Under the pieces are notes generated by a model. The model ran no database searches, was not told where the DNA came from, and saw only the letters and a list, made by a program, of their open reading frames with translations. A program made the position numbers and the translations under genes. From the IMG/VR virus record IMGVR_UViG_3300023174_000037: a DNA stretch of 64,000 nt. The stretch is one strand, 5' to 3'. This document shows positions 1 through 64,000 of this stretch, one piece after another. This stretch comes from a virus. Its lineage: Duplodnaviria > Caudoviricetes. How positions within the stretch are numbered: the first letter of the stretch is position 1; every line of letters begins with the position of its first letter.

Positions 1-53
1 CAATGTTTGCCCAATATCCAGCGGGCTAATCGGATTCTTAATTGTTGTATCAT
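1..53 (-). CDS. hypothetical protein, N-terminal part only (runs off window)
   Basis: ATG at 53 overlaps the TGA of the upstream gene (ATGA coupling); reads MIQQLRIRLARWILGKH; hand-translated. Confidence 0.5.
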   Translation of the reverse strand, partial: MIQQLRIRLARWILGKH

Positions 54-475
54 GCAAACACTTCCTCTTCTAAATAGCGTTTAAGTTCTTTGTCAGTAGG
101 GTCAACGGTGTAATTGTTTTTGAAGAATATCTCATAACTGTCACTACCGTACTTGCCAATACCATATAACTCAGTAGCATCTTCCCCGTCCCACCGCCCA
201 AAATCATAGCTCATCTCAACCAACCTTTTATAACGCACATTTACCATGCCCAGGCTCCATATCACATCCTTGATCTCTTGTTCATGTGCCCTTACAAACT
301 TGCTGGGACTAGGCCAATAGTGCATGAAGATGGGGAATACTGTTTTGACAGGTTTGCGACCAGTCTGGTTCAACATGATCACTGCCACCATGTGTTGCCA
401 GGCCGCTATCCGGCCCTCTAGGCCATCCGGCAACTGCTGTTGCACCATGAGATCATCACGCAAGGGTTGGATCAT
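50..475 (-). CDS. MBD4-like HhH-GPD DNA glycosylase
   Basis: VAVIMLNQT...LGMVNVRYKRL...ELYGIGKYGSDSYEIF closely parallels the MBD4 catalytic domain (IELHGIGKYGNDSYRIF). Confidence 0.85.
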   Translation of the reverse strand: MIQPLRDDLMVQQQLPDGLEGRIAAWQHMVAVIMLNQTGRKPVKTVFPIFMHYWPSPSKFVRAHEQEIKDVIWSLGMVNVRYKRLVEMSYDFGRWDGEDATELYGIGKYGSDSYEIFFKNNYTVDPTDKELKRYLEEEVFA

Positions 476-651
476 TGCGTTTTTTCACCTTGTATCAGCT
501 CACCGGTGACCGCATTAACTCGTGCCCCAGATTCATTAATGTAGTAAGGCTGGCACATTTTGACACCATCCCAACGTTGTCCACACCAACACTCACCCGC
601 TTCGTTTATAATACAAGTGCCACTATCGCAACATCTAGGATCTACATTCAT
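472..651 (-). CDS. small Cys-rich hypothetical protein (59 aa), absent from ORF track
   Basis: Hand-translated MNVDPRCCDSGTCIINEAGECWCGQRWDGVKMCQPYY...; ATGA overlaps with both neighbours. Confidence 0.75.
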   Translation of the reverse strand: MNVDPRCCDSGTCIINEAGECWCGQRWDGVKMCQPYYINESGARVNAVTGELIQGEKTQ

Positions 652-1457
652 CTTGGGGCAAAGTCCTGTTGTAGTTTGATATTGTCCATGAACTCTTTCT
701 TGGTTCCAGAGTCTGTGGCGAAGCTACCTTTTAATACTGTGGTCTGTGTCAGACTCGAGTGCGCCATAATACCGCGATTCTCACAACAACCATGCGTGGC
801 CTGTATATACACACCTACATTCTCTGAGTCCGTGGCTCGCATTATTTCTCTTGCGATGTCGTTGCATAGTTCTTCTTGAAGTGTGCCACGACGAGCACAC
901 CACTGAGCGATCCTAGTATATTTAGACAGGCCAATAAGTTTATTAGCGGCGATGATTCCGATGTAAGCAACACCAGACACAGGCTGGTGATGATGACTGC
1001 ACATAGAACGCAGTTCGCTACGAACAACAAGCATGCCTTCATATCTATCCGCTGAATCATTTGGAAAAGCTGTTGCATCTGGTGCTGGATCATATCGACC
1101 TCCCATAATTTCGTTGTAATACATCTTGGCCAATCGCTTGGCTGTTCCTCGACTATTAGGATCTGTTTCACGATCAATTAATAAGGTGTCTAAGACCTTC
1201 TCAAATGCTTCGGTGGCTTCGTTGATTAGGATTTCCTTATCACCTTCGTGCAAGTAGTCGCTAATGTTGTCACCAGCCCAGAAACGTTTGTTATCACGCT
1301 TCATCTTAAAGCGGATAGCATCTGCTAAGTTAGCTTCTTCGTAGCCTTTATCGCCGATTACAGCATCTTCGTAGCCGGGATGGTATGGTGCTTCTACAAC
1401 CAATTGATCTGCTTTCAATCTATCGAATGTATCTTGGCTTGTATTTTTATCTGTCAA
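648..1457 (-). CDS. folE: GTP cyclohydrolase I
   Basis: DPNSRGTAKRLAKMY, SMCSHHHQP, IGLSKYTRI, HGCCENRG motifs. Confidence 0.97.
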   Translation of the reverse strand: MTDKNTSQDTFDRLKADQLVVEAPYHPGYEDAVIGDKGYEEANLADAIRFKMKRDNKRFWAGDNISDYLHEGDKEILINEATEAFEKVLDTLLIDRETDPNSRGTAKRLAKMYYNEIMGGRYDPAPDATAFPNDSADRYEGMLVVRSELRSMCSHHHQPVSGVAYIGIIAANKLIGLSKYTRIAQWCARRGTLQEELCNDIAREIMRATDSENVGVYIQATHGCCENRGIMAHSSLTQTTVLKGSFATDSGTKKEFMDNIKLQQDFAPR

Positions 1458-1512
1458 TTATATTCTCCGAGTTATAGTCGTGGATGACCAGTATTGTTAC
1501 TATTGTAACAGT

Positions 1513-1518
1513 TATTTA
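1513..1518 (-). promoter_or_regulatory. TAAATA late-promoter-like core upstream of folE
   Basis: TCTAAATAAC on the minus strand in the intergenic gap; the same hexamer recurs upstream of many genes. Confidence 0.45.
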
Positions 1519-1526
1519 GATTTAAA

Positions 1527-2105
1527 TCAACACTTAAATGGAATTTTTCTAAGATCAGGATAAACTCCAGGCTGTGCTTTTGGCTCAATGGTAGGTAATA
1601 GCTCTAGCCCTTTGATACACAGTTCTAAGGTAGGGCAATAATGGTAACCCAAGATCAATTCGGTTTCTTCCTGCCACGGTATATTTAGATCTCTACCATC
1701 CGACCGTTGTCGGCTAAACAGCCGGTATGCATCTGGGTTATCTAGTAAGATAGCACCCACCTTGCCTAACTGTAATGGTTTGGTCCAACCAAAACTAAGA
1801 CACTGCATTGCGCCCGGCCGGTACATTCCTGGTTCAAGTCTGCGAGCACTATCCCAAATCCTTGTGTTCTTAAACTGATATTCACCGACCCAGGCTTCAT
1901 CAAGCATTTCATAATCTATATCCAGATGCGTCAACGTCATTGGAACACTTAGATATGTATATGCTGGAAACTGACATTCTTTGACCTGTTCGTACCGCAT
2001 ACACAACTCAATGGCGTGTGTGCAACCGTCAGTTAAAACCACATATGGAGCACCTGTGTATTCAGCTAAGGCTTGCTCAAATTCAAATAATTTTTGAAAA
2101 CTCAT
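1527..2105 (-). CDS. DegT/DnrJ/EryC1/StrS-family PLP aminotransferase-like protein (short)
   Basis: FEQALAEYTGAPYVVLTDGCTHAIEL, WDSA, CLSFGWTKPLQLGKVGAIL (SF-x-x-x-K Schiff-base Lys pattern). Confidence 0.8.
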   Translation of the reverse strand: MSFQKLFEFEQALAEYTGAPYVVLTDGCTHAIELCMRYEQVKECQFPAYTYLSVPMTLTHLDIDYEMLDEAWVGEYQFKNTRIWDSARRLEPGMYRPGAMQCLSFGWTKPLQLGKVGAILLDNPDAYRLFSRQRSDGRDLNIPWQEETELILGYHYCPTLELCIKGLELLPTIEPKAQPGVYPDLRKIPFKC

Positions 2106-2461
2106 TCTGACAGGTGATCTTTCTTGATTTCACGTACCGGACAACTTAATTTTTCTGCCATTAAATTTTTAAGTGCCACACGCTTATTATTATGATCTCG
2201 AATAGCAATAGCACGGCGTCCTATTTCTTCCAATGCAAGTTCTGCCTCTCGACCTGTTTTAAGTTCTGCCTCTAGGTTCCATATTTCGTTGTGTATGCGT
2301 TTAAGATCTTCGTACTCGTTGGCAATTTTTTCAAGGTTAATATGAAGAGCTTGATACTTGTACCATGCTAATTCTTCGTTGTTAGCGCCGGTACGTTGGA
2401 ATTTAATCTCAGCGATGGCTAGTCTATCAACTAATTCAATAATGGGAAATTTTAGATTCAT
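2102..2461 (-). CDS. hypothetical coiled-coil protein
   Basis: 119 aa ORF translationally coupled within the operon. Confidence 0.75.
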   Translation of the reverse strand: MNLKFPIIELVDRLAIAEIKFQRTGANNEELAWYKYQALHINLEKIANEYEDLKRIHNEIWNLEAELKTGREAELALEEIGRRAIAIRDHNNKRVALKNLMAEKLSCPVREIKKDHLSE

Positions 2462-3111
2462 AGTTTAATTTGCTTGATTAAATGATCCGTCCACATTTGA
2501 TGCCCTATTGCATTTATGTGTTGATCTGTTTTGCTCAGTGCTACTTTATTTTCTACAATAAATTCTAACATAAAATTGTCATTTTGCCTGATAATTTGGT
2601 CAACACTTTCTTTGCTAAAATAAAATGGCAAGTATTGGCATGGCACTTTGAGGGCAACACTATCCATACAGGCTTCAAAATTACAGCGTTGTTCGTATTC
2701 CGAATAGTAGTTGTTAAACCAGGAATCATAAAATTCTACTGTAGAATTTTTAGGTTTTGCAGACCAAACCCATCCATCATTCTGTTTAGCATTAAAACTT
2801 CTAAATAAAGTTTTTGTTTCTGTTTGGTAAACTAACCCTGTTTTGGCTGTAGTAACATGAATTGGATTATTTGGATCAAAAACAAATGATTTTCTTGACG
2901 GATGACTCCATCCAATTATGATTATGTCATCATGATTGATTTTTTTATAATTTTCTAAAAAAGAATGATAGATAAAAAAATTGTCTGCTCCTTCTTGAGC
3001 AAAATTGACATATTCACAATCTAATTTTTTAGATAATAAAAATGGCCAAGACTGTTGTTCTTCTAGACCATGCGCCAAACACATACTATGGCCAAAGATC
3101 CATAATTTCAT
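2458..3111 (-). CDS. SGNH/GDSL-like hydrolase or acyltransferase
   Basis: N-terminal IFGHS, GADN block, C-terminal DQHINAIGH. Confidence 0.6.
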   Translation of the reverse strand: MKLWIFGHSMCLAHGLEEQQSWPFLLSKKLDCEYVNFAQEGADNFFIYHSFLENYKKINHDDIIIIGWSHPSRKSFVFDPNNPIHVTTAKTGLVYQTETKTLFRSFNAKQNDGWVWSAKPKNSTVEFYDSWFNNYYSEYEQRCNFEACMDSVALKVPCQYLPFYFSKESVDQIIRQNDNFMLEFIVENKVALSKTDQHINAIGHQMWTDHLIKQIKL

Positions 3112-4136
3112 AGATATAATCCTTCAATTTCTTTGGGATTATTCAATATATTTTGTATTTTAATGTTACTAATATTTGGTCTACATGGAGCACAAAATTC
3201 TACACGAGTTTTATTATATATTTCATAATGTCTTTCGTTCAACCAACTATTTCGGAAGTCCCCGGAATCCCAGTCAGCCAATTCAAATTGTGGATTTCCT
3301 TTGCCTTCACAACAAATGTATATTTTGCCGTCGGCACAAAATACAGGAAAGTGAAACATCTGATGACACTTTTTATAATTACGCGGCAGTGTTTTATTTT
3401 GATTGGCGTAGTAGGGCAACTTGTATTCTTGACTATATTTGTCTAACCTAGAAATAGTCTCTTCGGTAATAGGATAGGCTTGGTTGTTAATAATTACCGG
3501 ACGAAAATACAGCATACGTCCACCTAGTTGTTTAACCAACTTAAACAGATCGTTCATTGCTTCGTCAGTGTCGTTTAACGGATTAATTAATGCCTTAAAA
3601 TCAACATTGACTCCGGCTTGGATTAGGCCACGTGCATTGTCGCATACCTTAGTAAACAAACTTTTAGCAGTTAGGCTCCGACGTATTTTTTCATACAATG
3701 GTTGGGTTCCAGCATCAATATCAACACCAATCCAGGCCAACTTACGCAATTTATCCACGTGAACATTATCTAACAAACGATCTAAATTGCTGCCATTGGT
3801 AGTGATACTTCCAAGGAATCCTAGATCTATTGTGTGTTCAATGACTTGTTCGTAGTTGACCAATACAGTAGGCTCTCCTCCACCCGGATATGTTATAGTA
3901 TGCGTTGTTCCGTAACTGTTGGGAGTATGCGCTCTCCAACCGGCTAATTTATCTAGCAAGGAAATGTATTCTGTATATTTTTTTTGCACAGGCATTGCTG
4001 CTCTAAAGTCTGCACTGTTGCAGTAATAGCAGTCTTGATTGCATACATTAGTTAAATCAATGTCTACTTGTGCGGGCAATATTTTCATTGTGCCCTGATT
4101 TTTCATCCAATGAACTAGTTCGGCATATTGATACAT
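3108..4136 (-). CDS. radical SAM protein with SPASM/twitch-like C-terminus
   Basis: CNQDCYYC, GGGEPT, C-terminal C...ICC...CAPC. Confidence 0.9.
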   Translation of the reverse strand: MYQYAELVHWMKNQGTMKILPAQVDIDLTNVCNQDCYYCNSADFRAAMPVQKKYTEYISLLDKLAGWRAHTPNSYGTTHTITYPGGGEPTVLVNYEQVIEHTIDLGFLGSITTNGSNLDRLLDNVHVDKLRKLAWIGVDIDAGTQPLYEKIRRSLTAKSLFTKVCDNARGLIQAGVNVDFKALINPLNDTDEAMNDLFKLVKQLGGRMLYFRPVIINNQAYPITEETISRLDKYSQEYKLPYYANQNKTLPRNYKKCHQMFHFPVFCADGKIYICCEGKGNPQFELADWDSGDFRNSWLNERHYEIYNKTRVEFCAPCRPNISNIKIQNILNNPKEIEGLYL

Positions 4137-4139
4137 CAG

Positions 4140-5093
4140 TTACTTATTGTACCAAGTCCATGCGTGTTGGATAACATCAGTTAACCCAAATTTTGGTTGC
4201 CACGAACTTGCACTCATAAATTTAGTAGGATCGGCAACAAGTTGAGCTGGATCTCCACTGCGTCTTGGACCATGCAAGTAGGCTATGTCTTTACTCAGCA
4301 CAGCAGATGCCGCCTGCAATACTTGTAGATTGCTATGACCTTGGTTGGTACCTAAATTATAAATGTTGGATTTAACGGAAGGATCAATTGCGGCAATATG
4401 AGCCTCGGCTAAATCCTCTACGTGGATATAATCACGAACGCAGGTGCCATCTGGGGTTTCATAGTCGGTGCCATACATAGTAAAGTCTTTGCCATCGCGA
4501 ACACTTTCTAAAAGTCTAGCAACAATATGTGTAGCACCTGGTGCTTGTCCATGACGACCTTGACTATCAGCACCACAGGCATTAAAATAACGGAATGAAA
4601 CAAAGTCCAAACCATATGCACGTTGGTAACTTCGCAACATCCAGTCAATCATCAATTTGCTTTCACCATATGGGCTAATTGGCTCAGTAGGATCAACTTC
4701 CTGCACAGGAGTCATAATAGGATTGCCATAGGTTGCGGCACTGCTACTAAAAATAATCCTAACTTGTTTGTCGTGATTTTTAACCAGATAGTCTAATAAA
4801 ATTTTAGTCTTGACAAAATTGTTATTGTAGTATTCTTCTGGATCCTGCACACTAGGACCAACCAGACTAGTACCAGCACAATGAACAATGGCATCAGGAC
4901 AAAATCTTTTAATAGAATCCAGTCCTATCTCACCAGAGTAATCCCCAGTGTGCCATTGACACGGAACAGGAATCAAATTCCCAGGTGGCATTACTCGATC
5001 AATAGCCAGCACATCGTGACCAGCATCTACTAATTTTAATAAAGTCTCGCCACCAATAAATCCTGCGGCACCAGTAACTACAACTTTGCTCAT
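4140..5093 (-). CDS. galE: UDP-glucose 4-epimerase
   Basis: GAAGFIG, FSSSAATYG, YGESK, RYFNACG, DGTCVRDYIHVEDLA. Confidence 0.95.
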   Translation of the reverse strand: MSKVVVTGAAGFIGGETLLKLVDAGHDVLAIDRVMPPGNLIPVPCQWHTGDYSGEIGLDSIKRFCPDAIVHCAGTSLVGPSVQDPEEYYNNNFVKTKILLDYLVKNHDKQVRIIFSSSAATYGNPIMTPVQEVDPTEPISPYGESKLMIDWMLRSYQRAYGLDFVSFRYFNACGADSQGRHGQAPGATHIVARLLESVRDGKDFTMYGTDYETPDGTCVRDYIHVEDLAEAHIAAIDPSVKSNIYNLGTNQGHSNLQVLQAASAVLSKDIAYLHGPRRSGDPAQLVADPTKFMSASSWQPKFGLTDVIQHAWTWYNK

Positions 5094-6295
5094 CCTTCAA
5101 TTTTCCTTACGTGGTATTTGGCTTGACTCACATGATCTCGATATCTATTGCCTGCACGATTCCATACCTCGCCTTGGCCTTCTAAGATATCCACAATACG
5201 ATCTACTGTGCCATCTGTCCAATTTGAGATTAACCCCATGTTGTGATGTGGTGTTTGTAACAAGTTTTCTAACTTGTGGTATGCATCGTCGATACTCCAG
5301 GGCACATATAATCGGTTGGGGTCGTTAGCAAAAGTTTCAGGAAAGCTACGGTAAGCAGGATAGAGAACGTTACAGCCCAAAGTGTCTGCTTCAGAGACTG
5401 TGTTAGAGACCCAGTCTTGTAATGCACAATTAAAAAGAACACGAGTATCATTAAGCAAATTATAATAGTCATTTTTCTTCAAGTTCTCATAAATTACGAG
5501 TTTGCCCTCACGTTCTAACTGACGGGCACGATTGATATATTCAGGATTGTTACTGCGTAATGGGCCACCTTGGAACACAGCAAACTCAACGTTTTTAACA
5601 CGACCCTGTGCGTGATACATTTCAATCAAGTCCATAAAGAATCCAGGTTGCTTCTCTTGATCAAAGCGGGCGGCAAAACCCACACGCATTCGACGTTGGT
5701 CAAACGGTTTGATATTTTGTGAGCCACCTATACGCTCTAGCACTTCCGCTTTGCCAAATGCCAATCCACTAATATTGTAGATCGGTGCTTCCCAACCTGC
5801 AATACGCATATGAGCAACCATTTCTTCATTAGTTGCCAATACACCAGTGGCAAATTCATTAACCATTTTTTCATAGATGCCCATCCACTTTGCCATACCC
5901 CACACATGAACAAAGTCATCTGGATCAATGGCCTGAGCAAGACAGCGAACATAAATCCTAGGACGCTGGTTAGGATCCACTTGATCGAGAATATAAGGTA
6001 AGCTCTCGATACCGGGTTGAAACATGTCTTCAAAATAGATGACATCTTCACTGGTAACTTCTCCATTACGCATCATTTGAACTAGATTCATCATCTGGCT
6101 CATGCTGAAATAGGACCTGCCGTGTGCGTCTAGAACCTGACCTACACTAATACTTTGTGTGTTGTCAATAGTGATGCCAGGAACATAGACTACATCTAAG
6201 CCGCGTCGGTCAAACACACGACGGTTCCATTCTGTGAGTTGTAGTGTATAACGGGCCTCGTAACTCTCAAGACCCATATAAAATAACTTACGCAC
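5090..6295 (-). CDS. GT-B fold glycosyltransferase
   Basis: ARFDQEKQP, DWVSNTVSEADTLGC, YRSFPE resemble the C-terminal Rossmann domain of retaining GT-B enzymes; GTG start at 6295 preferred because the ORF-track extension runs through the neighbouring gene. Confidence 0.75.
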   Translation of the reverse strand: MRKLFYMGLESYEARYTLQLTEWNRRVFDRRGLDVVYVPGITIDNTQSISVGQVLDAHGRSYFSMSQMMNLVQMMRNGEVTSEDVIYFEDMFQPGIESLPYILDQVDPNQRPRIYVRCLAQAIDPDDFVHVWGMAKWMGIYEKMVNEFATGVLATNEEMVAHMRIAGWEAPIYNISGLAFGKAEVLERIGGSQNIKPFDQRRMRVGFAARFDQEKQPGFFMDLIEMYHAQGRVKNVEFAVFQGGPLRSNNPEYINRARQLEREGKLVIYENLKKNDYYNLLNDTRVLFNCALQDWVSNTVSEADTLGCNVLYPAYRSFPETFANDPNRLYVPWSIDDAYHKLENLLQTPHHNMGLISNWTDGTVDRIVDILEGQGEVWNRAGNRYRDHVSQAKYHVRKIEG

Positions 6296-6515
6296 GGCGG
6301 TGTCCTGAGAATCTACGGCTATCTTCGTCCCACATGTTCTTGGCATTCTTGCCTTGGGTGAACTTGTTATACTGTTGCCAAGCATAACTGCGGAAGTTAT
6401 ACAAGTCTTCCTCTCGATATCTGTAGCCATAATCTTTACAGAATTCCAAGTAGTTTGACAAATCTTCTAATGCTTGAAGTGCTCTTGGATTTGCACGAAA
6501 TTGGGTTTTGCCCAT
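6288..6515 (-). CDS. hypothetical protein
   Basis: 75 aa ORF with an AAGGA ribosome-binding site. Confidence 0.75.
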   Translation of the reverse strand: MGKTQFRANPRALQALEDLSNYLEFCKDYGYRYREEDLYNFRSYAWQQYNKFTQGKNAKNMWDEDSRRFSGHRRA

Positions 6516-6526
6516 GATATTTCCTT

Positions 6527-6976
6527 TTAAATTACAATTGAATGACTTGGACGGGTGAGGTTATAATTAATTGAGCATCCGTTTTCACCGTCCTCGGACA
6601 CTTCAATTGTAACACAACGATTGGGATAACGTGCAGCAATTTGGAGATATAAGTCATCGGCAATCATTTCGCAAGACTTAAAGTCTAATTCTAAAACGGT
6701 ATTCGCACCGCTATACAACGCTTCGAGCCATCGTTTGAACTGGATAAACTCGATGTCTCGGTCATTGTGCCACACATCGATTGACACCCTGAAATGAAAT
6801 ATATGGCGATGAGGATTAGCAAGGAACGCAACATTGTATTCATCGCTAGTATTTAACTGTGGATCTGTTGCGGCTGCTGGATAACAATGGATTCCTTCCT
6901 TACGGAATGTAACCCAAATCTGTCGACCTGCGGCTTCTTTGATGCGCTCAACTGTTTCTCTTTCTGCTTGTATCAT
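6527..6976 (-). CDS. queD: QueD-like 6-carboxytetrahydropterin synthase (T-fold)
   Basis: EGIH...HRHIFH metal-binding histidines, IEFIQFK, SCEMIA, VSEDGENG; located between the TGT-like gene and folE. Confidence 0.75.
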   Translation of the reverse strand: MIQAERETVERIKEAAGRQIWVTFRKEGIHCYPAAATDPQLNTSDEYNVAFLANPHRHIFHFRVSIDVWHNDRDIEFIQFKRWLEALYSGANTVLELDFKSCEMIADDLYLQIAARYPNRCVTIEVSEDGENGCSINYNLTRPSHSIVI

Positions 6977-7299
6977 TTTTGTAATAACTCCATAGTTACA
7001 ATTTTGCCGATTGATTCTGACAAGTCTTGGTCAGAAGTGACGATATGTAATTTGACCCGTTGCTCATCTTTTTTGTAGTCGTACCATCTGGTCTCTATCA
7101 GTGTGCCGCCATTGACGGCCTGCACACTAAACCTAATAGGGTCTGGCAGCTCTATACCATTTGAAATGTCGTCGTCAATTATTGAAAGAGAATTAGATAT
7201 GGCACGACCTTTTCGGCGTACCTTAATCTCATCCTCTCTAATATCACGATTGAAATCCCAACCCCATTTCATTAAGTTTGACCATAACCATCTAATCAT
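6973..7299 (-). CDS. hypothetical protein
   Basis: 108 aa ORF coupled in the operon. Confidence 0.7.
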   Translation of the reverse strand: MIRWLWSNLMKWGWDFNRDIREDEIKVRRKGRAISNSLSIIDDDISNGIELPDPIRFSVQAVNGGTLIETRWYDYKKDEQRVKLHIVTSDQDLSESIGKIVTMELLQK

Positions 7300-7835
7300 T
7301 GTATTACTTCGTCCTTGGTATATTTAGACCAGTCAGTAAACACTGATCTTTTTTGTAAGTCGTGTAGACTGTGACACCACACTCCGGGATTGGTTGCGGC
7401 AAAATCCTTGTCATCCAGTTTGAGTGTAGCATTATAACCCAATTGATTGATGTAGGGCAACTTTACTGAAATCATAGGAATAAAGTTGTGATTCTCTGTT
7501 AGGCCACTTTCCAACAGGCCTTCTACACAAGTGCTATCAATGTCCAAGGTACATAGAATGTTCCGTTCCAACACTGAATGAATCATGGTCTCCCAAGGTG
7601 CCCAGCCTGCTCCATCGTTTACAGCCAGCTGAGGAAAACTCATATTGGCTCCAAAATACACATGTTCAATGTGTTGACTAGAATCCAGTAGCGACCGAGA
7701 ATCATTTACTATTTCAAGAATTTTATGATAGTCTTGAATACCGACCACAAACAGAGTTTTCTTGCCGTAAGCAGGGGTATGTTCAACTTCAGTTCCTATA
7801 AAGAAACTAACGTCACTGTGTCCATCTCTGTTCAT
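7296..7835 (-). CDS. hypothetical protein directly downstream of the TGT-like gene
   Basis: 179 aa ORF; start overlaps the TGT-like stop. Confidence 0.8.
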   Translation of the reverse strand: MNRDGHSDVSFFIGTEVEHTPAYGKKTLFVVGIQDYHKILEIVNDSRSLLDSSQHIEHVYFGANMSFPQLAVNDGAGWAPWETMIHSVLERNILCTLDIDSTCVEGLLESGLTENHNFIPMISVKLPYINQLGYNATLKLDDKDFAATNPGVWCHSLHDLQKRSVFTDWSKYTKDEVIQ

Positions 7836-9559
7836 TATACTTGATCTTGTTCTAATTGATCTAATCGGGCCAGTTGGTCCGGGCTAAAGTCTTCGTCTAA
7901 TTGTATACTATCTTCATCGGTGTTGTCAACATCAACTTCTTCAAATAAGGCATTAAATTGACTGTGTGCATTTTTGGCTTTCTTACCTTTGAATCCACGA
8001 GTACCTACAATGTCCATCCAATAACGATCATAGTGCTCAATGATAGCTTCGGCTTCAGCACGATCGGGTGTGGCAAATATAGCATCCACAATGTCTTTGA
8101 ATCGAGCATGGTCGCCATTTTGATTCCACATCATAGCAGGCCACGATCCGTTATCATATTCACGATTGGCACGTTGTACCGCTTCAAGATGCATCCAAAC
8201 ATTATGACCCATCAGCAATGCATAACTGAAACTGTCCCAGCTTGTTTTACCTTCTTTGCCAATTTTGTTTAGCATACCAGGTTGGTAGTAACAAACATCT
8301 TTCATTTGCAGTTGTAGACTAATTGGGCTTTCATCAAAGTGATCAACCAACCCATCTGCTACCACAGCTTGACCGTACGGACGAGTGTCAGTGCTATACT
8401 TTTTGTCATCGGCAATAGGACTCATACGATAGCACCACTTGTCATTATGTGGCAAATCAATGTGGTGATAAACCTGTCCGTTGGCAGTGGCCAAGAACGG
8501 ACTGGCACAGTCAAACGAGATTGTAAATGCTGGATTAACATACTTACGCACAGCACGTTGGATGTCTGTTAGTAATACTGCCCACTCTAGTTTGCTGGTG
8601 CCCAAGAAGTGCATCCAATCGTGAACACCTTCTTTGAGTAATCCATCGTGGCGTAGTGCCACAAGTCTACGCAATACCAAATGAACATCACACATGTTCT
8701 GTCCGCCCATACTCCATCCATCGAAATGTGTGTCTGGATATAAGTTAGGGTCACAATAGTGTTTCATTGTGTCATACCAACGATCAGCGTCGGCATGATT
8801 GGCGCCTTGTAGAACATTCAGCACTTTCATGCCACCATTCTTAGCACCTTTACGATGGCGCATATAGTAATCATTGTTATACTTGGTGGCCGCTACTGCT
8901 TCTTCTAATGTTGTGATACCACATTTGTCGCTGGCATTTTTATCATGTATGACCCAGGTCGGAATATCAAGTGTCATGCCATAATCTGAAACACCATCCA
9001 ACCATTTAACTACCGCCTCTCGTTTCTTCTGTGCAGCATCTAACAAGTTCTGGTAGTTCTTAACATGATCAATCTTGACATACTTTTTGTTGCCATTCTT
9101 ATCGTGCTTGGGCGTTCCGTCTGGTTTAAGATCTAATACGTGTTCAACACCTTTGGCCTTGAGTTCGGCCATCTTAGCCACGACCTCGGGACTAGTTGGG
9201 TCACGCCATTCACCTTCCCATAAGCCTTTGGCAATTTGGAATCCACCCGAGTCGCCTAACATAAGAGTACCTGGCTCACGATTACGAACCATGTCTTCAG
9301 ACCAGTCCTGCTTGGTAAGATCCAAGTTGGCATGTCCACCCGAGTAAAGCGACCATCGGTACGGAAACAGACCTTTGGCGCTGTTAAGCCAGTTCATCTG
9401 TTCCATGTCTTTTATTGCAGCAGGCATACGTGCCGGATCCACATAAGGACCATTAACCGGATCACGTTGTTTGCCTATGTAAGTGGCATAGAAGCCACTG
9501 ATAGCCGGCAGGAATACAGCGTAATCGTTTTGCTTGGCGGTTAAGTTATCTTGGGTCAC
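7835..9559 (-). CDS. TGT-family guanine transglycosylase (DpdA-like)
   Basis: LGDSGGFQ, MTLDIP, VLQG, DGWSMGG, HFLG, SFDCASP, GHN motifs in TGT order; clustered with queD and folE. Confidence 0.88.
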   Translation of the reverse strand: MTQDNLTAKQNDYAVFLPAISGFYATYIGKQRDPVNGPYVDPARMPAAIKDMEQMNWLNSAKGLFPYRWSLYSGGHANLDLTKQDWSEDMVRNREPGTLMLGDSGGFQIAKGLWEGEWRDPTSPEVVAKMAELKAKGVEHVLDLKPDGTPKHDKNGNKKYVKIDHVKNYQNLLDAAQKKREAVVKWLDGVSDYGMTLDIPTWVIHDKNASDKCGITTLEEAVAATKYNNDYYMRHRKGAKNGGMKVLNVLQGANHADADRWYDTMKHYCDPNLYPDTHFDGWSMGGQNMCDVHLVLRRLVALRHDGLLKEGVHDWMHFLGTSKLEWAVLLTDIQRAVRKYVNPAFTISFDCASPFLATANGQVYHHIDLPHNDKWCYRMSPIADDKKYSTDTRPYGQAVVADGLVDHFDESPISLQLQMKDVCYYQPGMLNKIGKEGKTSWDSFSYALLMGHNVWMHLEAVQRANREYDNGSWPAMMWNQNGDHARFKDIVDAIFATPDRAEAEAIIEHYDRYWMDIVGTRGFKGKKAKNAHSQFNALFEEVDVDNTDEDSIQLDEDFSPDQLARLDQLEQDQV

Positions 9560-10278
9560 TTGCTTTGTGCTGGAATAATGTAGGTGTAAACAGCAACTCC
9601 GGAATCAACTGTGATTTGAGCTGCACCATCATCACTGATACGCATGACTTTATCGCCGGTCAAATCAAGAATACTGATCACAGTCTTAATCGGCCATGAC
9701 CATGTGCGTTTAAGTGTTCCTGTTACTCCTGGTTGGAATACAAAGTTGCCAGCGTGTGTGCTGTGGTCACCAAAGAAAAACTTTAGATCACCGTTTTCAG
9801 TTTTGGCTTGAAAATTGACTTCTTCAGCATTGGCCTGTGCCTGCATCTTAAGTCGCTGAATAGAGGCCACTGTGGGTTCAAACTCGATGTGCCAGTTGAC
9901 ACCTTTGAATTTAACTGTCTTGGCTTTTTCAGTTACAATTTCACTGGCCATAAAACGATAGGTATTTTTAAAGTCTTTAGTGGCATTTTGAAAACTGATA
10001 CCATCGGGCTCACCGGTGGTTTTCTTTGTAACACTGAGTTCAGCGCCTTCTTTATACTCCGGCAAATTCAAAAGAATATTAAGTTTTGCCAAGTTTGGCA
10101 TACCAAACAGTCCAATAAATTCTGGCACCGGGTTAGCATACTTGCCCTCTACCACTACGCTACGATCCTCGGCTACACCAAAGATATCAGTTGACTTGTC
10201 GTCACCGGTAATTTTAACCAGGTCAATGCAACCTAATTTTAATGTATGTTCTACTAAGTCTAGTAAATGATCTTTCAT
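9556..10278 (-). CDS. DNA polymerase sliding clamp (gp45/PCNA-like), putative
   Basis: About 240 aa beta-rich protein ending YTYIIPAQ like PCNA-type clamps; lies next to polB; AGGAG precedes MKDHLL at 10278. Confidence 0.6.
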   Translation of the reverse strand: MKDHLLDLVEHTLKLGCIDLVKITGDDKSTDIFGVAEDRSVVVEGKYANPVPEFIGLFGMPNLAKLNILLNLPEYKEGAELSVTKKTTGEPDGISFQNATKDFKNTYRFMASEIVTEKAKTVKFKGVNWHIEFEPTVASIQRLKMQAQANAEEVNFQAKTENGDLKFFFGDHSTHAGNFVFQPGVTGTLKRTWSWPIKTVISILDLTGDKVMRISDDGAAQITVDSGVAVYTYIIPAQSK

Positions 10279-10309
10279 ATATTTCTCCTTGTGTTTGATT
10301 ATACGTGGT

Positions 10310-11287
10310 TTATTTAGATTTTGCAACAGGTTTAGGTAATATTTTTGCTAAACTTTGGCCGCCACGCAACGAAGTTAACTTTCCGGGTTTTCGAAGTTCT
10401 ACCCATACACTAGGCGAATCGGACTGATGACAAAATATTTCTTCAAATCCTAAATAGTTTGCCCAACCTCTAACCAATGATCCAGGAGTGTAACCAGTAA
10501 TTCCTTGTTCAACTGCCTGCATGGCCATGTAACGATCACAATCATTAAAAGTCATGGCCAACACCCCGCCTGGCAATAATTTTTGATAAATTTCTTCAAG
10601 ATATATTTTTACCATAGCAAACGGACGGTAATCTAAATAATTATAGGCCAAACAAAACCCAATCTGTTGATCAGGTAATCGATTTAAGATTGGATGATTA
10701 AACGATTCGTTGATTACGTAGGGCCGCAACCTATTTTGATACACTGGATTAAATTGTGACAGTGTAGGTTCTAACAAATAATGACTTTCGTCTACTAGAT
10801 ACAACGGATCACTAGCTGTCATTTCGTGTACGAACGGCTCCAACATTGGATGTATGATCATGGCCGGATGTTTCCAATCGCAGTAATTAGCAACTCGGCT
10901 TTTTAATGCTGATTCTGTTTCTGCATCTCTTCGAACTGGTTTATTACGATGTAACCCTAGGTAATTTTCTGTTTGTGCGTAGTTGGTTTCAAGATATTTT
11001 TCATATTCAGTGTAATTTCGATGCAACCATCCTTGCCCTTGTTCAGAAATTAATCGTTGCACTTCAGATTTTAATTCTAGTAATTCTTCTTCAATGCTGA
11101 TAAACACTGATTGCAATGCATGATTCTTTTCTTTTAATTCTTGTTGGAAACCAGCGTCAACACCGGCTTCTGGTACGTCAATGCGTTCAATAATCAACTC
11201 AAATCTGCTACGAGATTCCCGTTGAAGATCTTGCATAGTGAGTTCTTCTAAGCGGTTATTTAAGCGTATTAATTCAACTAAATTCAT
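10310..11287 (-). CDS. coiled-coil N-terminus plus class I SAM-dependent methyltransferase-like domain
   Basis: QIGFCLAYNYLDY...EIYQKLLPGGVLAMTF resembles the class I MTase C-terminal half; start chosen at MNLVEL. Confidence 0.6.
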   Translation of the reverse strand: MNLVELIRLNNRLEELTMQDLQRESRSRFELIIERIDVPEAGVDAGFQQELKEKNHALQSVFISIEEELLELKSEVQRLISEQGQGWLHRNYTEYEKYLETNYAQTENYLGLHRNKPVRRDAETESALKSRVANYCDWKHPAMIIHPMLEPFVHEMTASDPLYLVDESHYLLEPTLSQFNPVYQNRLRPYVINESFNHPILNRLPDQQIGFCLAYNYLDYRPFAMVKIYLEEIYQKLLPGGVLAMTFNDCDRYMAMQAVEQGITGYTPGSLVRGWANYLGFEEIFCHQSDSPSVWVELRKPGKLTSLRGGQSLAKILPKPVAKSK

Positions 11288-11288
11288 A

Positions 11289-13946
11289 TTACCATTCAAA
11301 CAATGTTTGGAAAGTATTTTCTGTGTTAGTAGCACTGGCCAAGTCCCACTCCAACACACCTAACAAGTTATCTAATTTTTGATCTACAACCGTGGCTTCC
11401 ATTTCAGAATGATCAAAAGGTAGATCTTTAAACCATTGCGGTATATGAGTTTCGTCTGTGGGATAACCTATGCTGGTCCATCCTAGTGGATTACTTTTGA
11501 GTTTGCATACAATGGTTTTCATTCCATCCACGATCTGCATTGAATATTTGTCGCCGTTCATCCTACGCAAATTATTCCAATTAAGTGCAGCTCGCACATG
11601 CCCAGGCATGTTGGCTTTGCCTAGTCGTTCTTCTTCCTTGCCATACTTGGTCAAGTTGTTGACACGTTTAGGACTGCCTTTTTCCCAGCCTGGACGTTCT
11701 TTAAAAATGTATTTGAACTCTCGAATTTTTTCAATAATCTGGTCACGACTTGCGCCTACCAACACTTCGTTAAGAATTTCGCTTAAGAAATCTTGAATGA
11801 CCTTGGGAGTGTCACTGCGTTTTAGATCAAGACCCATGGCTTTTACTTTACCAGGACTTCCGTGTGTGTCTACACGTTTGTTCTCTTTGTCATAATACAT
11901 GACAGCATAACGCTTTTTAGTAATAAACAAGCCCTTGCTGGCCACAATCTCTCGCCCACCTTTGATCACTGACCCCATTTCACGTGGCACGTGGAATGCA
12001 GTTTCCATAAAGCCAGGAAAGCTATCGTTGACTTGGTCAGCAATACTGTTATACAGTTGAACAGCAATTTCTCTGTTCCAGGTCATTTCACCTTTGTCAA
12101 TTGATTCTTTAAGCACAGGATAGGCAGTAAAGTAACACGAGTCTGTGTCACCATAGATAATACTTTCACCTACGTGATCGTACTTGCCAGTGATACATTC
12201 GTTTACATAGGCATCCATGTGCCGGGCAATGGCACGACCTGTCAAAGTAGTTGACTGTCCAATACGTTTATCAAAGAATCTACAACCGGGATTAAGAATA
12301 GCACCATACAACGAATTCAAGTTAATTTTCTTAACTAGTTGTCGCTTGTCCCAATATTCCTCGTCTTCTGGCGTCTTTGCTTCTTTTAGTTTGGCCTGCA
12401 TGTCTTTACGTTCGGCGTACCAACGTTTTAACAAGCCTGGGATAACTGCTTCCTTTTCAAAAGTAAAGATTGTGCCATTGGCACTGAGCATCCATGGCCG
12501 GTTACTATCAAATATGATTTTCCATACATCAGCGGCACTGTGAACCGATTCTTCTCCGTCTTTCCAATCAATGGTAATTTCTGTTCCAGGCTCAGTATTT
12601 ATAACTGCGGAATATTCTAAGCTACCAAATAATCCCTCCCATGCCGCAGCAAAACTTGATCCACTACGCATTTTGTCTTGAATATAATGGTCAGTCATTA
12701 CGGGACGTAACTGTCCAACAATAGTTTCTGGTCCCATGTTAAGCGCACGAATGGCACTTGGATACAATGAGTTGATGTCTATTGATCCTACATATTCGTG
12801 GATGCCTTTGCGAGGATAAGCAACATAGGCACCTGCCGCTTGTGTGTCTTCGTCTGAGTAACGTTCTTTACGGTTCGGCACAACCATGCCACGTTCGTGC
12901 GCTTCATTGATAATGGCCTGTTCGGTTACGGCTACAGCACCCATTGTGGTCTGTAGTAGCACAGTATTTTCATGTGCCAGTGTATTAGCTAGATCCAAGA
13001 ACTTTAGTTTCTTGTCCAGCTTGGCAAGAATCATTGTGTCTTGACGGTTGTATTCAATAAACTTTTTGAAATTTTGATTATACAGTTGATCCAATGTGCC
13101 TTCGAACACTGTCTTGGTTTCTTGCAGTTCGTATTCAGCAATGGCATCCAAGCTATAACTATGACGTTCTTCATAAGTATATTTGCGATACAGTTGCATA
13201 TAGTCCATATGCACACGACCAATCAAGTCATATGTTTCGTTTTCTGCACCAAAGCGTTCAAACATACGTTTCTTGGGATATTGATTCCACAGACAAAATC
13301 TGCGGGTGTCGTCCTTGCTGAGCACACGAGTGACACGATTTACTGTGTAGGGTATATCATAGCCCTCACTGTTCCATCCAGACAATGCGTCAGCATCTTC
13401 GATGAGATCTAAAAATGTTTTTAACATCTCATCTTCACGTTCAAACACAATGCAGTTTTCAAATTCTCGAGCAATTTCATCTGCGGTTTCGCGACTCATG
13501 TGTTTGGGCGGAACAACTAGTGTAACCATTTGCTCTAGCCATTGCAAATAGACACTAATAGCAGTAATAGCATTGAATGGGTCTGTGGTTGGCGAAAATC
13601 CACGTTCTGGATCAAAGTCCACTTCAATGTCAAAAAACGCTACATTCAGTTTTGGGCCATCTTGGCCTTTGTAGTTGTCTTCTAGGCAACGAAAAATTGG
13701 ATTAATATCGGATTCATACAGTTGTTTGCCACTCTGTATACGAATTTCTTTACGAAACTCTTTGTTGTTACGAGTGCTGAATCTGCTAACAGGTGTGCCG
13801 AATAGGCTTTGGAATTTACCACGAGGATCCTCGTAATAAAAAATGTAGTTGGCCGGATATTCCTGATAGACTCTGCGGCCATCCTTCCGTTCAACCACAT
13901 GAATACGATCGTGTTCACGATCAAATAGTGCATCTACGTAACTCAA
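11289..13946 (-). CDS. polB: family B DNA polymerase with 3'-5' exonuclease
   Basis: FDIEV, GWNSEGYD, YNRQD (ExoI-III); DINSLYP, KINLNSLYG, YGDTDS (polymerase motifs). Confidence 0.98.
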   Translation of the reverse strand: MSYVDALFDREHDRIHVVERKDGRRVYQEYPANYIFYYEDPRGKFQSLFGTPVSRFSTRNNKEFRKEIRIQSGKQLYESDINPIFRCLEDNYKGQDGPKLNVAFFDIEVDFDPERGFSPTTDPFNAITAISVYLQWLEQMVTLVVPPKHMSRETADEIAREFENCIVFEREDEMLKTFLDLIEDADALSGWNSEGYDIPYTVNRVTRVLSKDDTRRFCLWNQYPKKRMFERFGAENETYDLIGRVHMDYMQLYRKYTYEERHSYSLDAIAEYELQETKTVFEGTLDQLYNQNFKKFIEYNRQDTMILAKLDKKLKFLDLANTLAHENTVLLQTTMGAVAVTEQAIINEAHERGMVVPNRKERYSDEDTQAAGAYVAYPRKGIHEYVGSIDINSLYPSAIRALNMGPETIVGQLRPVMTDHYIQDKMRSGSSFAAAWEGLFGSLEYSAVINTEPGTEITIDWKDGEESVHSAADVWKIIFDSNRPWMLSANGTIFTFEKEAVIPGLLKRWYAERKDMQAKLKEAKTPEDEEYWDKRQLVKKINLNSLYGAILNPGCRFFDKRIGQSTTLTGRAIARHMDAYVNECITGKYDHVGESIIYGDTDSCYFTAYPVLKESIDKGEMTWNREIAVQLYNSIADQVNDSFPGFMETAFHVPREMGSVIKGGREIVASKGLFITKKRYAVMYYDKENKRVDTHGSPGKVKAMGLDLKRSDTPKVIQDFLSEILNEVLVGASRDQIIEKIREFKYIFKERPGWEKGSPKRVNNLTKYGKEEERLGKANMPGHVRAALNWNNLRRMNGDKYSMQIVDGMKTIVCKLKSNPLGWTSIGYPTDETHIPQWFKDLPFDHSEMEATVVDQKLDNLLGVLEWDLASATNTENTFQTLFEW

Positions 13947-13949
13947 ATT

Positions 13950-14029
13950 TTTCTCCGTTTATGACCGGTTAGCCATGATTCATGTTCGTAACGTGAACGA
14001 CTCGATTGTTGTTGAAAACAATATTTATA
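13950..14029 (-). promoter_or_regulatory. TATAAATA late promoter and structured 5' leader of polB
   Basis: Exact T4 late consensus at 14022-14029; hairpins GTTC-N7-GAAC and ATGGCT-AACC-GGTCAT just before the GGAG RBS. Confidence 0.55.
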
Positions 14030-14288
14030 GTGTCTTGCCCACGCTGGTTAGAATTGTTTCTAACAATTCATGGTCCTGTTGTTCTCGGCCAAATTCAGCC
14101 TTGTGTGCCAGTTTGATAGCTTTCTTAAGGATATTGGGTTTGATATCCATTTCTTCGGCAATGGCCTTGACTGTGTCGTTGAGTCCGCCGGTTAAGGTTT
14201 CAATTTCCATCATGACCTGCATGCCTTCGTTGATCACTTGGGTAAGTTTGGCCTGTTCGGTACCGCTAAAAGTTCTGCTGTTAGACAT
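14025..14288 (-). CDS. T4 DsbA-like dsDNA-binding protein
   Basis: 87 aa helical protein; size and pattern (VKAIAEEMDIKPNILKKAIKLAHK) resemble the DsbA/GapR-like family. Confidence 0.6.
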   Translation of the reverse strand: MSNSRTFSGTEQAKLTQVINEGMQVMMEIETLTGGLNDTVKAIAEEMDIKPNILKKAIKLAHKAEFGREQQDHELLETILTSVGKTL

Positions 14289-15062
14289 TTAAATCTCCTT
14301 TGAATGTTGATTATATACTAATTTTACACTGTGGTCAATAAAAAATTCATCAAATGATTGCCAAATTTGATCTAACGGTACGGCGTAACCTTGATCATAA
14401 TTTTTTACGTTGTAGGTTATTGGAATAACATTATTCTTATTCAACTGTGAAATTAAGTTTGGAAAGAACTTTTGGACAATATCCCGATTACAAATTGGTG
14501 GACTACATAAATTTTGATATTTAATTCCGCAATCAAGCGAGGTAATAATGTCAGTGGCTAGTCTATTTAATGGATACCACTGTATATAAGAATCTAAACA
14601 AATTTTGTCTAACCAAATTTGTGCCTTAAGATCGTAAAGTATATTTTTGTTCATTAACCGGTCTGACAAACTAGATAATCGTGTTATATAACTGTTAGGC
14701 ATGGCACTGATAGCCTGCTCTAACAACCAACGATTGCGACCATAACTGGCAACAGGGTAAACTAAATGCGGGTTAGCATCTGTGCTGGTTCTGGTTGAAT
14801 AAACATCCAGGGTGCTGATATACACTACTTGATTATACTTGCATTGTTCTAGTAATTTGATAATCTGTTGACAGTCATTTAAGTCTTTAGATGGGTCTTC
14901 TGTAACTGAGATTCTATTGCCTGTTGGTGCAGCAACAATTACAACATCTGATGGCTGTTCTATCAGGGCATTAGATTCATTTCGATTGTAGATAATGCTA
15001 TTGGGCAATTGTCGATGTAACGCCTGGCCAACTAGTCCCGAACCAATAATAGAATATTTCAT
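14289..15062 (-). CDS. NAD(P)-dependent epimerase/dehydratase-like protein
   Basis: IIGSGLVG, YISTLDVY, YGRNR (SDR-like YxxxK variant). Confidence 0.7.
   Translation of the reverse strand: MKYSIIGSGLVGQALHRQLPNSIIYNRNESNALIEQPSDVVIVAAPTGNRISVTEDPSKDLNDCQQIIKLLEQCKYNQVVYISTLDVYSTRTSTDANPHLVYPVASYGRNRWLLEQAISAMPNSYITRLSSLSDRLMNKNILYDLKAQIWLDKICLDSYIQWYPLNRLATDIITSLDCGIKYQNLCSPPICNRDIVQKFFPNLISQLNKNNVIPITYNVKNYDQGYAVPLDQIWQSFDEFFIDHSVKLVYNQHSKEI
14310..14338 (-). promoter_or_regulatory. sigma70-type promoter
   Basis: TTGACC-17 nt-TATAAT upstream of the dsbA-like gene. Confidence 0.75.
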
Positions 15063-15616
15063 AGGTAAGCTACTAGTATATCATCTATAGGATTCACCAC
15101 TCCAAAACTTGTACCACCGTCTAAGTATGTAATTTTATAGTTTGGATTAATTTCAAGTATTCGATCCACAATTGATTGCTTAGAAAGAAAGTTCCATGAC
15201 TCTGTATCAAACAAACGACAATCATCAATAAAAATAACATGATCCTTCCTAGGCGATAACGCAATAGCATCTAGCTCTTGAATCAATGGATTAGGCCCGT
15301 ATACATTGCTACCGGGTGTGTGTAAAGAAAAGCTACGATGTGCATCTAACCAAAATGTGCATCTTGCTGTTATTTTCTGTAAAATTTTTTGTAATACATC
15401 AGGACTGTCCCCGCAATGTATTTTTATGCAATCATTGTGTTTAAATCGTTGCTGGCACTGTTTAAATAACTGATAATTTATTTCAATGCTATGTATTGTC
15501 TGGAATCCAAAATCCATTGCAACTGCTACAGTATCGCCATGATATGTTCCTGTTTCTATAAACACGGTAGTTGAGCCTGAATATGTGTTGAGATAAAAAG
15601 TATTTAACTGTCCCAT
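15059..15616 (-). CDS. class I SAM-dependent methyltransferase-like protein
   Basis: FIETGTYHG, GDS, FWLDAH, IFIDD. Confidence 0.7.
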   Translation of the reverse strand: MGQLNTFYLNTYSGSTTVFIETGTYHGDTVAVAMDFGFQTIHSIEINYQLFKQCQQRFKHNDCIKIHCGDSPDVLQKILQKITARCTFWLDAHRSFSLHTPGSNVYGPNPLIQELDAIALSPRKDHVIFIDDCRLFDTESWNFLSKQSIVDRILEINPNYKITYLDGGTSFGVVNPIDDILVAYL

Positions 15617-16731
15617 TAGATAAATCTTTGTAGTATTATTTCTGCTGTGTGTTGATTATGCTCCTTACACCGACGCTCAAACTCGCCAGACCATATTATG
15701 TCGGCATTATGTTTTGAACTTTCTTGTGTCATGTCATTGATGTCAGATATTGAATAATTTTTTAAATCAATTATTGTATCAATCATACTGGATAAGCGAG
15801 ACAAGTTTCCAGGATCTTGGTCCCAAGACAGATCAATACTGCCGTAGTCAAACTTTAGACCAAGTTTAGTAAGTTGTCCGTAGAAATCAAACTGCCCTAC
15901 TGATATAAAAGGGGTTTGAGACAATAGACATTTAAAAGTTTTTTCACTGACATGCGGCCCAGGGCGAATAGAAGTAATTCCATTGTGAGACATTTGGCTA
16001 TAAGGATAACTTTCGTTGTTTAAATGTATAGCAGAATCTAAATAAAATGGTTGCCATGGGATGCTGTTTCTTCTTTGATAATTATGCGTATTATTAGTGA
16101 ACTCATCAACTAGTATTTCGTGCCCGTAATACTTTTCAAAAAAGATTTTAGACAAATTGTCTAATTTTTCTACTCCAGTTGGTTGCCCGTGATGAATATT
16201 TTTTTCCTCCATCCAGGTTCCTAATTTAACCAATAGATCTTCACGATCAAAGTTTTCTAACAAGGCGGTAGTTACTAGTAATTTACTTTGTGTGATACGA
16301 TTACAAATAGCACTTATTTTATATTTTAAATTTCTATTTTGTCTGTTAGGAAACCAATCCATCATTTGACGCAGATGTATATGCCAACTGTAAAAATTAA
16401 AAAAATGCACATTGTCGGGCCACGGAAAATCATAATCAGATCCATCAGCCAAAACAATAATAGGTTGTGTTATTTTTTTACATTGATCGAGCAACCAAAC
16501 ACAGTCTACTGCTTCGGAATGAAAAGACACAACATAAAGATTGTGTCCAGTAGGCAACTCTATTGAGTCAACATTGGCACTGGGCCACCTTACCCATAGT
16601 GCAAAGTAAGTGTCTTTTGGTAAATCTTGAAACCACTGGTAATCTTTCCAAAGTGTTGGAAAGGGCTGTGTTCCTATCAATGTTCCGGGTGCAATTTCCT
16701 CTTTTTCTGGAGGCAACGTACGATATGTCAT
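15616..16731 (-). CDS. hypothetical protein
   Basis: 371 aa ORF in the AT-rich block; ESYPY...SEKTFKCLLSQTPF is reminiscent of GT10-like C-termini, but the match is weak. Confidence 0.7.
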   Translation of the reverse strand: MTYRTLPPEKEEIAPGTLIGTQPFPTLWKDYQWFQDLPKDTYFALWVRWPSANVDSIELPTGHNLYVVSFHSEAVDCVWLLDQCKKITQPIIVLADGSDYDFPWPDNVHFFNFYSWHIHLRQMMDWFPNRQNRNLKYKISAICNRITQSKLLVTTALLENFDREDLLVKLGTWMEEKNIHHGQPTGVEKLDNLSKIFFEKYYGHEILVDEFTNNTHNYQRRNSIPWQPFYLDSAIHLNNESYPYSQMSHNGITSIRPGPHVSEKTFKCLLSQTPFISVGQFDFYGQLTKLGLKFDYGSIDLSWDQDPGNLSRLSSMIDTIIDLKNYSISDINDMTQESSKHNADIIWSGEFERRCKEHNQHTAEIILQRFI

Positions 16732-16769
16732 ATGTTTTATATATCATTAAACTTTGACGGGTGGTATTA

Positions 16770-16970
16770 AATGCTCACTTCAAGATACCATTCCGGGGCA
16801 CGACTCCCATAATATCTAGCCCAGCAGCCGGGCACACCTGAAGTAACGCTAACGTTCCTAAGGTAGGTGTTCTATTCTTTTGGAGGACAACAGTAAGATG
16901 GATCACACCAATCAGTTTGAGCGATGTATCCAGCGTAGGCCACGCCACAAACATACATAGCCAATGCACA
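16770..16970 (-). ncRNA. candidate structured non-coding RNA
   Basis: At least four helices; several need G-U pairs that exist only on the minus strand (see findings). Confidence 0.55.
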
Positions 16971-16980
16971 AATAATATTT

Positions 16981-17052
16981 TTATACAGGGCTGTAGGGGT
17001 TCTTTGTAGTGTCATAACCATCGTCCTCTGGGTATACTGGATAAGGGTTCAT
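16981..17052 (-). CDS. 23 aa micro-ORF MNPYPVYPEDDGYDTTKNPYSPV
   Basis: ATG overlaps the TGA of the deaminase gene; hand-translated. Confidence 0.6.
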   Translation of the reverse strand: MNPYPVYPEDDGYDTTKNPYSPV

Positions 17053-17681
17053 TTTCCATCCACGTGTAATTGACTGCCTTTGTTGAAGCTGGGGCTAAAT
17101 GGACTCTGTGCCACACGCCCACCTTTGCTTTGACTCCATGCATAACCAGCACGATGACCTGAACAGTCTTTGGTGCAGGTTGATCCTAAGAAACTGAGTT
17201 CGTTTAGATCATCTTTTAAAAATGTATCAGCAAAGGCTTTGCATAATTTTTCAATTTTGGGATTGCGAGTAATTTCTATGTGATACTGTTTACGTATGCG
17301 TTCCTGGCTAGGATCTTGATAGCCGGCATAAACTTTATGAACACCAACATCGTCAACAAGATCACTACAGTTAATGCCCGCACGTTCGTCCATGTCCTGA
17401 GTGCATGGGCTACAAGTTGTGATAATAATGCTACCAGCAGGAATCTCGCCAAAGCGGGCATAGTAACTGTCTATGGCTGCACGTTCACCGTGAACACGCT
17501 TGCCATCTTTGGTAGGATAATTGATGCCTACTACACAATTGTTATCAGGATCTAACACTGCGGCTGCTACCATACCTAGGTCTTGATCTTTTTGTTGGCC
17601 TTGAATGACCATTTCGCAAAGACGCACTAGAATTTGATCTAGCTTGTTGTGATTGCTAATTTGAAAATCTGATATCTTCAT
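17049..17681 (-). CDS. cytidine/deoxycytidylate deaminase-fold protein with a C-terminal Cys module
   Basis: HGERAAI (HxE) and CSPC (CxxC) zinc motifs; tail CTKDCSGH after LNE. Confidence 0.8.
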   Translation of the reverse strand: MKISDFQISNHNKLDQILVRLCEMVIQGQQKDQDLGMVAAAVLDPDNNCVVGINYPTKDGKRVHGERAAIDSYYARFGEIPAGSIIITTCSPCTQDMDERAGINCSDLVDDVGVHKVYAGYQDPSQERIRKQYHIEITRNPKIEKLCKAFADTFLKDDLNELSFLGSTCTKDCSGHRAGYAWSQSKGGRVAQSPFSPSFNKGSQLHVDGK

Positions 17682-20600
17682 TAGGCACCAAGAATTTGTC
17701 GAACTTGATTGACATAAGCACTGACATCACTGGTGCCAATTTCATCTACGTCACCCACATTGTAGGCCACTTCCTCTGCGGCCTGCATGACCTTGTCGGG
17801 ACCAAACTTCATCAACAGGTCTGTGTGTGCAACCATGATACGATTTAAGATAGCACGTTCAACTGCTTCACTGGCAGTGCTGGATTCTTCTCTAACAGGA
17901 TCTTTTAGCTTGCCGTAACGTGCTTCTAAATCTTTAAGAGCTTGTTTAATAATTTGTTTGTTGGCTGGATTAGAATCAACTGCCATCATACGGAATAACT
18001 TGTCGCGTTGATCCAAATACTCTTTGCGTGTAGTGGGTTCTTTCATCAAGCCTTCCGCCACACCTTGGTCTTTGTGTTTCTTAACGTCATTGGCAAATTG
18101 TTTTTTGGTTGCCTTTATGATTCCTGCAAAACGTTTGTCACCACGCTCAAAGTTGCCTGCTTTGTCGGCAGCACCAGCATCAAGTGCTGCGGCCTGTTTG
18201 TATTGACTTAATTTTTCATTGCTTAATTCATTTACAGTAGGGTTAGCACCGGTCAAGCTCACAGTCCACTTCTTACCGCTTGTAGCAGATTTCTTTTCTG
18301 CCCAACGACGCATGCCGTTTAGGTAAGCACGTTCTTCGGCACTGTCGGCGTAGCCTTTGCCTGGCACAACTTTCCAAACTTTACCGTTGATGGCAATGGC
18401 AATGTTGTTTCGCTCGTGACCTAGTTCGTGTTGCAGTTCTTTGCGTTTGAACTCACGACGCTCGTGATCACCTAGGCCTTCGCCCATTTCCATGTCCTTA
18501 CGATCTTTAGCACGTTTACGAGCATAGTCAGTCTGTGGATTCTTGGGTACGGGTTTAACCGGACGGCCAGCATCTACGTCACGCTCGCGTTGACGACGTT
18601 TTTGATAATCTGTCTGTGCTTCCGCCATACCTTTTGGTTTTTTGTGATGCTTCTTCATGTTGATAGCAATGGCCGCCTGCTGTGCTGGATTGGCAGCTTC
18701 GTCCAGTTGATCATCTGAGAAAGCCATAAAGTCATATGGTCCCCAGGGTTGGCCTGTGCGACCGTCATTGCCATCTAGATCACCATGCTCATAGTAGTCG
18801 TCACTGTAGATTTCTACACCGTCAAAGTCACTATTGTAATCAATATGTAGTTTACGTGTGACACCGTCGGGACAAACAATGCCACGATTCAGCAGGCGCT
18901 CTACGTCTTCTTTGCTCTTGATTCCTTTTTGCAAACTGCCAGTGTTGAATGTGCCATTGTACCAAGCACTGGCTAAAGCCTGGAAGTAATTGCCTGAGCC
19001 ACTTCCACCTGCAGGGGCAAATTCTTTTAAAGAGTTGCTTTTTGCTTTGGCAGCCGCTTCACGCTTCTTGCGGAAGATCTCACGGAAGTAATCATCATCT
19101 TCTTCCGGGCTGTAAGGATATGGATTGTGGTCACTACTGGGTCGTTTACGAGGTATATCTCCAGGACGGTCGTAATCAATGCCCGGCAAATCTTCCGGTC
19201 TAGCTTCTTCAACTTTGCCGGCGTTACGAGCTTTCCATGCAGTGGCATAGGCAATAGCTTTATCTTTGTCACTTAACCGGCCGTCTTTGCTCAAACTCTT
19301 TTTAATATGCTTGACCATACGTTCAGCTTTGGCACCAGGAGGAGCCACTTCTGTTACACCTTTGGCCTTGGCTTCTCGATCCAAATCTAGTCTACGTTGT
19401 AGGACAGCCGCTTGGTCAACATCTTTGTTCATTGACAAATCTTGTAAGGCTTTGCGTTTGGCCGCATAATCACCTTGAGGATCCTTTGAATTTAGTGCTG
19501 TTTCGGCTACCCGGTGGTTTATGCTCTCACCACCACCGTCTCCGCCGCCGTCACCTGATTCGCCGCCTCCATAATATGCATAGCCAGGAAAGAAATAACC
19601 TCCCATTGCTTTTGAAGATTTTTTCTTTTTCTTTTTCTTGCCTTCTGCTACACCTTCATCATACCAATCATTTTCTTCCTCTTGGTCAGCGTAATCATTA
19701 TAAGCAACATCACTTAGGTGCATACTGTGTTTGCCGTGATTGTATAAGTCCACAATAACAAATGAGCCACTTGGACTGAAATCATATATCTCACCAGTCT
19801 TGCCTTCAAACTCATTGGGTGCTATTACCACAACTGGATCGCCACGTTGTAGGCGTTGGCCTTCGTTTATAGCTTCTGCTGCTCGTTTTAAACTCTGAAC
19901 AGGCGGTTGTGTTTCTGCATCGTTGTCTGGAAATAAGTCAACCACATTACCACCTCTCATGCTAGCGGGTGCTGGATTATTGTTAATACCTTGAACTTGT
20001 CTTGGTTGTGACAAACTCCGAGCCATTTGACTCATCGCATTGGATTTTGATTTAAATTGTTGCACAGGCTCAGCTGGTTCAGCTTTGGCTGCAGGTTGGG
20101 CTTGGGGTTCTGCATCTGCAGGAGCATTTGGAATTAAATTAATTGCTCGAGATTGCGATCTATCAGTAGTATCAGTGCCGTCGGACTGACCTTGTCCGCT
20201 CATTTGGCCAATGGTCTGTGCTAGTTTTGCATTGGTTTGTTCTACATTTGCTAGTTGTTGTTCCAGACGGTCGTTTTCATTATCTAAACTGCCAATTTCT
20301 TTGCCTTGTTTTCGATCCAGAGCCACTAGCTGTTGTAGCAGTCGATCTTGTTCGGTGTTGGCACCTTTGATAGCCGACAATTGTTGTTGGCTTCGCTCGT
20401 TGGAATCTATTTCACTTTTGGCCACAGCTTCCACATCGCTTCGCGCCGCAGGATATTGAGCACGAAGTTTTTGTAACTCTCTAGCAACTTTAACATCGCC
20501 AGCGGCTACATCCGAATTGGAGTTAAACTTTTTTTTTTCTTGTAGTGGCAGTTCGCCCTGGGTAGGAATGCCTGGAAGTTCGGGCTGGACTGCACTATGC

Positions 20601-21376
20601 CAACCTAATCGTTTCAAAGTGGTCACGACTTCATCTGCGCTGGGCAATACACGATAGATAAAATGATTTTTCATTTGATCATTTTCTAAGCCATCGTAAT
20701 AGTCGCTGATCAAGTCAAGGCCTTTTTTATCTAAATGAATGTTGTCTTTGGGGTTAGGAAATTCTAATGTAACACTAGGAATATTACCCATGTTGGCTTT
20801 AAGTAATCGTTGGAAGTTGCCTACACCAAATGCTCTAGGCGACTGTGGGTAATCTCCATATGGGCTTTTTTCTTCACGAAATGCTTCTGGTGGGTTTTCT
20901 TTGAGCATACGCTCAACTTGTGCAACATAAGCACTGACATCACTTGAACCAATTTCGTCAACATCGCCCACATAGTCGGCCACATTGTCAATGGCTGCAC
21001 CTACCAGTTCAGGACCGTATTGTTTTAATAAATCGTGACGTTGCATCAAAATACGACGAGTGATTGCGCTGGCCACTGGACTGTCGTGTTGCTCATCCAA
21101 CTTGCCTTTAGTTGTGCCCAGACTTCCTGTAGGGTCCATACCGGTGGCAGGATTAATTTTAAAGTAGCTGTCACGTTCGGCTTTGATCTTTTGAAATTGT
21201 TTCTTAAGTCCAGCCAATGCCGCAGGATTCTTTTTGTAAGCAGGTTCTTTGGCACTATCTAACAGTTCTAACATTCGCATGTTTAGGTCATCAATGCGGC
21301 GAGCTTCAAGGTTGTCTACTGCACCTTCTTTGAGTTCTCGTTCATATTTTGTGTTGAATAGGTCTAATGCAAACAT
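17681..21376 (-). CDS. 1231 aa modular putative internal head polyprotein
   Basis: String of short unrelated modules, many starting right after [VLIM]xE; one domain is duplicated at both ends. Confidence 0.75.
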   Translation of the reverse strand: MFALDLFNTKYERELKEGAVDNLEARRIDDLNMRMLELLDSAKEPAYKKNPAALAGLKKQFQKIKAERDSYFKINPATGMDPTGSLGTTKGKLDEQHDSPVASAITRRILMQRHDLLKQYGPELVGAAIDNVADYVGDVDEIGSSDVSAYVAQVERMLKENPPEAFREEKSPYGDYPQSPRAFGVGNFQRLLKANMGNIPSVTLEFPNPKDNIHLDKKGLDLISDYYDGLENDQMKNHFIYRVLPSADEVVTTLKRLGWHSAVQPELPGIPTQGELPLQEKKKFNSNSDVAAGDVKVARELQKLRAQYPAARSDVEAVAKSEIDSNERSQQQLSAIKGANTEQDRLLQQLVALDRKQGKEIGSLDNENDRLEQQLANVEQTNAKLAQTIGQMSGQGQSDGTDTTDRSQSRAINLIPNAPADAEPQAQPAAKAEPAEPVQQFKSKSNAMSQMARSLSQPRQVQGINNNPAPASMRGGNVVDLFPDNDAETQPPVQSLKRAAEAINEGQRLQRGDPVVVIAPNEFEGKTGEIYDFSPSGSFVIVDLYNHGKHSMHLSDVAYNDYADQEEENDWYDEGVAEGKKKKKKKSSKAMGGYFFPGYAYYGGGESGDGGGDGGGESINHRVAETALNSKDPQGDYAAKRKALQDLSMNKDVDQAAVLQRRLDLDREAKAKGVTEVAPPGAKAERMVKHIKKSLSKDGRLSDKDKAIAYATAWKARNAGKVEEARPEDLPGIDYDRPGDIPRKRPSSDHNPYPYSPEEDDDYFREIFRKKREAAAKAKSNSLKEFAPAGGSGSGNYFQALASAWYNGTFNTGSLQKGIKSKEDVERLLNRGIVCPDGVTRKLHIDYNSDFDGVEIYSDDYYEHGDLDGNDGRTGQPWGPYDFMAFSDDQLDEAANPAQQAAIAINMKKHHKKPKGMAEAQTDYQKRRQRERDVDAGRPVKPVPKNPQTDYARKRAKDRKDMEMGEGLGDHERREFKRKELQHELGHERNNIAIAINGKVWKVVPGKGYADSAEERAYLNGMRRWAEKKSATSGKKWTVSLTGANPTVNELSNEKLSQYKQAAALDAGAADKAGNFERGDKRFAGIIKATKKQFANDVKKHKDQGVAEGLMKEPTTRKEYLDQRDKLFRMMAVDSNPANKQIIKQALKDLEARYGKLKDPVREESSTASEAVERAILNRIMVAHTDLLMKFGPDKVMQAAEEVAYNVGDVDEIGTSDVSAYVNQVRQILGA

Positions 21377-21386
21377 TTATTTTTCC

Positions 21387-22082
21387 TTATGCTTCGTCAA
21401 TGTAATCTGCTGAGTCGTTGATCTTGCGACGACGTGCCGCGAACATTTCCAAGGCCATCTCAGCCTCATCTAAATTTTTAAAACGTGTGGGCAATCGACG
21501 ATTGCCGTGGCGGATTTCAAAGCCAGTTTTTTCGTTGCCGTGAACTTCAAACATGCCACATTCGTTGGTAATGACTTTAACTGCAGCTGATTCTTTCATA
21601 CTGACACCTTCTTCACCTGGTGGCTGTTGGGCAGGAACAACACCACTCAAGGCCGAGTCTAGTTCGCCTTCGGTTTCTTTGACTTTTTGTTGTTTGGCAA
21701 CAAGAGCACGGTCCACTGTGCTTTTTTCTTTTATATCAGTGTCTTCGTGCTTTTTGTCTTTGAGATCTGAATCTTGGCGAATTTCGTCAGTGACCGTTTT
21801 TAAATAGTCAGCAAATGAAGATTTAACTCGATCCAAAACATCTTCACTGGTAATGGCTTCCTCCAACGGCTCTTCGTCATTTTCGACACTTTCTTCGGCA
21901 CCACCGACTAGTTTGCCAGCCATGGGATTTTTAGGATCTGTTTTGGCTGTGAGCACTGCTACAGTTTTGGGTTTGAATGTAGGGCCAAGTTGGTTTACAC
22001 TTCGTTGATTCGTGTTTAATCCTTCTTCGATAACACGAAGACGTTCAACAATGGTGTATATACTGTTATGGTCGTGTGCCAT
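21387..22082 (-). CDS. hypothetical protein (possible head core/scaffold-like)
   Basis: 231 aa, Glu-rich, within the polyprotein cluster. Confidence 0.7.
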   Translation of the reverse strand: MAHDHNSIYTIVERLRVIEEGLNTNQRSVNQLGPTFKPKTVAVLTAKTDPKNPMAGKLVGGAEESVENDEEPLEEAITSEDVLDRVKSSFADYLKTVTDEIRQDSDLKDKKHEDTDIKEKSTVDRALVAKQQKVKETEGELDSALSGVVPAQQPPGEEGVSMKESAAVKVITNECGMFEVHGNEKTGFEIRHGNRRLPTRFKNLDEAEMALEMFAARRRKINDSADYIDEA

Positions 22083-22085
22083 AGA

Positions 22086-22526
22086 TCATGCCCTTGCGTC
22101 CTTCAAATAACTCTTTAACTGCCACATGTATTTGCCATGACTGCTTTGGCGTTCTGCGGCAAAGTTTGCAACATCTTCACGACCTTCGGCACTGGCAGCA
22201 TCAAATACTTGCTTGCTCATGTCGACCATGGTCTGTGTATCTGCGAGTAATTCTTGTAACATTAATCGGGCACGAGGAACCTTGATCTGGTCCTGTATTT
22301 GTGATAATTCTTGGAAACGATTTAGGCTTCCTGGGGCATATTCTTCTGTGGTACGGATGTATTCAGCAATGGGATCCACAGCTGAATAAGCGTCTTCGTA
22401 GATTTTTTGGAAAAACTTGTGTAATTGACCAAAGTCTGGACCCTCCACGTTCCAGTGAAACATGTGGGCCTTTAAGTAATAGGCAAATGTTGAGGCCAAG
22501 TAAGTTTTTAACAAATCTGCTAGCAT
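22086..22526 (-). CDS. dps: Dps/ferritin-like DNA protection protein
   Basis: HMFHWNVEGPDFGQLHKFF, DPIAEYIR ferroxidase pattern, WQL. Confidence 0.92.
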   Translation of the reverse strand: MLADLLKTYLASTFAYYLKAHMFHWNVEGPDFGQLHKFFQKIYEDAYSAVDPIAEYIRTTEEYAPGSLNRFQELSQIQDQIKVPRARLMLQELLADTQTMVDMSKQVFDAASAEGREDVANFAAERQSSHGKYMWQLKSYLKDARA

Positions 22527-22732
22527 TATTTCTTCCGTTTATACTTTTTATACTCTGCAGGCGTGTTGGGCGTTGCATCGTCAGTAGTGTATTTAGCGCC
22601 AGAAAAGAAAGAACCACCATTTCTTGATAATGTAGTGCCTAACGGCATACTAACTGTGGCTATGCTGCCGCTGGTAGTGCTGGCCGTACTGGCGCCATCT
22701 TCTTGTAAGTTAACAAATTCATGCAATCTCAT
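22526..22732 (-). CDS. small hypothetical protein with CTS-like N-terminus
   Basis: MRLHEFVNLQE followed by a Ser/Thr/Gly-rich segment and a basic tail. Confidence 0.7.
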   Translation of the reverse strand: MRLHEFVNLQEDGASTASTTSGSIATVSMPLGTTLSRNGGSFFSGAKYTTDDATPNTPAEYKKYKRKK

Positions 22733-23028
22733 TGGTATGGGGCCTCGTCAATAATTGTTAGAACATTATTTTTTATAGTTCCAGGACCAAAATCCACACG
22801 CATATCTGTTACAGTTAGCCAGGCCAAGTGCGGCAAAACCAATTCATGACGTATTGTGTATTCACCAGGTTCGGCTTCAATTTGTAACAGTTCTTCAAGA
22901 TAATGCTCGGTCCAGCGCCAGGTGCGTTCAGCAAATAATTCATCGTTGACATAGGTACGATAAATGGGTTGAAAACTTTCCCATTCGCAATCAATATTAC
23001 ACAGCACCCGTATGAATTGTTTGGACAT
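22729..23028 (-). CDS. hypothetical protein
   Basis: 99 aa; TAAATA lies 4 nt before the ATG. Confidence 0.75.
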   Translation of the reverse strand: MSKQFIRVLCNIDCEWESFQPIYRTYVNDELFAERTWRWTEHYLEELLQIEAEPGEYTIRHELVLPHLAWLTVTDMRVDFGPGTIKNNVLTIIDEAPYQ

Positions 23029-23046
23029 GCTGTATTTAGTAGCGTT

Positions 23047-23235
23047 TTATTTGACTTCTTTTACACTGCCAACATGCCATTCTTCTACACCGTATTGTGC
23101 CCGCATTAACCTACGTGCTTCTGTGGCATTGGCGGCGGTTACAGTGACATCAATCCAGCCCACATAGTTGGGTTGTTGTATCCGGACCTGTGCAGTCCAT
23201 AATTTATACTTGGGGTATATGTCTCGGGCTTTCAT
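23047..23235 (-). CDS. small hypothetical protein
   Basis: MKARDIYPK start overlaps the stop of the upstream gene (ATGA). Confidence 0.7.
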   Translation of the reverse strand: MKARDIYPKYKLWTAQVRIQQPNYVGWIDVTVTAANATEARRLMRAQYGVEEWHVGSVKEVK

Positions 23236-25256
23236 CGTCCAGTCCATTTAGCTATCATACTAACACGGTTACTGCTATAAATGCCAGTGCCACGTCGTGT
23301 GCTACGCATACTACGTCGACCGGGCTCTACAGGAAATGTGTATCGAGTCCATGTGGCATTTTGATCTACAATTTGATCACCGCGTTTCTGGCGATAATCT
23401 TCAGTGGGCTCCATTGCATAACCCTTGACTTCTACACCCGGAATTGAATTTAACATGAGCCACATGGCTTGTCCAAATTTGGTCTGTGTTTCTCCGGTTT
23501 CAAGCGTGAGTTTAAGGATCGTGAGAGCAATACCATACAATGCTTTGCCCAGCCCGCGCCCACGATAATCAGGATCATTGGCCACAGTTTCTACACGCCA
23601 GGTTTTAAGCGGATCAAGGGTGGCACTAAGATCAAGTTCTGCGACCAATGTATCTCCATCAAAGATCATGATTTCCAAAAACTCAGGATCTTTTCGGTTC
23701 ACCGCATAAGAGAATTGACTACCACCTGGCAAGGGTTTAGTTTTGGGCTTTTTTGCCATGGGCATCAGTGTGTCCTTATCACCAAAGTCGCCTTGTGGTA
23801 TGCGGGCTATTTCATCTAACTCTGTTTCCCATACACGTTTACTACCGCGATTCTTATTCCAAAAATGTTTTCCGGCATCAGTCTGCTCGTGACTGCGTTT
23901 TACTTGATAGCCAAGATCTTTGGCATAATCATACATGACAGCCGCAATACCTTGTCCACGATATGCTTCATCAACTAATAAATCCCGTGCTATTAACGTT
24001 TTGCCCGCAACATCAAATACTACTCGTGCTAGATTACGGCCATGTGTATCTGCATCAATTGTTAATTCATTTCCATATTTGTGTGCTGTTAAATCAAGTC
24101 CATCTCTATATGCTTGTTTAACTGCAGGTTCGGCATCTTCAATGATGCCAGTGCTACGACGTAAGCGTAAATCAAAGTCTACATCAGAAATATAGTTACG
24201 AATAAACTTTTCATAATACTGTTGTGCAAGAGCCGGAGTATCAGCTTCAAAACGATCTACTATCTGTGAGCCGCCAGCAGGACGATCAGCGTGATAAATT
24301 TCATAGCCTTTGTTCAAGCGTTCTCTAGCTTGACTCATACGGTCCATTCTGTTACTGACTTGACGGTCAGCACGACTCAAATAACTTTGTAATCGTTCAT
24401 CGCTGATTTCATTGACATCTTGTTTACGAACTGGCTTCCAATGGAATACTGTCATGCCCATGCTGGGATATTCTTCATGCGCCCACTTTGGTCCTAAAAT
24501 GTTCTGCACCACTGGTACAAAGTATTTGCGATACAGGTTGGCGCGGTTGTCACCTTTGGCAGTAAATGATACGCCAGGCGGGCGAGTCTTGGCAATGTAT
24601 TCAGGCAATTGTTGTTTGATCACGTTGAGCACTGTGCTCAATATTCGAACAGTTGACTTACTAGCACTTGTAGGCTGACTTGGAGCATCATAGTCGCTGT
24701 TTACAGTAAATGTAATGTGTAAGGTACCGTTAAATTCGCTGCGATCAAAGAACACATCCACCCAATGTCCATCCACAGTAGAGTGAAACAAACTGCGTTT
24801 TCTTTTGCGGTTGGGTTTGTAGTCAGCTGGTGCGTTGCCTAATTCTGTAAGTTGTTGAACCGGCGCCCAGGCCTGTATATCTGATCTATTCAACAGGTTG
24901 GCGGCGGCCCAAGCTCTGTGATTGCCATCTATGATCCAACCTTTGGAGTCTACCACAATAGGTCTACGATCCACAAAGTTTGCACTATATTCACCCGCAT
25001 GGTCAGGGTCTACAGTTTGCACTCGATTGTATGGATCTTGTTCGGGCTCTTGTTCTTCGTCATCGTACTCTTGATCAGGTATGTGCAAACTGTTTAATGC
25101 AACACGTCGTAGTTCATACTGCGGATAGCGCAGGATCAATTTTTTTAAAAATCCACCACCCTGTTGGTCTTTGGGGTGTATGCCATCTACATAATTCCAC
25201 ACCTGTTCAGCTGACACAACTTTGGCAGATTCAATGACAAATTCACGGGCTTTCAT
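23232..25256 (-). CDS. 674 aa modular protein: ParB/Srx-like domain plus two GNAT acetyltransferase domains
   Basis: PIVVD...IIDGNHR (ParB); YRGQGIA and YRGRGLG (GNAT motif A); N-terminus MKAREFVIE. Confidence 0.8.
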   Translation of the reverse strand: MKAREFVIESAKVVSAEQVWNYVDGIHPKDQQGGGFLKKLILRYPQYELRRVALNSLHIPDQEYDDEEQEPEQDPYNRVQTVDPDHAGEYSANFVDRRPIVVDSKGWIIDGNHRAWAAANLLNRSDIQAWAPVQQLTELGNAPADYKPNRKRKRSLFHSTVDGHWVDVFFDRSEFNGTLHITFTVNSDYDAPSQPTSASKSTVRILSTVLNVIKQQLPEYIAKTRPPGVSFTAKGDNRANLYRKYFVPVVQNILGPKWAHEEYPSMGMTVFHWKPVRKQDVNEISDERLQSYLSRADRQVSNRMDRMSQARERLNKGYEIYHADRPAGGSQIVDRFEADTPALAQQYYEKFIRNYISDVDFDLRLRRSTGIIEDAEPAVKQAYRDGLDLTAHKYGNELTIDADTHGRNLARVVFDVAGKTLIARDLLVDEAYRGQGIAAVMYDYAKDLGYQVKRSHEQTDAGKHFWNKNRGSKRVWETELDEIARIPQGDFGDKDTLMPMAKKPKTKPLPGGSQFSYAVNRKDPEFLEIMIFDGDTLVAELDLSATLDPLKTWRVETVANDPDYRGRGLGKALYGIALTILKLTLETGETQTKFGQAMWLMLNSIPGVEVKGYAMEPTEDYRQKRGDQIVDQNATWTRYTFPVEPGRRSMRSTRRGTGIYSSNRVSMIAKWTGR

Positions 25257-26134
25257 CGCATAGCCACCTGATAAGATTTAAATTGGTCCTGTCGTGACTG
25301 TAGACCTTTTGATGCAGGATTGATTTTTTTAGTAACCGCATTAGTATTACTAAAGTCTTTGATTTTTGGAGCAACACGATTTTGCCAATACCATACAGCT
25401 ACCTTGGCGGCAACGTCGGGTCTAGCCGCCAGGTCTGGCTGTTGTGCTAGAGGTAGTCCTAGCGCGGCACCAGCACGAGTGTAATTGTCACGGCCGGTTA
25501 ATTGTATATAACCACGTCCTTTGTAGCGTTCGCCGTCGCCTTTGACTTTGTTGCCTAAGATCTTGGCCTTGCGTGGATTTTGTTCATATTTTTTAGTAAA
25601 GTAAGCTGGGCTACCACGTTCTTCCATGCTGGCAAAGTTTGCACTCTCATGAGCACATTGCGCCAAGAACTGTGCCAGTTCTGTGCCTTGGATGCCACTG
25701 GCCATGGCAACAGATCGTAATTGATTAACTGGACCTGCTTGTTGTGCAGGAGCTTGCACTTGTGCAACAGGCGCCTTTGCTTGTGGAGTTGGTGCGGTCA
25801 TTTTTGCATTGGCTGCGCTGCCACCCAAGGCCATTGCTCCGGCTAAGGCGGCACCACCTAACGCACTCTTCCAACCTTCTTCTAAGTCTTCTAGTTCTTC
25901 AGCTGGCCAACTAATAAAACTGTTACCGTTAACATCGCCAGCGCGAACAACAAATGCGCCGCCGTTGTCATAACCTTCGTCTTGACCAATCTCCCAGCCC
26001 ATTGCAGACAGAGCACGTTCAGCACGTGGATCTTCGTCACCTTGCCACCACTGTGCGGCTAACCGGTGTAGTATTTCTTCTTCATTGGGCTCTCTATCGT
26101 CACCACCTGCGGATGCAAATTCATACAGTCTCAT
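25253..26134 (-). CDS. modular protein with C-terminal GH19 (chitinase class I/lysozyme-like) domain
   Basis: QFLAQCAHES, YKGRGYIQLTGRDNY, VAVWYW, VTKKIN. Confidence 0.9.
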   Translation of the reverse strand: MRLYEFASAGGDDREPNEEEILHRLAAQWWQGDEDPRAERALSAMGWEIGQDEGYDNGGAFVVRAGDVNGNSFISWPAEELEDLEEGWKSALGGAALAGAMALGGSAANAKMTAPTPQAKAPVAQVQAPAQQAGPVNQLRSVAMASGIQGTELAQFLAQCAHESANFASMEERGSPAYFTKKYEQNPRKAKILGNKVKGDGERYKGRGYIQLTGRDNYTRAGAALGLPLAQQPDLAARPDVAAKVAVWYWQNRVAPKIKDFSNTNAVTKKINPASKGLQSRQDQFKSYQVAMR

Positions 26135-27109
26135 TTAGCAATTCCAACGACGACGTGCCTTGCAAATAGCTTTGTCTGGAGTCTTGGCACATGAAATATT
26201 GTGCATCTTCATTTGTCCACGACTGCGTGAGCAATAACTCTTTCTACGCTTTGACGCTTTGCTACCTTTTTTCAACTTTGAAGGCTTGGTAGTCACTGCT
26301 GTTTGTAGTTTGCTACCAGGATGCTCGCGGCGATATGTTTTAACTGCTTTACGACTCATACCGTCTGTCTTGTCTCGATTGTTGGCTTTTTGCCAGGCTT
26401 CGGATTCCATTAATGGGTCAGAGGTCACAGCAAACACATACAGTTCATCTTCTGTGAGACTTTCTAAATCCGCCCAAACTGCTTCTGCATCAACACCATT
26501 GTGTTCAGCAATGGTTTCAATGATACTCTCAATAAGATCAAATTCTTCATGCAGTTCAGCCCTGGCTTCCATACTTAGGCCTGTGCCCAGTTCAAGAATT
26601 CTGCTGAGTTCATCCATGTTCATCTCCTTGTCTTCATTTTTTACACAGTTTGGCACACGTTTACCAAACAGTTCTTTCATGCCTTCTTTGTGATAGCCTT
26701 TCCAGCAGGCTTCATCTAGATTTTGATTGTGCTCGTGTGTTTCACACATGCCACAGTCTTCACAGACCATTTCCATTTCAACACTTTCATTGTGTTTCTT
26801 TTTGCCTGCACAATGCGCCCGTTGGCTAAAACCTTTGGGATGGCTACAGTTAATACTGCTTTTGTATTTCTGACTCCACTTTTCATCCAGTTGATCTACA
26901 CTCTCACTTTTGTTGCCATAATTGGCCGCGCCTTTTTTACGGCATTGTACCAAGCGTCCTGACGCATAGGCACTGGGCCAAACTTTTGCTGAAGCCTTGA
27001 CCTTGTAATAGCAAGCATCTTTCTTTTCGGCAAGTATTAAATCTGTAAATGCAGGACCGCCGCATTCTGGGCAGGTTTGATGAGATTCAAATAAGTCAGT
27101 TATAATCAT
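26135..27109 (-). CDS. 324 aa modular protein of basic Cys-containing mini-domains
   Basis: CPECGG, CEDCGMC, CWKGY...PNCV and other modules, each following FE, LAE, LDE or LME. Confidence 0.75.
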   Translation of the reverse strand: MIITDLFESHQTCPECGGPAFTDLILAEKKDACYYKVKASAKVWPSAYASGRLVQCRKKGAANYGNKSESVDQLDEKWSQKYKSSINCSHPKGFSQRAHCAGKKKHNESVEMEMVCEDCGMCETHEHNQNLDEACWKGYHKEGMKELFGKRVPNCVKNEDKEMNMDELSRILELGTGLSMEARAELHEEFDLIESIIETIAEHNGVDAEAVWADLESLTEDELYVFAVTSDPLMESEAWQKANNRDKTDGMSRKAVKTYRREHPGSKLQTAVTTKPSKLKKGSKASKRRKSYCSRSRGQMKMHNISCAKTPDKAICKARRRWNC

Positions 27110-27366
27110 TTTTTCTTAGTGGCCACGTTGATGGCCGCTCCTTTTCTATTGGCGTTAGGATCCTGCCTGCGTTTACGAGCTGCCGCTGATGCACGACCTT
27201 TTTTGCCCAGGGCATGTGCTTTGGCCTGTGGCAAACATTTGGGCTTGCCTTCTTTTTCAGATCCACGGGCACAGTCACCACGAATCTTGCCATCGGGCCC
27301 AAAACGTACCCATTTTTCTTTGAACCAGTCACGTAGATTTTCAGTTACAAACTCACTGGCTCTCAT
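27106..27366 (-). CDS. small basic protein with CTS-like N-terminus
   Basis: MRASEFVTE-NLRDWFKEKW...; very Lys/Arg-rich. Confidence 0.8.
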   Translation of the reverse strand: MRASEFVTENLRDWFKEKWVRFGPDGKIRGDCARGSEKEGKPKCLPQAKAHALGKKGRASAAARKRRQDPNANRKGAAINVATKKK

Positions 27367-30300
27367 TTTTTCTTTCCTCTACGCATATTTATTTGCCAAC
27401 GTGCCAGCTGGCCTTTACGACCCGGTGCTTTTGCAGCCTTTTCTAATTGAGCCATAGTGGCACCTTTGGGTATGCCGTGACGCTGACTGTCTCCAGGACG
27501 TCCTGGACCTTTACCGTCAGCAAAGTTTTCCGCCACACCCGACGCTTGTTTTGTCAGCGTATAAGTTGCGCCACCTGGCATATCACTTCTTTCCAAATCG
27601 TAACCGCTGCCGCTGATGTAGCGTCGAAGCATTCTATCATACAGTCTAGCTCTACTGCCGGTAGGGTCATCCTCTTTTTCTGCACTGAAATTCAACCGCG
27701 CTGGTTTACGCTTGGCGATGAATTGTTGCATGGCAGCGAGCACAGTGGCAAACACTCGTGACGCATCACCTTCACCGGTGATCTCCATGTTTTCGTCACG
27801 CTCAAACTCCACCATCCAACTGTTGTCGCCTTGAGCCATGAACAGCACAATTAGTTCACTGCCGTCATCCAAGTCAGCAGTGGCATGCCAGTCACCATTT
27901 TGTTTGCGCCATTCAACGGCATAAGGTTGATCAAAGGCTTCGTTTATTGTCTCGGTCGGAGTCCATTCAAAACTAGAAACTGGCACTGAATATTTGTCAC
28001 TGAGTTTTTGTAGCAGTGCATCTAGCGTGGCAACAGGAATATTTTTAGCAACTACACGTTGGCCACGACTGCCTGGAACTGGACGATAGTATACATCAAC
28101 ATGTTCAGGATCAATGATGCGTGATTCTGCTACAGCAAATTGATTGCCCAATTGTTTTGCTAAACTTTTTTGTCTATTGATATTGGCCGGAGTGCCTGTA
28201 CCACTTTGTTTGTGATCAAACACACCATACAGTTTGATCACAGTAGGGTCACGACCATCGACACTGTAGAACAAACTGAGATCTCTGGTTAAATGCACAT
28301 GGCGCAACTTTGGCACTTTGGCCAAAGGACCAGCTGCAACAAACGGTGTGTCTTTGCCCCAAGGACGACCAGGGTTGTCGGTTTTAAATGCTAAAAATTC
28401 CTGTATCTTTGCTGGCAAGTTGGGCAGTTGGTTAGACTTGTCAGCTACTGTTTGATCAAACATACTGCTCTTTCTAATTTCAACATTATTGCCAGACTCT
28501 GACAGCATCCATGCACCTTGATCTATTTCCAGCAACAGGTTGACCAAGGCAGGATCAATACTTTCGATCATGACCGGTACTACTTCAATCTGTGTCATGT
28601 CCGCATCAGCAGGTCCATTTTGTTGCAACCATAAAGAGGCTATTCTGTTAGCATCGGCTTGACTGTTGCCTACGCCACGGAATCTATACAGTTCTTGCCC
28701 GGTATCAGTATCCAAGATTCGCCACTGTCCACTAAAACTGTTGCCTGGTGGTGCCGAACTGGCCTGATTTGTGGCGCCAAACAAGTCTCTGAATGAATAA
28801 TCAATGTTGCGGCCATCGGTTCTGTCCTGCGGGAAGTTCTGTTCTATATCCAAGGGCACTTCGGGAATGGATCCAGTTAATCTAGCCTGTAAGTCTGCGC
28901 TGTCTTGGGCGTTGTCCACAGCCTGGTTAGCATCTGCAGCCTTGGTCATTGTTGGAGCTGAGTCAGTGGTTTTGGGTCTCACGTCAAACAGATCAGGTTG
29001 TTCAGCGCCTACGCTCTTTAACCAATTTTTGCCATCTGTTTTCGCATCAGCAGCAGTGTCGCTTAAGAAGGTATGAACCACATGTCCGGTTTCTTTTTCG
29101 TACACTTCCCAATAAGGAACACCACGTTCGTTTGTGTCCTGTTTGGGTTTTTGTTGTTTAGGGTCTGTAATACGCTTGGCCAACTTGGCACGTGGTGTCA
29201 GTGTTTTAGGATCCACATACGGACGCACATTGAATCCTATGTTTTGATTAAGATACTTGTCAAATACTTTGTCAGCGGCAGCACCTTTGTTTGCAGCTTG
29301 AACTATTTCAAGTGTTGCACCAGTTTTAACATCATACACTTCCCACTGTTGATTGTCACTCATGTTGACCAATTGGTATTCACCCGAGTCCAAGGCTTCA
29401 CGACCGTATTTCATCCATACTCTATTTTTAACTTCGTCTTCTTGGAAGCCACGATATTCAGCACCTGGTACTGCGGTCCAGACGCCGTTGACCTTTTGAT
29501 ACAACTTGAAATACTGATTTATTTTCTTTTCATTACCTAGAGTTTTTTCGGCCCAGAGTTTCTTGAGTTGTTCTTTGTCTAGTTCACCTGCGGCATACTG
29601 ACTAAACAAGGCCAGTTGACTGTCGCCTTCGGGGGCAATTAATTTGTATAATTTTTTAGCATACTCTCTACGATCTGTGCTGGCGCTGGCAGCAATTTGC
29701 ATGGCACGGGCATAACGCAACATGGTACTTTGTAATTTTTCAGGATCAGCTGATTCTTCAGCCAACCAATCGCCTCCGGCACTGCGGAATTCTATGTAGC
29801 CATCTTGTATGTGAGCACTGGTATACTTGCCTTGTCCTACACCCTTTTGAATTTCTCGTTGTGCTAATTCAAGCAAGCCATGTTGCATCAACTTCAAAGC
29901 ACCGGCTGGATCTGCACGACCTGATTTGAGATTTTCACGGAAGCTCTTCATTGCTGACTTGGTGTAAGTGTTGGCTTCGCGGCCAAATTGTTGTAGAACA
30001 TATTCGTCACCTAGGAACAGAATAAGTTTTAGGTAGTCAACATCACCACCTTTGTATGGAACACTAACGCCCATGTGTAGGCCAGTTGAATCGTTAGTGT
30101 AAGCATTGCCTTCTGTGCTGTTGGCCCAGTCTGTGACTTGTTGTAATTTTTCCAAGGCCACTAGTAATGGCATTGGAGGACTTACTATTTCCAAACCGTA
30201 GTCTTCACGATCATCTGGACTCAAACTTGAATCTGGCTCTACAATCCATTGGCCTTCTTTACGTGTGGTACTGTGATAATTTGAACTTACTTTGACTGGC

Positions 30301-33300
30301 ATGTCTACAACACCTTGTAAACTGTTTCCAATATCATCCCAATCACGTGACCCATCATTGCCGCCGCCACCGGTCATGTAGGGCCAGTCTAAACCGTACT
30401 CACTGGCCACATCACTCATGTAGCGTAGGCCCGCATCATCAAAGAAACCAGAGTCGTCATCTATCTGATAATTGTCGCGGAAATCATCCAGTGCGGCATC
30501 CCAGTTTGCACCTTCTTTTCTTACTTCGTCGGCTACTAGATCATCCAATAGGCCTTCGGCTTCGCTTTGTGCATCTAGGTATTTTTCATACAGGGGATTT
30601 TCTTTTGCGTAGGCTTGCTGTTCGCTTGATCGGGTAAATTTAGGAGCAGTTTCTCCAGCTTTGATAATTTCATTTATTTCTTCATCTGACAAGTCCAACA
30701 AGGCCAACTGTTTTTGTATCTCGTCGTCCTCATCCCAATCACCTTCGTCAACCAGCACTTTACGAATCAAATCTTCGGCTTCGTCTCTAAATTCTCGAGT
30801 CATTTGTTCGTCGTACCACTCGTAATAGGCTTCATCCAACTGTTCTTGTAGTCGTGCTTCTTGCCTAGAACTTAGTCCACCATATTCGCCGTTGTTAAAG
30901 AAGTCTATAATCTGACTGATACTGCGAACACGTTCGTCGGCATCATAGTCGGGTTCCATTTCGTAATCACTGTCACCATTGTTGGTGGTGTCACGGAAGA
31001 TCAACTCAGCTTCAAATCCGGCACGTATACCTTCGGCTTCTGGACTAGTGGCCCATTTCATCAGGGCCGACGGTGACATTTTAACTTCGTCCAACTGTTC
31101 ACTTTCGGCCAAGGCAAACAGTTTCTTTTCTGCTACCTGCTTGTTGAACATTGTATAACTACGCAAGAATTCTTTTTCTTGTCGTGTAAGTTCGCGGCCT
31201 TGTTGGACTTTGGCCACTAAAAATTTATAATAGTCTGCTTTGTCACGATTCTTGGATACCGGTGCTTGAATATTTTCTTTAAACTGCGCCAGCTCTAATG
31301 CTAATTTTTCAAACAGGCCATTGGCCTTGGCAATCTGCGGAACGCCTTGCTTGTTTGTTTTGAGATTTAATTTGTTGGCTTCTTTGCCAATTTGTCCCGG
31401 CTTGATGTCCACTGTGAGTGCCATACTATAACGTGGATCCTTGGCCTGTTTCTTTGTGGGAATATAACCCGATGCACCTTCGTTGGTTGGCCCAGACGGC
31501 TTTTGCTGATTTTGTTTTTGTAGTTGATATAGCCGACTTTGATTTTGTGCGTTGACTTCACCGCGCTGAGCACGAATAAAATTGTTTAGTTCTTGAGCAA
31601 CGTCAGCTTGTATTACTGTGCTATTGTATTGTTTGGCATTGTAAAGAACACGAGCCGCATCCATTGGCCGCATGCCTTGTTGAGTAGCACAACCACTGAG
31701 ACTGCCTCCGCCGATGATGCAGGCACTTAATGCGGCCACAGCCGATCCTTTAAGGCCTTCATCAACATCTTCTTCGTGTAGGTTGTTGGCTTGTTTCTTT
31801 GTGGAAATGTAACTTGATGCTGATTCAGTGACAGAAAGTCCATGTTTTTGAATGAACTCTTGCATTTTGTTTTCAATCCATTGATCTTCTTGACCAGCCA
31901 TTCTTATTTTATATAGATTTTTGTCATTGTATTCATAGCGACTTTGGTCTTGAAAGTATTTGGAGATTTGTTCAAATGCAGCAAAAAGCTCTGGAGTCTT
32001 GGTATACTTTGATCGTTGATAGTTGGAATATTTAGAAATTTTAGTTTGTGCCCATTTTGCCCGCAGATCTTTTTCTGGAACTTGATAGTCGCTAGCTATT
32101 TTTTCTACTTCTTTTTTTATTGTTTCTGGAGTAACATCCAAGTTTCTGTCAACTCGATAGGTTATGATCTGTATTAATTTTTTGTAGGCATCTTCTAGTC
32201 CAGATTTGGGCCTGGACATAACCGCAGGATTCTTAACAGTTGAACCAGTGACGGATATGGCTCGTTTGACTTGGTTGACCAACTGATCATAAGTGTAGGT
32301 CCGCGGGGCCACACTGCGATAAATCAGTTGATCACCTTGGTACACATAAAAATATTCACCTTTGACCACTACCTTGTAGCCCAATATACCATAGGCTTTT
32401 TCAATTTCTTCTTTTAAGTTTTCTGCTTGACCCACCGCAAAGTATTCTGGATGTAGTCTAGCATAGTCACGCATCAACACACCAGCTCTGGCATTGGCTT
32501 CGTTTTCATACGGACTGCCAGTTTCGCCAGCATCAGTAGGAACCGACTCACGTTCATGTTGATGACGATGTGTAAGTTCGTGTGCCACTGTTCTGAGCAC
32601 ATCCATAATATGGCGATGTCCCCAGGCCACTTCTAATAGATTATGATCGTCGATGTAACGACCAAATGTTTTGTTTCTTACTGACCATTGTGGATCTTTA
32701 CGCAACTTGACCATCGGCATGCTTTTGAGTTTTAATTCTTTAAAACAAAAATCAATAAAGTCCGTTAGTATTTCTTCATCAGACAGTGTCGCAGGTGCCG
32801 CTTCAAGAGAAACTGTGTCAGCTTCGACCACTGTGGGGGTGCGGAATCCGTATGTTACTCTGGGTTTGGTTGTTTTTTCTGCTAAACTAAATTCTCGATC
32901 CTTGGCAGCATTTCTAGCATCATACAGGTCTTTAATTAGTCCTTGACTACGCAATATTTTGAATGCTAAATTTTCTGGACCAAACTCGCCATGTGCTTCT
33001 AATCCAGTTTGGCGCATCCGTTTAATTTTTTCTGCCAGACTAGTCATGCGTTTTAAACTGCCGCTCTTGATAGCTGACTCAATTTGGCGGCCAACTTTTT
33101 CAAACTTGTTGCGTGTGCTGGTGTCGTTGACTACGCTCTTGACTCTACGTGGAACCTGTATCCAGTCGTTGTTCAACAAGGAATATATGCCCTGACTGAT
33201 GTGCGGCTTGTCAGCATCTTGCACATACAATTCCACATCAGCACCACCAATCTTAATATCGTGTTGTTCGTTATACTGAAACTTTTTGGCATCAAACAGT

Positions 33301-33581
33301 TCACGGTAAACAGGGTTATCTGGCATGTCTACTACCAAGTGCAAATCAATATCGCTGTTGGGAGTATATGTGTAAGCCGCATTTGATCCGCTGATAGTAA
33401 TGTCTTGAATTGCTAGATCTGTTACGCCTAAAAACTCACGAAAATCGTCGGCTATTTCCAGCAGGCGTTCACGCACTTCAGGCCGCAAATGTTCACGATC
33501 GTCCCACAGGCGTGGATTTAATTGATCATTAAATTTAACAGCGTCTTCAAGATTATAAGAGTCTAATTCCGTGATGTTCAT
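27363..33581 (-). CDS. 2072 aa multidomain polyprotein (pol-beta NTase, zincin, amidoligase, RelE/YafQ-like and others)
   Basis: SGSN...SDIDLH; HELTH...YENEA; GFEAE, EPDSSL, LEIVSP, STGLH, IEFRS; RHVHLTRDLSLFY. Confidence 0.85.
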   Translation of the reverse strand: MNITELDSYNLEDAVKFNDQLNPRLWDDREHLRPEVRERLLEIADDFREFLGVTDLAIQDITISGSNAAYTYTPNSDIDLHLVVDMPDNPVYRELFDAKKFQYNEQHDIKIGGADVELYVQDADKPHISQGIYSLLNNDWIQVPRRVKSVVNDTSTRNKFEKVGRQIESAIKSGSLKRMTSLAEKIKRMRQTGLEAHGEFGPENLAFKILRSQGLIKDLYDARNAAKDREFSLAEKTTKPRVTYGFRTPTVVEADTVSLEAAPATLSDEEILTDFIDFCFKELKLKSMPMVKLRKDPQWSVRNKTFGRYIDDHNLLEVAWGHRHIMDVLRTVAHELTHRHQHERESVPTDAGETGSPYENEANARAGVLMRDYARLHPEYFAVGQAENLKEEIEKAYGILGYKVVVKGEYFYVYQGDQLIYRSVAPRTYTYDQLVNQVKRAISVTGSTVKNPAVMSRPKSGLEDAYKKLIQIITYRVDRNLDVTPETIKKEVEKIASDYQVPEKDLRAKWAQTKISKYSNYQRSKYTKTPELFAAFEQISKYFQDQSRYEYNDKNLYKIRMAGQEDQWIENKMQEFIQKHGLSVTESASSYISTKKQANNLHEEDVDEGLKGSAVAALSACIIGGGSLSGCATQQGMRPMDAARVLYNAKQYNSTVIQADVAQELNNFIRAQRGEVNAQNQSRLYQLQKQNQQKPSGPTNEGASGYIPTKKQAKDPRYSMALTVDIKPGQIGKEANKLNLKTNKQGVPQIAKANGLFEKLALELAQFKENIQAPVSKNRDKADYYKFLVAKVQQGRELTRQEKEFLRSYTMFNKQVAEKKLFALAESEQLDEVKMSPSALMKWATSPEAEGIRAGFEAELIFRDTTNNGDSDYEMEPDYDADERVRSISQIIDFFNNGEYGGLSSRQEARLQEQLDEAYYEWYDEQMTREFRDEAEDLIRKVLVDEGDWDEDDEIQKQLALLDLSDEEINEIIKAGETAPKFTRSSEQQAYAKENPLYEKYLDAQSEAEGLLDDLVADEVRKEGANWDAALDDFRDNYQIDDDSGFFDDAGLRYMSDVASEYGLDWPYMTGGGGNDGSRDWDDIGNSLQGVVDMPVKVSSNYHSTTRKEGQWIVEPDSSLSPDDREDYGLEIVSPPMPLLVALEKLQQVTDWANSTEGNAYTNDSTGLHMGVSVPYKGGDVDYLKLILFLGDEYVLQQFGREANTYTKSAMKSFRENLKSGRADPAGALKLMQHGLLELAQREIQKGVGQGKYTSAHIQDGYIEFRSAGGDWLAEESADPEKLQSTMLRYARAMQIAASASTDRREYAKKLYKLIAPEGDSQLALFSQYAAGELDKEQLKKLWAEKTLGNEKKINQYFKLYQKVNGVWTAVPGAEYRGFQEDEVKNRVWMKYGREALDSGEYQLVNMSDNQQWEVYDVKTGATLEIVQAANKGAAADKVFDKYLNQNIGFNVRPYVDPKTLTPRAKLAKRITDPKQQKPKQDTNERGVPYWEVYEKETGHVVHTFLSDTAADAKTDGKNWLKSVGAEQPDLFDVRPKTTDSAPTMTKAADANQAVDNAQDSADLQARLTGSIPEVPLDIEQNFPQDRTDGRNIDYSFRDLFGATNQASSAPPGNSFSGQWRILDTDTGQELYRFRGVGNSQADANRIASLWLQQNGPADADMTQIEVVPVMIESIDPALVNLLLEIDQGAWMLSESGNNVEIRKSSMFDQTVADKSNQLPNLPAKIQEFLAFKTDNPGRPWGKDTPFVAAGPLAKVPKLRHVHLTRDLSLFYSVDGRDPTVIKLYGVFDHKQSGTGTPANINRQKSLAKQLGNQFAVAESRIIDPEHVDVYYRPVPGSRGQRVVAKNIPVATLDALLQKLSDKYSVPVSSFEWTPTETINEAFDQPYAVEWRKQNGDWHATADLDDGSELIVLFMAQGDNSWMVEFERDENMEITGEGDASRVFATVLAAMQQFIAKRKPARLNFSAEKEDDPTGSRARLYDRMLRRYISGSGYDLERSDMPGGATYTLTKQASGVAENFADGKGPGRPGDSQRHGIPKGATMAQLEKAAKAPGRKGQLARWQINMRRGKKK

Positions 33582-33587
33582 AGATAG

Positions 33588-33593
33588 TATTTA
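33588..33593 (-). promoter_or_regulatory. TAAATA late-promoter-like core heading the polyprotein cluster
   Basis: TAAATA-6 nt-ATG immediately downstream of a terminator. Confidence 0.6.
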
Positions 33594-33600
33594 CCGGATA

Positions 33601-33628
33601 AACAAAAGCCGCTAACTTAGCGGCTTGT
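33601..33628 (-). terminator. intrinsic terminator
   Basis: Perfect inverted repeat AAGCCGCTAA-C-TTAGCGGCTT followed by TTTTGTTT on the minus strand. Confidence 0.85.
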
Positions 33629-33648
33629 GTAGATTAAACAAAATAGAT

Positions 33649-34542
33649 TTATTTTTTCTTTTTCTTGCTGGATGCTAATACTTTAGCTTCAACTGGTTTA
33701 GCAGGTGATGTATCCACCACTGTTGGGCCTCCCAATGCTGTGCCGTTTTGTACGGCCAATGCATGTAGATCTTTGTAAAGTTGATCTTGCGTTTGGAAGT
33801 CAAACACATAGGTGCCCGTGTGACGTAATAGCACACGCTTATCAACCCACACTTGGCCGCCAATGTCGCGCCAGTTTTCGCAGAAAGTCCAGTCTTCGCT
33901 ATAATAGCGGTTTTCGCGCACTGCTGTGTCAAAGTAGGTTTTCATGTAGGGATTAAGTTCCGCAGGCAAACCAATATCGTTAATAAAAGGTTTGGTAGCA
34001 GGGTGAGCATTTAATTTCTCAAATACATCACGTTTGATCAACATAAAACCTGTGCCGGTTTTGCTGACTTCTTGTAGAGTTCCATCTTCACTGACTTGGG
34101 CGCCATCAAATCCGTTGACACACCATTTGACCGGCAGGCTCTTCATTGGATATAGGCCGCCGATGACATCTTTTTGTGCGTTGAGCATGACCAGTAGGTG
34201 CCATGGTTCCCAACCAATGTCCGCATCAATAAACATCAGATGAGTGCTTTCTTTGTTGTGTAAGAACTTGGCTGTAAGAGTGTTACGAGCACGTGAAATT
34301 AAACTTTCATTGGTCATGGTTTCCATGGTCCAATCAATGCCTAGTTGACGACAAGTGTTTGACCACTTGATATAGCTCATGAATGTTGATTCTGTCAGCA
34401 TGCCGCCATAACACGGCATACAGATATGCACACGGGTGGTTTTTAAATAGTCAACGTTGACTTGAATCTGTTGTTGACCTGGCTGTAATGCCGGCGCTTG
34501 CGGGGTTGCTGTGGTTGGTGTTGCAGGTTGGGTTTCAGCCAT
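33649..34542 (-). CDS. GT-A fold glycosyltransferase-like protein
   Basis: ICMPCYGG, ESLISRARN, MFIDAD (DxD), SEDWTFC. Confidence 0.8.
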   Translation of the reverse strand: MAETQPATPTTATPQAPALQPGQQQIQVNVDYLKTTRVHICMPCYGGMLTESTFMSYIKWSNTCRQLGIDWTMETMTNESLISRARNTLTAKFLHNKESTHLMFIDADIGWEPWHLLVMLNAQKDVIGGLYPMKSLPVKWCVNGFDGAQVSEDGTLQEVSKTGTGFMLIKRDVFEKLNAHPATKPFINDIGLPAELNPYMKTYFDTAVRENRYYSEDWTFCENWRDIGGQVWVDKRVLLRHTGTYVFDFQTQDQLYKDLHALAVQNGTALGGPTVVDTSPAKPVEAKVLASSKKKKK

Positions 34543-34592
34543 AAGTTCCTCTATTAAAGTGTAAGATATTTAATAGAGTATAACACACCCGG

Positions 34593-35366
34593 CTATTTTT
34601 TCCTAGCCTTGTGTTCGTCGATATAGTCTCGACTTTCCTTAATGGTTTTAATTTTATTCTTTAGCCGTTGGATATTTTCTTGTATTCGAGCCAATTTGTG
34701 CTCACGCATTACACTTACAGGATTGTCTCCAGCAAATACTGCTTCTTGTCCGTATACAACAGCTTCTTGAGGAGCATTGACTCCCAGACGTTGATCAAAT
34801 ATGGCCCGCAGTTCCGGGTCCGGTGATCCATACAGGTCTGTGATAATTTGATCACGGTCTGCATCGTTGCCATCCAGGTATAGTTTGCGAATTTGGCTGG
34901 CACTGTTGGCATCTACGCCCTTGACACGAAAGTTCACAGTTGGAGTCACTGCAACATAACCGTGCTGTGTCATTGGCTTCATACCTTTTTTGTTGTCAGG
35001 CAAGGGCTGTAAGTAACTGGCAGATCCGTCTTTTTTGGGTGCAAAGTTAAACCGTTCAGCATCTTTTGCACTGACAGCAAACACCAACACAGTGTTGGCT
35101 CGTTCTTCATCGGACAAACTGCTTGTAATTTCCGCAGCTTGATAGGGATTTTTTACTTTGACAATGTGGCCAGACGGAACACCCAGTTTGGTCATCATTG
35201 TTACTTTGTCTGCGTATTCAAACGGGCTGGTTTCAGGATCTTGAACACCACTGCTGGCAATATACACATTGTTATCGCCAAATTGTTGAGTCAGCCAATC
35301 ATAACTGGCCATATGACCTAGATGAAAAGGATGAAAGCGTCCGGGATATATTACAAGATAATTCAT
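34593..35366 (-). CDS. HIGH-family cytidylyltransferase-like nucleotidyltransferase
   Basis: YPGRFHPFHLGH, SPF, SASQIR. Confidence 0.8.
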   Translation of the reverse strand: MNYLVIYPGRFHPFHLGHMASYDWLTQQFGDNNVYIASSGVQDPETSPFEYADKVTMMTKLGVPSGHIVKVKNPYQAAEITSSLSDEERANTVLVFAVSAKDAERFNFAPKKDGSASYLQPLPDNKKGMKPMTQHGYVAVTPTVNFRVKGVDANSASQIRKLYLDGNDADRDQIITDLYGSPDPELRAIFDQRLGVNAPQEAVVYGQEAVFAGDNPVSVMREHKLARIQENIQRLKNKIKTIKESRDYIDEHKARKK

Positions 35367-35382
35367 TGTAATATATTTATGG

Positions 35383-35820
35383 TTACATGTTTTCTAGCAA
35401 CCACAGGTATATGGGCGTAGTGAATTTCAAACCGACTGTGCCGTTACATCCCATTACACCATGGAATCGTTCTTGGGTCAGTTCTTTTGTACCATTAAAA
35501 TTGTGTATATAAGTGGCCAACTTGGTTACCATGTGACCCAGTTTAATTTCATCAAATGCCAAATTTGACACAGTTAATGTAGCATCAGATATGATAGTAC
35601 CATCAACGTCTATTTTAGTGTGCGCTTCTGTTTTGTTCTTTAACACAAGTTGCAATTCGTGATCACCGTCGGTGTCAGCAATATCTATTTTAATCAACTG
35701 CTGGCCCTGCACATGATCAATATCAACAAATTTTTCATCATCGACCCAGGCTTCGAATCCCAGCTCAGCTGATTCATTGGAGGTGTTTAACTCAAAAGAG
35801 ATACCAATAGTATTTGTCAT
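35383..35820 (-). CDS. hypothetical protein
   Basis: 145 aa beta-rich ORF. Confidence 0.75.
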   Translation of the reverse strand: MTNTIGISFELNTSNESAELGFEAWVDDEKFVDIDHVQGQQLIKIDIADTDGDHELQLVLKNKTEAHTKIDVDGTIISDATLTVSNLAFDEIKLGHMVTKLATYIHNFNGTKELTQERFHGVMGCNGTVGLKFTTPIYLWLLENM

Positions 35821-36183
35821 TTAATATGTAGCATTCACGGTGTTTACGTTGCCCGCAGCAAAATCAGTAATTGTAGCTCGCAACCAGGTAAAATTGCCAA
35901 TTACAGTATTGCTGGTGACTTGAGTTGTTACATTGGCCGCAATCACATTGGCTATTTCAAACCACGGTGCAGATTCTTGCAGATCATTTAAAGTAGCTTC
36001 CACAGTGATATTGCCTTGAAAACCGGCCACGTTGGCCACTAAAGTTTGAATAGCACCTTGCCCACCATAATAATTGGCTGCTGGCACTGCATTCCCGACG
36101 TAGATATTGCCACCAAGGTATTGACCCGAAGGCACACCGTATTGTAATGCGGGCACTAGTGTTTGCGTAGTAAATGCGGTCAT
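35821..36183 (-). CDS. hypothetical protein (possibly structural, beta-sandwich)
   Basis: 120 aa ORF coupled to its neighbours. Confidence 0.75.
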   Translation of the reverse strand: MTAFTTQTLVPALQYGVPSGQYLGGNIYVGNAVPAANYYGGQGAIQTLVANVAGFQGNITVEATLNDLQESAPWFEIANVIAANVTTQVTSNTVIGNFTWLRATITDFAAGNVNTVNATY

Positions 36184-36344
36184 GCTCTTTCTGCTTCAAC
36201 AACAACGCCTGTGCCAGCTAATTCTTCTGCCACACTTTGCAAAGCCGCCACAATGTCGTCACTGGCAATTTCCGTGCCAGCATCAGTATCTTTGACCAAT
36301 TTGGATAGTTTGATCACAACTATTTCTTCGTGTATTTTTGCCAT
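36180..36344 (-). CDS. small hypothetical protein (54 aa), absent from ORF track
   Basis: Hand-translated MAKIHEEIVVIKLSKLVKD...; TAAATA 7 nt upstream; ATGA overlap downstream. Confidence 0.75.
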   Translation of the reverse strand: MAKIHEEIVVIKLSKLVKDTDAGTEIASDDIVAALQSVAEELAGTGVVVEAERA

Positions 36345-36350
36345 AGTCAA

Positions 36351-37028
36351 CTATTTAGCCGGGATTATTTCTAGAGTTTTTCTTATTAGGCCCGGTGTTA
36401 CCAAACTCAGCATGGTTAACCACGAGACTGTATTATAATCAACAAAAAAGTAATCTTGTGTTCGAGTGAATTTTAGTGGCACCCATTGTATCAATGCTGG
36501 ACTGAGTCTAACATCGGGTTGACTTGCTAAAAAGTTTACCAACTGAGTTTTTTGCTCTGTAGTTAATTTGCCTATTTTAAAATAACTGCGCCATTGATGA
36601 CGTGGATCTTTTAATTGAATTGTATTTTTAGGTCGACCCACAATAGCTCTGGTATATTCAGTATACAACACGCCGGGCAATTTGCTCACAGTGTTAATTA
36701 AAGCCAAATCATTGGTATAAACATAGCCGGTAAATGAACTGACGACTAATTTAAATGTTGCTGGAGTGGTTAATAATACGTCAGCCAACTTATGCAAATT
36801 CTCAACTGTTGTTTCGGTTATTTTGTTTGACTGATTAGACAATACTGTGGTGGGGGTACTGCTGTGCATGGTTTGACTGATTGACCGCCAAGCGATTCTG
36901 CGCTCAATCATACGATCAATTTGTGCATGGTCCAGAGTTCGTAGGCAATTGACTTCTTCTAAATGAAATCTTATGCAATACTCAAACTGACTGTAAAACA
37001 GTTGATCTTTAACAACAGGTTTAAACAT
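36351..37028 (-). CDS. hypothetical protein
   Basis: Long ORF after clpA; start chosen at MFKPVVK. Confidence 0.75.
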   Translation of the reverse strand: MFKPVVKDQLFYSQFEYCIRFHLEEVNCLRTLDHAQIDRMIERRIAWRSISQTMHSSTPTTVLSNQSNKITETTVENLHKLADVLLTTPATFKLVVSSFTGYVYTNDLALINTVSKLPGVLYTEYTRAIVGRPKNTIQLKDPRHQWRSYFKIGKLTTEQKTQLVNFLASQPDVRLSPALIQWVPLKFTRTQDYFFVDYNTVSWLTMLSLVTPGLIRKTLEIIPAK

Positions 37029-39297
37029 TTGCACCCGTTTGGTTAAGCACAATATATCCGTTTTCGTCTACTGTAGGAGCGAGCAACTGCGGTTCAATGG
37101 CAAATTCAACTCGATCATCGACCATTGTGGCAGTTATAGTGCAGTGTTCCAGTCGATCAAATAAGATGCGCTTGCTCAAAGGTACACGGATTAATTCGTC
37201 AATTTTGCGTCCCAAGGGTCTGGCACCCATTTTGCTATCGTAACCTTTGTCAGCCAACATGTCAACCACAGCTTCAGTCAAGTTCAAGCGGATGTTTTTG
37301 TTTAACAAACTATCTTTGAGTTCATCAACAAATTTAAGCACAACTTTCTTAATGGCCAAGGTATCTAGTTTTTCAAACTTGCATACACAGTCGATACGAT
37401 TGCGTAGCTCAGGTTTAAAGAACTCTTTCATGGCCTTGTCTTCACTGCCGGTGCGTTCTAGCGCCTGTCCAAAGCCAATGTTGTTGTTTTCGTTGTCTCT
37501 GGCACCCAAGTTTGATGTCATGATAATGATACAGTTCTTAAGATCCACTGTTTTGCCACTGCTACTGGTAATACGTGCTTCATCCAACATTTGCAACATG
37601 ATATTGATAACATCGGGGTGAGCTTTTTCAATTTCATCAAACAACAAGATACTGAACGGATTTTTGCTTACATCCGAAATCAATTTGCCGCCGCCCACTG
37701 TGCCAGATTCAAAACCCACATAGCCCGGAGGAGCACCAATCAAGCCTGACACTGTATGACGTTCTTGATACTCACTCATGTCATACTTGAGCAATTTCAT
37801 ATCTAAATGTTCGCTCAGTAGTTTGGCCAATTCTGTTTTGCCTGTGCCGGTTGGACCTAGGAACAAAAAGCTGGCAATAGGACGTTTAGCATTACCAATG
37901 CCCGAAAAGTTGATATACACACGTTCCAGCACACGGTCCACAGCCACATCTTGACCGTAGAGCTTTTGCTTGATATTAGTTTCTAAATCAACAATCTTGG
38001 CACTGCGTTCATTTTCCAGCCGATCTAAAGGAACTGCTGTGACCCGACTCAGTTGTTCCATGATCATTTGTTTGGTAACAGTCACATTACCTTTGTCCTT
38101 AACACGCTCTTTGGCACAAGCACCGTCCAGCAAATCTATACTTTTGTCTGGGTTTTTGCGATCGTGTATATAACGTCCACTTAAATGAACTGCGGCTGTG
38201 ATAGCTTCTGTATCAATTAACACATTGTGGAATGTTTCTAAACGTGGACTAAGTCCAATAAGGATTTGCTCTGTGGTTACATCATCGGGTTCATCAATGC
38301 CGACACGATGGAAACGACGCATGAGTGCGCGATCCTTTTCAAACGATTCGTAGTATTCTTCCCAGGTCGTACTGGCCACCACTTTGATATTGCCACGAGT
38401 GATAGCAGGTTTAAGCATATTGGCCATGTCTAAACTGCCTTGACTGCCTGCTCCTGCGCCCTGCATAGTGTGTGCTTCATCTACAAACAAGATACAGTTT
38501 TTCTTGGTTTCAAGTGCAGTAATAACAGCCTTGAACTTTTCTTCGAATTCGCCGCGATATTTGCTGCCAGCTAGCAAACTGCCCACTTCCAAACTCCATA
38601 GTTCATGTCCTTTGAGAAACTCTGGCACACGATTGGCCTGCATTTCTTGGGCAAGTCCTTCGACGATGGCAGTTTTACCTACACCCGGATCTCCTACCAT
38701 GAGTACGTTGGCTTTGAACTTGCGGGCCAGCACAGTGATCATTTCGTCCAGTTCTTCAGAGCGTCCGATCATGGGTTCTAGGCGATCTTCTCTGGCCAGG
38801 TCAGTTAAACAGACGCAATGTTCTGCAAGTATTTCTGTTGCCTGTTGATTAGTAAGTTTGACATCACTTTGTTTATAATTTGCTTGATAAAATTCTGCAA
38901 ACTCTTGTTTCTTTACTCCAAATTTAAGCAAGAAATAGTGTGCATGACTATTGGTCTCACTCATGATGGCCAAGTATAAATCCAAGGTACTGACAGTTCT
39001 GCGACCAGTAAATAGCACCTGTGTTAATGCACGATTAAACACCCGCTCCAGCGCATTGGTTTTCTTAGGCGGAACTGGCGTGGCTGCAACCACTGTGACT
39101 ATATTGCCTAGATAAGACGCTAGTTCTTGTTCAAGGCGTGTCAGGTCAGTGCCAAACTTTTCCAACACTCGACGAAAGGGATCATGTTTAATTAAAGACA
39201 ATAAAACATGTTCAGTCATTACATATTCATGATGGCTGTCACGTGCCATTTTAACCGCGGCATCGACTATTTGTTCAATTTCAGGATTGTTTTGCAT
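37021..39297 (-). CDS. clpA: ClpA/ClpB-type ATP-dependent Clp ATPase
   Basis: Clp N-domain; GDPGVGKT and GPTGTGKTE Walker A motifs; FDEIEKAHP; MGARPL. Confidence 0.95.
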   Translation of the reverse strand: MQNNPEIEQIVDAAVKMARDSHHEYVMTEHVLLSLIKHDPFRRVLEKFGTDLTRLEQELASYLGNIVTVVAATPVPPKKTNALERVFNRALTQVLFTGRRTVSTLDLYLAIMSETNSHAHYFLLKFGVKKQEFAEFYQANYKQSDVKLTNQQATEILAEHCVCLTDLAREDRLEPMIGRSEELDEMITVLARKFKANVLMVGDPGVGKTAIVEGLAQEMQANRVPEFLKGHELWSLEVGSLLAGSKYRGEFEEKFKAVITALETKKNCILFVDEAHTMQGAGAGSQGSLDMANMLKPAITRGNIKVVASTTWEEYYESFEKDRALMRRFHRVGIDEPDDVTTEQILIGLSPRLETFHNVLIDTEAITAAVHLSGRYIHDRKNPDKSIDLLDGACAKERVKDKGNVTVTKQMIMEQLSRVTAVPLDRLENERSAKIVDLETNIKQKLYGQDVAVDRVLERVYINFSGIGNAKRPIASFLFLGPTGTGKTELAKLLSEHLDMKLLKYDMSEYQERHTVSGLIGAPPGYVGFESGTVGGGKLISDVSKNPFSILLFDEIEKAHPDVINIMLQMLDEARITSSSGKTVDLKNCIIIMTSNLGARDNENNNIGFGQALERTGSEDKAMKEFFKPELRNRIDCVCKFEKLDTLAIKKVVLKFVDELKDSLLNKNIRLNLTEAVVDMLADKGYDSKMGARPLGRKIDELIRVPLSKRILFDRLEHCTITATMVDDRVEFAIEPQLLAPTVDENGYIVLNQTGANV

Positions 39298-39327
39298 GGA
39301 TTCCTTTTAATAATACACCCTACATTC

Positions 39328-39356
39328 ATTATACTACATTGAGAATAGAATTGCAA
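39328..39356 (-). promoter_or_regulatory. sigma70-type promoter
   Basis: TTGCAA-17 nt-TATAAT upstream of clpA. Confidence 0.7.
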
Positions 39357-39369
39357 TCGATATGGGTAT

Positions 39370-40155
39370 TTATTGTTCACAATTTTGAACAATAGCGTCC
39401 ATTAATGGTTGTGGAATATGAGCAGGTATGACAGCATTTACCCGCACAAACAAGTCGCCAGGCGCATTACCTTTTTGTCCAAGTCCACGTCCTTTTAATC
39501 TAAATGTGGTTTTGGCCTGTGTTCTTGGCGGAATGGTTAAAGTAAATTGATTGCCTAAAATATCTTGAATTAAGATGTCCTTGCCCAAAATAAGATCCCA
39601 TACGCTTATCTCTTGATCTACAGTTAAGTTAGGGCCTTGACGATGCCATTTGGGATTGGGATGAACTCTAAAGGTTATTACCAAATCTATTCCACCAGGT
39701 CCTACCCCAGCATACTGAACACTGTCACCGTCATCAATATTGGCAGGTATATCTATTTCTATAACTTGTGTACCTTGCGGAGTGCCTACACTGATAGTTT
39801 TACGACCAGCTATGGCTACATCTTGTAGGGTGATCCACAAGGTCATTTGTGCTCGATTTGCTCGTTGATGTGGGTGTTGAAATCTAGTGCCAAACACATC
39901 AAATATAGTTTGGAAATCAAACCCTCCAGGACCGCCGTGTTGAAAACCAAACCCTGGTGGTGGTCGTGGATTGTTGTATTCAGCACGTTTTTGTTCGTTG
40001 CCTAGGGTGTCATATGCCTGTTGAATTTCTTGGAATTTGGCTTTGTTGCCACCTTTGTCAGGGTGGTGCTGACTTGCGAGCTTACGATAAGCCCTTTTAA
40101 TTTGATCAGGAGTAGCGTTGCGGTCGACGCCAAGAGTTTGATAATAATCAGCCAT
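39370..40155 (-). CDS. DnaJ-class (CbpA-like) co-chaperone
   Basis: J domain with HPD, G/F-rich linker, DnaJ C-terminal domain, no zinc finger. Confidence 0.93.
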   Translation of the reverse strand: MADYYQTLGVDRNATPDQIKRAYRKLASQHHPDKGGNKAKFQEIQQAYDTLGNEQKRAEYNNPRPPPGFGFQHGGPGGFDFQTIFDVFGTRFQHPHQRANRAQMTLWITLQDVAIAGRKTISVGTPQGTQVIEIDIPANIDDGDSVQYAGVGPGGIDLVITFRVHPNPKWHRQGPNLTVDQEISVWDLILGKDILIQDILGNQFTLTIPPRTQAKTTFRLKGRGLGQKGNAPGDLFVRVNAVIPAHIPQPLMDAIVQNCEQ

Positions 40156-40222
40156 GCATATTAATTATACTGTGTCTTGCCAACGAGATTAAATACTTGG
40201 TCTACACAAAAAGGAATGCACA

Positions 40223-40459
40223 ATGACAATTGAAACTCACACTACCTGGGGCAGAGAATTTACTCCCGAAGAACTGGTACTTCTTGATAAGCGAAAAGCT
40301 AAATTACTCAGTGAAGGAGTAGTATTACATCCAATTATGGGCAATAGCGAAAATTTAATCCGAGAATGGGACACCATAGAGCTGGCCAATGGTTGGGTAG
40401 AATTTGCTAATTCACTGAATCCACCACCTGTAAAAGTAGAAGTTGTTGTAACTGAATAA
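40223..40459 (+). CDS. hypothetical protein
   Basis: 78 aa ORF with AAGGA RBS and an upstream TAAATA. Confidence 0.7.
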   Translation: MTIETHTTWGREFTPEELVLLDKRKAKLLSEGVVLHPIMGNSENLIREWDTIELANGWVEFANSLNPPPVKVEVVVTE

Positions 40460-40464
40460 TCTAA

Positions 40465-40653
40465 TTACTTTTTAGATTTTTCTGGAACTTTGGTTCCTTC
40501 TAGTTTCTTATGCACTTTGATGTCTTTGCACACTTCTTTTTTGGTCTTTTCGTCAGTTTTGCAAACACGTTTGGTTTCACCAGCAGCATTGGCAACTGTG
40601 ATTAAGCTCGCAGCGATAACCGTGGCCCAACAGATTTTGATTATTGCGTTCAT
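40465..40653 (-). CDS. small secreted protein
   Basis: Signal peptide ...ITVANA-A, two Cys, basic mature part; start at MNAIIK. Confidence 0.7.
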   Translation of the reverse strand: MNAIIKICWATVIAASLITVANAAGETKRVCKTDEKTKKEVCKDIKVHKKLEGTKVPEKSKK

Positions 40654-40769
40654 TTTCGATCCTTTATCAAGGCAGTGATCCGAGCCTGTATGGCACGAGC
40701 CCACGATGGTTGTGGAAAATTCCATCCTACAAATGCTCCTACTGCGATCCATAATATGATATCTAACAT
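40650..40769 (-). CDS. 39 aa membrane protein, absent from ORF track
   Basis: GGAG RBS; MLDIILWIAVGAFVGWNFPQPSWAR...; ATGA overlap. Confidence 0.7.
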   Translation of the reverse strand: MLDIILWIAVGAFVGWNFPQPSWARAIQARITALIKDRK

Positions 40770-40780
40770 CGTGCTTCTCC

Positions 40781-41266
40781 TTAAATTTCAGGGTGTGGTG
40801 GTTGTACCGGTGCACCAAAGGCAGGTGCTGGTGTAGGCTTGGCCGCAGGTGCTCCAAAACTTGGAGCAGTGCTTACTGAGTTACCACCTAGCGGTGTGCC
40901 GCCAAAACTTGGTGCTGGTGTTGATACAGGCGCTGGGTTAACAAAACTTGGAGTCGGTGTAGGTGGTGCTATTCCACCGTTGTTGGCACCATTGAGTTTT
41001 TCCTGTGTGCGACCATATGCGGCAATACCTAGTATGGCACCCATGGCCATATGGAATAGGCCGGCACCTTGCAAGGTAATTGGACTCCATTGTGTTTCCA
41101 CACGGCCTCCGCCTATGACTTGTACCAGACTCCACAGCACTGGGAACAACACAAAGTCGGCCATGCAAACAAACATATACATCCACCCCATGGCTGGACG
41201 CCATTTTGAATTCATCCAGTCTTCGTTTTTCTTAGAACTTTCGCTTTTGACTTCTTCAGCGGGCAT
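40781..41266 (-). CDS. holin, 3TM/gene-transfer-agent type, putative
   Basis: KWRPAMGW, two hydrophobic helices, GRTQEK, Pro-rich tail; inside the lysis cassette. Confidence 0.7.
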   Translation of the reverse strand: MPAEEVKSESSKKNEDWMNSKWRPAMGWMYMFVCMADFVLFPVLWSLVQVIGGGRVETQWSPITLQGAGLFHMAMGAILGIAAYGRTQEKLNGANNGGIAPPTPTPSFVNPAPVSTPAPSFGGTPLGGNSVSTAPSFGAPAAKPTPAPAFGAPVQPPHPEI

Positions 41267-41308
41267 ATCAACTCCTTTTATTTTTATTATTATAATATGC
41301 TACTATTA

Positions 41309-41569
41309 TTACACTGCTGAGGCTATGGTAACCAAGGCAGTTATGGCTGTATTTAACCTTTGTTTGGTTTCAAATTGTGACATGTTTTCGGTGATTGTGA
41401 TCTGACGCTGTAGGTCCCGCAACAGTTCTGCGTATTCAGATTGACTGATATTACCGGCCCGCAGTTCTTCACCGTAGGCATTGGTGGCAGTGGCCACCAT
41501 CTGTGTGTTCTCATCATCGGGATTGTTTAAGATGTGTAATACTTCTGCTTCCCATTGCGACCAACTCAT
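41309..41569 (-). CDS. hypothetical protein
   Basis: GGAG RBS before MSWSQWE. Confidence 0.7.
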   Translation of the reverse strand: MSWSQWEAEVLHILNNPDDENTQMVATATNAYGEELRAGNISQSEYAELLRDLQRQITITENMSQFETKQRLNTAITALVTIASAV

Positions 41570-41582
41570 AGTATTCTCCTTG

Positions 41583-41987
41583 TTATTTACGCGGTCGTCC
41601 TGCTGTGACACGTTGTATAATTTCAGCACCGTTCTCGATATTGTTGTATTTTAATCGACAAAACATTGAGCTTACAGGACCTTTGACGTAGGCTGTGTTG
41701 AGTCCTTGAGCAATTTCATTGAGAGCTTGTGCAGACTTAAAACCATTGGTGTTACGAGGAATCTGCTCTTGATATTTTTCATACAGTTCTGTGCGGTTGG
41801 CTATAGCCTGTGCGTTTGCAGGCGCCAGGACGGGATTATCGCATTGACGTCGATATTGTATAGCTGTTGTGCGTATTTCTGTAATCTGCAAGTATTCGTT
41901 GGCATCGTAAGGTGCCATCATGTAGGCATCCCATACAGCACAACTGGTCAAGGAAAGTGCAATTGCGGCCAAAAATATTCGTTTCAT
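41583..41987 (-). CDS. lipoprotein
   Basis: MKRIFLAAIALSLTS-C lipobox. Confidence 0.8.
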   Translation of the reverse strand: MKRIFLAAIALSLTSCAVWDAYMMAPYDANEYLQITEIRTTAIQYRRQCDNPVLAPANAQAIANRTELYEKYQEQIPRNTNGFKSAQALNEIAQGLNTAYVKGPVSSMFCRLKYNNIENGAEIIQRVTAGRPRK

Positions 41988-42598
41988 TTTCCAATGCTTT
42001 CGTAGATCTTGCGTTGGTTGTTATACCACTGCTGCCAGGCCTTTAGTTTTTCTGCGTTTTCGTGGCAGGCACCGTAGTTTTCAATGACTCGGTCGAGGAG
42101 ACGACTGGCTTCAACTCCACTGGGGGTTCCATCAGTTGCGGCGGCACGCTGGGGAACTTCATTACGACTGGCACTGTCGTGCAGGCTGACAGTAGACTGA
42201 GGCAAACTGCACTGAGCATCCAGTTGCTGGCCCGCCACTTCTTTGATGATTTCTCTTGTGATGTAAACATTTTCTTTGACCACCTTTACTTTTTCAATTA
42301 TTTTGGTTTCAATCACAGTGTTGACCTGCTGTGATTTTTCTTCTGCAATTTGGATTTGTTGCTTCATTTCAGCTATTTGGTCTCTGTAGTTGATACCACC
42401 GTAGAAATAAGCAGCAATGATCAGGGCCACAACACCTGCTAATTCTGCAGGCAAACGATACTGGCCCATGAGTGGAATCCAACTGACCAATTTGCTGGCC
42501 ACATACAGTATCACACCTGCCGCAAACAATAGATATGTAATCCAAACAAAAATACTGTCAGGGATTAACTGCAATATCCATTGTAGTTGCCACATCAA
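41984..42598 (-). CDS. i-spanin (Rz-like)
   Basis: N-terminal TM helices, coiled coil, C-terminal NYGACHENAEKLKAW; follows the endolysin. Confidence 0.7.
   Translation of the reverse strand: MMWQLQWILQLIPDSIFVWITYLLFAAGVILYVASKLVSWIPLMGQYRLPAELAGVVALIIAAYFYGGINYRDQIAEMKQQIQIAEEKSQQVNTVIETKIIEKVKVVKENVYITREIIKEVAGQQLDAQCSLPQSTVSLHDSASRNEVPQRAAATDGTPSGVEASRLLDRVIENYGACHENAEKLKAWQQWYNNQRKIYESIGK
42043..42270 (-). CDS. embedded o-spanin (Rz1-like) lipoprotein in an alternative frame
   Basis: KKWR n-region, LSLLSA-C lipobox, Pro-rich mature part KFPSVPPQLMEPP. Confidence 0.65.
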   Translation of the reverse strand: MFTSQEKSSKKWRASNWMLSAVCLSLLSACTTVPVVMKFPSVPPQLMEPPVELKPVVSSTESLKTTVPATKTQKN

Positions 42599-43221
42599 TC
42601 AGCACCTAACACATGCTTGGCATGCTCATAGTGTTTTTTACGATCTTCAAGACCAATTGTACCACCGTTGATACGTTTTGTCATGGTAAGAATATCATCC
42701 TTGTCGGCCCACTGATTGAGATTATTGGTTTCCCAGAACCAGCAAGCACCTTGTACCGCGCCTTCAAAAGTTTCTAGATAAGCTGGAACTTGCTCCACCG
42801 GAGTTTCTATGCTGTCAGCAAAGTTTGAATAGTTGCTTTTGCCTGTGAGCTGTATGAGTCCACGACCACAGTAGCGATAGCCATCGCCTGACGCTTCGTC
42901 TCCGTTGCCCATTCTATTAGCATATATTCTGTTGGCAATGGCTTCGGCTTTGTTGGGCAAACTGGCATACTGGTTGGCCAACTCATCTGTAGGAAAATAC
43001 TTAGGGAATATTTTTCTTAGACTGGCCGCACGGTAGTTTAAGTTTTCTTTGAGGAACACAAAGTTTCCGCTTTCGTGGGCGCACTGTGCTATAAAAGCAG
43101 CCACACGTGGCGGTGTGTCAATACCGTAGTCGGATAACAATTGGTTTAAAGCATTGGTCCATTGCTCTACATAAGGATTGTTGCCGATACAGGCGCCGAG
43201 TTGTTGTTGGGTAATTTGCAT
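42595..43221 (-). CDS. endolysin, glycoside hydrolase family 19
   Basis: AFIAQCAHESG, GRGLIQLTGKSNY, ACWFW, RINGG. Confidence 0.93.
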   Translation of the reverse strand: MQITQQQLGACIGNNPYVEQWTNALNQLLSDYGIDTPPRVAAFIAQCAHESGNFVFLKENLNYRAASLRKIFPKYFPTDELANQYASLPNKAEAIANRIYANRMGNGDEASGDGYRYCGRGLIQLTGKSNYSNFADSIETPVEQVPAYLETFEGAVQGACWFWETNNLNQWADKDDILTMTKRINGGTIGLEDRKKHYEHAKHVLGAD

Positions 43222-43250
43222 AATATTAATACCTTGTTAGATACTAATAT

Positions 43251-43457
43251 TTAGCTGTTTTTACCCCATTTAACTCTGGTCCATGCTCGTTCGTGTAACC
43301 AATAAAGCACAGTATTAATACACATTTGTATCACGGCAATAAACGAGCTGACACCAAAACTGCCAGTTACCAAATAAGCAATAGTAAATGTGCTGGCACT
43401 GCCGGTAATGCGCCAGGTAAGAGTTTTTGCCAGACTGCGCTTATTACTGTCAATCAT
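43251..43457 (-). CDS. small membrane protein (DUF2061-like)
   Basis: RSLAKTLTWR...YWLHERAW pattern. Confidence 0.75.
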   Translation of the reverse strand: MIDSNKRSLAKTLTWRITGSASTFTIAYLVTGSFGVSSFIAVIQMCINTVLYWLHERAWTRVKWGKNS

Positions 43458-44314
43458 TTTAATCCTAATTCTTTACGAATTTTTGTAGCCGAAATGTCTG
43501 TGATAGCTTCATCAAACGTTTCTTCTGCATGGGTATATCCTACTCCGCGACCCCAGCCGATGTGAACAATGTTAGGAACCACTTGTATTTCATATTGTCC
43601 TTGATAGATAGGATCTAAATCACGTCGAATAAATGCTTTGACACGTTCTACTTCAAATGGGTTACTACCTTGCCAGCCCTGAACATCGCGTATTTGAATA
43701 ACCACTTGTCCTGTACGGGCAATCAAGCGGTCAAACAGCGCACGATGACCTTCGTGCCATGGCTGCCAACGACCCAACATCTGCACAGTTTCTTTTTTCC
43801 AATCAAATGTAGGACGACGACGATTTTCAATAATGTGATTACCAATGAACTCAGCCCACTTTTCTGCATTTTGTTCTGTGACACGGAAGTCATATACGTC
43901 AGGCTCAACAAAAGCTGCGTTAGTATCAGCGTAGCGACCTTCACGGATAGTGTCTACCCAGATAGTCCAATCGGCTTTGAAGTTGTTACGCATTTCAACC
44001 AATGGAGCAACAAAATCACAAATTACAAATTCACCTGGCGACTCTAATGCAAATTGCAACATACGTATACTTTGGCGAATACGACCTTCTTTGCTAAAAT
44101 CCCAGTCATTGAATTTTCTACGAACATCGTCGGCATTGAACCAATCCACACCTATCTTCATAAAATTAGGACCTGGAATTCCTTCGTAATTTAACATTCG
44201 CTGAGGATTGATTTTTTCTAAATCACCGTGATCTTCTAAATACCGTTTAAGTGCGGCGGCCAAAGTTGTTTTGCCTGAGCCAGGCAATCCCATGATTAAA
44301 ATACGTTGTGCCAT
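43454..44314 (-). CDS. adenylylsulfate kinase-like domain fused to a HIGH nucleotidyltransferase
   Basis: GLPGSGKTT, ADDVR...DFSKEGR (CysC-like); GRWQPWHEGH, SNPF, ISATKIR. Confidence 0.8.
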   Translation of the reverse strand: MAQRILIMGLPGSGKTTLAAALKRYLEDHGDLEKINPQRMLNYEGIPGPNFMKIGVDWFNADDVRRKFNDWDFSKEGRIRQSIRMLQFALESPGEFVICDFVAPLVEMRNNFKADWTIWVDTIREGRYADTNAAFVEPDVYDFRVTEQNAEKWAEFIGNHIIENRRRPTFDWKKETVQMLGRWQPWHEGHRALFDRLIARTGQVVIQIRDVQGWQGSNPFEVERVKAFIRRDLDPIYQGQYEIQVVPNIVHIGWGRGVGYTHAEETFDEAITDISATKIRKELGLK

Positions 44315-44359
44315 TGTTGTTTCCTTTAAATGTGCTGTAAAATACTTAGTGACCTATAA

Positions 44360-45046
44360 TTAGTGATGTAATATTTCTTCATTAAACCGTTTAATCATAT
44401 AATCACCTGCGCCCAGGTGTGCCGCTTCCAATGGATGCCCGCCCGGTCCAATTGGGTATCCATTGGCTTTGGCCCATTCCAAAAAACTTTTCCCGTCAAA
44501 GTTGGTTATAAAAGGTCGTATGTAAGACTGTAGGTCTAGTATAGCTGGAGAAACATGCCAACGTTGATCAAACAATAGTTCATCCAAATTGGTCATAACA
44601 AAAGGTATACTACGCTGTCTTAGAGTATCAATGGCCAATTTTATACTGGTTAAACTTACTAACTTGTCGCGAAATTCTGAGTGTAACTTTCGATAGTATA
44701 CTTGAGCAACAGGGTCTTGATCTACAGGTAGTATAGTATTCCAAGGATCAACTGTGGAATCACCGTGATTGTCAACATAATAGTCAAAACGTTCAATCCA
44801 AGTCCACCCCACAACAAACACGTCTGAACTGTCGCTGTTGGCCGCTTGATCTAAAACACGAGATAAGATTTGTAAATTGCCAGACCCACCGTGTGAAAAA
44901 CAAAGGTATGAGCGGCCGAGATGTTGAGCTAGATGTGCTGGCCACGTCAATTTACTTGGCATATCTCTTGTACCAACAAATGTTTGATCGGGTAATTCTG
45001 TTCCGTGAATGAAACTACAGCCAAAACTTTTTAATCGCATAGGCAA
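44360..45046 (-). CDS. SGNH-like hydrolase or acyltransferase
   Basis: FGCSFIHG, GSGN, GHPLEAAH. Confidence 0.6.
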   Translation of the reverse strand: MPMRLKSFGCSFIHGTELPDQTFVGTRDMPSKLTWPAHLAQHLGRSYLCFSHGGSGNLQILSRVLDQAANSDSSDVFVVGWTWIERFDYYVDNHGDSTVDPWNTILPVDQDPVAQVYYRKLHSEFRDKLVSLTSIKLAIDTLRQRSIPFVMTNLDELLFDQRWHVSPAILDLQSYIRPFITNFDGKSFLEWAKANGYPIGPGGHPLEAAHLGAGDYMIKRFNEEILHH

Positions 45047-45079
45047 TTATATACCTAGTTTATGATACCACTATGATTT

Positions 45080-45673
45080 TTAAAGTATGCCAGCGGCTGA
45101 TTGGATGGCTTGTAGTGCTCGATCTCTTTTGTCGTAGTTGCTGACCACAGGCATGCCAGCAGCAATACGCACTTCGTTTAGATCTTTTTCAGAACGTTCG
45201 CGATAGGCTCTTGGACTTAACGGAACTAGTTTGTCAAACTCATCTCGACTAAACGGAGCTTCTTTGCCTTTGTAGTGCATAGTCCAATCCGAGCTGTCAG
45301 CAAATTCAGTCAGTGTGTTTAGGTCGTTTAACAACTGTTCTACATTACCACCGGCATTGCTACGACGGCGAATTTCTACATAGACTAGGTAACGATTGGG
45401 TTTGATTTCTCCGGGACTACGATCAGCATCCAACACAAAGTCGTAACCTTTTTCAAACCAGTTCATTAGGTCTTTGGCGGCCTGAGCATCACGCACAAAA
45501 AAGCTGATAACGATAACGTCATCATCGTCGCCCATTTTAGAGCTGAATTCATCCACATGAACCGTGGGCTTCATCATGCCCTCAAGGTCTTTAAACCCTA
45601 GGCTTTCAGAAAGCAGGTTGAGGTTGTTGAGGTTGTTGGAGTTGTTGTTGTGCATTATCGGCCTGTGAGTCAC
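45080..45673 (-). CDS. hypothetical protein (start uncertain, 45655 or later)
   Basis: Long ORF whose N-terminus overlaps the upstream gene. Confidence 0.75.
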   Translation of the reverse strand: MTHRPIMHNNNSNNLNNLNLLSESLGFKDLEGMMKPTVHVDEFSSKMGDDDDVIVISFFVRDAQAAKDLMNWFEKGYDFVLDADRSPGEIKPNRYLVYVEIRRRSNAGGNVEQLLNDLNTLTEFADSSDWTMHYKGKEAPFSRDEFDKLVPLSPRAYRERSEKDLNEVRIAAGMPVVSNYDKRDRALQAIQSAAGIL

Positions 45674-46202
45674 TTTGATAACTTTCTTGGTCTAGATCCT
45701 GCTCGTAAGCATCATCTAGGTCTGCTAGATCAATATCTTGATCTTCTAATTCTACTGAGCCTGTGCGGATATCGCTCATCAAGGCTTTGGGCATGGATAT
45801 TTCTACCAACCATACGGGTTTTTCTGTTATGCGAGCTTTGTGGGTGCCCGGGCGATAATCACTAGGATCTTCAATCTTGACCGGCACTTTCATTTGTGTT
45901 TTTTTGTATTTGACCACACAATCAAACGGCAATAGTCTACATCCGCCACGTGGGTCTGGCATGAGTTTTTCGGGCCACATAAAAATACAAGCGACACGGT
46001 ATTTGCTGATAGTTGGGCCTTGGACAAGTTCGCCAATTTGCCAGTTTTTAAAAGCATACAAATCCAGCTCATCCAGCACACGTTCAAAATCCAGCAAGGT
46101 CAACAAGCTACCTTCACTGAGATAGATGTCCTGAATATTTTGGGCTATTTGCCAATAGTCAGCACCGTCTTTGAATATTTCTTGATCAATGGTTTTGCTC
46201 AT
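45606..46202 (-). CDS. hypothetical protein
   Basis: 198 aa; TAAATA 5 nt upstream of the ATG; acidic, Gln-rich tail. Confidence 0.8.
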   Translation of the reverse strand: MSKTIDQEIFKDGADYWQIAQNIQDIYLSEGSLLTLLDFERVLDELDLYAFKNWQIGELVQGPTISKYRVACIFMWPEKLMPDPRGGCRLLPFDCVVKYKKTQMKVPVKIEDPSDYRPGTHKARITEKPVWLVEISMPKALMSDIRTGSVELEDQDIDLADLDDAYEQDLDQESYQSDSQADNAQQQLQQPQQPQPAF

Positions 46203-46380
46203 ACGATTATTTATGGTGATTTCGATCTAAGCGGAAAGTTCGAATATCTGGAGTATAGCCTAATACTTATGACATTTTAGAATCATTTACTACCCACACT
46301 AAACTTTGAGATCTATACCCGTAAATACTTGGACAGCAAAAGGTGCTGTCAGAAGTAACTCAACTACAATGGAGTATAAA

Positions 46381-47118
46381 TTGAGTAGACAAAGAGCAGC
46401 AAAATCACAAAAACGTCATGACATGACACATCAAGAAAATACAATCCGCTTCGATCAAGTAAAACCAGTAAAACAAAGGCCTATTGATATTGTGCCCCGC
46501 ACAAGAAATCAAGAACGTTTGGTGCTGGCTTTGCAAGATGCAGATCAGCATATTGTGATTACAGCAGGGCCAGCAGGAACCGGGAAAACATATTTGGCCA
46601 TGCTTGCGGCAGTGAAGGCATTTAGAGAAGGTGATGTTGATCGCATAGTATTAACGCGACCAGCAGTGGGAGTAGAAGATGAAAAGCACGGGTTCTTGCC
46701 CGGTGACTTGAATCAAAAAATGGATCCATGGGTTCGCCCATTGACCGACATACTTCGTGAGTATTATCGTCAGCCTGATATTCAGGCTATGATGGATGAT
46801 CAACGAATTGAAATAGCGCCGTTGGCATTCATGCGCGGCCGGACTTTTAAAAGTGCGTATATTATTGCGGACGAGATGCAGAACGCAACTCCAAACCAAT
46901 GTAAAATGCTGATGACCCGTATCGGCGATGGCTCAAAAATAGTAATCACGGGCGACGTAGAACAAGCGGATCGAAACCGCGGCAATAATGGTTTGTTAGA
47001 CCTGTGCCAAAGACTCGGGGAAGGGGGTGTAAAAGGTATAGCTGTATGTAGTCTTGACAATCAAGACATACAGCGGCATAGGATCATTGATTCTGTGCTA
47101 CGACTTTACACCGACTAG
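46381..47118 (+). CDS. phoH: PhoH-like ATPase
   Basis: GPAGTGKT, GFLPG, MRGRTF, DEMQN, GDVEQ; TTG start after GGAG. Confidence 0.95.
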   Translation: MSRQRAAKSQKRHDMTHQENTIRFDQVKPVKQRPIDIVPRTRNQERLVLALQDADQHIVITAGPAGTGKTYLAMLAAVKAFREGDVDRIVLTRPAVGVEDEKHGFLPGDLNQKMDPWVRPLTDILREYYRQPDIQAMMDDQRIEIAPLAFMRGRTFKSAYIIADEMQNATPNQCKMLMTRIGDGSKIVITGDVEQADRNRGNNGLLDLCQRLGEGGVKGIAVCSLDNQDIQRHRIIDSVLRLYTD

Positions 47119-47855
47119 TCTGTCATTGGCTCATCGAGTATGGTTTTTATTCGATGAGCCAATGTTTTATATGTATCCGCACCAGGATGAATTAGATCTC
47201 TAGCATTACCAAATGGAAACGGCCTAGTATCAATTTGATTTCTGTCTAATATAACCGATTCAATCCCCAAAGTTTGACACAAATATTTAAATGCCAAAGT
47301 ATTTTTTCGCAGATTCAACTGTTGATTGGTCACAGAAGTAAACCAAGTTTTAATAAAATAATCGTTGGCACACGGGTTTTTAGTATCCGTGGTTATGATA
47401 TTCAAACTCAGTGGAACTGCATCGTCTAGCAATTCAATCCTGTGCATGTCAGTTTGTAACCATACAGCATAGCGAGGTCGTAGCAGTGGCAAATAATGTA
47501 AAGCAAATCTAACCGCTGTGTCGTTACTACTGCCAGCATGACCAAGATTGGCTGTGGTCAATCCGGTGATAGCAGCAAGTTGTTCTGGCCAAGTATCTTG
47601 ACTATGGACTCCGGTACCCATAGTAAAACTACAGCCAAAACACACTATATCAAATGCTTGATCAAACTCTTGAGTTCTAAATCCATGACTATTGTATCTG
47701 TAATCTATTTGAGTGTTTAAAAACCCAAGGTCACTTAACCGTTGACGTGCTTCGGGGTTTTCTATATTTTTTAAATACCAGGGCTGATTATCAGAGGTAT
47801 CCCAATGTAATGTTCGATTTGCCAGACGCGAATAATTGTGTATGATTGTGTTCAT
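47115..47855 (-). CDS. SGNH-like hydrolase or acyltransferase
   Basis: CFGCSFTMG, GSSND, ARDLIHPG. Confidence 0.6.
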   Translation of the reverse strand: MNTIIHNYSRLANRTLHWDTSDNQPWYLKNIENPEARQRLSDLGFLNTQIDYRYNSHGFRTQEFDQAFDIVCFGCSFTMGTGVHSQDTWPEQLAAITGLTTANLGHAGSSNDTAVRFALHYLPLLRPRYAVWLQTDMHRIELLDDAVPLSLNIITTDTKNPCANDYFIKTWFTSVTNQQLNLRKNTLAFKYLCQTLGIESVILDRNQIDTRPFPFGNARDLIHPGADTYKTLAHRIKTILDEPMTD

Positions 47856-48454
47856 CCAGTGACTATCTCGTAGATGTGTTTCCAGTTTTTAACAAGAGTA
47901 ATGCCTTCATGGTAATGATGCATGTTGTGTCCGTGCTCTAGCAGTAACGGATTCAGGCCATAGTTATAACCACATTCGGCATTTTCTGGTTTGTCTTCGA
48001 TCCAGATAAGTCCAGTGCCTTCATATTCTTCCAGGGCTTCATGTTTGTCAGCACCGGTATCAAGGCAAACAATACGTTCAAAAGTATGCTCACCAAACAA
48101 CTTGCTAAGATTCATTTCACGAAGTCGTTGTGCATTTTCATCCCGGCTCAGACTTGTAATGCAATGAAATACATAACCATGTTCTTCTACTAGCCGTTTA
48201 ACATAATACATGGCATCTCTCAAGGCCGGTAAGAATCCGATTGCAGCACTTTCATTAAAGATGCGTATGAGTTTTGTTACCTGATCTTTTGGAATACCGT
48301 AACGTACCGCCATGTCATAGTTTAATTTACTGCCTGGTACTTCTTCAAAGCCGTGCTCTTGCATCCAAACATTGAATGCCCATTCCCAATCTAACAAACA
48401 GCCATCGGCGTCAGTTAAAATGAGTTTTTTTCTGTTTCTATATTTTGATTTCAT
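47852..48454 (-). CDS. HAD-family 5'(3')-deoxyribonucleotidase-like protein
   Basis: LTDADGCLLD (DxDG), ITS, WIEDK. Confidence 0.85.
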   Translation of the reverse strand: MKSKYRNRKKLILTDADGCLLDWEWAFNVWMQEHGFEEVPGSKLNYDMAVRYGIPKDQVTKLIRIFNESAAIGFLPALRDAMYYVKRLVEEHGYVFHCITSLSRDENAQRLREMNLSKLFGEHTFERIVCLDTGADKHEALEEYEGTGLIWIEDKPENAECGYNYGLNPLLLEHGHNMHHYHEGITLVKNWKHIYEIVTG

Positions 48455-48459
48455 ACTGT

Positions 48460-48489
48460 ATTATACTACAAAATGTATTTTTTGGTCAA
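48460..48489 (-). promoter_or_regulatory. sigma70-type promoter
   Basis: TTGACC-18 nt-TATAAT, 5 nt upstream of the ATG. Confidence 0.65.
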
Positions 48490-48537
48490 CCGACCTATAT
48501 TTAACAGTGCAAGTGGATATTCTCTTAAATATAGCTA

Positions 48538-49989
48538 ATGCTTGATATTGTTATCATATCCGTTCCTGGAGTAATGAGAAAATCTCCTCAGGCTGCTCCG
48601 GCACTGCTTAGAGGGAGTGTAGAAGCCGCTGGCTTTACATGTAACACCATTGATTTTAATATTCGATTTTATCAAGATGTAAAAGAATCTGATGCACTTG
48701 AAACTTATTTTGCTACCGGGTTAAATGCGGAAGAACATGATCGAGCGTCAGCCCTGGTTGAAATCTGGACAAAAGATATATTGAAACTCAATCCAAAGTT
48801 TATTGGTATCAGTGTGTTTACTTACCAAAATAGGGTAGCAACACGATTATTCTGTGAGCATATTCGTCGATTATCCAATGTCAAAATAATCTTAGGTGGT
48901 CAAGGACTGTCAGATGGAGGCATCCTAGGAGCTGCCGGATTTGGAAAACAAATGTATGATGAACGATTAACTGATTTTTGGATTCGCAGTGAAGGGGAAG
49001 TTAGTCTGGTTGAATTACTTAAAAATAACATGGATTACCCTGGTATCAACTCAGACACCTTTAAACAAATTGATGATTTGGATAGTATACCTTTTCCAAA
49101 CTATGATGATTACGAATTAGACTCATACGAATTTAAAACATTGCCAATTACCGGCAGTCGAGGATGTGTAAGAGCCTGCAGTTTTTGTGATATTCACGAT
49201 CATTGGGATTACCGATATCGCACCGGACAAAACATGGCCGATGAGGTTTTGTATCTAAATAAAAAATATAAGGTTAACGAATTTAATTTCACTGACAGTT
49301 TGATAAATGGAAATCTCAAAGAATTTAAAAAATTTACAAAAATCACAGCCGACTTTAACAAAAGTTTAGATAATCCTATTAGATGGACCAGTCAATTTAT
49401 TATTAGACCCGCAAGTCAAGTCGATGAACAATATTGGCAAGATATAGCTGATTCAGGAGGAAGTAAGTTGGCCATCGGAGTTGAGACTGGCAGCGATACA
49501 GTTCGAACACACATGAACAAAAAGTTTAGCAACGACGATCTTGACTATACCATGTCCATGCTGGACAAATATAACATAACCTGCACTTTTTTAATGATTG
49601 TCGGTTATCCGACTGAAACCGAACTGGATTTTCAAGAGACCCTTGACATGTTCACTCGTTACAAAAAATACACACATATCATAACCAACATCAATATTGG
49701 CAGCACATTAGGTATACTGCCAGGAACACCGTTGTATAATAATTCAAAACAGTTCAACATTGAAGTTGATAAGTATGAAAACAACTGGATCGCACTGGAT
49801 AACCCAGAATTAACCTTAGAACGTCGCATACAAAGACGTCATGTTCTCAAAGATCATGTGTTGAAATTAGGATATACAATACCGGTTGACTCAACCGAAC
49901 ACATGCTGACAATCTTAGACAACAACAAAGACATGTTTGAAAAACGCCTTACTATTAAAAAAATGATGAGGATTAAAAATGCAACATAA
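48538..49989 (+). CDS. cobalamin-binding radical SAM protein
   Basis: B12-binding-like N-domain (IGISVF, IILGG, EGE), SRGCVRACSFC, GVETGS. Confidence 0.9.
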   Translation: MLDIVIISVPGVMRKSPQAAPALLRGSVEAAGFTCNTIDFNIRFYQDVKESDALETYFATGLNAEEHDRASALVEIWTKDILKLNPKFIGISVFTYQNRVATRLFCEHIRRLSNVKIILGGQGLSDGGILGAAGFGKQMYDERLTDFWIRSEGEVSLVELLKNNMDYPGINSDTFKQIDDLDSIPFPNYDDYELDSYEFKTLPITGSRGCVRACSFCDIHDHWDYRYRTGQNMADEVLYLNKKYKVNEFNFTDSLINGNLKEFKKFTKITADFNKSLDNPIRWTSQFIIRPASQVDEQYWQDIADSGGSKLAIGVETGSDTVRTHMNKKFSNDDLDYTMSMLDKYNITCTFLMIVGYPTETELDFQETLDMFTRYKKYTHIITNINIGSTLGILPGTPLYNNSKQFNIEVDKYENNWIALDNPELTLERRIQRRHVLKDHVLKLGYTIPVDSTEHMLTILDNNKDMFEKRLTIKKMMRIKNAT

Positions 49990-50593
49990 ACCAGCTGGTC
50001 AACTGTTGGACGTGTTTCAGCCTGAAGAAATTCAATCGGTCTTGGCCGCTTTGACCAAATTAAACAATGCTCCCAATTTGGGTGAGCAATTTAAAGCCTA
50101 TACCAATGGATTTCAACCAAGTGATTTAATATATCCATTTATTAAACGGAAAGTTATAGACAGATTACAAACACTGCTTGATCGTCCAATTAACCTGGTC
50201 CATGGCATGTTGTTAAAAGAGCAAAGACCCTGGGGAATACACACTGACTATGTCAAGGGCGATTCAAATCCAGACATGGGCATTTTAATTCCGTTGAACA
50301 ATTCTGTAGTCAATACGCATACTGTAATTTTCAATGAATCTTGTATTGATACCTTTGACATATACATGTCAAACAATGAAAAATCAATCAATAGTGCAGT
50401 AGACATGCACGATACTTTGTTGAGTCACGAAACAACAGAGCGGCTTGAATATGTTAGTCTACTAGGAGCTTTTCAATGGTTGCCGGGATCAGTTATATAT
50501 TGGGATAGAAAATTATTACATGCCAGTGATAATTTTCTAAAAAATAATGTCACTGAAAAAACAGCATTGGTGTTATTTACAAACTCTCAGTAG
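49979..50593 (+). CDS. 2OG-Fe(II) oxygenase-like protein
   Basis: IHTD (HxD) and distal LHAS histidine. Confidence 0.6.
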   Translation: MQHKPAGQLLDVFQPEEIQSVLAALTKLNNAPNLGEQFKAYTNGFQPSDLIYPFIKRKVIDRLQTLLDRPINLVHGMLLKEQRPWGIHTDYVKGDSNPDMGILIPLNNSVVNTHTVIFNESCIDTFDIYMSNNEKSINSAVDMHDTLLSHETTERLEYVSLLGAFQWLPGSVIYWDRKLLHASDNFLKNNVTEKTALVLFTNSQ

Positions 50594-50870
50594 ATTTTAT
50601 AGTTTCTTCTTTGGGAAGTTCGTGTCCATTTTCTTGAAATAATCTTTCCATGATATTGGTATAAAAAGGATAATAATAACCAACAATACGGTCCCAATCT
50701 TTTGGAATTGCATTATCTCGCACACTGGCTTTGATGACCTTTAGCTCTTTAAAATCCAATATTACATTGGTCATTTGCCAGTCTCTGGTTCTAATTTTAG
50801 TGGACACAACCATGCTCTCATCAATTTTACCGTTGGCTTTGGTATAGTAAGTTAACATTAGGTATCTCAT
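50577..50870 (-). CDS. hypothetical protein
   Basis: MRYLMLTYY start overlaps the stop of the upstream gene. Confidence 0.7.
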   Translation of the reverse strand: MRYLMLTYYTKANGKIDESMVVSTKIRTRDWQMTNVILDFKELKVIKASVRDNAIPKDWDRIVGYYYPFYTNIMERLFQENGHELPKEETIKSTESL

Positions 50871-51991
50871 TGGGCATATTCCTTTTGATATTTTTTCATA
50901 ATTGATTTGTATGTATCTAAATGTTTGGCCTTTGGCGCACAAAGACCACACAGACATTTGTGTTTTTTACATTGTATAACGGGTTGTCCATTGGCCAATT
51001 GGATTTTTAAATCATTGATAATACTGTCTGAATCAGACAATTTTCCAATTGGTCCAACTGTTCCATCAAACTTCATTTTGCAATCTTTGTTAACGTAAAC
51101 TTCTCCAGTAACTTGTTTAACAAAAAGAAAGAACTGATTTACGCTGCAGTACCAGTCTGTAAATCGATTATCAAAGATGTAATACTGACGCTCTTTGTAA
51201 TTTCGGTCCGAACAAGTTTGCCTTCCTCCGCAACATGCTCGCCCAGCATTACTAAGGTCAGACGACTCGTAAATGTCAGGGTCAATTGTGTTGGACACGC
51301 CATATGTCTTACTTTGATATTCTGAATTGAACCATGTTATTTGTTGTTTATCATAAGGTCGGCGATCACCGTCAATTTGTTTGGCCAATGACCGTATTTG
51401 GTTAGTATCGAGCCAAGATAAAAAATCTTGGGCTTCTTGAAATAGCAGTGAGTCATTATGCATCATTACAATGCACTTTAATCTTTTAGCGGAATCTCGA
51501 ATAGTCAACAAATTTTCTTTAAATTGTTGTTTTTGTTTATCAGTGCTTTCGACATGTGAACTTACTGTAAATTCATCAATGTATGGAATTATCTTTAATA
51601 AAGTTTTATTAGGCACTATAGCATTGGTTGTTGTAGTAACCGTCAAATGCCATCGATCTTGATATGGTTGATATTTTGATTGTATTTGAGATAATATTTC
51701 TACAATGTCAGGATGATGTAACGATTCTCCACCATATACATTAAGAACAACATATTTTAATCCGCTAGGCTTGCGTTGCATATATTGATCTACATATTCA
51801 AACATAAACTCTAGAGCTTGAACACATTCATCTTGTGGAGGATGTTTGGTAGAGTTATCATGCCCGCCGTATAGTCCCGAAGAACAATAACTACAATCAA
51901 GATTACATTTCATTGTAAGTTCCCAATCTAATAGAAACGAAATTCTATTGTTGGGATCTATTGCTGGTTCAAGAACTTCAAACGCTGGCAT
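50867..51991 (-). CDS. radical SAM protein
   Basis: CNLDCSYC, YGGESLHHP, TTN; C-terminal Cys cluster. Confidence 0.9.
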   Translation of the reverse strand: MPAFEVLEPAIDPNNRISFLLDWELTMKCNLDCSYCSSGLYGGHDNSTKHPPQDECVQALEFMFEYVDQYMQRKPSGLKYVVLNVYGGESLHHPDIVEILSQIQSKYQPYQDRWHLTVTTTTNAIVPNKTLLKIIPYIDEFTVSSHVESTDKQKQQFKENLLTIRDSAKRLKCIVMMHNDSLLFQEAQDFLSWLDTNQIRSLAKQIDGDRRPYDKQQITWFNSEYQSKTYGVSNTIDPDIYESSDLSNAGRACCGGRQTCSDRNYKERQYYIFDNRFTDWYCSVNQFFLFVKQVTGEVYVNKDCKMKFDGTVGPIGKLSDSDSIINDLKIQLANGQPVIQCKKHKCLCGLCAPKAKHLDTYKSIMKKYQKEYAQ

Positions 51992-52911
51992 TATAGTCTG
52001 CTTAGTTCACACAGCGTAGCACTTAAATTGATTTCTTGGTCGGCTACCATGGGCATTGCAGCCATGCCGTTGCGAATAATGATAATGGCTTGATCCTGAC
52101 GTTCTACATCTGTGGTCCACAAGTCTAAATTATCATACATCCAGCGAAAAATGTCTTCTGTTTCTTCTGGAGTGCTTTGTTGACAAATCAGTGTGCGGGC
52201 TTCGCGGATTTTGCCCGATTTAAACAATTGCACACAATCCAGTTTCCAATCGCCTACACTCTTGTCTGTGCTGTTGGGTGTGTTCAAAACACCTGTTTGA
52301 CTATTTTGTTGTAACAACTGTAGACATTTACGTAAGTCTGGATATGTAGCACGAACATAACTGTCAAGAGTATCAATATCAAATTCGACATTCTCTGTGA
52401 CCAACACTGTGGCCGCACGGGCTGTAAATTCGGTATGATCTGTTTTTAAGATGTGTAACTGTTGCAGTCTCGAATGTAACGGTGGAATGATCTTGTTGGG
52501 ATAGTTACAAGTTAGAATAAAGCGCACACTGTGACTGTAGTCTTCCATCAAGTTACGCATGGCTGGTTGAACTGAATTAGGATTCAAGTAGTCAGCTTCG
52601 TCAATAAACACAACTTTAAATTTGCCAAATGGCATGGTCTGACAGAACGAGATCAGTTTATCTACCCATTCAATTTTACGACCTTCTTTTGATCCGTTAG
52701 CATACAGCACATCGTATTCGTCTACGCCCAGTTCATTGATTAAGATCTTGCCCAGAGTAGTTTTACCTGTGCCAGGACTGCCACTAAATAACAAATTTGG
52801 AATACTGCCATCTCGGATCCATGACTCTACTTGTTGACGTTGATTGTCATCAACAAACACATAACCATCTACATTTCGTGGTCTGTATTTTTCTATCCAA
52901 AGTTCTTTCAT
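51991..52911 (-). CDS. clamp loader ATPase subunit (gp44/RFC small-subunit-like)
   Basis: WIEKYRP, GSPGTGKTT, DEAD, RFILTCN, SRL (SRC-like). Confidence 0.93.
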   Translation of the reverse strand: MKELWIEKYRPRNVDGYVFVDDNQRQQVESWIRDGSIPNLLFSGSPGTGKTTLGKILINELGVDEYDVLYANGSKEGRKIEWVDKLISFCQTMPFGKFKVVFIDEADYLNPNSVQPAMRNLMEDYSHSVRFILTCNYPNKIIPPLHSRLQQLHILKTDHTEFTARAATVLVTENVEFDIDTLDSYVRATYPDLRKCLQLLQQNSQTGVLNTPNSTDKSVGDWKLDCVQLFKSGKIREARTLICQQSTPEETEDIFRWMYDNLDLWTTDVERQDQAIIIIRNGMAAMPMVADQEINLSATLCELSRL

Positions 52912-53282
52912 TCTACGCCTTTAACAAATGGTTTTAAATCGGGCGTGGTCCAGCCCACTGGCTTTAATACTTTGCCATCTTCACGTTTGCGTACCTTGCC
53001 AGTATCCTTATCAATCTTGGCAAAGTTGGTACGCATGACTTCTTTCCATGCACCTTCTGCATCAAATCCTGCACTGTGTATTGCTCCAATAGTAACAACT
53101 AAGATATCAATCAGTGCATCCAATTGTTCAACACGGTCGTTTTCACGAAGTGCTTGCTCAAATTCTTTTTTTTCCTCGTCGATTAAGCCCGCATACATGA
53201 GATACTGTTGAGGATTACGGTCGCTGGTAGTTTGATCACAAGCCTTCATAAACTTTTCTTGATCACGGAATGGATTTGTCAT
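52908..53282 (-). CDS. MazG-like nucleotide pyrophosphohydrolase
   Basis: LIDEEKKEF, DALIDILVV, RTNFAK, REDGKVLKP. Confidence 0.85.
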   Translation of the reverse strand: MTNPFRDQEKFMKACDQTTSDRNPQQYLMYAGLIDEEKKEFEQALRENDRVEQLDALIDILVVTIGAIHSAGFDAEGAWKEVMRTNFAKIDKDTGKVRKREDGKVLKPVGWTTPDLKPFVKGVE

Positions 53283-53467
53283 ACCAACTCTTCGGCTATA
53301 CCCAATAATTCTGCTAATAAAAACAAGCAGGCTGCAATTTGTATTTCGTAGTAGGCCAAAAATCCACATGCCACAATACGCAGTCCGCTTTTGGCAAAAC
53401 TGATAATGCGATGTTTAATAGGGTGTGGGTGCGCCACTTGTGATACAGTAGGTCTAGTTAGTGCCAT
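53279..53467 (-). CDS. small membrane protein
   Basis: 62 aa hydrophobic ORF with RBS. Confidence 0.7.
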   Translation of the reverse strand: MALTRPTVSQVAHPHPIKHRIISFAKSGLRIVACGFLAYYEIQIAACLFLLAELLGIAEELV

Positions 53468-53540
53468 TTTATTTTTCCTTTGATAAATTGAATTAAATTG
53501 TAAAACCTAAAATAATGACTAGGATATTCAAAAACTGTTT

Positions 53541-53762
53541 TTACCGTTTGAGTATTTCTATCAGTTTCTTTTGTTCCCATTTTTCTTCTCCAGAAAAAGT
53601 TGGTAGTTTAGAATATTCAAGTTCTAACCAACATTTTAACATATAAAGTTCTTCTTTGCAAGAGCTTTGTGTCCATCCATCGTTGTATGGACTATGTATT
53701 TCGCCTAAACTTTTGCGTATAGCAGAATACGCCGAGTCTATATCGGGCTTGCGAAATCCCAT
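53541..53762 (-). CDS. hypothetical protein
   Basis: 73 aa ORF. Confidence 0.7.
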   Translation of the reverse strand: MGFRKPDIDSAYSAIRKSLGEIHSPYNDGWTQSSCKEELYMLKCWLELEYSKLPTFSGEEKWEQKKLIEILKR

Positions 53763-53763
53763 G

Positions 53764-53913
53764 TTAACTTGGTATGATGTGTGGAATGTAAGGAACGTTA
53801 CGTGGACCGTGACGTTGTTCTAACAACATTCTAGCCTCTGCCAAATCTTTAGCCCACACACGATCTTTCTTTTCACCTTCGGGTGTTCGTACTGTGGTTT
53901 CGTACATGGGCAT
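53764..53913 (-). CDS. 49 aa hypothetical protein, absent from ORF track
   Basis: Hand-translated MPMYETTVRTPEGEKKDRVWAKDLAEARMLLEQRHG...; fills the gap after groES. Confidence 0.7.
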   Translation of the reverse strand: MPMYETTVRTPEGEKKDRVWAKDLAEARMLLEQRHGPRNVPYIPHIIPS

Positions 53914-53915
53914 GG

Positions 53916-54317
53916 TTATTCGTTGGATTTATTAGGAATGTAAACAGCATCGCTGTGTGTGTCATCAAGTGGACGATCAGGTTCGTCTGACACTAGTAAT
54001 ATATCCTTTGGATCAATTTTACGAATGGTCACTTTATGGTCGGTGGTGCCATCATCGATATCAATACCTCTGGTCCAGCGCCCATGTGCCACCATAATCC
54101 ATTGACCTACTCGAACATCTGTTTGTTTTGGGCCCACTGCATATACACGACCCCAACGCGGACGAATACCTAAACTGGTTCCATCATCGTTTGGAATGAT
54201 AATGCCTCCTCGACTCAGTCGAGTATCAAATTCCATGTCAGCTACTAGCACATTATCTTGTAGTGCTTTGATTCGATCTTGTGTAATTTTGTGTGGTTCA
54301 AATGCTGCTTTAGTCAT
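53916..54317 (-). CDS. groES: GroES co-chaperonin
   Basis: IKALQDNVLV, GGIIIP, GRVYAVGP, VRVGQ, DILLV. Confidence 0.85.
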   Translation of the reverse strand: MTKAAFEPHKITQDRIKALQDNVLVADMEFDTRLSRGGIIIPNDDGTSLGIRPRWGRVYAVGPKQTDVRVGQWIMVAHGRWTRGIDIDDGTTDHKVTIRKIDPKDILLVSDEPDRPLDDTHSDAVYIPNKSNE

Positions 54318-54326
54318 AGGGTCCTC

Positions 54327-54845
54327 TTAAATTCGTCTTACGCCCTGTGCTTGTGCTTGTTGGCGACGTGTTTTTTCTAATTCTTGTTTGACTTCTCTAG
54401 TGCGGGCAATAGCGCCAGCTAGGCCTCCGCCCTGAGCAGGAGCCGTGGATGGAGTGTCTGACTGTTCTTGATTTACCACTGATTCTGGCACAAGTTCAGG
54501 TTCTTCTTTGGCCACAACCAAGTCTTCCATAAACGGATCTGGTTCTGTTTCGTCTAATGGAAGATCTGAAAAGCTGTCAGCGGGGTCAACCATTGGCTGT
54601 TGTACCTGCGCCTTGGCTGAATTTGTGCTTGATTGTGTAGGTCCAGCAGATACATTGGTTTGTTTGTTGTATCTACGTTGCACTTGTTGATTTTTTGGCT
54701 CAACTACTTTGTTGTTGCTATCCAAACGATCACCGCGAGCATTTACATTCATGTTGCCCACAGCCCGAACTCTTTCGTTTTGCAATAACAATGATCCCAT
54801 GTCTACTGATTTACCCATGGCCGATTTGTAAATTTTGCGTGTCAT
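54327..54845 (-). CDS. hypothetical protein
   Basis: 172 aa with AAGGA RBS and an upstream TAAATA. Confidence 0.8.
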   Translation of the reverse strand: MTRKIYKSAMGKSVDMGSLLLQNERVRAVGNMNVNARGDRLDSNNKVVEPKNQQVQRRYNKQTNVSAGPTQSSTNSAKAQVQQPMVDPADSFSDLPLDETEPDPFMEDLVVAKEEPELVPESVVNQEQSDTPSTAPAQGGGLAGAIARTREVKQELEKTRRQQAQAQGVRRI

Positions 54846-54872
54846 TTTAATTTCCTTAACATATATCTGTAT

Positions 54873-55415
54873 TTAACGTAAAAACTCGCGGCAGTCTAAT
54901 TTATAGTATAAACTGTCAACCCGATGAACACCTAATTTGTATAATACGTAACTGGCTACGCTACTGCCACGGCCTACACCCCAAATAACACTGTTATCAG
55001 TCATGACATCTACTAGATATTTTAAATAACGTAACAGATCAAACAAATTGCGTTCTTGATACAGCAACAATTCTTCACCACACCTTTGTAATTCAACTTC
55101 AGAACTGCACAGTCCAAGTATATGCGCCGCAATATCTAAATTTTTATACTTCTCGGGCATGTGCCACATCAACTGTTGGCTGGCATGAAATTCTGGTACT
55201 GATGTTTCTTTATTGTATGGGAATGTCCAAGTTAACAATGATTCTGGCCGTTCAACGTGCATGACCAATTCTTCAATGTTTACACTAGGGTCAACAACCA
55301 AATGCTTTAGAGAATCAACACTGCGACCTTGCATGAGCAAGTCGCACACATCGTGTTCTGAAAAAACTAGTTCACCAAATTTATTTTGTTTCATTGGGTT
55401 GTTTAAAATCTGCAA
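54873..55415 (-). CDS. stand-alone DNA polymerase III alpha (DnaE) fragment
   Basis: GVGRGSSVASYVLYKLGVHRVD matches DnaE GPGRGSxAGSLVAYxLGITxVD; ends at EFLR. Confidence 0.8.
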   Translation of the reverse strand: MQILNNPMKQNKFGELVFSEHDVCDLLMQGRSVDSLKHLVVDPSVNIEELVMHVERPESLLTWTFPYNKETSVPEFHASQQLMWHMPEKYKNLDIAAHILGLCSSEVELQRCGEELLLYQERNLFDLLRYLKYLVDVMTDNSVIWGVGRGSSVASYVLYKLGVHRVDSLYYKLDCREFLR

Positions 55416-55995
55416 ACACTACAACATTACCAGGAGAGCCTTCGTCGCTGAGCGTGTCTGACCACGCCAACTCTAACTCTCGCCAATCTGTGCTTGGTTG
55501 TATAGACAATACTTTTTCGGACTTATTTGCCAACACAAAATCACTGTGAATCAAATCTGGGCTAGTCCACCAGCCTGGTTGCGTGTATCCGGACGTATTT
55601 TCAAAATCAGAATGTAGATATGTCATGTTGGCGCCATAGGTGCTGGATATTTCAGTTTCTACAATAATCATACGTTCTTCTGTAATGGCATTTAGTTTGT
55701 AGTATAACATTATGCCCACCAGTTGGTCAACTGGATCATTTGGCATGGTTGTAATGCTAAGACCAGCTTTGGAAAAAAGAGTGCATTGTGCTTTTTGATT
55801 ACTGTTGATAAAAATAGTATTGTCAATTTGGCTGTAGATAAAATACTTAATTCGTTCAAACGAAATAGTTTGATCAACAGAGTTTTCACTATTGGTGGTC
55901 ATCCACAATCTAAGATTGTAGTTGTTCATGATCAGTTTGCTGTCATGATATATACCCGCGGTAAATTGTATGTCGTGTTTGAGTCTAACGTTCAT
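55381..55995 (-). CDS. hypothetical protein (possible degenerate T-fold)
   Basis: 204 aa; spacing reminiscent of QueD/PTPS but without the metal histidines. Confidence 0.7.
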   Translation of the reverse strand: MNVRLKHDIQFTAGIYHDSKLIMNNYNLRLWMTTNSENSVDQTISFERIKYFIYSQIDNTIFINSNQKAQCTLFSKAGLSITTMPNDPVDQLVGIMLYYKLNAITEERMIIVETEISSTYGANMTYLHSDFENTSGYTQPGWWTSPDLIHSDFVLANKSEKVLSIQPSTDWRELELAWSDTLSDEGSPGNVVVFADFKQPNETK

Positions 55996-56213
55996 GATAT
56001 GTCAATTACGCCGTCGAAGTTAGTGTCGGTATTGCGTCGAATTTTTTCTTGGTATTTGTTTTGGTGGCTTTCAATTGCCATCCTGAGTTGATTGCACAAA
56101 TCATGGTTGCCCATGCCATAGGCTATGCCTAATTTGCGGCTCAGTTCGGTAATTTTTTCTAGCAGTTGTTCGGGTGTGAAATCTTCTAAACTGCCAATTA
56201 AAGGATGTTCCAT
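55992..56213 (-). CDS. hypothetical protein
   Basis: 73 aa ORF under a sigma70 promoter. Confidence 0.75.
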   Translation of the reverse strand: MEHPLIGSLEDFTPEQLLEKITELSRKLGIAYGMGNHDLCNQLRMAIESHQNKYQEKIRRNTDTNFDGVIDIS

Positions 56214-56219
56214 ATACCT

Positions 56220-56248
56220 ATTGTATATGATTAGTCAACAAAGGTCAA
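56220..56248 (-). promoter_or_regulatory. sigma70-type promoter
   Basis: TTGACC-17 nt-TACAAT. Confidence 0.7.
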
Positions 56249-56258
56249 CCAGTTTTGG

Positions 56259-57167
56259 TTAGGCAAATATGCAACCGTTGTTGCCAATACAGAACCATTT
56301 GCTTGCGGCAATATTGGCAACGTTGCTGTTGATATATTGCAGTGTGCAAGCATCACCGATGTCGTTGAATGTGATATTTCCAGTGCCAGAAGTTTTCCAG
56401 CCTGCATTGCTGACAGTAATAACCATATTGCCGCTGTCGGCATACATGGCAAAAGTTTTGATTTGCCCAGGAACACCTGGCAGTAATTGAGCTGTGGTTG
56501 CGGCCACTGTGCTAAAGAAGCTGGTAGTCACTGCGGCATTGACGTTTGCTGTGTCGGTTAGATTTTCACTACTGTTGTTAAATGGTTGTAAAACTTTGTT
56601 GACTTCTCTAACTGTGATAGTGGTTCCGCCGTTGGCAGTTGAAAATTCAAAACTGTAAACACCAGTAGCAGCAAACGAAATAGTATTGGTTGAAGTGTTA
56701 AGCCCTTGTATTCCTACATTGTTCACTGTAACTGCGGCCGGCAATATCAAAGTATGAATTGTGTTGGCCACTGTGACTTGAACAACTACAGAAGCAGCCG
56801 CACCAGAGGCTGGAAAATTAGTAAAACTTAGACTTACAGCACCATTGGTTGTTAGGGTTTGATAACTGGCCAACGCATAATTAATAACTGTTGTTCCGCT
56901 TACTGTGCCTAGGGCCAGTGTAGCATCAGCCATATTAGACAATAATGCATTGGATAAAGGACTGCCTAACATGTTGTTGTCTAGCACAGTTCCAGTTAAG
57001 GCTTGTTTTAATACTGCTGTGGCTTGAAGATCTGAAATTTCGTCGGCTGCAAACGTAAAATTATTTGCAGTGTTTGTGAAATTATCACGAAATCCTTGCG
57101 AATTATTGTCCTGCCCAGCTACTGGGTAAGCACCGTTAATGTTGTTTGGGTTAATTGCACTTGTCAT
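56259..57167 (-). CDS. virion structural protein (tail/baseplate-associated), putative
   Basis: Thr/Ala/Asn-rich beta protein; DNNSQGFRDNF N-terminus; in the structural block. Confidence 0.7.
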   Translation of the reverse strand: MTSAINPNNINGAYPVAGQDNNSQGFRDNFTNTANNFTFAADEISDLQATAVLKQALTGTVLDNNMLGSPLSNALLSNMADATLALGTVSGTTVINYALASYQTLTTNGAVSLSFTNFPASGAAASVVVQVTVANTIHTLILPAAVTVNNVGIQGLNTSTNTISFAATGVYSFEFSTANGGTTITVREVNKVLQPFNNSSENLTDTANVNAAVTTSFFSTVAATTAQLLPGVPGQIKTFAMYADSGNMVITVSNAGWKTSGTGNITFNDIGDACTLQYINSNVANIAASKWFCIGNNGCIFA

Positions 57168-57213
57168 ATGTATTCCTAATTTATCCTATAATATTTATCA
57201 AACTCTAGCAGGG

Positions 57214-57660
57214 TTAAGAATAATAACTCAATGTTATAGTTCCGCTGCCACCGGTGCTGTTAACAGCGCCACCGTTTGACCCAGTGGATTGAACTCCACC
57301 TGTGGGTATTAAACAAGCTCCATTTTCTCCAGAATAGCCGCCGTTGTCGCCGCCAAGAAGTCCGCCACCAGCACCGCCATTTTGACCTCCACCACCACCA
57401 CCGCCACCAGCACCGTCACCACTGCCTCTACCTTGTCCGTAAGCACCGTAAGTGGTTCCAGCAGTTCCAGGGTTATTTTGGTTGGGTTGGCCGGGACTAA
57501 ACTGTCCGCCACCTCCGCCGCCGCCACCTCCACCGGCCACAGCTCGAGCTACAGTGTTAATAAAAACAACAGACGCTTGACCACCTCCGCCACCTCCACC
57601 ACTGTAGCCAGATCCACCAAAACTTCCACCTAATCCACCTCTATAATCTGATCCGGGCAT
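57214..57660 (-). CDS. glycine-rich tail-associated protein (C-terminal half of a Gly-rich domain)
   Basis: GGGGG tracts, ends GTITLSYY; has its own AAGGA RBS. Confidence 0.7.
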   Translation of the reverse strand: MPGSDYRGGLGGSFGGSGYSGGGGGGGQASVVFINTVARAVAGGGGGGGGGGQFSPGQPNQNNPGTAGTTYGAYGQGRGSGDGAGGGGGGGGQNGGAGGGLLGGDNGGYSGENGACLIPTGGVQSTGSNGGAVNSTGGSGTITLSYYS

Positions 57661-57669
57661 ATTTAATCC

Positions 57670-57873
57670 TTATTGATTTTTAATTTTCCAGGCATCGTAT
57701 GCTTGAATAATTGGATCATCGCCCTGTGGTATGCCGCTGACAATATAAGCCAACAATGGTGCATTGGGCACAATCTTTATTAAGATAGTTGCGTAGTCAG
57801 TTAACATACGGAATAAACTGGCTTGTTCGTTTTCGGTCAATGCCAATGCATTTTGTGTTAGTGTATCTATCAT
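57670..57873 (-). CDS. hypothetical protein
   Basis: 67 aa; ATGA-coupled to the upstream gene. Confidence 0.65.
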   Translation of the reverse strand: MIDTLTQNALALTENEQASLFRMLTDYATILIKIVPNAPLLAYIVSGIPQGDDPIIQAYDAWKIKNQ

Positions 57874-58814
57874 GGTTTCTTACCTTCGATTAATCGTCCC
57901 AGCTCAGCCACAAGTTTAAGTAGAACAAACACTGGAATCAACATGGCGCCTTTGACAAATCCTGCGGGCTGTTTGCTTGGTCCAAATATTCGTTGCCATA
58001 CACCCACTGCTTTACAAATAGGAGTACCAACAGCCATTATGGCTTTACCTGTGTTGTTGGGCAATAGACTTTCGCCCATTTGATAGGCCATTTCTTCTGC
58101 CCACGGAGTGGCAATATCTTGTGCCCACCGAGTGGACCAAGATTTAGCTGCTTGACTAAATGCTTCATCTGTCATCCACGGCATCATCTTGGGCCCTCGA
58201 CCATCCATCCAATCGACTACAATTTCTGCCCATGCACGATAGCCGTTATAGATGTCTGGACTGCGTGTAACTAGTTTGGCACCAAAGGCTTGATCAGCTA
58301 GATATATTTCTTTACTCATCAGCCCAAGTTCATATAACTTGGTGCAGATAATCTTGCCACCACCACCACCGCCTCCACCTCCACCTCCGGAGCCCCCAGG
58401 GCCACCACCAATGCCTACAAAAGCATTGATGAGATCTCCTGCAGCAGCTGGTATAGATCCTCCGGTGACGGTCTGTCCTGGATAACCTACATAACCGGGT
58501 TGACTATCAGGACCACCGCCGCCACCGCCTCCACCAGTCATTGATACAATGTTTAGTGTGCCAACAAAAGTTTCTGGCAATACTATAAAATTATCTCCAG
58601 CTGTAGAAAATGTCACAGTGGTCAGTGTTGTTCTTTTAGCACCATAAAAATCTGTAATACTTATAGGACCAGAAGTTGGAACATTGGGTGCATAATCTGT
58701 TAGCAGAACATATGATCCGCCTTTATAATATTCAGCGAGACGAGTTGGGGCAGCGCCGCCAAATTCTTGTTGTATATCCCAGAGACTTATAGGTCCTTCG
58801 GTTTGCAAGGCCAT
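57870..58814 (-). CDS. tail-fibre-associated Gly-rich protein with a C-terminal KIICT domain
   Basis: MALQTEGPISLWDIQQEFGG N-terminus, Gly-rich middle, abrupt switch to a helical domain at KIICTKLY. Confidence 0.75.
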   Translation of the reverse strand: MALQTEGPISLWDIQQEFGGAAPTRLAEYYKGGSYVLLTDYAPNVPTSGPISITDFYGAKRTTLTTVTFSTAGDNFIVLPETFVGTLNIVSMTGGGGGGGGPDSQPGYVGYPGQTVTGGSIPAAAGDLINAFVGIGGGPGGSGGGGGGGGGGGKIICTKLYELGLMSKEIYLADQAFGAKLVTRSPDIYNGYRAWAEIVVDWMDGRGPKMMPWMTDEAFSQAAKSWSTRWAQDIATPWAEEMAYQMGESLLPNNTGKAIMAVGTPICKAVGVWQRIFGPSKQPAGFVKGAMLIPVFVLLKLVAELGRLIEGKKP

Positions 58815-59815
58815 TACAATACTCCAGACGAAGTCACATTGCCTATGGTGGTGAAGTTGCCCTCTGAATCTATTTTGGCAACATTAAATCCATTGAAACT
58901 AAAATACAAAGTTGTGTCATTAGGAGTTATTGCCCAGCCGCCGGCTAGGTTAACTTCAGGAAGATTAGTGATGGTTCCGCCGGTAATAGCAACAGCATTG
59001 GCGTTCTGAGTGGCCATTGAGCCCAGGCCATTTATTCTATTATTGACAAATGCCGCAGTGGCCACTTCATTATTAACTGTTCCAGCTATAGGAGTTGGTG
59101 CAGTGACCGTGCCAACCAATTGAGTTGTTCCTGCTACTGATAAATTGGCACCAACGACAACGTTGCCTTGTGCTGATACAGTGCCTAACACACTTAAGGT
59201 GTTGGATCCTTTGTTATAGGTCAATCCGCCAACAGCATCAACGTTGCCAGCAGTGTTGAATAAAATTTGTGTGCTGGAACCAGGTGCTCCTGTGATATTT
59301 CCAACAATGTTTCCTTGGAAGTTGCCAACAAATAGGCCAGCGGTTACAATGTTACCTGTGGCTGAAACTATACCTTGTGCCACCACATTGCCTTGAGAAC
59401 TGATACTGCCGGTAGCAGTTATATTTCCGCCTGCATTAAGATTGCCACTAACTGATGCTGATGTGGTCGCTATATTGCCACCAGTGATGTTGCCTACAAC
59501 ACTGATCAATCCGGCTGTTAAAAAATTACCTCCAGTGACATTGCCAAATGCACTGACAATGCCACCTGTAGCAATGTTGCCTACTGCAATATTTCCAGTG
59601 ACCGATGCGCTTCCGGCTGTTCTTAAGTTTCCACCGGTGACATTACCAGTGACTGATAACGCAACCAGTGTGCCAAGTGATGTGATGTTTGGTTGTGCAG
59701 CATTGGCCACATTGCCAGCTGTGTTGGCAAAAGTAGGAGTAACAGCAAAGTTAGCATCTAACTGACTGAGTGGTATTGGACTTTGTTCATTGCCGAATGT
59801 GTATGGTACTGTCAT
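58814..59815 (-). CDS. tail fibre/spike-like repeat protein
   Basis: xGNVTGGN-type beta-helix repeats; N-terminus PLSQLDANF. Confidence 0.75.
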   Translation of the reverse strand: MTVPYTFGNEQSPIPLSQLDANFAVTPTFANTAGNVANAAQPNITSLGTLVALSVTGNVTGGNLRTAGSASVTGNIAVGNIATGGIVSAFGNVTGGNFLTAGLISVVGNITGGNIATTSASVSGNLNAGGNITATGSISSQGNVVAQGIVSATGNIVTAGLFVGNFQGNIVGNITGAPGSSTQILFNTAGNVDAVGGLTYNKGSNTLSVLGTVSAQGNVVVGANLSVAGTTQLVGTVTAPTPIAGTVNNEVATAAFVNNRINGLGSMATQNANAVAITGGTITNLPEVNLAGGWAITPNDTTLYFSFNGFNVAKIDSEGNFTTIGNVTSSGVL

Positions 59816-59825
59816 TTTTGCCTTG

Positions 59826-60890
59826 TTAAGTTAATGTAATATTACCCCAGGATACACCGTTGTAACCTTGATATGTATTACCAACCACTATTAACATACC
59901 AACAACTGGATTTGAAATGGCAGCATTGCGGGCAGTTGCATTAGCATATACAGGTAATTGGAAAGCTGTAGTTGCGGATATATTATTTCCGGTAATATTT
60001 CCTGCAACACTGACATTGCCAGGCATGGTCCAATTGCCATCAGTATCAAATGTTGTGACATACGTGGCGACATTGCCCAACCCACCTGGCGTTTGAGCAA
60101 TAGATATATTTTCTCCTGCTGCTATCACCAAAGAGTCCGGAAATGACACATAGTCCGGACCGGTGAATGTCAAGATACCGGTTGAAAATCTGCCGGGCAA
60201 CAATATTTCACTGCGTTTATTAAAGTTGGCAGCTGCACCAAGTAAACTTGATACTCCTAGAGCAGAGTAATCATTAAGAAAAGCCCATGCCAAGTCTGGA
60301 TCAGCCACGTTGGCTGACATAAGCAAATTACCAGTTGACGAATTGATGCTTACGCCATAAAAAGCTCCGGCACGAACATTACCAGTAACTGATAACGAAC
60401 TTAGTGTGCCAACCGTTGTGATATTTGGTTGTGAATTTGTGTATACTGTTCCAGCAACCAACGCATTGCCAACTTGTCCACTGACATTGGCACCTGCTAC
60501 TGCAAGTGCGGTGTTGGCCACATTGGCCAAAGCCACAGCACCCGACACATTGGCACCTGCTACTGAGTTGGCAGTGGTAGCGTAGGTCACTGCTCCTACC
60601 ACATTGGCACCTGCTACTGAGTTGGCAGTGGTAGCGTAGGTCACTGCTCCTACCACATTGGCACCTGGAATATTGGTCAAAGCGTTTCCGTTGCCAATGT
60701 ATTGAGTGCTGGTAACTGATCCGTTTACTGTTAACGAAGTTAAATTGCCAACCGATGTAATATTTGGTTGTGCCGCAAAAACTACAATATTAGCCGTAGA
60801 GACGTTGTTGGCAACATACGCAAAATTAGCGTCGAGCTCTGCGGCCGGAACCCTACCGCTGGCATTGGCAAAAGTAAAAGGAACAGTCAT
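59826..60890 (-). CDS. tail fibre/spike-like repeat protein (paralogue of its neighbour)
   Basis: MTVPFTF...AELDANF and AQPNITSVG shared with 58814-59815. Confidence 0.75.
   Translation of the reverse strand: MTVPFTFANASGRVPAAELDANFAYVANNVSTANIVVFAAQPNITSVGNLTSLTVNGSVTSTQYIGNGNALTNIPGANVVGAVTYATTANSVAGANVVGAVTYATTANSVAGANVSGAVALANVANTALAVAGANVSGQVGNALVAGTVYTNSQPNITTVGTLSSLSVTGNVRAGAFYGVSINSSTGNLLMSANVADPDLAWAFLNDYSALGVSSLLGAAANFNKRSEILLPGRFSTGILTFTGPDYVSFPDSLVIAAGENISIAQTPGGLGNVATYVTTFDTDGNWTMPGNVSVAGNITGNNISATTAFQLPVYANATARNAAISNPVVGMLIVVGNTYQGYNGVSWGNITLT
60547..60667. repeat. exact 54 bp tandem repeat (2.2 copies) in a tail gene
   Basis: acattggcacctgctactgagttggcagtggtagcgtaggtcactgctcctacc at 60547 and 60601, partial copy at 60655. 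Confidence 0.95.
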
Positions 60891-60919
60891 TTATATCCTA
60901 TTTGGTGTTAAGTTAATAT

Positions 60920-63709
60920 TTATACATTTCCGCTGACCCATATAAACTCGTAGTCTGACGAATTTACCCATATGAGAGATTGATTAGCATTGTTAATCCA
61001 GTCAATTGCGCTGACTTGGTTGATAGGACTTAGAATATTACGTCTCGGGAACAACAAATATCGGTCGTATATATCAGTGTTGGAATACATGTCAACTGGT
61101 GCAGTAAATTGCATACTTCCTCCATCAAATGTAGTTCCTGGCGGAGTAGCATAGGTCCAGTTGGCTAAAGTAAAGTTATCATCGGCCCAGGTAGTTATGA
61201 TGTTTTCATCATTGATCCATCGAGCAACATCCCTACCATTTGAAGACCAATATGCAGTGTCAGTGGGCAGTGTACCAGGAGTAGTGGCGGCCAAACAAAC
61301 ATACAGTTTGTTAATTCTAACGTCGCCTTGAATGGTTTGATATTGCACAACGTCACCCATTTGGTAAGTTGTTGTGTATGAGAATACGGGCAAGCCGATA
61401 ATGTCAAAAGTGGTCAAACTAGGCGGATGTGGAGGACCCCAATATTGTTCTTCACGGTCCCAATTCTTAGTCAGTAAATTATCTAATTCATATCGATCTA
61501 CTTTGAAGTCGATTGTATTGAGTTTTTCAGCAAAGTCTTGTCCAATGTAATAGGCCAACTGTTCTCCGCGTCCGGGTTTGGCATAAGCAATAACCCAAGC
61601 AGGAGTAAAACCCAGTGTTTGACCATTGGCTTGTTTGCAAATCATCCATAATGGTAACACATTTGAAATTTGTCCCACTGTATCAATTACCTGATCTCGC
61701 ATGTTGATCAAACTGTTGGGATACACTGTAGTAATTCCAGCAGCGGGTCCAGTGCCCACAGTGTACGGTAGCGTGACTTCTTTGCTGACACTTTCACCTT
61801 GAGCATTGACCAAATCATCAATGATTCGACTGTATACCACTTCGTAGATAACTGCGCCCGTGCTGTCAACAGCTTGGGCAACTTCAATTGACCCCAGCAC
61901 AAGATTTTTCCAATAATGATTGATATCCAAACTGCTTACATAAGCATCTATAGTGTCTGCTTGTAGACCATACGCATGATAATACTTGACATTTTTTGCA
62001 ATACCAAAATTTGGATCAGTTGGACGGTATATCAAATCCTGTTGGAAAATATCTGAATTTTGTAGTAATCCATTTATGATAACACGATCGTCGAGTGGAG
62101 GCATGGCCAAAATATACAAATTGTCATAGGGTTCATTGTAGGCACGATTGACTGTGATTGAAAATGTGTTGTTTGAATTGATCAATCCATCTGTGCTGTA
62201 TGCGTTGACTGTGAAAGAACAAACCAAATCAAAAGTAGTGGTGCTTTTATCAAACGTAGTGGTGCCCATGTCCAAGGCAAAAGTATTAAAACTCGCCCGA
62301 CCAGCAATTTCACCGGTGGGCAACAATTGTAAACCTTGTGGTAGTCGACTATCACTGCCAGACAACAATTGATACTGTAGTGCTACACCGCTTCTACTTA
62401 CAGCGGCCACATAAAAAGTGCTGGTAGCTCCGTTGTCAATCGTGCCGAGATTGTCAGGAACCAACCAAGTTATATCAGCACTCACTGGACCAGTCACAGT
62501 TAATGAATAAGCATAGGGTGGACTCAGTACCTCTGTGATTGCTGTGAATGTCAGTCCTGCTGTTGTTCCAACAGTGGTATCAATAGGCAAGCCGCCTGGA
62601 GATGGTGACAGTGTAAAGGTAGTCGATGCATTGGTATTAATTATATAATACGAGGTTGGGTTGGAATATCCTGTAATGGTTCCTGTTCCAGTGTTGGTTC
62701 CACTTATTACAACTTCTTGCCCAACTACTAACGGAGTAGGGTTACAAGTGAATTGTCCGTTGACGCCATCAATTGCCACGCCCGAGTAGGCCGACTCCAA
62801 TATCAAATTAAGACGAATATTAAAAGAGTAGGTTTGGAAATTAACACCCAATGGAGGGATTGTTCCATATAACCATCCTGAGTTTGGGTCTAGTGTTAGA
62901 CCCGGTAATGCTTGGTCTATCAAGTATTCAAACGGAGCACCACTTAGGCTAACGCCGTTGAACTGGAAAGCAAAAAAGTTATCTCCGCGAGTTGATCCTA
63001 TCGACCCTTGTGGCGTCAATAGGACAGGAATAATTATTGGAGTTCCGTCTGCTGTGATAAACGTGTTGTCAGCAGTGTCAAATGTGTTGTCAGCAGAAAG
63101 ATAAGATCTGGTCCAGACATAGATGCTGAATGCTCTTAGTGCAGTGCCGCCTACCCTGCCATCCGACAACTCTAATGTAAATGAGTAATTGATATTTTCA
63201 CTGCTAAGTGCTATAAGACCAGAAATTTTACCACGAGCGTCTATAGACAAACCTGGAGGTAAACTGCCTGACGCAAGTCGAACCACTGTTGCATCGGGTC
63301 CTGTATAGTCTATTTGTAAGTCTGTGACCAAGGTAGCATCAAAGAACTGGGCTATTTGTCCCGGTGGCGTATTAAATATCGGTACGTTGGTATCAGTTAC
63401 TTCAAGTATAAATGTTCTATCGGCAAGTCGATTTACAACTGGTCCAACTCGTGTAAATGCTCTTACAGCAAATTTACTAGTGGTGTCAGCTGACACATCG
63501 GCCGGAACACCTTGTATTGTGGCTCGTGCATTAGGAATACCGGTTATAATACCAGTGTCGTCAATTTGCATTCCATTGGGCAAGGCGCCAGCTATCAGTT
63601 GATAATACACTGTATCAGTGGCCGTGGCCACTAGTGGAATCTGGTAGAACACACCTTCCGGTATAGTTCCTAGAATCCCCGCAGGTGTTTGCCAGACCGG
63701 TTGTGCCAT
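60920..63709 (-). CDS. large structural protein with putative Ig/cadherin-like repeats (baseplate wedge-like)
   Basis: Repeated G-x-LP-x-GL-x-L-x-x-x-G-x-I-x-G motifs; located in the structural block. Confidence 0.7.
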   Translation of the reverse strand: MAQPVWQTPAGILGTIPEGVFYQIPLVATATDTVYYQLIAGALPNGMQIDDTGIITGIPNARATIQGVPADVSADTTSKFAVRAFTRVGPVVNRLADRTFILEVTDTNVPIFNTPPGQIAQFFDATLVTDLQIDYTGPDATVVRLASGSLPPGLSIDARGKISGLIALSSENINYSFTLELSDGRVGGTALRAFSIYVWTRSYLSADNTFDTADNTFITADGTPIIIPVLLTPQGSIGSTRGDNFFAFQFNGVSLSGAPFEYLIDQALPGLTLDPNSGWLYGTIPPLGVNFQTYSFNIRLNLILESAYSGVAIDGVNGQFTCNPTPLVVGQEVVISGTNTGTGTITGYSNPTSYYIINTNASTTFTLSPSPGGLPIDTTVGTTAGLTFTAITEVLSPPYAYSLTVTGPVSADITWLVPDNLGTIDNGATSTFYVAAVSRSGVALQYQLLSGSDSRLPQGLQLLPTGEIAGRASFNTFALDMGTTTFDKSTTTFDLVCSFTVNAYSTDGLINSNNTFSITVNRAYNEPYDNLYILAMPPLDDRVIINGLLQNSDIFQQDLIYRPTDPNFGIAKNVKYYHAYGLQADTIDAYVSSLDINHYWKNLVLGSIEVAQAVDSTGAVIYEVVYSRIIDDLVNAQGESVSKEVTLPYTVGTGPAAGITTVYPNSLINMRDQVIDTVGQISNVLPLWMICKQANGQTLGFTPAWVIAYAKPGRGEQLAYYIGQDFAEKLNTIDFKVDRYELDNLLTKNWDREEQYWGPPHPPSLTTFDIIGLPVFSYTTTYQMGDVVQYQTIQGDVRINKLYVCLAATTPGTLPTDTAYWSSNGRDVARWINDENIITTWADDNFTLANWTYATPPGTTFDGGSMQFTAPVDMYSNTDIYDRYLLFPRRNILSPINQVSAIDWINNANQSLIWVNSSDYEFIWVSGNV

Positions 63710-63712
63710 AGT

Positions 63713-64000
63713 TTAAAGTATTACTGCAATGATAGTTTTTTCGCCATCGTCAAGATTGGTTTCAAGAGCCTTGGCAAAAACAGCCTGTCCATACAGTCGG
63801 CTACGTCCAACACTTTGAGCATATCCTGCAACGGAACTGGTGACCAGACCGTCTCCTTTGGTCACAGCGCCAATCAACTTGACCGGAACACGACCACGCA
63901 GGGCTACTGGCAATCCGGCCTGTCCTGAATTCATCAAATGTGCTGGATTGGTAGATATTGCTCCAGCCACTCGTTCGTCTGCTACTTCGGTGCTGATTGT
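63713..64000 (-). CDS. C-terminus of a tail protein with an intramolecular-chaperone-like domain (5' end outside window)
   Basis: VALRGRVPVKLIGAVTKGDGLVTS pattern typical of tail-fibre C-terminal chaperone domains. Confidence 0.7.
   Translation of the reverse strand, partial: TISTEVADERVAGAISTNPAHLMNSGQAGLPVALRGRVPVKLIGAVTKGDGLVTSSVAGYAQSVGRSRLYGQAVFAKALETNLDDGEKTIIAVIL

Follow-up and report, generated by a model that had tools for sequence, protein, structure and literature searches.

A freshwater jumbo phage carries a deazaguanine DNA-modification island that begins just past its family B DNA polymerase gene. The presence of genes for a glycosyltransferase (GT) and sugar-nucleotide enzymes inside the deazaguanine gene set suggests that the DNA contains a purine bearing a sugar. 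We give about an even chance to the reading in which these genes form the core of a replication-linked island for hypermodification of guanine in DNA, the GT putting a sugar on a deazapurine. Within the searchable literature, we found no report of a DNA deazaguanine that carries a sugar.

All the island genes lie on the minus strand of the window, i.e. the whole stretch of 64,000 nucleotides that was analysed. The earlier note had described a mostly translationally coupled run of genes, and this run is real: its coordinates hold and most genes are coupled by 4-nt ATGA-type overlaps (475/472, 651/648, 2105/2102, 2461/2458, 3111/3108, 5093/5090, 6976/6973, 7299/7296, 7835/7835 and 9559/9556). 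Three small conserved or coupled ORFs were missing from that note (6288-6515, 2102-2461 and 472-651). In the list below, 'long loci' denotes the 22 related loci from metagenomes whose sequence continues for about 10 kb downstream.

11289..13946, minus strand, family B DNA polymerase, context (PF00136 2.6e-37, PF03104 2.5e-18)
10310..11359, minus strand, 349-aa conserved protein (tblastn matches in 70 loci)
9556..10326, minus strand, 256-aa clamp-like protein, phrog_12062 (3e-30)
7835..9559, minus strand, DpdA-like transglycosylase of the TGT superfamily, 574 aa (fold and catalytic Asp motifs)
7296..7835, minus strand, 179-aa conserved protein (start overlaps the DpdA-like stop)
6973..7299, minus strand, 108-aa protein, variably present (6/22 long loci)
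6527..6976, minus strand, DpdL, T-fold QueD paralog, proposed 7-carboxy-7-deazaguanine decarboxylase (motif and homology)
6288..6515, minus strand, 75-aa conserved small protein (20/22 long loci)
5090..6295, minus strand, GT4-like GT-B glycosyltransferase, about 400 aa (structure match; ORF open to 6430)
4140..5093, minus strand, UDP-glucose 4-epimerase GalE (TIGR01179 1.4e-89, 300 bits vs cut-off 262)
3108..4136, minus strand, radical SAM enzyme, not QueE, lineage-specific accessory (PF04055 9e-10)
2458..3111, minus strand, 217-aa lineage-specific protein, the 'SGNH' of the earlier note (no family match)
2102..2461, minus strand, 119-aa protein (only in loci L002 and L077, adjoining the radical SAM gene)
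1527..2105, minus strand, mini-DegT, 192-aa PLP-enzyme-like protein of the sugar aminotransferase family (PF01041 3e-09)
648..1457, minus strand, GTP cyclohydrolase I FolE with an ~80-aa N-terminal extension (PF01227 1.1e-38, residues 83-260)
472..651, minus strand, 59-aa ORF, translationally coupled (start and stop overlaps)
50..475, minus strand, MBD4-like HhH-GPD DNA glycosylase, variable accessory gene (E 1.3e-13)

The Pfam matches confirm the polymerase, as PolB, and its gene is found upstream in 80 of 81 loci. The 349-aa protein, encoded between the polymerase and clamp-like genes, gave no match in the Pfam search. The clamp label has a single basis, namely that the protein is 30% identical (E 3e-32) to the product of a Phosso gene listed as 'sliding clamp beta'; the PA5oct homolog carries the annotation 'structural protein'.

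The product of 7835-9559, previously called TGT-like, is by homology or fold a DpdA-type transglycosylase with all three catalytic Asp motifs and devoid of the zinc site. A Foldseek search of the PDB with its AF2 model (pLDDT 90.6) gave tRNA-guanine transglycosylase for every one of the best 50 matches (E about 7e-8); VIA Z scores reach 17.6-13.9 against ArcTGT, QTRT2, TGT, DpdA (7ui4) and Cap10, versus 11.6 or less against unrelated TIM barrels. Across 61 sequences, D103 (GDSGGFQ) and D350 (SFDCASPF) never vary and D198 (LDxPT) hardly does, and no conserved CxCxxC zinc site was found. Searches of Pfam (including PF01702), NCBIfam and PDB sequences gave no match, and neither the sequence nor the family profile gave anything significant against solved TGT/DpdA (best TGT match E 2.4); the family HMM weakly detects ACP17 DpdA (7e-9) and phiST DpdA3 (3e-4). 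The enzyme shares with bacterial DpdA, the DNA preQ0 insertase, the TIM-barrel TGT fold (Z 15.2 over 299 residues), and with it and phage DpdA1-4 the catalytic Asp motifs; it differs from them by about 150-250 extra residues and by the lack of a conserved zinc cluster and of DpdB/DpdC partners. This long subfamily is common to PA5oct, where its member lies near QueE, Phosso, and Vibrio phage 2.275.O, where it adjoins QueF, YhhQ, an annotated queuosine-biosynthesis gene, a nucleophile aminohydrolase and FolE.

The gene once labelled QueD-like is indeed a QueD paralog but not a canonical QueD. Its product carries L52-x3-H56-R57-H58-x-F60 plus H30, all invariant or nearly so, LxxxHRHxF being the DpdL signature (Cui et al. 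2023, PMC10516641), and with tblastn it matches the DpdL positions of phiST (34%, 3e-8) and ACP17 (51%); its Atlas neighbours carry PF01242. The decarboxylation of 7-carboxy-7-deazaguanine (CDG) by DpdL is proposed, not proven (PMC10516641). FolE was correctly named, as its PF01227 match indicates. Canonical QueD (PF01242) and QueE (TIGR03365, 1e-14), sought just outside the window as the earlier note had advised, are encoded by the same phage downstream, 4-13 kb left of the window start, with a ferredoxin and a PRTase; QueE homologs also lie roughly 2-12 kb past the FolE/HhH end of the cassette in four of five relatives. QueC, however, was not found among the Pfam/NCBIfam matches obtained for the window ORFs scanned (for 35 of these, the first 25 of 41 families matched) and for the larger genes in the 20 kb that follow; the complete genome of PA5oct has no QueC either, and four partial contigs of relatives gave no match above cut-off. 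The FolE/QueD/QueE/QueC route to preQ0 given in the note does not hold, because QueC was not found and the QueD-like gene is DpdL. Since QueC was not found, the pathway should stop at CDG and, given DpdL, the gene content makes 7-deazaguanine or another CDG-derived base the most likely inserted base. The pathway genes and the DpdA-like enzyme together support a 7-deazaguanine base-exchange locus.

The relatives of the GT align from residue 45/46, which places its real start at about 6295 (~codon 46) and gives a length of about 400 aa; it is 66-90% identical across the clade. Its AF2 model (pLDDT 79.7) bears out the GT-B assignment, with VIA Z scores of 24.5-22.8 against GT4-type sucrose-phosphate synthase, BshA, WlaC and PimA, 20.8 against the BH4 glucosyltransferase (5zer) and 19.2 against T4 alpha-GT. 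Structurally it comes closest to GT4 enzymes that act on small molecules and lipids instead of DNA. GalE also keeps its name, scoring above the TIGR01179 cut-off. The 'DegT aminotransferase' retains the family match (37 bits vs a PF01041 cut-off of 19.8) and the PLP lysine, its profile aligning with the PLP-Lys block of solved sugar aminotransferases and K109 and D85 being invariant, but it has only 192 aa and is equally short in all relatives (192-199 aa in the 31 loci with a delimitable complete ORF); the Atlas contains viral mini-DegT clusters of about 195 aa. Immediately to the left of the window, genes of a second sugar pathway encode RfbH, a 4,6-dehydratase, an NDP-sugar dehydrogenase, transketolase halves and an FkbM methyltransferase. 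RfbH, the 4,6-dehydratase, the transketolase halves and FkbM look like a pathway for O-antigen or capsule sugars, and their products could go into glycans of the virion or the host.

The earlier note had proposed that occurrence of the GT and GalE independently of dpdA would speak against a glycosylated base. No such independence was seen: DpdL is present in 22/22 long loci, GT, GalE and FolE in 21/22 each and mini-DegT in 18/22, and the GT/GalE/mini-DegT linkage persists although many insertions separate the cassette genes. In the sole locus without this GT (L049), a PA5oct-type GT fills the same slot. The synteny is far beyond chance, identical gene order recurring in dozens of loci; as the 80 metagenomic (IMG/VR) loci are one clade (DpdA identity 60-99%), it is partly simple inheritance. 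Furthermore, a GT HMM built from the window clade only detects a GT no more than 4 kb from DpdL in six groups of cultured phages, BUCT-ZZ01 (7e-213), X1 (X1/BUDD; 2e-21), BCSR5 (1e-19), ACP17 (2e-15), PA5oct (1e-14) and Phosso (2e-9), directly adjoining DpdL in BUCT-ZZ01, ACP17, PA5oct and Phosso; it does not detect the PhiXhv-12 GT4, which has an unrelated context. In ACP17, X1 and BUCT-ZZ01 the DpdA is of another type, about 420 aa long, and the GT therefore tracks DpdL, not one DpdA lineage. The BUCT-ZZ01 GT is 66% identical to that of the window, whereas its DpdL is only 39% identical, and the two genes still immediately adjoin. With tblastn, two GT queries place the family almost only in DpdL phages. 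No GT was found within 10 kb in 5 of the 11 DpdL-bearing cultured phage groups, and the GT is therefore not obligatory for the pathway.

Among the other genes, that of the 179-aa protein is present in 22/22 long loci. This protein, a candidate accessory enzyme or subunit, has 26 invariant residues (including E16, E18, H58, D98, K139, D141, D142 and H155) and a homolog immediately upstream of DpdA in ACP17 (HMM 2.8e-24); Pfam, PDB and Atlas searches gave no match. Where found, the gene of the 75-aa protein always sits between DpdL and GT. The radical SAM label stands (PF04055), the best NCBIfam match being viperin-like (8e-14, below cut-off), and identity with QueE was rejected as QueE models gave no NCBIfam match; the gene is limited to the window type, L002 and L077. 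The SGNH label found no support, as the 217-aa protein matches nothing in PHROGs, NCBIfam or Pfam, where the limit was relaxed to E <= 1; it is missing from all 80 IMG/VR loci and confined to window-type phages. The radical SAM and 'SGNH' genes are thus lineage-specific additions to the core. The 108-aa protein has no family match, and the 59-aa ORF is called as a gene in L088 too, homologs being absent from other loci. The MBD4-like glycosylase, present in 4/22 long loci, deserves its name: it matches the MBD4 glycosylase domain, its GIGKYG hairpin aligns and the Asp of its 'PTD' aligns with that of MBD4 'PED'.

Two phages allow comparison at the DNA level. Cellulophaga phage phiST was experimentally shown to contain plain dDG (Cui, Hutinet et al., NAR 2023, PMC10516641). 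It resembles the present phage in having FolE, QueD, QueE, a DpdL with LxxxHRHxF and a TGT-superfamily transglycosylase beside DNA polymerase genes, and no QueC. It differs by its 259-aa DpdA3, of another subfamily than the 574-aa enzyme, and by the GT, GalE and DegT not being found within 10 kb, whereas the window cassette has the GT4-like GT, GalE, mini-DegT and the 179-aa protein fixed. DpdL and DpdA of ACP17 or phiST failed to reconstitute dDG, and other enzymes are perhaps needed (PMC10516641). The DNA of PA5oct (Wroclawvirus) contains an uncharacterised 'modified G' (PMC12191111), and its virion DNA resists restriction at G-containing sites. Its genes EST35_0314-0322 follow the same order (polymerase, clamp-like, long DpdA-like with 31% identity, a distantly homologous GT, DpdL with 54% identity, then QueE and RNase H), but the island spans ~8 kb against ~30 kb here, and its cassette lacks GalE, mini-DegT and FolE, with only a 172-aa SDR-like fragment.

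The T4 alpha- and beta-glucosyltransferases are likewise phage GT-B enzymes that use a UDP-sugar in a DNA-modification context, but their acceptor is 5-hydroxymethylcytosine instead of the purine analogue proposed here and sequence similarity is nil (8% identity); no hydroxymethylase is among the window Pfam matches listed (first 25 of 41 families). Eukaryotic tRNA carries glycosylated queuosines (mannosyl- and galactosyl-queuosine), with the sugar on the cyclopentenediol. The enzymes involved also put a sugar on a 7-deazaguanine derivative, and GalE would supply UDP-galactose; however, this phage has no queuosine-specific genes, and the queuosine glycosyltransferases are not among the GT structural matches listed.

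In the proposed pathway, FolE, QueD and QueE would make CDG as the end product without QueC, DpdL would decarboxylate it to 7-deazaguanine, and the DpdA-like transglycosylase would exchange guanine in phage DNA for the deazapurine after replication; the same exchange was proposed for phiST, and it fits the 'modified G' of PA5oct, a distant relative. The GT fixed in the module would transfer a sugar from an NDP-sugar to the deazapurine, either on the base in DNA, as do the T4 enzymes, or on the precursor before insertion. The sugar would be supplied or tailored by GalE and mini-DegT and, in the window lineage, also by the radical SAM enzyme and the downstream deoxy/amino/branched-sugar pathway. 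For the 179-aa and 75-aa proteins, possible roles are to generate the acceptor group or to help DpdA. Plain 7-deazaguanine bears only H at C7 and offers no obvious hydroxyl acceptor for an O-glycoside; if the DpdL product is truly this base, an extra step or an unusual linkage is therefore needed.

The lack of an obvious acceptor favours plain dDG (or dCDG) in DNA, the sugars going to virion proteins, host envelope glycans or another metabolite, which we regard as possible but rather unlikely. The unglycosylated dDG made with the same FolE/QueD/QueE/DpdL logic in phiST agrees with it, as do the small-molecule and lipid preference of the GT matches and the RfbH, 4,6-dehydratase, NDP-sugar dehydrogenase and FkbM genes typical of surface-polysaccharide sugar synthesis. 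However, the GT has its place in the replication module, between the genes of DpdL and FolE and not among structural genes, it accompanies DpdL, mostly adjacently, in six unrelated cultured groups with two DpdA types, it is more conserved than the DpdL it adjoins in BUCT-ZZ01, and its family occurs almost only in DpdL phages. It is improbable that the GT instead acts on a soluble intermediate, a pterin or deazapurine, that never enters DNA, on the model of the cyanobacterial UDP-glucose:tetrahydrobiopterin glucosyltransferase; the sugar would then, for example, trap, solubilise or activate the precursor and come off again no later than the base exchange. The combination of FolE, a PTPS-family T-fold enzyme, an SDR and a GT-B does make up a pterin-glycoside enzyme set, 5zer is among the GT matches, and a PRTase adjoins QueE here and in BUCT-ZZ01, so that free-base or nucleotide-level chemistry occurs; but the 5zer match is not specific, because many other GT4 enzymes rank higher, the SDR is an equivalog-level GalE and not a classical SDR of the sepiapterin-reductase type, and the transglycosylase and the PA5oct restriction data indicate a DNA end point. 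Action of the TGT-like enzyme on phage or host tRNA, the island boosting or altering a queuosine-type modification, is very improbable: although its solved close structural matches other than DpdA all act on tRNA, and tRNA queuosines can be glycosylated, the gene sits in the DNA replication module past the polymerase, the pathway is without QueC, QueF and QueA/QueG, the family lacks the zinc site conserved in tRNA TGTs, the DpdL-type system yields dDG in phiST DNA, and PA5oct virion DNA resists restriction.

If a sugar is indeed put on the deazapurine of the phage DNA, the expected benefit would be virion DNA shielded from restriction and other DNA-targeting defences.

The deazaguanine cassette belongs to an unbroken series of minus-strand genes that runs from 13946 to 50; in the ORF listing, the stop of one gene and the start of the next overlap by 4 nt at most junctions. 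The genes discussed here are the following.

Genes of the minus-strand series
11289–13946, minus strand: PolB, identified by family search
7835–9559, minus strand: putative DpdA-like transglycosylase, 574 aa
7296–7835, minus strand: 179-aa protein
6527–6976, minus strand: putative DpdL, 149 aa
6288–6515, minus strand: 75-aa protein
about 5090–6295, minus strand: GT4-like glycosyltransferase (GT) of GT-B fold, start probable
4140–5093, minus strand: GalE, TIGR01179 equivalog (300.2 bits versus a cut-off of 262.3)
3108–4136, minus strand: radical SAM protein, best match viperin-like, below cut-off
2458–3111, minus strand: 217-aa protein without family match
1527–2105, minus strand: mini-DegT, 192 aa, DegT-family match limited to the N-terminus
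648–1457, minus strand: FolE, identified by family search
50–475, minus strand: MBD4-like glycosylase, weak HhH-GPD match

Most labels that the earlier note had given to these genes stand. GalE lies above its cut-off, the family search confirms FolE, and the MBD4-like protein matches the MBD4 glycosylase domain (E 1.3e-13), with its hairpin and catalytic Asp aligned. The radical SAM label also holds, but this protein is not QueE. The name SGNH for the 217-aa protein is unsupported, as no library match was obtained even at E <= 1. A near-identity DNA search of the 10-kb stretch against 50,697 phage records gave no match; the locus recurs in freshwater and lake metagenomes from eight studies (2013–2025).

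Elsewhere in the window, a 257-aa protein with a sub-threshold epimerase/SDR match is encoded just upstream of the polymerase (14289–15062), and a cytidylyltransferase-like protein (34593–35366) could, with a downstream NadE, serve NAD or sugar-nucleotide metabolism. The region 17049–64000 carries typical jumbo-phage cargo, including dCMP deaminase, PhoH, a ClpB-like AAA+ protein, DnaJ, ferritin, a GH19 chitinase-like lysin, a 674-aa protein with GNAT domains, two more radical SAM proteins, and proteins of 1231 and 2072 aa without families.

The 574-aa protein has no match in Pfam (including PF01702), PHROGs or NCBIfam, nor in the PDB by phmmer, and its family profile reaches TGT in the PDB at E 2.4 only. 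Its AF2 model, built from a 61-sequence alignment (pLDDT 90.6), displays the (beta/alpha)8 TGT fold. The top 50 Foldseek matches in the PDB are all tRNA-guanine transglycosylases (E about 7e-8), and five TGT-superfamily clusters rank first in an exhaustive VIA search (Z 17.6–13.9), namely archaeosine TGT (17.6), QTRT2 (16.1), bacterial TGT (15.7), the DNA preQ0 insertase DpdA (15.2) and Cap10 (13.9), followed after a gap by unrelated TIM barrels (Z at most 11.6). D103 (GDSGGFQ) and D350 (SFDCASPF) do not vary among the 61 sequences, at least 90% of which also keep D198 (LDxPT); these three residues are taken as the equivalents of the catalytic Z. mobilis D102, D156 and D280. The alignment contains no conserved Cys cluster of the CxCxxC...H zinc site, and only C423 (69%) and H452 (89%) are conserved beyond D350. 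Because it combines a TGT fold, the catalytic Asp motifs and deazaguanine gene neighbours (FolE, DpdL, QueD and QueE here, QueE in phage PA5oct), this protein, whose earlier label TGT-like is upheld by its fold and motifs, is best regarded from its model as a divergent, long DpdA-type enzyme. Its exchange of DNA bases is predicted, and the resistance of PA5oct DNA to restriction lends the only, indirect support.

Metagenomes contain more than 7,000 scored homologs of the enzyme (901 cluster representatives), some of them on contigs as long as 345 kb. Cultured homologs are found only in PA5oct-like Pseudomonas jumbo phages (31% identity), Sinorhizobium phage Phosso and Vibrio phage 2.275.O. In the latter, the homolog is followed by QueF, a YhhQ-type transporter, an annotated queuosine-biosynthesis gene, a nucleophile aminohydrolase and FolE.

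The 179-aa protein, always coupled to the DpdA-like gene, possesses 26 invariant residues. It has no match in the Atlas, Pfam or a PDB profile search. A homolog is encoded directly upstream of the DpdA of phage ACP17 (2.8e-24), though that DpdA is of an unrelated type. Complex prediction with the DpdA-like enzyme gave a score of 0.00, the partner being poorly folded, a result that counts neither for binding nor against it.

The 149-aa protein had been called QueD-like, which is right as to the QueD-family T-fold but not as to the canonical enzyme. Indeed, H30, H56 and H58 are kept, and the motif L52-x3-H56-R57-H58-x-F60 shows little or no variation among 28 sequences. The change from CxxxHGH to LxxxHRHxF in a QueD-like T-fold defines DpdL, a proposed decarboxylase of 7-carboxy-7-deazaguanine (CDG) (Cui et al. 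2023, PMC10516641). By tblastn, the 149-aa protein is 34% identical (3e-8) to the product at the gp040 position (CGPG_00067) of Cellulophaga phage phiST and 51% identical (1e-36) to that of ACP17, and a DpdL HMM reaches these phages at 2.9e-18 and 7e-56, respectively. Part of its Atlas neighbours carry PF01242. Alignment to the canonical QueD of the same phage by hhalign is weak (probability 28%, E 6e-4) and concerns the C-terminal T-fold strands, and the DpdL profile has no match in the PDB. By its motif, the 149-aa protein is thus assigned to DpdL, as a putative CDG decarboxylase. When DpdL and DpdA of phiST or ACP17 were expressed in E. coli, no 7-deazaguanine nucleoside (dDG) was obtained, and the authors suggest that further enzymes may be required (PMC10516641).

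A 131.5-kb public contig that bears identical proteins supplied the 20 kb adjoining the window on its left side. This flank carries the following genes.

Genes of the left flank, in order
1: ferredoxin FdxA
2: 871-aa FG-GAP protein
3: canonical QueD/PTPS (PF01242)
4: dTDP-glucose-4,6-dehydratase-like SDR
5: RfbH (3-dehydrase type, 433 bits versus a cut-off of 423)
6: two transketolase halves
7: FkbM methyltransferase
8: another SDR
9: XGPRT/HGPRT-like phosphoribosyltransferase
10: QueE (TIGR03365, 1e-14)
11: NadE
12: NDP-sugar dehydrogenase
13: RNase H

The earlier note had suggested looking outside the window for queE, queC and queF; QueE is indeed present in the left flank, but no QueC was found. 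DpdL thus co-occurs with the DpdA-like enzyme, FolE, QueD and QueE, and with no QueC found in the 64 kb plus 20 kb covered, the genome being about 350 kb long. Four of five long relatives also have QueE homologs, roughly 2–12 kb past the end of the cassette that carries FolE/HhH. The complete PA5oct genome has no QueC, none is among the Pfam families listed for the remaining window (25 of 41), and four partial relatives show weak matches below cut-off. A 263-aa PP-loop protein was rejected as QueC, being NadE (162 bits), and a 273-aa downstream protein was rejected as QueE. Because QueC was not found and QueD, QueE and DpdL are present, the route to preQ0 through FolE, QueD, QueE and QueC that the earlier note cited gives way to another: on gene content, the pathway reads FolE, QueD and QueE to CDG, then DpdL, and is not a preQ0 pathway.

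The left flank also holds a second block of sugar genes, between the window and the RNase H gene (L092:4899–16585 of the flanking contig, 4–16 kb left of window position 1), which resembles a pathway for a deoxy or branched sugar inserted in the deazaguanine island. The phosphoribosyltransferase gene (L092:12128–12661) is separated from queE by one small ORF; in BUCT-ZZ01, a T4-like Synechococcus cyanophage, such a gene (L096:7471–7932) lies directly beside queE. These enzymes could recycle guanine freed by base exchange or take part in deazapurine nucleotide synthesis.

The long glycosyltransferase ORF (446 aa, 5090–6430) shares 143 nt with the conserved 75-aa gene. As its relatives, about 400 aa long, align from residue 45/46 only, the true gene spans about 5090–6295 and the 75-aa ORF is a genuine, conserved gene; the GT probably starts at a GTG near codon 46 (about 6295). 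The match to Pfam Glycos_transf_1 (PF00534) lies below cut-off (E 0.009, 16 bits versus 26.4). The GT-B label is confirmed by the AF2 model (pLDDT 79.7), which displays two Rossmann domains, and by the VIA search, in which GT4 enzymes are closest. Sucrose-phosphate synthase (6kih) comes first (Z 24.5, 340 residues aligned, rmsd 3.6), then BshA (23.9), WlaC (23.7), TreT and PimA (22.8), and lower BH4 glucosyltransferase (20.8) and T4 alpha-GT (19.2), 165 chains reaching Z of at least 8. The Swiss-Prot AFDB matches (TuaC, WcaL, MshA) agree with a GT4-like fold.

The DegT aminotransferase assignment is retained in part. The protein matches PF01041 (37 bits versus a cut-off of 19.8), K109 and D85 are invariant, and in a profile alignment it pairs with the block around the Schiff-base Lys of sugar aminotransferases of solved structure, consistent with a PLP-binding Lys; but only profile positions 27–84 and the Lys block align, as compared with the full two-domain architecture (about 360–400 aa). 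Its length is constant at 192–199 aa in the 31 loci with a complete, delimited ORF and the Atlas contains viral clusters of the same size, which led to the rejection of a truncation artefact.

A pattern scan of IMG/VR provided 596 relatives, of which the best 80 loci (transglycosylase 60–99% identical) were compared gene by gene. Their common order is PolB, a 349-aa protein, a clamp-like protein, DpdA-like, 179-aa, (108-aa), DpdL, 75-aa, GT, GalE, mini-DegT and FolE. Linkage was counted in the 22 loci that extend 9.9 kb or more downstream.

Presence of cassette genes in the 22 long loci
179-aa protein: 22/22
DpdL: 22/22
75-aa protein: 20/22
GT: 21/22
GalE: 21/22
mini-DegT: 18/22
FolE: 21/22
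radical SAM and 119-aa proteins: 2/22
217-aa protein: 0/22
MBD4-like glycosylase: 4/22

The linkage of GT and GalE to the transglycosylase gene, on which the earlier proposal of a glycosylated deazaguanine turned, is therefore borne out, and the sole long locus devoid of the window-type GT (L049) carries a GT of the PA5oct type at that position. As the 22 loci form one clade, inheritance accounts for part of this pattern. The radical SAM, 217-aa, 119-aa and MBD4-like proteins are lineage-specific add-ons. Among the IMG/VR loci (L002–L081), the spacing between core genes, for example GT–GalE and DpdL–75-aa, varies by 0.2–2 kb while these genes persist, which suggests that small insertions, possibly homing endonucleases, are frequent here.

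The association extends to cultured phages. Homologs of DpdL were found in 29 phage records, and 11 groups were examined with a GT HMM built from the window clade only. In six of them, it picks up a GT no more than 4 kb away from DpdL: BUCT-ZZ01 (E 7e-213), X1 (2e-21), BCSR5 (1e-19), ACP17 (2e-15), PA5oct (1e-14) and Phosso (2e-9, annotated 'glycosyltransferase'). The two genes are directly adjacent in BUCT-ZZ01, ACP17, PA5oct and Phosso. In phiST, RHph_I1_18, Bakedbeans, D479 and Ahp1, the 10 kb around DpdL contain no such GT. The DpdA of ACP17, X1 and BUCT-ZZ01 is of another type (about 420 aa), for which BLASTP gives no link to the window enzyme; since the GT stands beside DpdL with different DpdA types, it follows DpdL and not one DpdA lineage. 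Conversely, searches with two GT queries retrieved almost only DpdL phages, the exception being a Xanthomonas/Erwinia group. The GT4 of PhiXhv-12 from this group, with GlmS- and BshB-like neighbours, was set aside as a counter-example, being an out-group to which the clade HMM is blind. In sum, the locus is a deazaguanine island of DpdA/DpdL type in which no QueC was found; a GT4-like GT is fixed within it, as are GalE and mini-DegT in this clade.

Three of these phages display distinct arrangements. In PA5oct, the DpdA-like gene is followed by a distant GT homolog (EST35_0317), then by DpdL (54% identity), a short SDR-like protein and QueE. In BUCT-ZZ01 (L096:12016–13545), the GT is 66% identical to that of the window whereas the adjacent DpdL is 39% identical and the DpdA is of the other type, a contrast that suggests GT transfer between lineages or very strong constraint. 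In Phosso (L101:9379–11454), DpdL, GT, FolE and QueE follow the polymerase and clamp genes, and the long DpdA-like gene lies about 170 kb away, adjoining primase and helicase genes; therefore, the module can be split. The 'glycosylase' adjoining DpdL in Phosso is unrelated to the MBD4-like gene of the window.

To our knowledge, the 7-deazaguanine bases of DNA (preQ0, preQ1, G+, ADG, CDG, DG, methyl and formyl forms) bear no sugar, and the known DNA glycosylations sit on hydroxymethyl-pyrimidines. No hydroxymethylase for a T4-type hydroxymethyl-pyrimidine acceptor appears among the Pfam families listed for the window (25 of 41 in one listing, for an incomplete genome), and literature searches brought up no description of a sugar-bearing deazaguanine in DNA. 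We judge the chances of a sugar-bearing deazapurine linked to DNA modification to be about evenly balanced. The GT would decorate the deazapurine on DNA or on a precursor. The fuller proposal, that virion DNA of this phage and of the other GT-bearing DpdL phages contains a glycosylated 7-deazapurine, is more tentative and falls somewhat short of even. Under this proposal, the sugar of this lineage would be a tailored one, galacto-configured, amino, deoxy or branched. It would be attached either via a side chain for which the 179-aa and 75-aa proteins are responsible, or by an unusual C- or N-glycosidic bond with the pyrrole ring, which is electron-rich.

The chief difficulty of this reading is a chemical one. 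Plain 7-deazaguanine carries no hydroxyl; therefore, the acceptor has to come from an additional enzyme (candidates being the 179-aa protein, the 75-aa protein or DpdL acting differently) or the linkage has to be unusual, or else the sugars are directed elsewhere. The latter case, in which the DNA would contain plain dDG and the sugar genes would serve another target, is unlikely in our view, the GT following DpdL across different DpdA types; dG is fully replaced by plain dDG in phiST (PMC10516641), which has no GT near its DpdL. A soluble pterin or deazapurine glycoside as the product is improbable, a BH4 glucosyltransferase standing among the lower structural matches of the GT, and tRNA as the target, with tRNA transglycosylases among the closest folds of the DpdA-like enzyme, is very improbable.

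If the reading of a glycosylated deazapurine in virion DNA is true, this compound would represent a new chemical class of DNA base, undescribed as far as literature searches reach. It would bear on restriction, CRISPR, glycosylase-based defence and END nucleases sensing hypermodified DNA, as well as on metagenome sequencing artefacts and enzymatic DNA labelling, in a transglycosylase family that is very abundant in metagenomes. The idea lends itself to direct testing, with six cultured groups that carry the GT and, in phiST, a natural control devoid of it. The GT or other missing partners may explain the failure of DpdL and DpdA alone in E. coli. The same reading may also explain the modification of the therapeutic candidate PA5oct, which the authors attributed to a modified G within GA or GG and whose base they did not name (PMC12191111).

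Follow-up and report, generated by a model that had tools for sequence, protein, structure and literature searches.

A pseudoknotted RNA of uncultured freshwater giant phages with complementarity to helix 69 of 23S rRNA

The phage DNA analyzed here, a 64,000-nucleotide stretch of IMG/VR virus record IMGVR_UViG_3300023174_000037 (the window), encodes on its minus strand a structured RNA of roughly 100 nt (16773–16870), and the family to which this RNA belongs is common to hundreds of uncultured freshwater giant phages. The existence of this structured RNA family is near certain. Judging from sequence, there is close to an even chance that the RNA acts by base pairing with large-subunit rRNA in the region of helix 69. 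The source of the window is a T4-related jumbo phage. Its family B DNA polymerase (11289–13946) has its closest cultured relatives in Sinorhizobium phage Phosso and Agrobacterium phage Atu_ph07 (47–50% identity), and the window DNA was found in runs from freshwater and lake metagenomes.

Conservation and fold of the RNA

Using the neighboring dCMP-deaminase-like gene as an anchor, we collected 80 IMG/VR loci. BLAST of the region revealed conservation only in a block of ~105 nt (window ~16767–16876; 77–92% DNA identity); the flanks were not conserved, and the distance between block and deaminase varied among loci. A 17-nt pattern taken from the block retrieved at least 120 further contigs and a type-B pattern at least 120 more; the family numbers at least 240 IMG/VR contigs, no fewer than 120 each of type A and type B. 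In type A, which includes the window, helix P3 encloses a small hairpin with the loop AGUCGUGC, and in type B P3 is a plain hairpin with the loop AUUCGCUACC. An alignment of 94 unique copies contained 41 invariant columns; in type-A copies CCUUAGG was invariant (94 of 94) and CUA/GUUAC was at least 90% conserved. Nearly all of the 56 copies in the deaminase-anchored set, which is unbiased for motifs, carry CCUU(A/G)GG together with a loop of either type or a close variant thereof, the exception (L007) being the weakest match. Subgroups with other scaffolds retain both loops, as found with a pattern that demanded both. One subgroup (L219, L319 and L323) has no P2 pseudoknot, and a U run behind its AUUCGCUACC hairpin gives the pair the look of an intrinsic terminator.

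The preliminary description of this DNA had proposed a structured noncoding RNA on the minus strand, and comparison of homologues bears this out. A covariance model built from them gave exactly one match in the window (16769–16876; 118.7 bits, E 5e-28), matched downstream of the deaminase in nearly every anchored locus, divergent ones included, and, in two complete genomes of 345 kb that have terminal repeats, matched exactly once per genome. In the 97-sequence model alignment, 25 of the 31 modelled pairs were compensated, pseudoknot included, and 90.0% of cells were paired, compared with 67.5% in shuffles and 28–46% in slid controls. In another alignment (A1), 94.1% of cells were paired versus 82.2% when shuffled, and 16 pairs had changed on both sides. 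These figures come from RNAalifold and explicit pair counting. The 140-nt gap that holds the element, folded as a single sequence, gave z values of −0.49 and −0.06 for the two strands, no improvement on shuffles; thus, support for the fold comes from comparison and not from folding energy. The minus strand is fixed by U-G pairs that recur at the same positions (one is present in 91 of 91 sequences), as had been argued from the window alone.

The architecture read from these sequences is P1/P1a, then P2 with a loop-tail H-type pseudoknot, then P3/P3a. All of its parts lie on the minus strand. The element is preceded by an A-rich 5′ flank, AAUAGA (16871–16876), which holds the UAG stop (16872–16874) of a 49-aa ORF and is A/U-rich throughout the family. 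P1 pairs ACACCU (16865–16870) with AGGUGU (16834–16839); all six of its pairs are compensated in the 97-sequence alignment, with variants including AUACAC/GUGUAU and ACCCU/AGGGU. This helix and its inner ACG-UUAG-CGU hairpin had been seen by the preliminary description, and both are present with compensatory changes in homologues. The segment resembling antisense 23S rRNA, CUACCUUAGGAACGUUAGCGUUAC (16843–16866), spans the P1 internal loop, the P1a hairpin (16853–16855 with 16846–16848) and GUUAC.

The P2 hairpin (16819–16833) has a GCCC/GGGC stem (16830–16833 with 16819–16822) and the loop GGCUGCU (16823–16829). Its four stem pairs are all compensated in the same alignment, the innermost in only 2 of 97 sequences, and 99.7–100% of cells are paired. 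This hairpin had been drawn as GCCCGG/CUGGGC; its inner two pairs are better read as loop, because the pseudoknot with the 3′ tail uses them. P3 (16783–16817) consists of 9 bp (16809–16817 with 16783–16791) and encloses P3a (16806–16808 with 16795–16797), its loop and an unpaired GGA. Seven of the nine P3 pairs are compensated, with double-sided changes in up to 54 of 91 sequences per pair, and the closing pair of P3a is seen as G-C, A-U and C-G. P3 was likewise part of the preliminary description, which placed within it a GGG/CCC pairing around 7 nt; the helix stands, and the loop is 8 nt, since it is the fourth C that covaries with the first G.

The P2 loop, invariant in most members, is the partner of the pseudoknot. 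The 3′ tail UGAAGUGAGC (16773–16782) supplies the other strand: AGC (16773–16775) is predicted to pair with GCU (16826–16828) and AGU (16777–16779) with GCU (16823–16825), leaving G16776 bulged. We relied on column-wise pair counts, the search for the longest run between loop and tail having proved uninformative. One loop/tail pair is C-G in 85 sequences, G-C in 9 and U-G in 1, and another is G-C in 94 and A-U in 1. The loop pairs with the tail in both type A and type B, with many independent compensations, as in GGCUGCU/GUGAGC, GGGUGCU/GUGACC, GGCUACU/GUAGC or GUGGC, GGCCACU/GUGUGGC and GACUGCU/GUGAGU. Loop and tail sequences unrelated to these still pair (CCUACA/UGUAGG, CCCCCA/UGGGGG, GGCGCUC/GAGCGUC), and unrelated but complementary combinations occur in L051, L073, L213, L214 and L080.

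We found no known class to which the RNA could be assigned, in keeping with the earlier remark that its family was not recognized. Rfam 15 at gathering thresholds had no match anywhere in the window; with E up to 10 on 16400–17400 it gave two irrelevant weak matches, both outside the element, and related loci were likewise without a match. ARAGORN predicted no tRNA or tmRNA gene in the window. Compared by eye, the order of parts and the motifs were unlike an anti-Shine-Dalgarno sequence, CsrA-binding GGA motifs, tRNA anticodon or T-loops, the cores of HDV-like, twister, pistol and hammerhead ribozymes, H/ACA and C/D guides, RNase P external guide sequences, the T4 gene 60 bypass, and bridge RNAs. 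A literature search found no description of this phage RNA or of a natural RNA directed against helix 69, and the main text of a catalogue of more than 10,000 candidate phage and virus RNAs does not mention the motif.

No cultured phage carrying the RNA turned up in the collections we searched. A blastn search of 50,697 deposited phage genomes returned no match to the region or the element, and model and motif checks found the RNA absent from Sinorhizobium phage Phosso, Agrobacterium phage Atu_ph07 and Vibrio phage 2.275.O. A pattern scan of genome contigs revealed no bacterial chromosomal homologue in the collection scanned; of three matches in all, one was a chance match in Salinimicrobium and two were phage-like contigs in Bacteroidota MAGs. 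These two contigs (L206 and L208) carry the RNA and are binned with Lishizhenia and Haliscomenobacter, a weak hint at the host phylum.

The locus and its expression

In the window the RNA lies among minus-strand genes. A 1231-aa protein gene (17681–21376) is followed by the dCMP-deaminase-like gene (17049–17681; PF00383) and by the 49-aa ORF (16872–17021), which encodes a small hydrophobic, Cys-rich peptide and is not part of the RNA. Homologues of this ORF were found by tblastn in L182, L162/L195 and L132, where they lie directly upstream of the RNA and share the C-terminal motif WCDPxYCCPPK; the conservation of this motif in protein homologues from four other phage loci indicates that the ORF is coding. 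Two elements of the preliminary description change as a result. The letters and coordinates of all four helices it listed can be read in the sequence, and the fourth (16958–16924) lies within this ORF, outside the conserved block, and is not conserved. The ORF-free interval, given as about 250 nt, was overstated: because the 49-aa gene is protein-coding, the true gap is 140 nt (16732–16871).

The next minus-strand gene after the gap encodes 371 aa (15616–16731). Further along, a DsbA-like 87-aa gene (14025–14288, minus strand; phrog_639, weak PF11126) lies just upstream of the DNA polymerase. In most relatives the DsbA-like gene directly follows the RNA. In the window genes of 371, 185 and 257 aa separate the two, and this insertion of three genes makes the interval look like a cargo hot spot.

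Across the family, the RNA follows closely upon coding sequence. In 146 of 171 loci (85%) the upstream ORF ends no more than 12 nt from CCUUAGG or at its internal UAG, the comparable figure for ordinary same-strand spacers being 49%. Such spacing leaves no room for a promoter of the RNA's own. In 47 of the 171 loci (for example, L162, L090, L112 and L125) the upstream ORF extends into the element, its stop codon being the UAG within the invariant CCUUAGG. With the stop in this position, unrelated proteins share the C-terminal ..NTLP, and a ribosome terminating there would be placed over the loop that resembles antisense 23S rRNA. The ORFs immediately upstream fall into 23 clusters. No promoter or terminator was predicted beside the element in the window; some copies elsewhere are followed by a GC hairpin terminator, and in one subgroup P3 and a U run together look like a terminator. 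An RNA library (X18) contains a 285-nt contig of a relative's element, seen as a contig only and open to DNA carry-over, and a second run (X20) covers only the end of the polyprotein, again in contigs only.

Complementarity to helix 69 and competing explanations

We take the invariant loop CUACCUUAGGAC to be the complement of the I-CeuI/helix 69 region of 23S rRNA. For comparison we used the E. coli rrn operon, which may differ from that of the host. The window segment 16866–16843 (minus strand) agrees with the reverse complement of E. coli 23S 1910–1933 at 21 of 24 positions, with an SW score of 33 against 20.2 ± 2.2 for shuffles (z 5.7). Two relatives match the antisense of E. coli 23S (~1908–1933) at 22 of 23 (L009) and 22 of 24 (L015) positions, with SW z values of 9.5 and 7.9. 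Positions 1910–1933 comprise the loop of helix 69, its 3′ strand and adjoining bases; in antisense, P1a corresponds to the hairpin of helix 69, and G1910–C1914 lie opposite the invariant GUUAC. Most of 137 unique copies contain exact complementary runs of 11–13 nt at 23S 1921–1933 (P ~0.004 by shuffling for a 13-nt run). No antisense similarity was found beyond helix 69 in neighboring 23S sequence, and no conserved sense-strand target was found within the complete phage genomes.

Type B adds a second segment. Its loop AUUCGCUACC provides a 9-nt complementary run at 23S 1929–1937 in 30 copies, and because this segment lies 3′ of the first, the two stand in an order different from that in a plain antisense copy of rDNA. 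This permutation speaks for selection on pairing and against a captured rDNA fragment that has been frozen. The corresponding type-A loop, GGAGUCGUGCC, had no convincing rRNA partner in complementarity searches.

An accessibility-aware cofold scan of ~440 rRNA windows, which charges the unfolding cost of both partners, placed the helix 69 region at the top for 7 of 10 diverse members and another rRNA region above it for the remaining 3. For the window RNA, the helix 69 energy was −18.6 kcal/mol against a mean of −4.5 (sd 2.8). The duplex energy of the isolated loop was −23.4 versus −18.5 ± 1.9 for shuffles, a modest difference of ~2.6 sd. The complementary bases are unpaired in the covariation-supported fold, and the element carries, at the level of sequence, the conserved and accessible complement beyond chance that would be expected of an antisense RNA pairing with rRNA. 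Part of the target, 23S 1920–1924, is paired within helix 69 in the mature 50S subunit, and in one subgroup CCUUAGG itself pairs with a downstream CCUAAGG. We hold the rRNA-pairing reading with restraint because of the modest loop energies, the partly paired target, this CCUUAGG-pairing subgroup and the partnerless type-A loop.

Several further complementarities were observed. In L051 (1324–1432) the loop variant CCCUUGGGACC complements another 23S site, 2535–2546 (GGUCCCAAGGGU), perfectly over 12 nt; this variant differs by a single A-to-G change, and the helix 69 flank can still pair, through G-U with U1926. The conserved type-A GGAAU (window 16792–16796, minus strand) is complementary to 23S 1938–1942 (AUUCC), a match of 5 nt that may be due to chance; these positions overlap the UUCCU site in helix 70 that is cut by MazF-mt6. 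The P2 loop region CGGCUGCUGG (16823–16832, minus strand) is complementary over 10–11 nt to 16S 518–527, in the region of the 530 loop, which neighbors helix 69 in the decoding center. We rejected this 16S pairing as a function; runs of 9–10 nt are expected by chance, and the loop changes in concert with the 3′ tail at the cost of the 16S match.

If the RNA does pair with rRNA, its action may be pictured as follows. The window locus (16773–16870, minus strand) would yield a single-copy ncRNA of ~100 nt, cotranscribed with the upstream gene, whose compact scaffold would display the unpaired invariant bases CUACCUUAGGA..GUUAC and, in type B, the second loop as well. The displayed loops would jointly be complementary to 23S 1910–1937, that is, to the loop and 3′ strand of helix 69 and the linker that leads into helix 70, and would pair with large-subunit rRNA at its subunit-interface face. 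The partner might be free 50S subunits or nascent, assembling 23S rRNA, and the acting form might be a released small RNA or one still within the polycistronic mRNA. Because helix 69 forms bridge B2a, the likely consequence would be interference with 50S subunits or their capture. We tentatively suggest, as a possible but doubtful extension, that the RNA docks on host 23S helix 69 and helix 70 (bridge B2a, the A-site face) and thereby controls the pool of joinable 50S subunits or ribosome assembly, possibly with a duplex of RNase III size. Helix 69 has a part in subunit joining, decoding, termination and recycling; as a counterpoint, pairing with it would block a structure needed for the phage's own translation.

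It is rather unlikely, though a serious alternative, that the element is protein-binding or purely structural, an intercistronic or 3′-UTR processing or stability signal or a protein scaffold whose likeness to antisense 23S rRNA is a relic or a coincidence. Its position directly after upstream stop codons inside operons would suit such a role, as would the terminators behind some copies, or P3 acting as a terminator. The ~50 invariant loop nucleotides would also fit a surface for protein or tertiary contacts, and the energies of the loop duplex stand only ~2.6 sd from shuffles. However, a relic leaves unexplained why rRNA-complementary bases remain invariant amid complete turnover of the helices and why type B has a second loop matching adjoining 23S bases in permuted order, and SW z values of up to 9.5 speak against coincidence.

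The RNA might also be a guide for a protein that acts on host 23S rRNA genes (DNA) or on rRNA, for instance by cutting or modification. The complementary site is the I-CeuI/helix 69 region, as the sequence confirms, which is universally conserved and multi-copy, and type B, with its bipartite and permuted guides, is reminiscent of guides displayed in loops. However, no nuclease or recombinase gene is consistently adjacent, the neighbors being the deaminase, the DsbA-like protein, the DNA polymerase and variable cargo, and the putative guides lie in internal loops, unlike known crRNA or omega-RNA layouts. We consider a guide function improbable.

A cis-regulatory leader, either a riboswitch or a translational operator for the gene immediately downstream, is in our judgment quite improbable. 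The highly conserved pseudoknotted fold is typical of aptamers, the next start codon lies 9–25 nt after the tail in some loci, and the DsbA-like gene, the most constant one downstream, is found in 155 of 255 loci. A leader would be expected to have a consistent, directly controlled class of downstream gene, but the immediately downstream genes fall into at least 28 unrelated clusters at variable distances (8 to >200 nt), often with promoter-like sequences or terminators in between. In the window three other genes stand between the RNA and the DsbA-like gene, and there is no conserved alternative pairing of an expression platform.

Very improbable, too, is a role in separating cistrons, whether as a self-cleaving ribozyme or as a processing signal for an RNase. 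The compact pseudoknotted fold with many invariant junction bases, placed between genes of a polycistronic transcript, would be compatible with such an element. However, the Rfam ribozyme families gave no match with E up to 10, and a cut at the 5′ edge of the element would strip the stop codon from the messages of those upstream ORFs, 47 of 171, that terminate at its internal UAG.

Finally, the explanation that the conservation reflects DNA-level constraint or a protein gene, namely the 64-aa ORF (16775–16969) that is open through the element in one frame in the window, is refuted: many homologues have in-frame stops and frame-shifting indels of 1–2 nt, so that this ORF fails as protein-coding sequence, whereas the compensatory changes and the G-U pairs specific to one strand agree with a folded transcript of the minus strand, and two outcomes that the preliminary description had named as fatal to its RNA, a lack of homologues with compensatory changes and conservation of the 64-aa ORF as protein, are contradicted.

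Significance and comparison with known systems

If the proposed pairing with 23S rRNA is correct, helix 69, among the most conserved and functionally central parts of the ribosome, would be the target of a natural RNA. This would open a new chapter in phage takeover of translation, an RNA-based manipulation of the ribosome for which we found no description; helix 69 would be reachable by a complementary strand in cells, and because the site is universal, one RNA could serve across many hosts. If the rRNA reading fails, there is still a large class of structured RNA outside the catalogued families, with a well-defined pseudoknot and ~50 invariant bases. Its presence as one copy per complete genome checked, in a widespread clade of uncultured jumbo phages, calls for a function.

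The RNA appears to resemble loop-displayed antisense RNAs and mRNA-rRNA pairing elements most, as a member of neither. Like CopA/CopT of plasmid R1, RNA I/RNA II of ColE1 and the seed-pairing sRNAs of bacteria and phages, it presents a short conserved loop or single strand on a stable scaffold. Where these systems act on an mRNA or a replication primer, the predicted target here is a universally conserved helix of rRNA. The phage RNA also differs in having an H-type pseudoknot as its scaffold and in lacking sequence homology to these RNAs, and its pairing is a prediction. P1a, a hairpin complementary to the hairpin of helix 69, recalls recognition by kissing loops. As with 3′-UTR-derived sRNAs such as CpxQ, the RNA would come from the 3′ side of a coding transcript, with no room for a promoter of its own.

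Pairing between mRNA and rRNA occurs in the Shine-Dalgarno/anti-Shine-Dalgarno interaction and in calicivirus TURBS, which tethers the 40S subunit through 18S helix 26. The phage element likewise offers a conserved rRNA-complementary stretch, here in a viral transcript, at a stop codon and gene junction. However, its complement is large-subunit rRNA, extends up to 24 nt and lies downstream of the stop codon, within a covarying pseudoknotted fold, and the downstream genes are not conserved. Synthetic oligomers against helix 69 exist as well, such as a PNA directed against helix 69 of E. coli 23S rRNA. This PNA has the same target region as that predicted for the phage RNA, and helix 69 is thus reachable in principle by a complementary strand; the PNA is artificial, whereas the phage RNA is natural.

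Follow-up and report, generated by a model that had tools for sequence, protein, structure and literature searches.

A candidate set of protease-cleavable effector polyproteins in an uncultured giant phage related to T4

A gene cluster of about 16.5 kb on the minus strand of the window (positions 17049-33581; the window is the whole 64,000-nucleotide stretch of DNA that was analysed) encodes chains of unrelated protein modules. We hold with moderate confidence that it specifies the head-internal cargo of a giant phage of the T4 superfamily, written as polyproteins that a gp21-type protease could cleave and injected together with the DNA. All in-silico predictions open to test came out in favour of cleavable cargo. 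The cluster and its relatives display a mosaic architecture, a short motif of defined position and specificity, shuffled modules, N-terminal leaders, a promoter motif, a prohead-type protease in one relative and two homologues detected in virions.

Injected phage proteins act ahead of any phage gene expression, which makes them prime candidates for counter-defence and host takeover, and they are hard to spot from sequence. If the proposal holds across T4-superfamily phages, it would provide a sequence rule for finding the injected effector sets of thousands of uncultured phages.

The phage and its gene cluster

The source phage is an uncultured, T4-related freshwater giant known only from metagenomes, and a near-DNA search among cultured phages gave no match to the window; IMG/VR likewise lacked an exact copy of a 42-mer. 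Its DNA polymerase is nearest to those of Phosso, Atu_ph07 and Rak2-like phages, with 47-50% identity to Phosso and Atu_ph07, which puts the phage on the T4/Rak2/Atu_ph07 side.

The cluster products are 2072, 86, 324, 293, 674, 1231 and 210 aa long, and small genes accompany them (Table 1). A sequence-only reading of the same DNA had described five large ORFs (2072, 1231, 674, 324 and 293 aa), all of which were found on the minus strand where it had put them; its gene set left out g86 and two conserved small genes, g68 and a 62-aa gene, which had been missed by size. The modules in the large proteins comprise a nucleotidyltransferase, a minimal zincin peptidase, an amidoligase, DUF6934, a ParB-like domain, two GNATs, a GH19 muramidase and small basic modules.

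Table 1. Features of the cluster, by window position.
Feature	Position	Strand	Basis and remarks
Intrinsic terminator of the upstream gene	33606..33626	-	9-bp G+C-rich hairpin and T-run; related loci keep the hairpin with loop changes
TAAATA late-promoter-like motif	33588..33593	-	6 nt before the ATG at 33581
g2072 (P0001), polyvalent polyprotein	27363..33581	-	homologues from metagenomes
g2072 aa 17-236, nucleotidyltransferase module (ANT/AadA/CD-NTase-like fold)	32874..33533	-	Pfam NTP_transf_2, phrog_36119, model and Foldseek, invariant columns
g2072 aa 268-383, minimal zincin metallopeptidase	32433..32780	-	Foldseek; weak Peptidase_M78 match; invariant HExxH
g2072 aa 832-1480, amidoligase block	29142..31088	-	Pfam Amidoligase_2; starts after LDE (aa 830-832)
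g2072 aa 1882-2011, DUF6934 module	27549..27938	-	Pfam and PHROG matches; starts after INE (aa 1879-1881)
g2072 aa 2019-2072, conserved very basic C-terminal tail	27366..27527	-	pI 11.7; starts after VAE
g86, leader MRASEFVTE and single module	27106..27366	-	aligns with internal module of S-SM1 T4-GC119
g324 (P0004), chain of small Cys-rich and basic modules, DUF6321 at end	26135..27109	-	collinear with cyanophage T4-GC119
g293 (P0005), GH19 muramidase/chitinase protein	25253..26134	-	Pfam GH19
g674 (P0003)	23232..25256	-	Pfam, homologues, AlphaFold model
Small conserved gene, 62 aa from ATG at 23235 (MKARD...)	23047..23247	-	kept in 5 related loci; coupled to g674 stop codon
Second TAAATA	23033-23038	-	before gene starting at 23028 (g99)
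g99 with the TAAATA before it	22729..23038	-	g99 syntenic in relatives, without leader motif
g68, small conserved gene, leader MRLHE, basic C-terminus	22526..22732	-	kept in 8 related loci
Ferritin/Dps-like gene, without leader motif	22086..22526	-	Pfam Ferritin 2e-21; syntenic in relatives
g231, acidic low-complexity protein	21387..22082	-	[LIVM]xE density 4.3%; syntenic in relatives
g1231 (P0002), polyprotein of mostly unassigned modules	17681..21376	-	homologues; repeated 58-aa module near both ends
g210, dCMP/cytidine deaminase-like gene, without leader motif	17049..17681	-	domain matches; relatives

The terminator ahead of the unit, which the sequence-only reading had placed at 33601-33628, is real, as is the unit's own TAAATA site, which is kept in relatives. 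Hairpin, TAAATA and ATG are retained together upstream of the g2072 homologue in eight related contigs, divergent ones included, and the spacing from TAAATA to ATG is 5-7 nt in the eight related loci. The portal gene of a relative, G001, has the same TAAATA layout in front, and the g2072 start lacks a Shine-Dalgarno sequence and is near-leaderless in layout. The full T4 late consensus, TATAAATA, was rejected as a signal, since its three occurrences in the window versus 3.1 expected amount to no enrichment; the shorter TAAATA is informative only as placed before start codons. Sigma-70-like promoters and terminators in the region were at chance level, the hairpin in Table 1 excepted. Contigs from an RNA library match parts of the cluster exactly; such matches cannot prove transcription or its timing.

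The neighbouring genes encode a DNA polymerase, a deaminase, a ferritin, a cytidylyltransferase and a Clp-like ATPase (37021-39297). The cluster sits among replication and metabolism genes, distant from head genes, which counts against head cargo. These metabolic neighbours favour an alternative in which the products are late intracellular enzymes, whose substrates might for example be phage DNA, virion proteins or the host envelope; near-leaderless translation or another sorting step would then account for the conserved N-terminal peptides, and any processing would fall to another protease or to the neighbouring AAA+ chaperone system. Near-leaderless-looking mRNAs could likewise constrain the first codons. 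We consider this alternative very improbable: the leaders differ in codons and length yet keep their [LIV]xE end, the same motif stands at internal junctions, where translation initiation has no part, and homologues of two modules were seen in purified virions. Also on the debit side of the cargo reading, the ferritin, g99 and g210 have no leaders, and the ferritin/Dps-like protein may be something other than cargo. In one relative (L011), a g210-type deaminase domain stands first in a polyprotein whose leader is MILTDLFE.

Architecture of the polyproteins

More than 1100 metagenomic homologues of g2072 were found, 1300-2200 aa long. Three blocks are conserved (aa 1-390, 701-1480 and 2016-2072), with variable inserts in between, and the first block is present in all 120 homologues listed. 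The nucleotidyltransferase module has the MNITE leader before it and an invariant L233-x-E235 at its end; homologues that stand alone were found in cyanophages, Maribacter and Lak phages. In the zincin the HExxH residues are H334, E335 and H338, invariant in 36 of 36 aligned homologues, and Foldseek matched the domain to jannalysin, abylysin, selecase, IrrE and SPRTN (prob 0.97-1.0). The peptidase is conserved and probably active. The LKE junction downstream of it (aa 389-391) lies inside a linker that is disordered by the pLDDT of the model.

One explanation for the processing of the chains would be that this embedded zincin cuts them, acting on its own chain and in trans, whether before packaging, in the head or after injection. 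Its minigluzincin/IrrE/SPRTN-like fold with the invariant HExxH and its place within the block common to all listed homologues agree with that, and in a published model such peptidases autoprocess polyvalent proteins, for example P1 DdrB (PMC5512222). Still, we judge it decidedly unlikely: cutting after Glu with a hydrophobic P3 is a signature of the gp21 family and no known property of these zincins, the same motif recurs in the capsid propeptide, scaffold and protease of G001, and it is also found in T4-GC119, a protein of cyanophages whose genomes yielded no hit to the zincin portion.

Towards the C-terminus of g2072, related loci have the DUF6934 module both as a gene of its own, beginning behind IILE, and in another fusion, beginning behind VTE, and the C-terminal tail is preceded in homologues by LQE, VEE, LSE, LAE, LTE or MAE. 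A RelE/YoeB-like assignment of aa 1690-1830 was dropped as a Protein Data Bank sequence search gave it no support; searches there with g2072 aa 1645-1870 and with g674 aa 1-290 returned no match.

In g674 the leader is followed by a ParB-like domain, two domains of no known function, GNAT 1 and GNAT 2, both GNATs being recognised by Pfam and by fold. The ParB domain (PF02195) is recorded, as a precomputed assignment, in homologues only, the window copy falling below threshold. In the P0003 model, [LIVM]xE occurs in the N-terminal leader and in all four of the four inter-domain linkers. The order in g293 is leader, acidic module (aa 6-86), LEE, hydrophobic Gly/Ala-rich segment and GH19 domain; its N-terminal module follows MRLRE, ELDE or LKE in relatives. 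Modules of g324 start after LAE, LDE and LME, and in a related locus (L008) the g86 counterpart is fused to a g324 homologue. Junction sites of g1231 include LKE17, LDE95, VAE578, VAE625, VTE676, LKE785, LDE893, VNE1050 and VAE1108. Internal repeats of the cluster proteins were found by direct pairwise comparison, and Pfam at relaxed thresholds gave no name for any linker-flanked module without assignment.

A Glu-containing motif at module boundaries

The modules recur in relatives as separate genes, inserts or fusions, and start just after [LIV]xE. Shuffling predicted by the sequence-only reading was borne out by fusions, fissions and swaps in eight related loci and about 360 homologues. The FAPSPER module is preceded by MRLRE, MRLYE, ELDE or LKE, the AFDQPYA module by IILE, VTE or INE, the ISDERLQ module by VNE or MRLHE, and the NFADG tail by VAE, LQE, VEE, LSE or MAE. 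The variation is at P2, with P3 and P1 preserved, for example in the leaders of the P0002 family. Two pairs of homologous modules cited earlier as sharing a register, VNE-LSNEKL with VNE-ISDERL and TNE-GASGYIPTKKQ with VTE-SASSYISTKKQ, are real.

That [LIVM]xE aligns with domain boundaries was the core of the earlier claim, and the alignment proved to be far above chance by two independent measures, homology breakpoints and structure models. In the breakpoint test, the motif was scored within a 7-residue interval of homology-breakpoint starts, counting distinct contexts among about 120 metagenomic homologues per family. It occurred at 222 of 384 contexts in the P0001 family (58%, null at random positions 11%), 327 of 720 in the P0002 family (45%, null 10%) and 106 of 201 in the P0003 family (53%, null 9%), and the controls [LIVM]xD and [LIVM]xK were at or below null at breakpoints of the three families. 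For the three largest proteins of the window alone, 19 of 46 breakpoint zones held the motif versus 6.8 expected (p ~1e-5). In AlphaFold models of P0001 1-400 and P0003, 9 of 17 sites lie in low-pLDDT linkers, which make up 14% of the modelled residues, versus 2.45 expected (p ~2e-4). Chance or compositional bias as the source of the motif is ruled out by the Asp/Lys controls and the structure-based test. Its overall density is ordinary, 1.0-1.7% in the four largest proteins; the 4.6% of g324 is within the 0-5% range of other window genes.

The part of the earlier claim that concerns Glu at P1 stood, and a hydrophobic P3 in every case did not, the window's own TNE being an exception. Among 66 distinct, unselected contexts of the GYIP module, P1 is Glu in all 66, whereas P3 is L, I, V or M in 37, T, Q, F or K in 29, and S or A in none. 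Given this variation at P3, the junction rule would be looser than the L/I-x-E of T4, or part of the sites would stay uncut. For junction sites gathered with [LIVM]xE as the criterion, P3 is V in 40%, L in 35%, I in 12% and M in 12%. The junction Glu may simply be part of conserved module N-termini.

Another explanation is that these are intact polyvalent proteins, packaged or not, in which the [LIV]xE linkers are flexible joints and recombination sites for module swaps and cleavage plays no part. Linkers are often Glu-rich, the common stretch around the GYIP motif could act as a recombination joint, the joints between 18-19.8 kb and 26-27.2 kb are present in contigs of DNA runs, and polyvalent proteins such as N4 virion RNA polymerase, ArdC and TraC1 undergo transfer without being processed (PMC5512222). 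We find this unlikely, because the enrichment is for Glu only, not Asp or Lys, P2 is free to vary while P3 and P1 are kept, the DNA sequences of the joints differ between contexts, and free-standing modules retain a leader of 5-9 residues ending in [LIV]xE.

Leaders, virion detection and head genes of relatives

The leaders are MKAREFVIE (g674), MRASEFVTE (g86), MRLYE (g293), MRLHE (g68), MIITDLFE (g324) and MNITE (g2072), and g1231 has LKE at residue 17. They are conserved across families with a variable P2; for g68, the eight related loci have MRLHE, MRLRE, MRLYE or MRANEFIVEE. Free-standing module copies carry MRLxE or MKAREFVxE, like the capsid-targeting sequence of T4, and this resemblance suggests a putative targeting role. 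The small modules are very basic (pI 9.4-11.7).

Two homologues were detected in virions, although detection in PEG- or gradient-purified phage does not place a protein inside the head. The first, Atu_ph07 gp196 (57.94 kDa, 14 peptides, 30% coverage; PMC6102473), is a stand-alone homologue of the amidoligase module with leader MRWQDISSKKLTE, and its gene lies beside the portal gene. The second, T4-GC119 of S-SM1 (13 peptides; PMC3037559, Table S8), carries modules of g86 and g324 and is encoded between gp16 and gp17.

The relative G001, whose P0001 homologue has 80% identity, contains a head module with a T4-type portal (Portal_T4), an S77 protease (1.4e-24), an LxE-rich scaffold-like protein and a Gp23-type capsid protein. 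In the latter LRE stands directly before the conserved domain, and the motif is present in the capsid-protein propeptide, the scaffold and the protease. The S77 protease was seen in G001 and is absent from the fragments of four other relatives (38-51% complete); the capsid protein family was found in 1 of 10 related contigs.

Proposed course of delivery

The steps below, from targeting and cleavage to retention and injection, are our inference, as are the roles given to the modules. The cluster genes would be transcribed late from the TAAATA promoters, and a leader (MKAREFVIE, MRASEFVTE, MRLxE or MNITE) would direct each protein to the scaffolding core of the prohead. As the head matures, a gp21-type serine protease (family S77) would cleave the flexible linkers that join the modules, behind the Glu of [L/V/I]-x-E, so that the leader is removed and the chain is freed as separate modules: the nucleotidyltransferase, zincin peptidase, amidoligase, DUF6934, ParB-like domain, two GNATs, GH19 wall hydrolase with its hydrophobic segment, and small basic modules. 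These would be kept in the filled head, exit with the DNA at infection, and then target the defences of the host, its proteins or nucleic acids, and the cell wall. As modules, not genes, would be the products, evolution could split, fuse and swap modules at the sites.

Tentatively, this may be extended to T4-superfamily phages from freshwater giants to marine cyanomyoviruses with T4-GC119, and Atu_ph07, which might maintain their injected effectors as a rapidly evolving library, encoded in polyproteins that the prohead protease can cleave. The module between two [L/V/I]-x-E sites would be the unit in both function and evolution, a leader would bring the chain into the head, and gene boundaries would be nearly irrelevant. 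If the rule holds (a leader and modules delimited by [L/V/I]-x-E, cut by the S77 protease), the unexplained polyvalent proteins of this very abundant uncultured freshwater group (more than 1100 g2072 homologues) could be read as a catalogue of delivered effectors, the cyanophage gene in the gp16-gp17 hyperplastic region would have a reason for its extreme differences in length, and a direct proteomic test is possible in cultured Atu_ph07 and S-SM1. Nature would then also have its own version of the engineered T4 system in which foreign proteins are packaged via the targeting sequence.

Comparison with known systems

Packaged, processed multi-effector proteins have already been published as polyvalent proteins (Iyer, Burroughs, Anand, de Souza, Aravind 2017), with two to fifteen unrelated effector-type domains per polypeptide and a prediction that they are packaged, injected and proteolytically processed (PMC5512222); the processing rule is the new proposal here. 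As in that class, unrelated conflict-type domains are joined (metallopeptidase, ParB-like, GNATs, nucleotidyltransferase, wall hydrolase): g2072 combines nucleotidyltransferase, zincin, amidoligase, DUF6934 and further blocks, g674 a ParB-like, two unassigned and two GNAT domains, and g293 an acidic module with GH19. Relatives add sigma region 4 and deaminase. Rapid mosaic rearrangement of domains between relatives and phages with portal-terminase packaging are further likenesses. In contrast, published processing relies on an embedded metallopeptidase with no site defined, whereas here [L/V/I]-x-E at module boundaries and on free-standing modules matches a prohead protease, T4-type targeting-like leaders are present and modules move freely between neighbouring genes. 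The term amidoligase does not occur in PMC5512222, and the amidoligase and DUF6934 modules are not discussed there.

In T4, gp21 cleaves after L/I-x-E and fails to process sites with Asp at P1 (PMC9026906), the capsid-targeting sequence is MKTYQEFIAE, and the internal proteins are very basic (PMC8442874). Like IPI-III and Alt (PMC9026906, PMC8442874), the cluster combines short N-terminal leaders ending in I/L-x-E, small basic products and enzyme cargo; MKAREFVIE resembles MKTYQEFIAE, and a T4-type head module with an S77 protease was found in one relative (G001). T4 cargo, however, is single-module and cut once or twice, whereas the chains here reach 2072 aa with some ten or more predicted internal sites. 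No Pfam or PHROG match to IPI, IPII, IPIII or Alt was found; the resemblance is one of leaders only.

The inner-body and ejection proteins of the giant phages phiKZ, 201phi2-1 and SPN3US are cut by gp175/gp245 (PMC9026906, PMC5694885, PMC10052503). There, too, a gp21 homologue that has diverged cleaves many proteins of the head interior behind Glu, frequently at more than one position, and the cell receives the products by ejection. The motif in those phages, however, is S/A-x-E, and what is cut there is a set of paralogous, propeptide-bearing structural or ejection proteins, in contrast to chains of unrelated enzymes. Membership of the phiKZ type was rejected, as P3 is never S or A in the 66 GYIP contexts and the closest DNA polymerases are those of Phosso, Atu_ph07 and Rak2-like phages.

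The cyanophage gene T4-GC119 is variable and belongs to the 'hyperplastic region', where gp16 and gp17 flank it (Sullivan 2010, PMC3037559; Millard 2009). Its product is annotated only as a hypothetical or structural protein; no published reading of it as a cleavable polyprotein was found. Four modules, in unchanged order, are common to T4-GC119 and g86 plus g324, module starts of T4-GC119 being preceded by x-x-E, for example VLE, IQE, VKE, IEE and LDE, and its length between phages ranges from 276 to 2985 nt.

Finally, the proposed scheme is like picorna- and potyvirus polyproteins in working principle only, with no homology: one product, short repeated sites, a viral protease, and gain and loss of modules. 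Unlike in those RNA viruses, the prohead of a DNA phage would be the site of cleavage, and the products would be cargo for delivery instead of replication proteins.

Module boundaries and the [LIVM]xE motif

The sequence-only reading had proposed that modules of the large cluster proteins start right after [VLIM]xE, a candidate prohead-protease site with Glu at P1 and a hydrophobic residue at P3. The overall density of [LIVM]xE in these proteins is ordinary, and it is thus the position of the motif that serves as the test. Breakpoints were taken from all-against-all BLAST within each family, keeping alignment ends where both proteins continue and using a 7-residue window. The motif was found at 222/384 distinct breakpoint start contexts in the family of g2072 (genes and proteins are named by their length in aa), at 327/720 for g1231 and at 106/201 for g674, compared to 11%, 10%, and 9% of random positions, respectively, although the contexts are related by descent and the counts are therefore not independent. 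The controls [LIVM]xD and [LIVM]xK were at or under their null at breakpoints. In the window's own three largest proteins a site occurs in 19 of 46 breakpoint zones versus 6.8 expected (p ~1e-5), so the enrichment at boundaries held.

Tests of structure and register do not depend on breakpoint counts. In the AlphaFold models of g2072 (aa 1-400) and g674, 9 of 17 sites fall in low-pLDDT segments that account for 14% of the two models (p ~2e-4). The g674 model consists of five domains, of which the fourth and fifth are GNATs, with a site in the N-terminal leader and in all four interdomain linkers (aa 9, 138, 283, 373, and 477/482); the remaining three sites are buried within secondary structure. 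That the multidomain proteins stay intact, and that their linkers merely resemble sites, has a low though appreciable probability.

As for the register, the same modules begin immediately behind the motif in contexts unrelated to one another, as had been claimed: the g293 N-module follows MRLRE, MRLYE, ELDE, or LKE; DUF6934 follows IILE, VTE, or INE; the ISDERLQ module follows VNE if internal and MRLHE or MRLYE if N-terminal; and the basic tail follows VAE, LQE, VEE, LSE, LAE, LTE, or MAE. The amidoligase block is preceded by LDE in the window and by the leader MRWQDISSKKLTE in phage Atu_ph07. P2 is free to vary, while P3 and P1 are kept. The claim stood only in part for the GYIP module, where Glu occupies P1 in 66/66 distinct contexts but P3 is L, I, V, or M in only 37/66; T, Q, F, or K takes this place in the others, of which the TNE of the window is one.

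Domains and module exchange

Pfam and PHROGs assign a nucleotidyltransferase, Amidoligase_2, and DUF6934 to g2072, two GNAT domains to g674, GH19 to g293, DUF6321 to g324, and a deaminase to g210, the last gene of the cluster. The g2072 model consists of an ANT/AadA/CD-NTase-like domain (aa 17-236) and a minimal zincin peptidase (aa 268-383), whose HExxH is invariant among homologues, with low-confidence linkers between them. The small modules are very basic (pI 9.4-11.7), like the T4 internal proteins.

More than 1100 metagenomic homologues of g2072 were found, 1300-2200 aa long and on contigs reaching 345 kb; they have blocks 1-390, 701-1480, and 2016-2072 in common, and differ in the inserts at discrete points. 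For g1231 and g674 there are hundreds of partial homologues each. Module shuffling across related phages was borne out in eight related loci, where the same modules occur as separate genes, inserts, or other fusions: GNAT 1 with a g293 homologue, g674 aa 1-317 with DUF6934, g86 with a g324 homologue, and a deaminase with a ParB-like domain and a basic tail in a single protein. A related locus (L011:15093-16433) encodes a 446-aa protein with the leader MILTDLFE, which combines a dCMP-deaminase domain and a ParB-like one with a second nucleotidyltransferase-like part and the basic tail; judging from this sequence, the deaminase gene that ends the window's cluster may once have belonged to the same polyprotein system.

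Hydrophobic Gly/Ala-rich segments, resembling a signal peptide or a glycine zipper, start directly after LEE or VDE in g293 and g2072; one ends with a lipobox-like LSGC, and polyproteins of relatives have the same segment after LEE. If freed by cleavage, they would form a new N-terminus, adjoining the GH19 wall hydrolase in g293. Two copies of a 58-aa module (55% identity) lie near both ends of g1231, each a few residues past LDE or VRE. By eye, g2072 also contains several units of ~45 aa that share a conserved Trp and a Thr-Gly turn (W-x-[IV]-[YL]-x-x-x-T-G ...) and end in a helix; their copy number differs among homologues.

The architecture of the cluster proteins agrees with the definition of polyvalent proteins, a class whose packaging and processing were predicted earlier (PMC5512222). 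The literature searched yielded no description of a junction motif that is defined and matched to the prohead protease, of T4-like leaders, of free module exchange between neighboring genes, or of an extension to cyanophage T4-GC119 and Atu_ph07 gp196.

Leaders and the head protease

T4 gp21 cleaves after L/I-x-E, Asp at P1 prevents processing, and the T4 internal proteins carry a 10-residue targeting sequence, MKTYQEFIAE, that gp21 takes off; in phiKZ-like giant phages, many head-internal proteins are cut after Glu by diverged gp21 homologues (PMC9026906, PMC8442874). The cluster proteins start with MKAREFVIE, MRASEFVTE, MRLYE, MRLHE, MIITDLFE, or MNITE, leaders conserved throughout their families; in g1231, LKE occurs at residue 17. 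A site lies within the first 10 residues in 5/6 leader-bearing genes versus ~5/57 other window genes, g68 (MRLHE) being a further case.

A related contig with a g2072 homologue at 80% identity also carries genes for a T4-type portal, a protease of family S77 (the gp21 family; L018:10037-10687), a scaffold-like protein with many LxE sites, and a Gp23-type capsid protein in which LRE lies 12 residues ahead of the Pfam match start. A published survey assigns S77 proteases to jumbo phage groups 1 and 2 (PMC7824862). Cutting by the embedded zincin instead, as proposed for polyvalent proteins, is quite unlikely; the prohead protease is favored over it by the specificity for Glu, by the leaders that free-standing modules carry, and by the presence of this motif in the capsid, scaffold, and protease proteins as well.

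As one joint statement, we lean modestly toward the following: the cluster proteins would be expressed late and targeted by their leaders to the prohead core, where the S77 protease would cut them at linker-exposed [L/V/I]-x-E sites, those within folded domains being protected as in T4, and the modules would be kept in the head and then ejected together with the DNA.

Upstream of the cluster, by 3.4 kb, lies a gene whose 758-aa product contains two regions of the AAA+ ATPase type and gives a match to phrog_4871 ("ATP-dependent protease", 4e-233). According to a suggestion in the survey, the transport of proteins into heads may be assisted by Clp-like chaperones in this phage group (PMC7824862).

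Homologues in virions

The amidoligase module matches Atu_ph07 gp196 (32% identity, E ~8e-25), whose gene is two genes from the portal gene. In purified Atu_ph07 virions, gp196 was detected (14 peptides, 30% coverage; PMC6102473), and its calculated mass of 57.93 kDa confirms that it is the protein in question. The predicted cut in gp196 would follow LTE and leave L14 as the new N-terminus. Furthermore, g86 and g324 are collinear with T4-GC119, whose modules are likewise preceded by x-x-E, with VLE and IQE among the predicted sites; its gene, between gp16 and gp17, varies from 276 to 2985 nt, and the protein is listed as structural in S-SM1 virions (13 peptides; PMC3037559). That the cluster encodes late intracellular enzymes devoid of a cargo role is very unlikely.

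Transcription and gene layout

All genes of interest in the window are on the minus strand. The five ORFs have the sizes claimed (2072, 1231, 674, 324, and 293 aa), the terminator ahead of the cluster is real, and the TAAATA of g2072 was confirmed, 6 nt before the ATG and without a Shine-Dalgarno sequence. This layout also precedes four other window genes, and late-type transcripts of such genes would be nearly leaderless. Five further window genes have a second layout, with a Shine-Dalgarno sequence and TAAATA 24-26 nt upstream. The portal gene of a related contig shows the first layout; two more genes of that contig's head-module region, for a 287-aa acidic protein and a laminin-G protein, show the second. 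The hairpin, TAAATA, and ATG upstream of g2072 homologues are kept in eight contigs, including divergent ones with differing flanks. For the full T4 octamer TATAAATA, no enrichment was seen in the window.

Translational coupling links the cluster genes into two runs. Two small genes, under the usual ORF size cut, occupy apparent 200-nt gaps within these runs, each overlapping the stop codon of the preceding gene. Most genes of the genome are coupled; 317 nt without an ORF separate the deaminase-like gene from the next gene, and no terminator-like site was found there.

Features of the window and their coordinates
Feature	Position	Strand	Remarks
T4-type family B DNA polymerase	11289-13946		best matches giant phages Phosso (50% identity), Atu_ph07 (47%), Rak2-like phages (42%)
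ORF-free stretch	16732-17048
Coupled run	23028-17049	-
58-aa module, g1231 aa 1172-1229	17687-17863	-
58-aa module, g1231 aa 101-158	20900-21076	-
g68, 68 aa	22526-22732	-	starts with MRLHE like the predicted cargo proteins; conserved in 8 related loci
Small gene, ~62 aa	23047-23247	-	conserved in 5 related loci
Coupled run	33581-23047	-
Gly/Ala-rich segment, g293 aa 87-110	25805-25876	-
~45-aa units, g2072 aa ~1330-1650	28600-29600	-
Gly/Ala-rich segment, g2072 aa 609-632	31686-31757	-
Terminator	33606-33626		9-bp stem and T-run
AAA+ protein, 758 aa	37021-39297	-
TAAATA 4-7 nt before ATG, without Shine-Dalgarno	23028-23038	-
same	33581-33593	-
same	35366-35379	-
same	46202-46213	-
same	48526-48540	+

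Occurrence

A DNA similarity search found nothing near-identical to the window among cultured phages, and an exact-sequence search of IMG/VR gave no exact match. Positions 16900-33700 are nearly complete in lake and freshwater metagenomes of three studies, and partial in more. Contigs of one freshwater RNA library match seven cluster parts either perfectly or with two mismatches, and an eighth part less well, which is not proof of transcription. Four contigs from freshwater metagenomes (DNA runs X3 and X4) join 18066-19762 (in the g1231 region) to 26028-27190 (in that of g324/g86), skipping 6-9 kb, with short matching sides of 25-38 nt; they may be module-swapped relatives or repeats rather than variants of the window genome.
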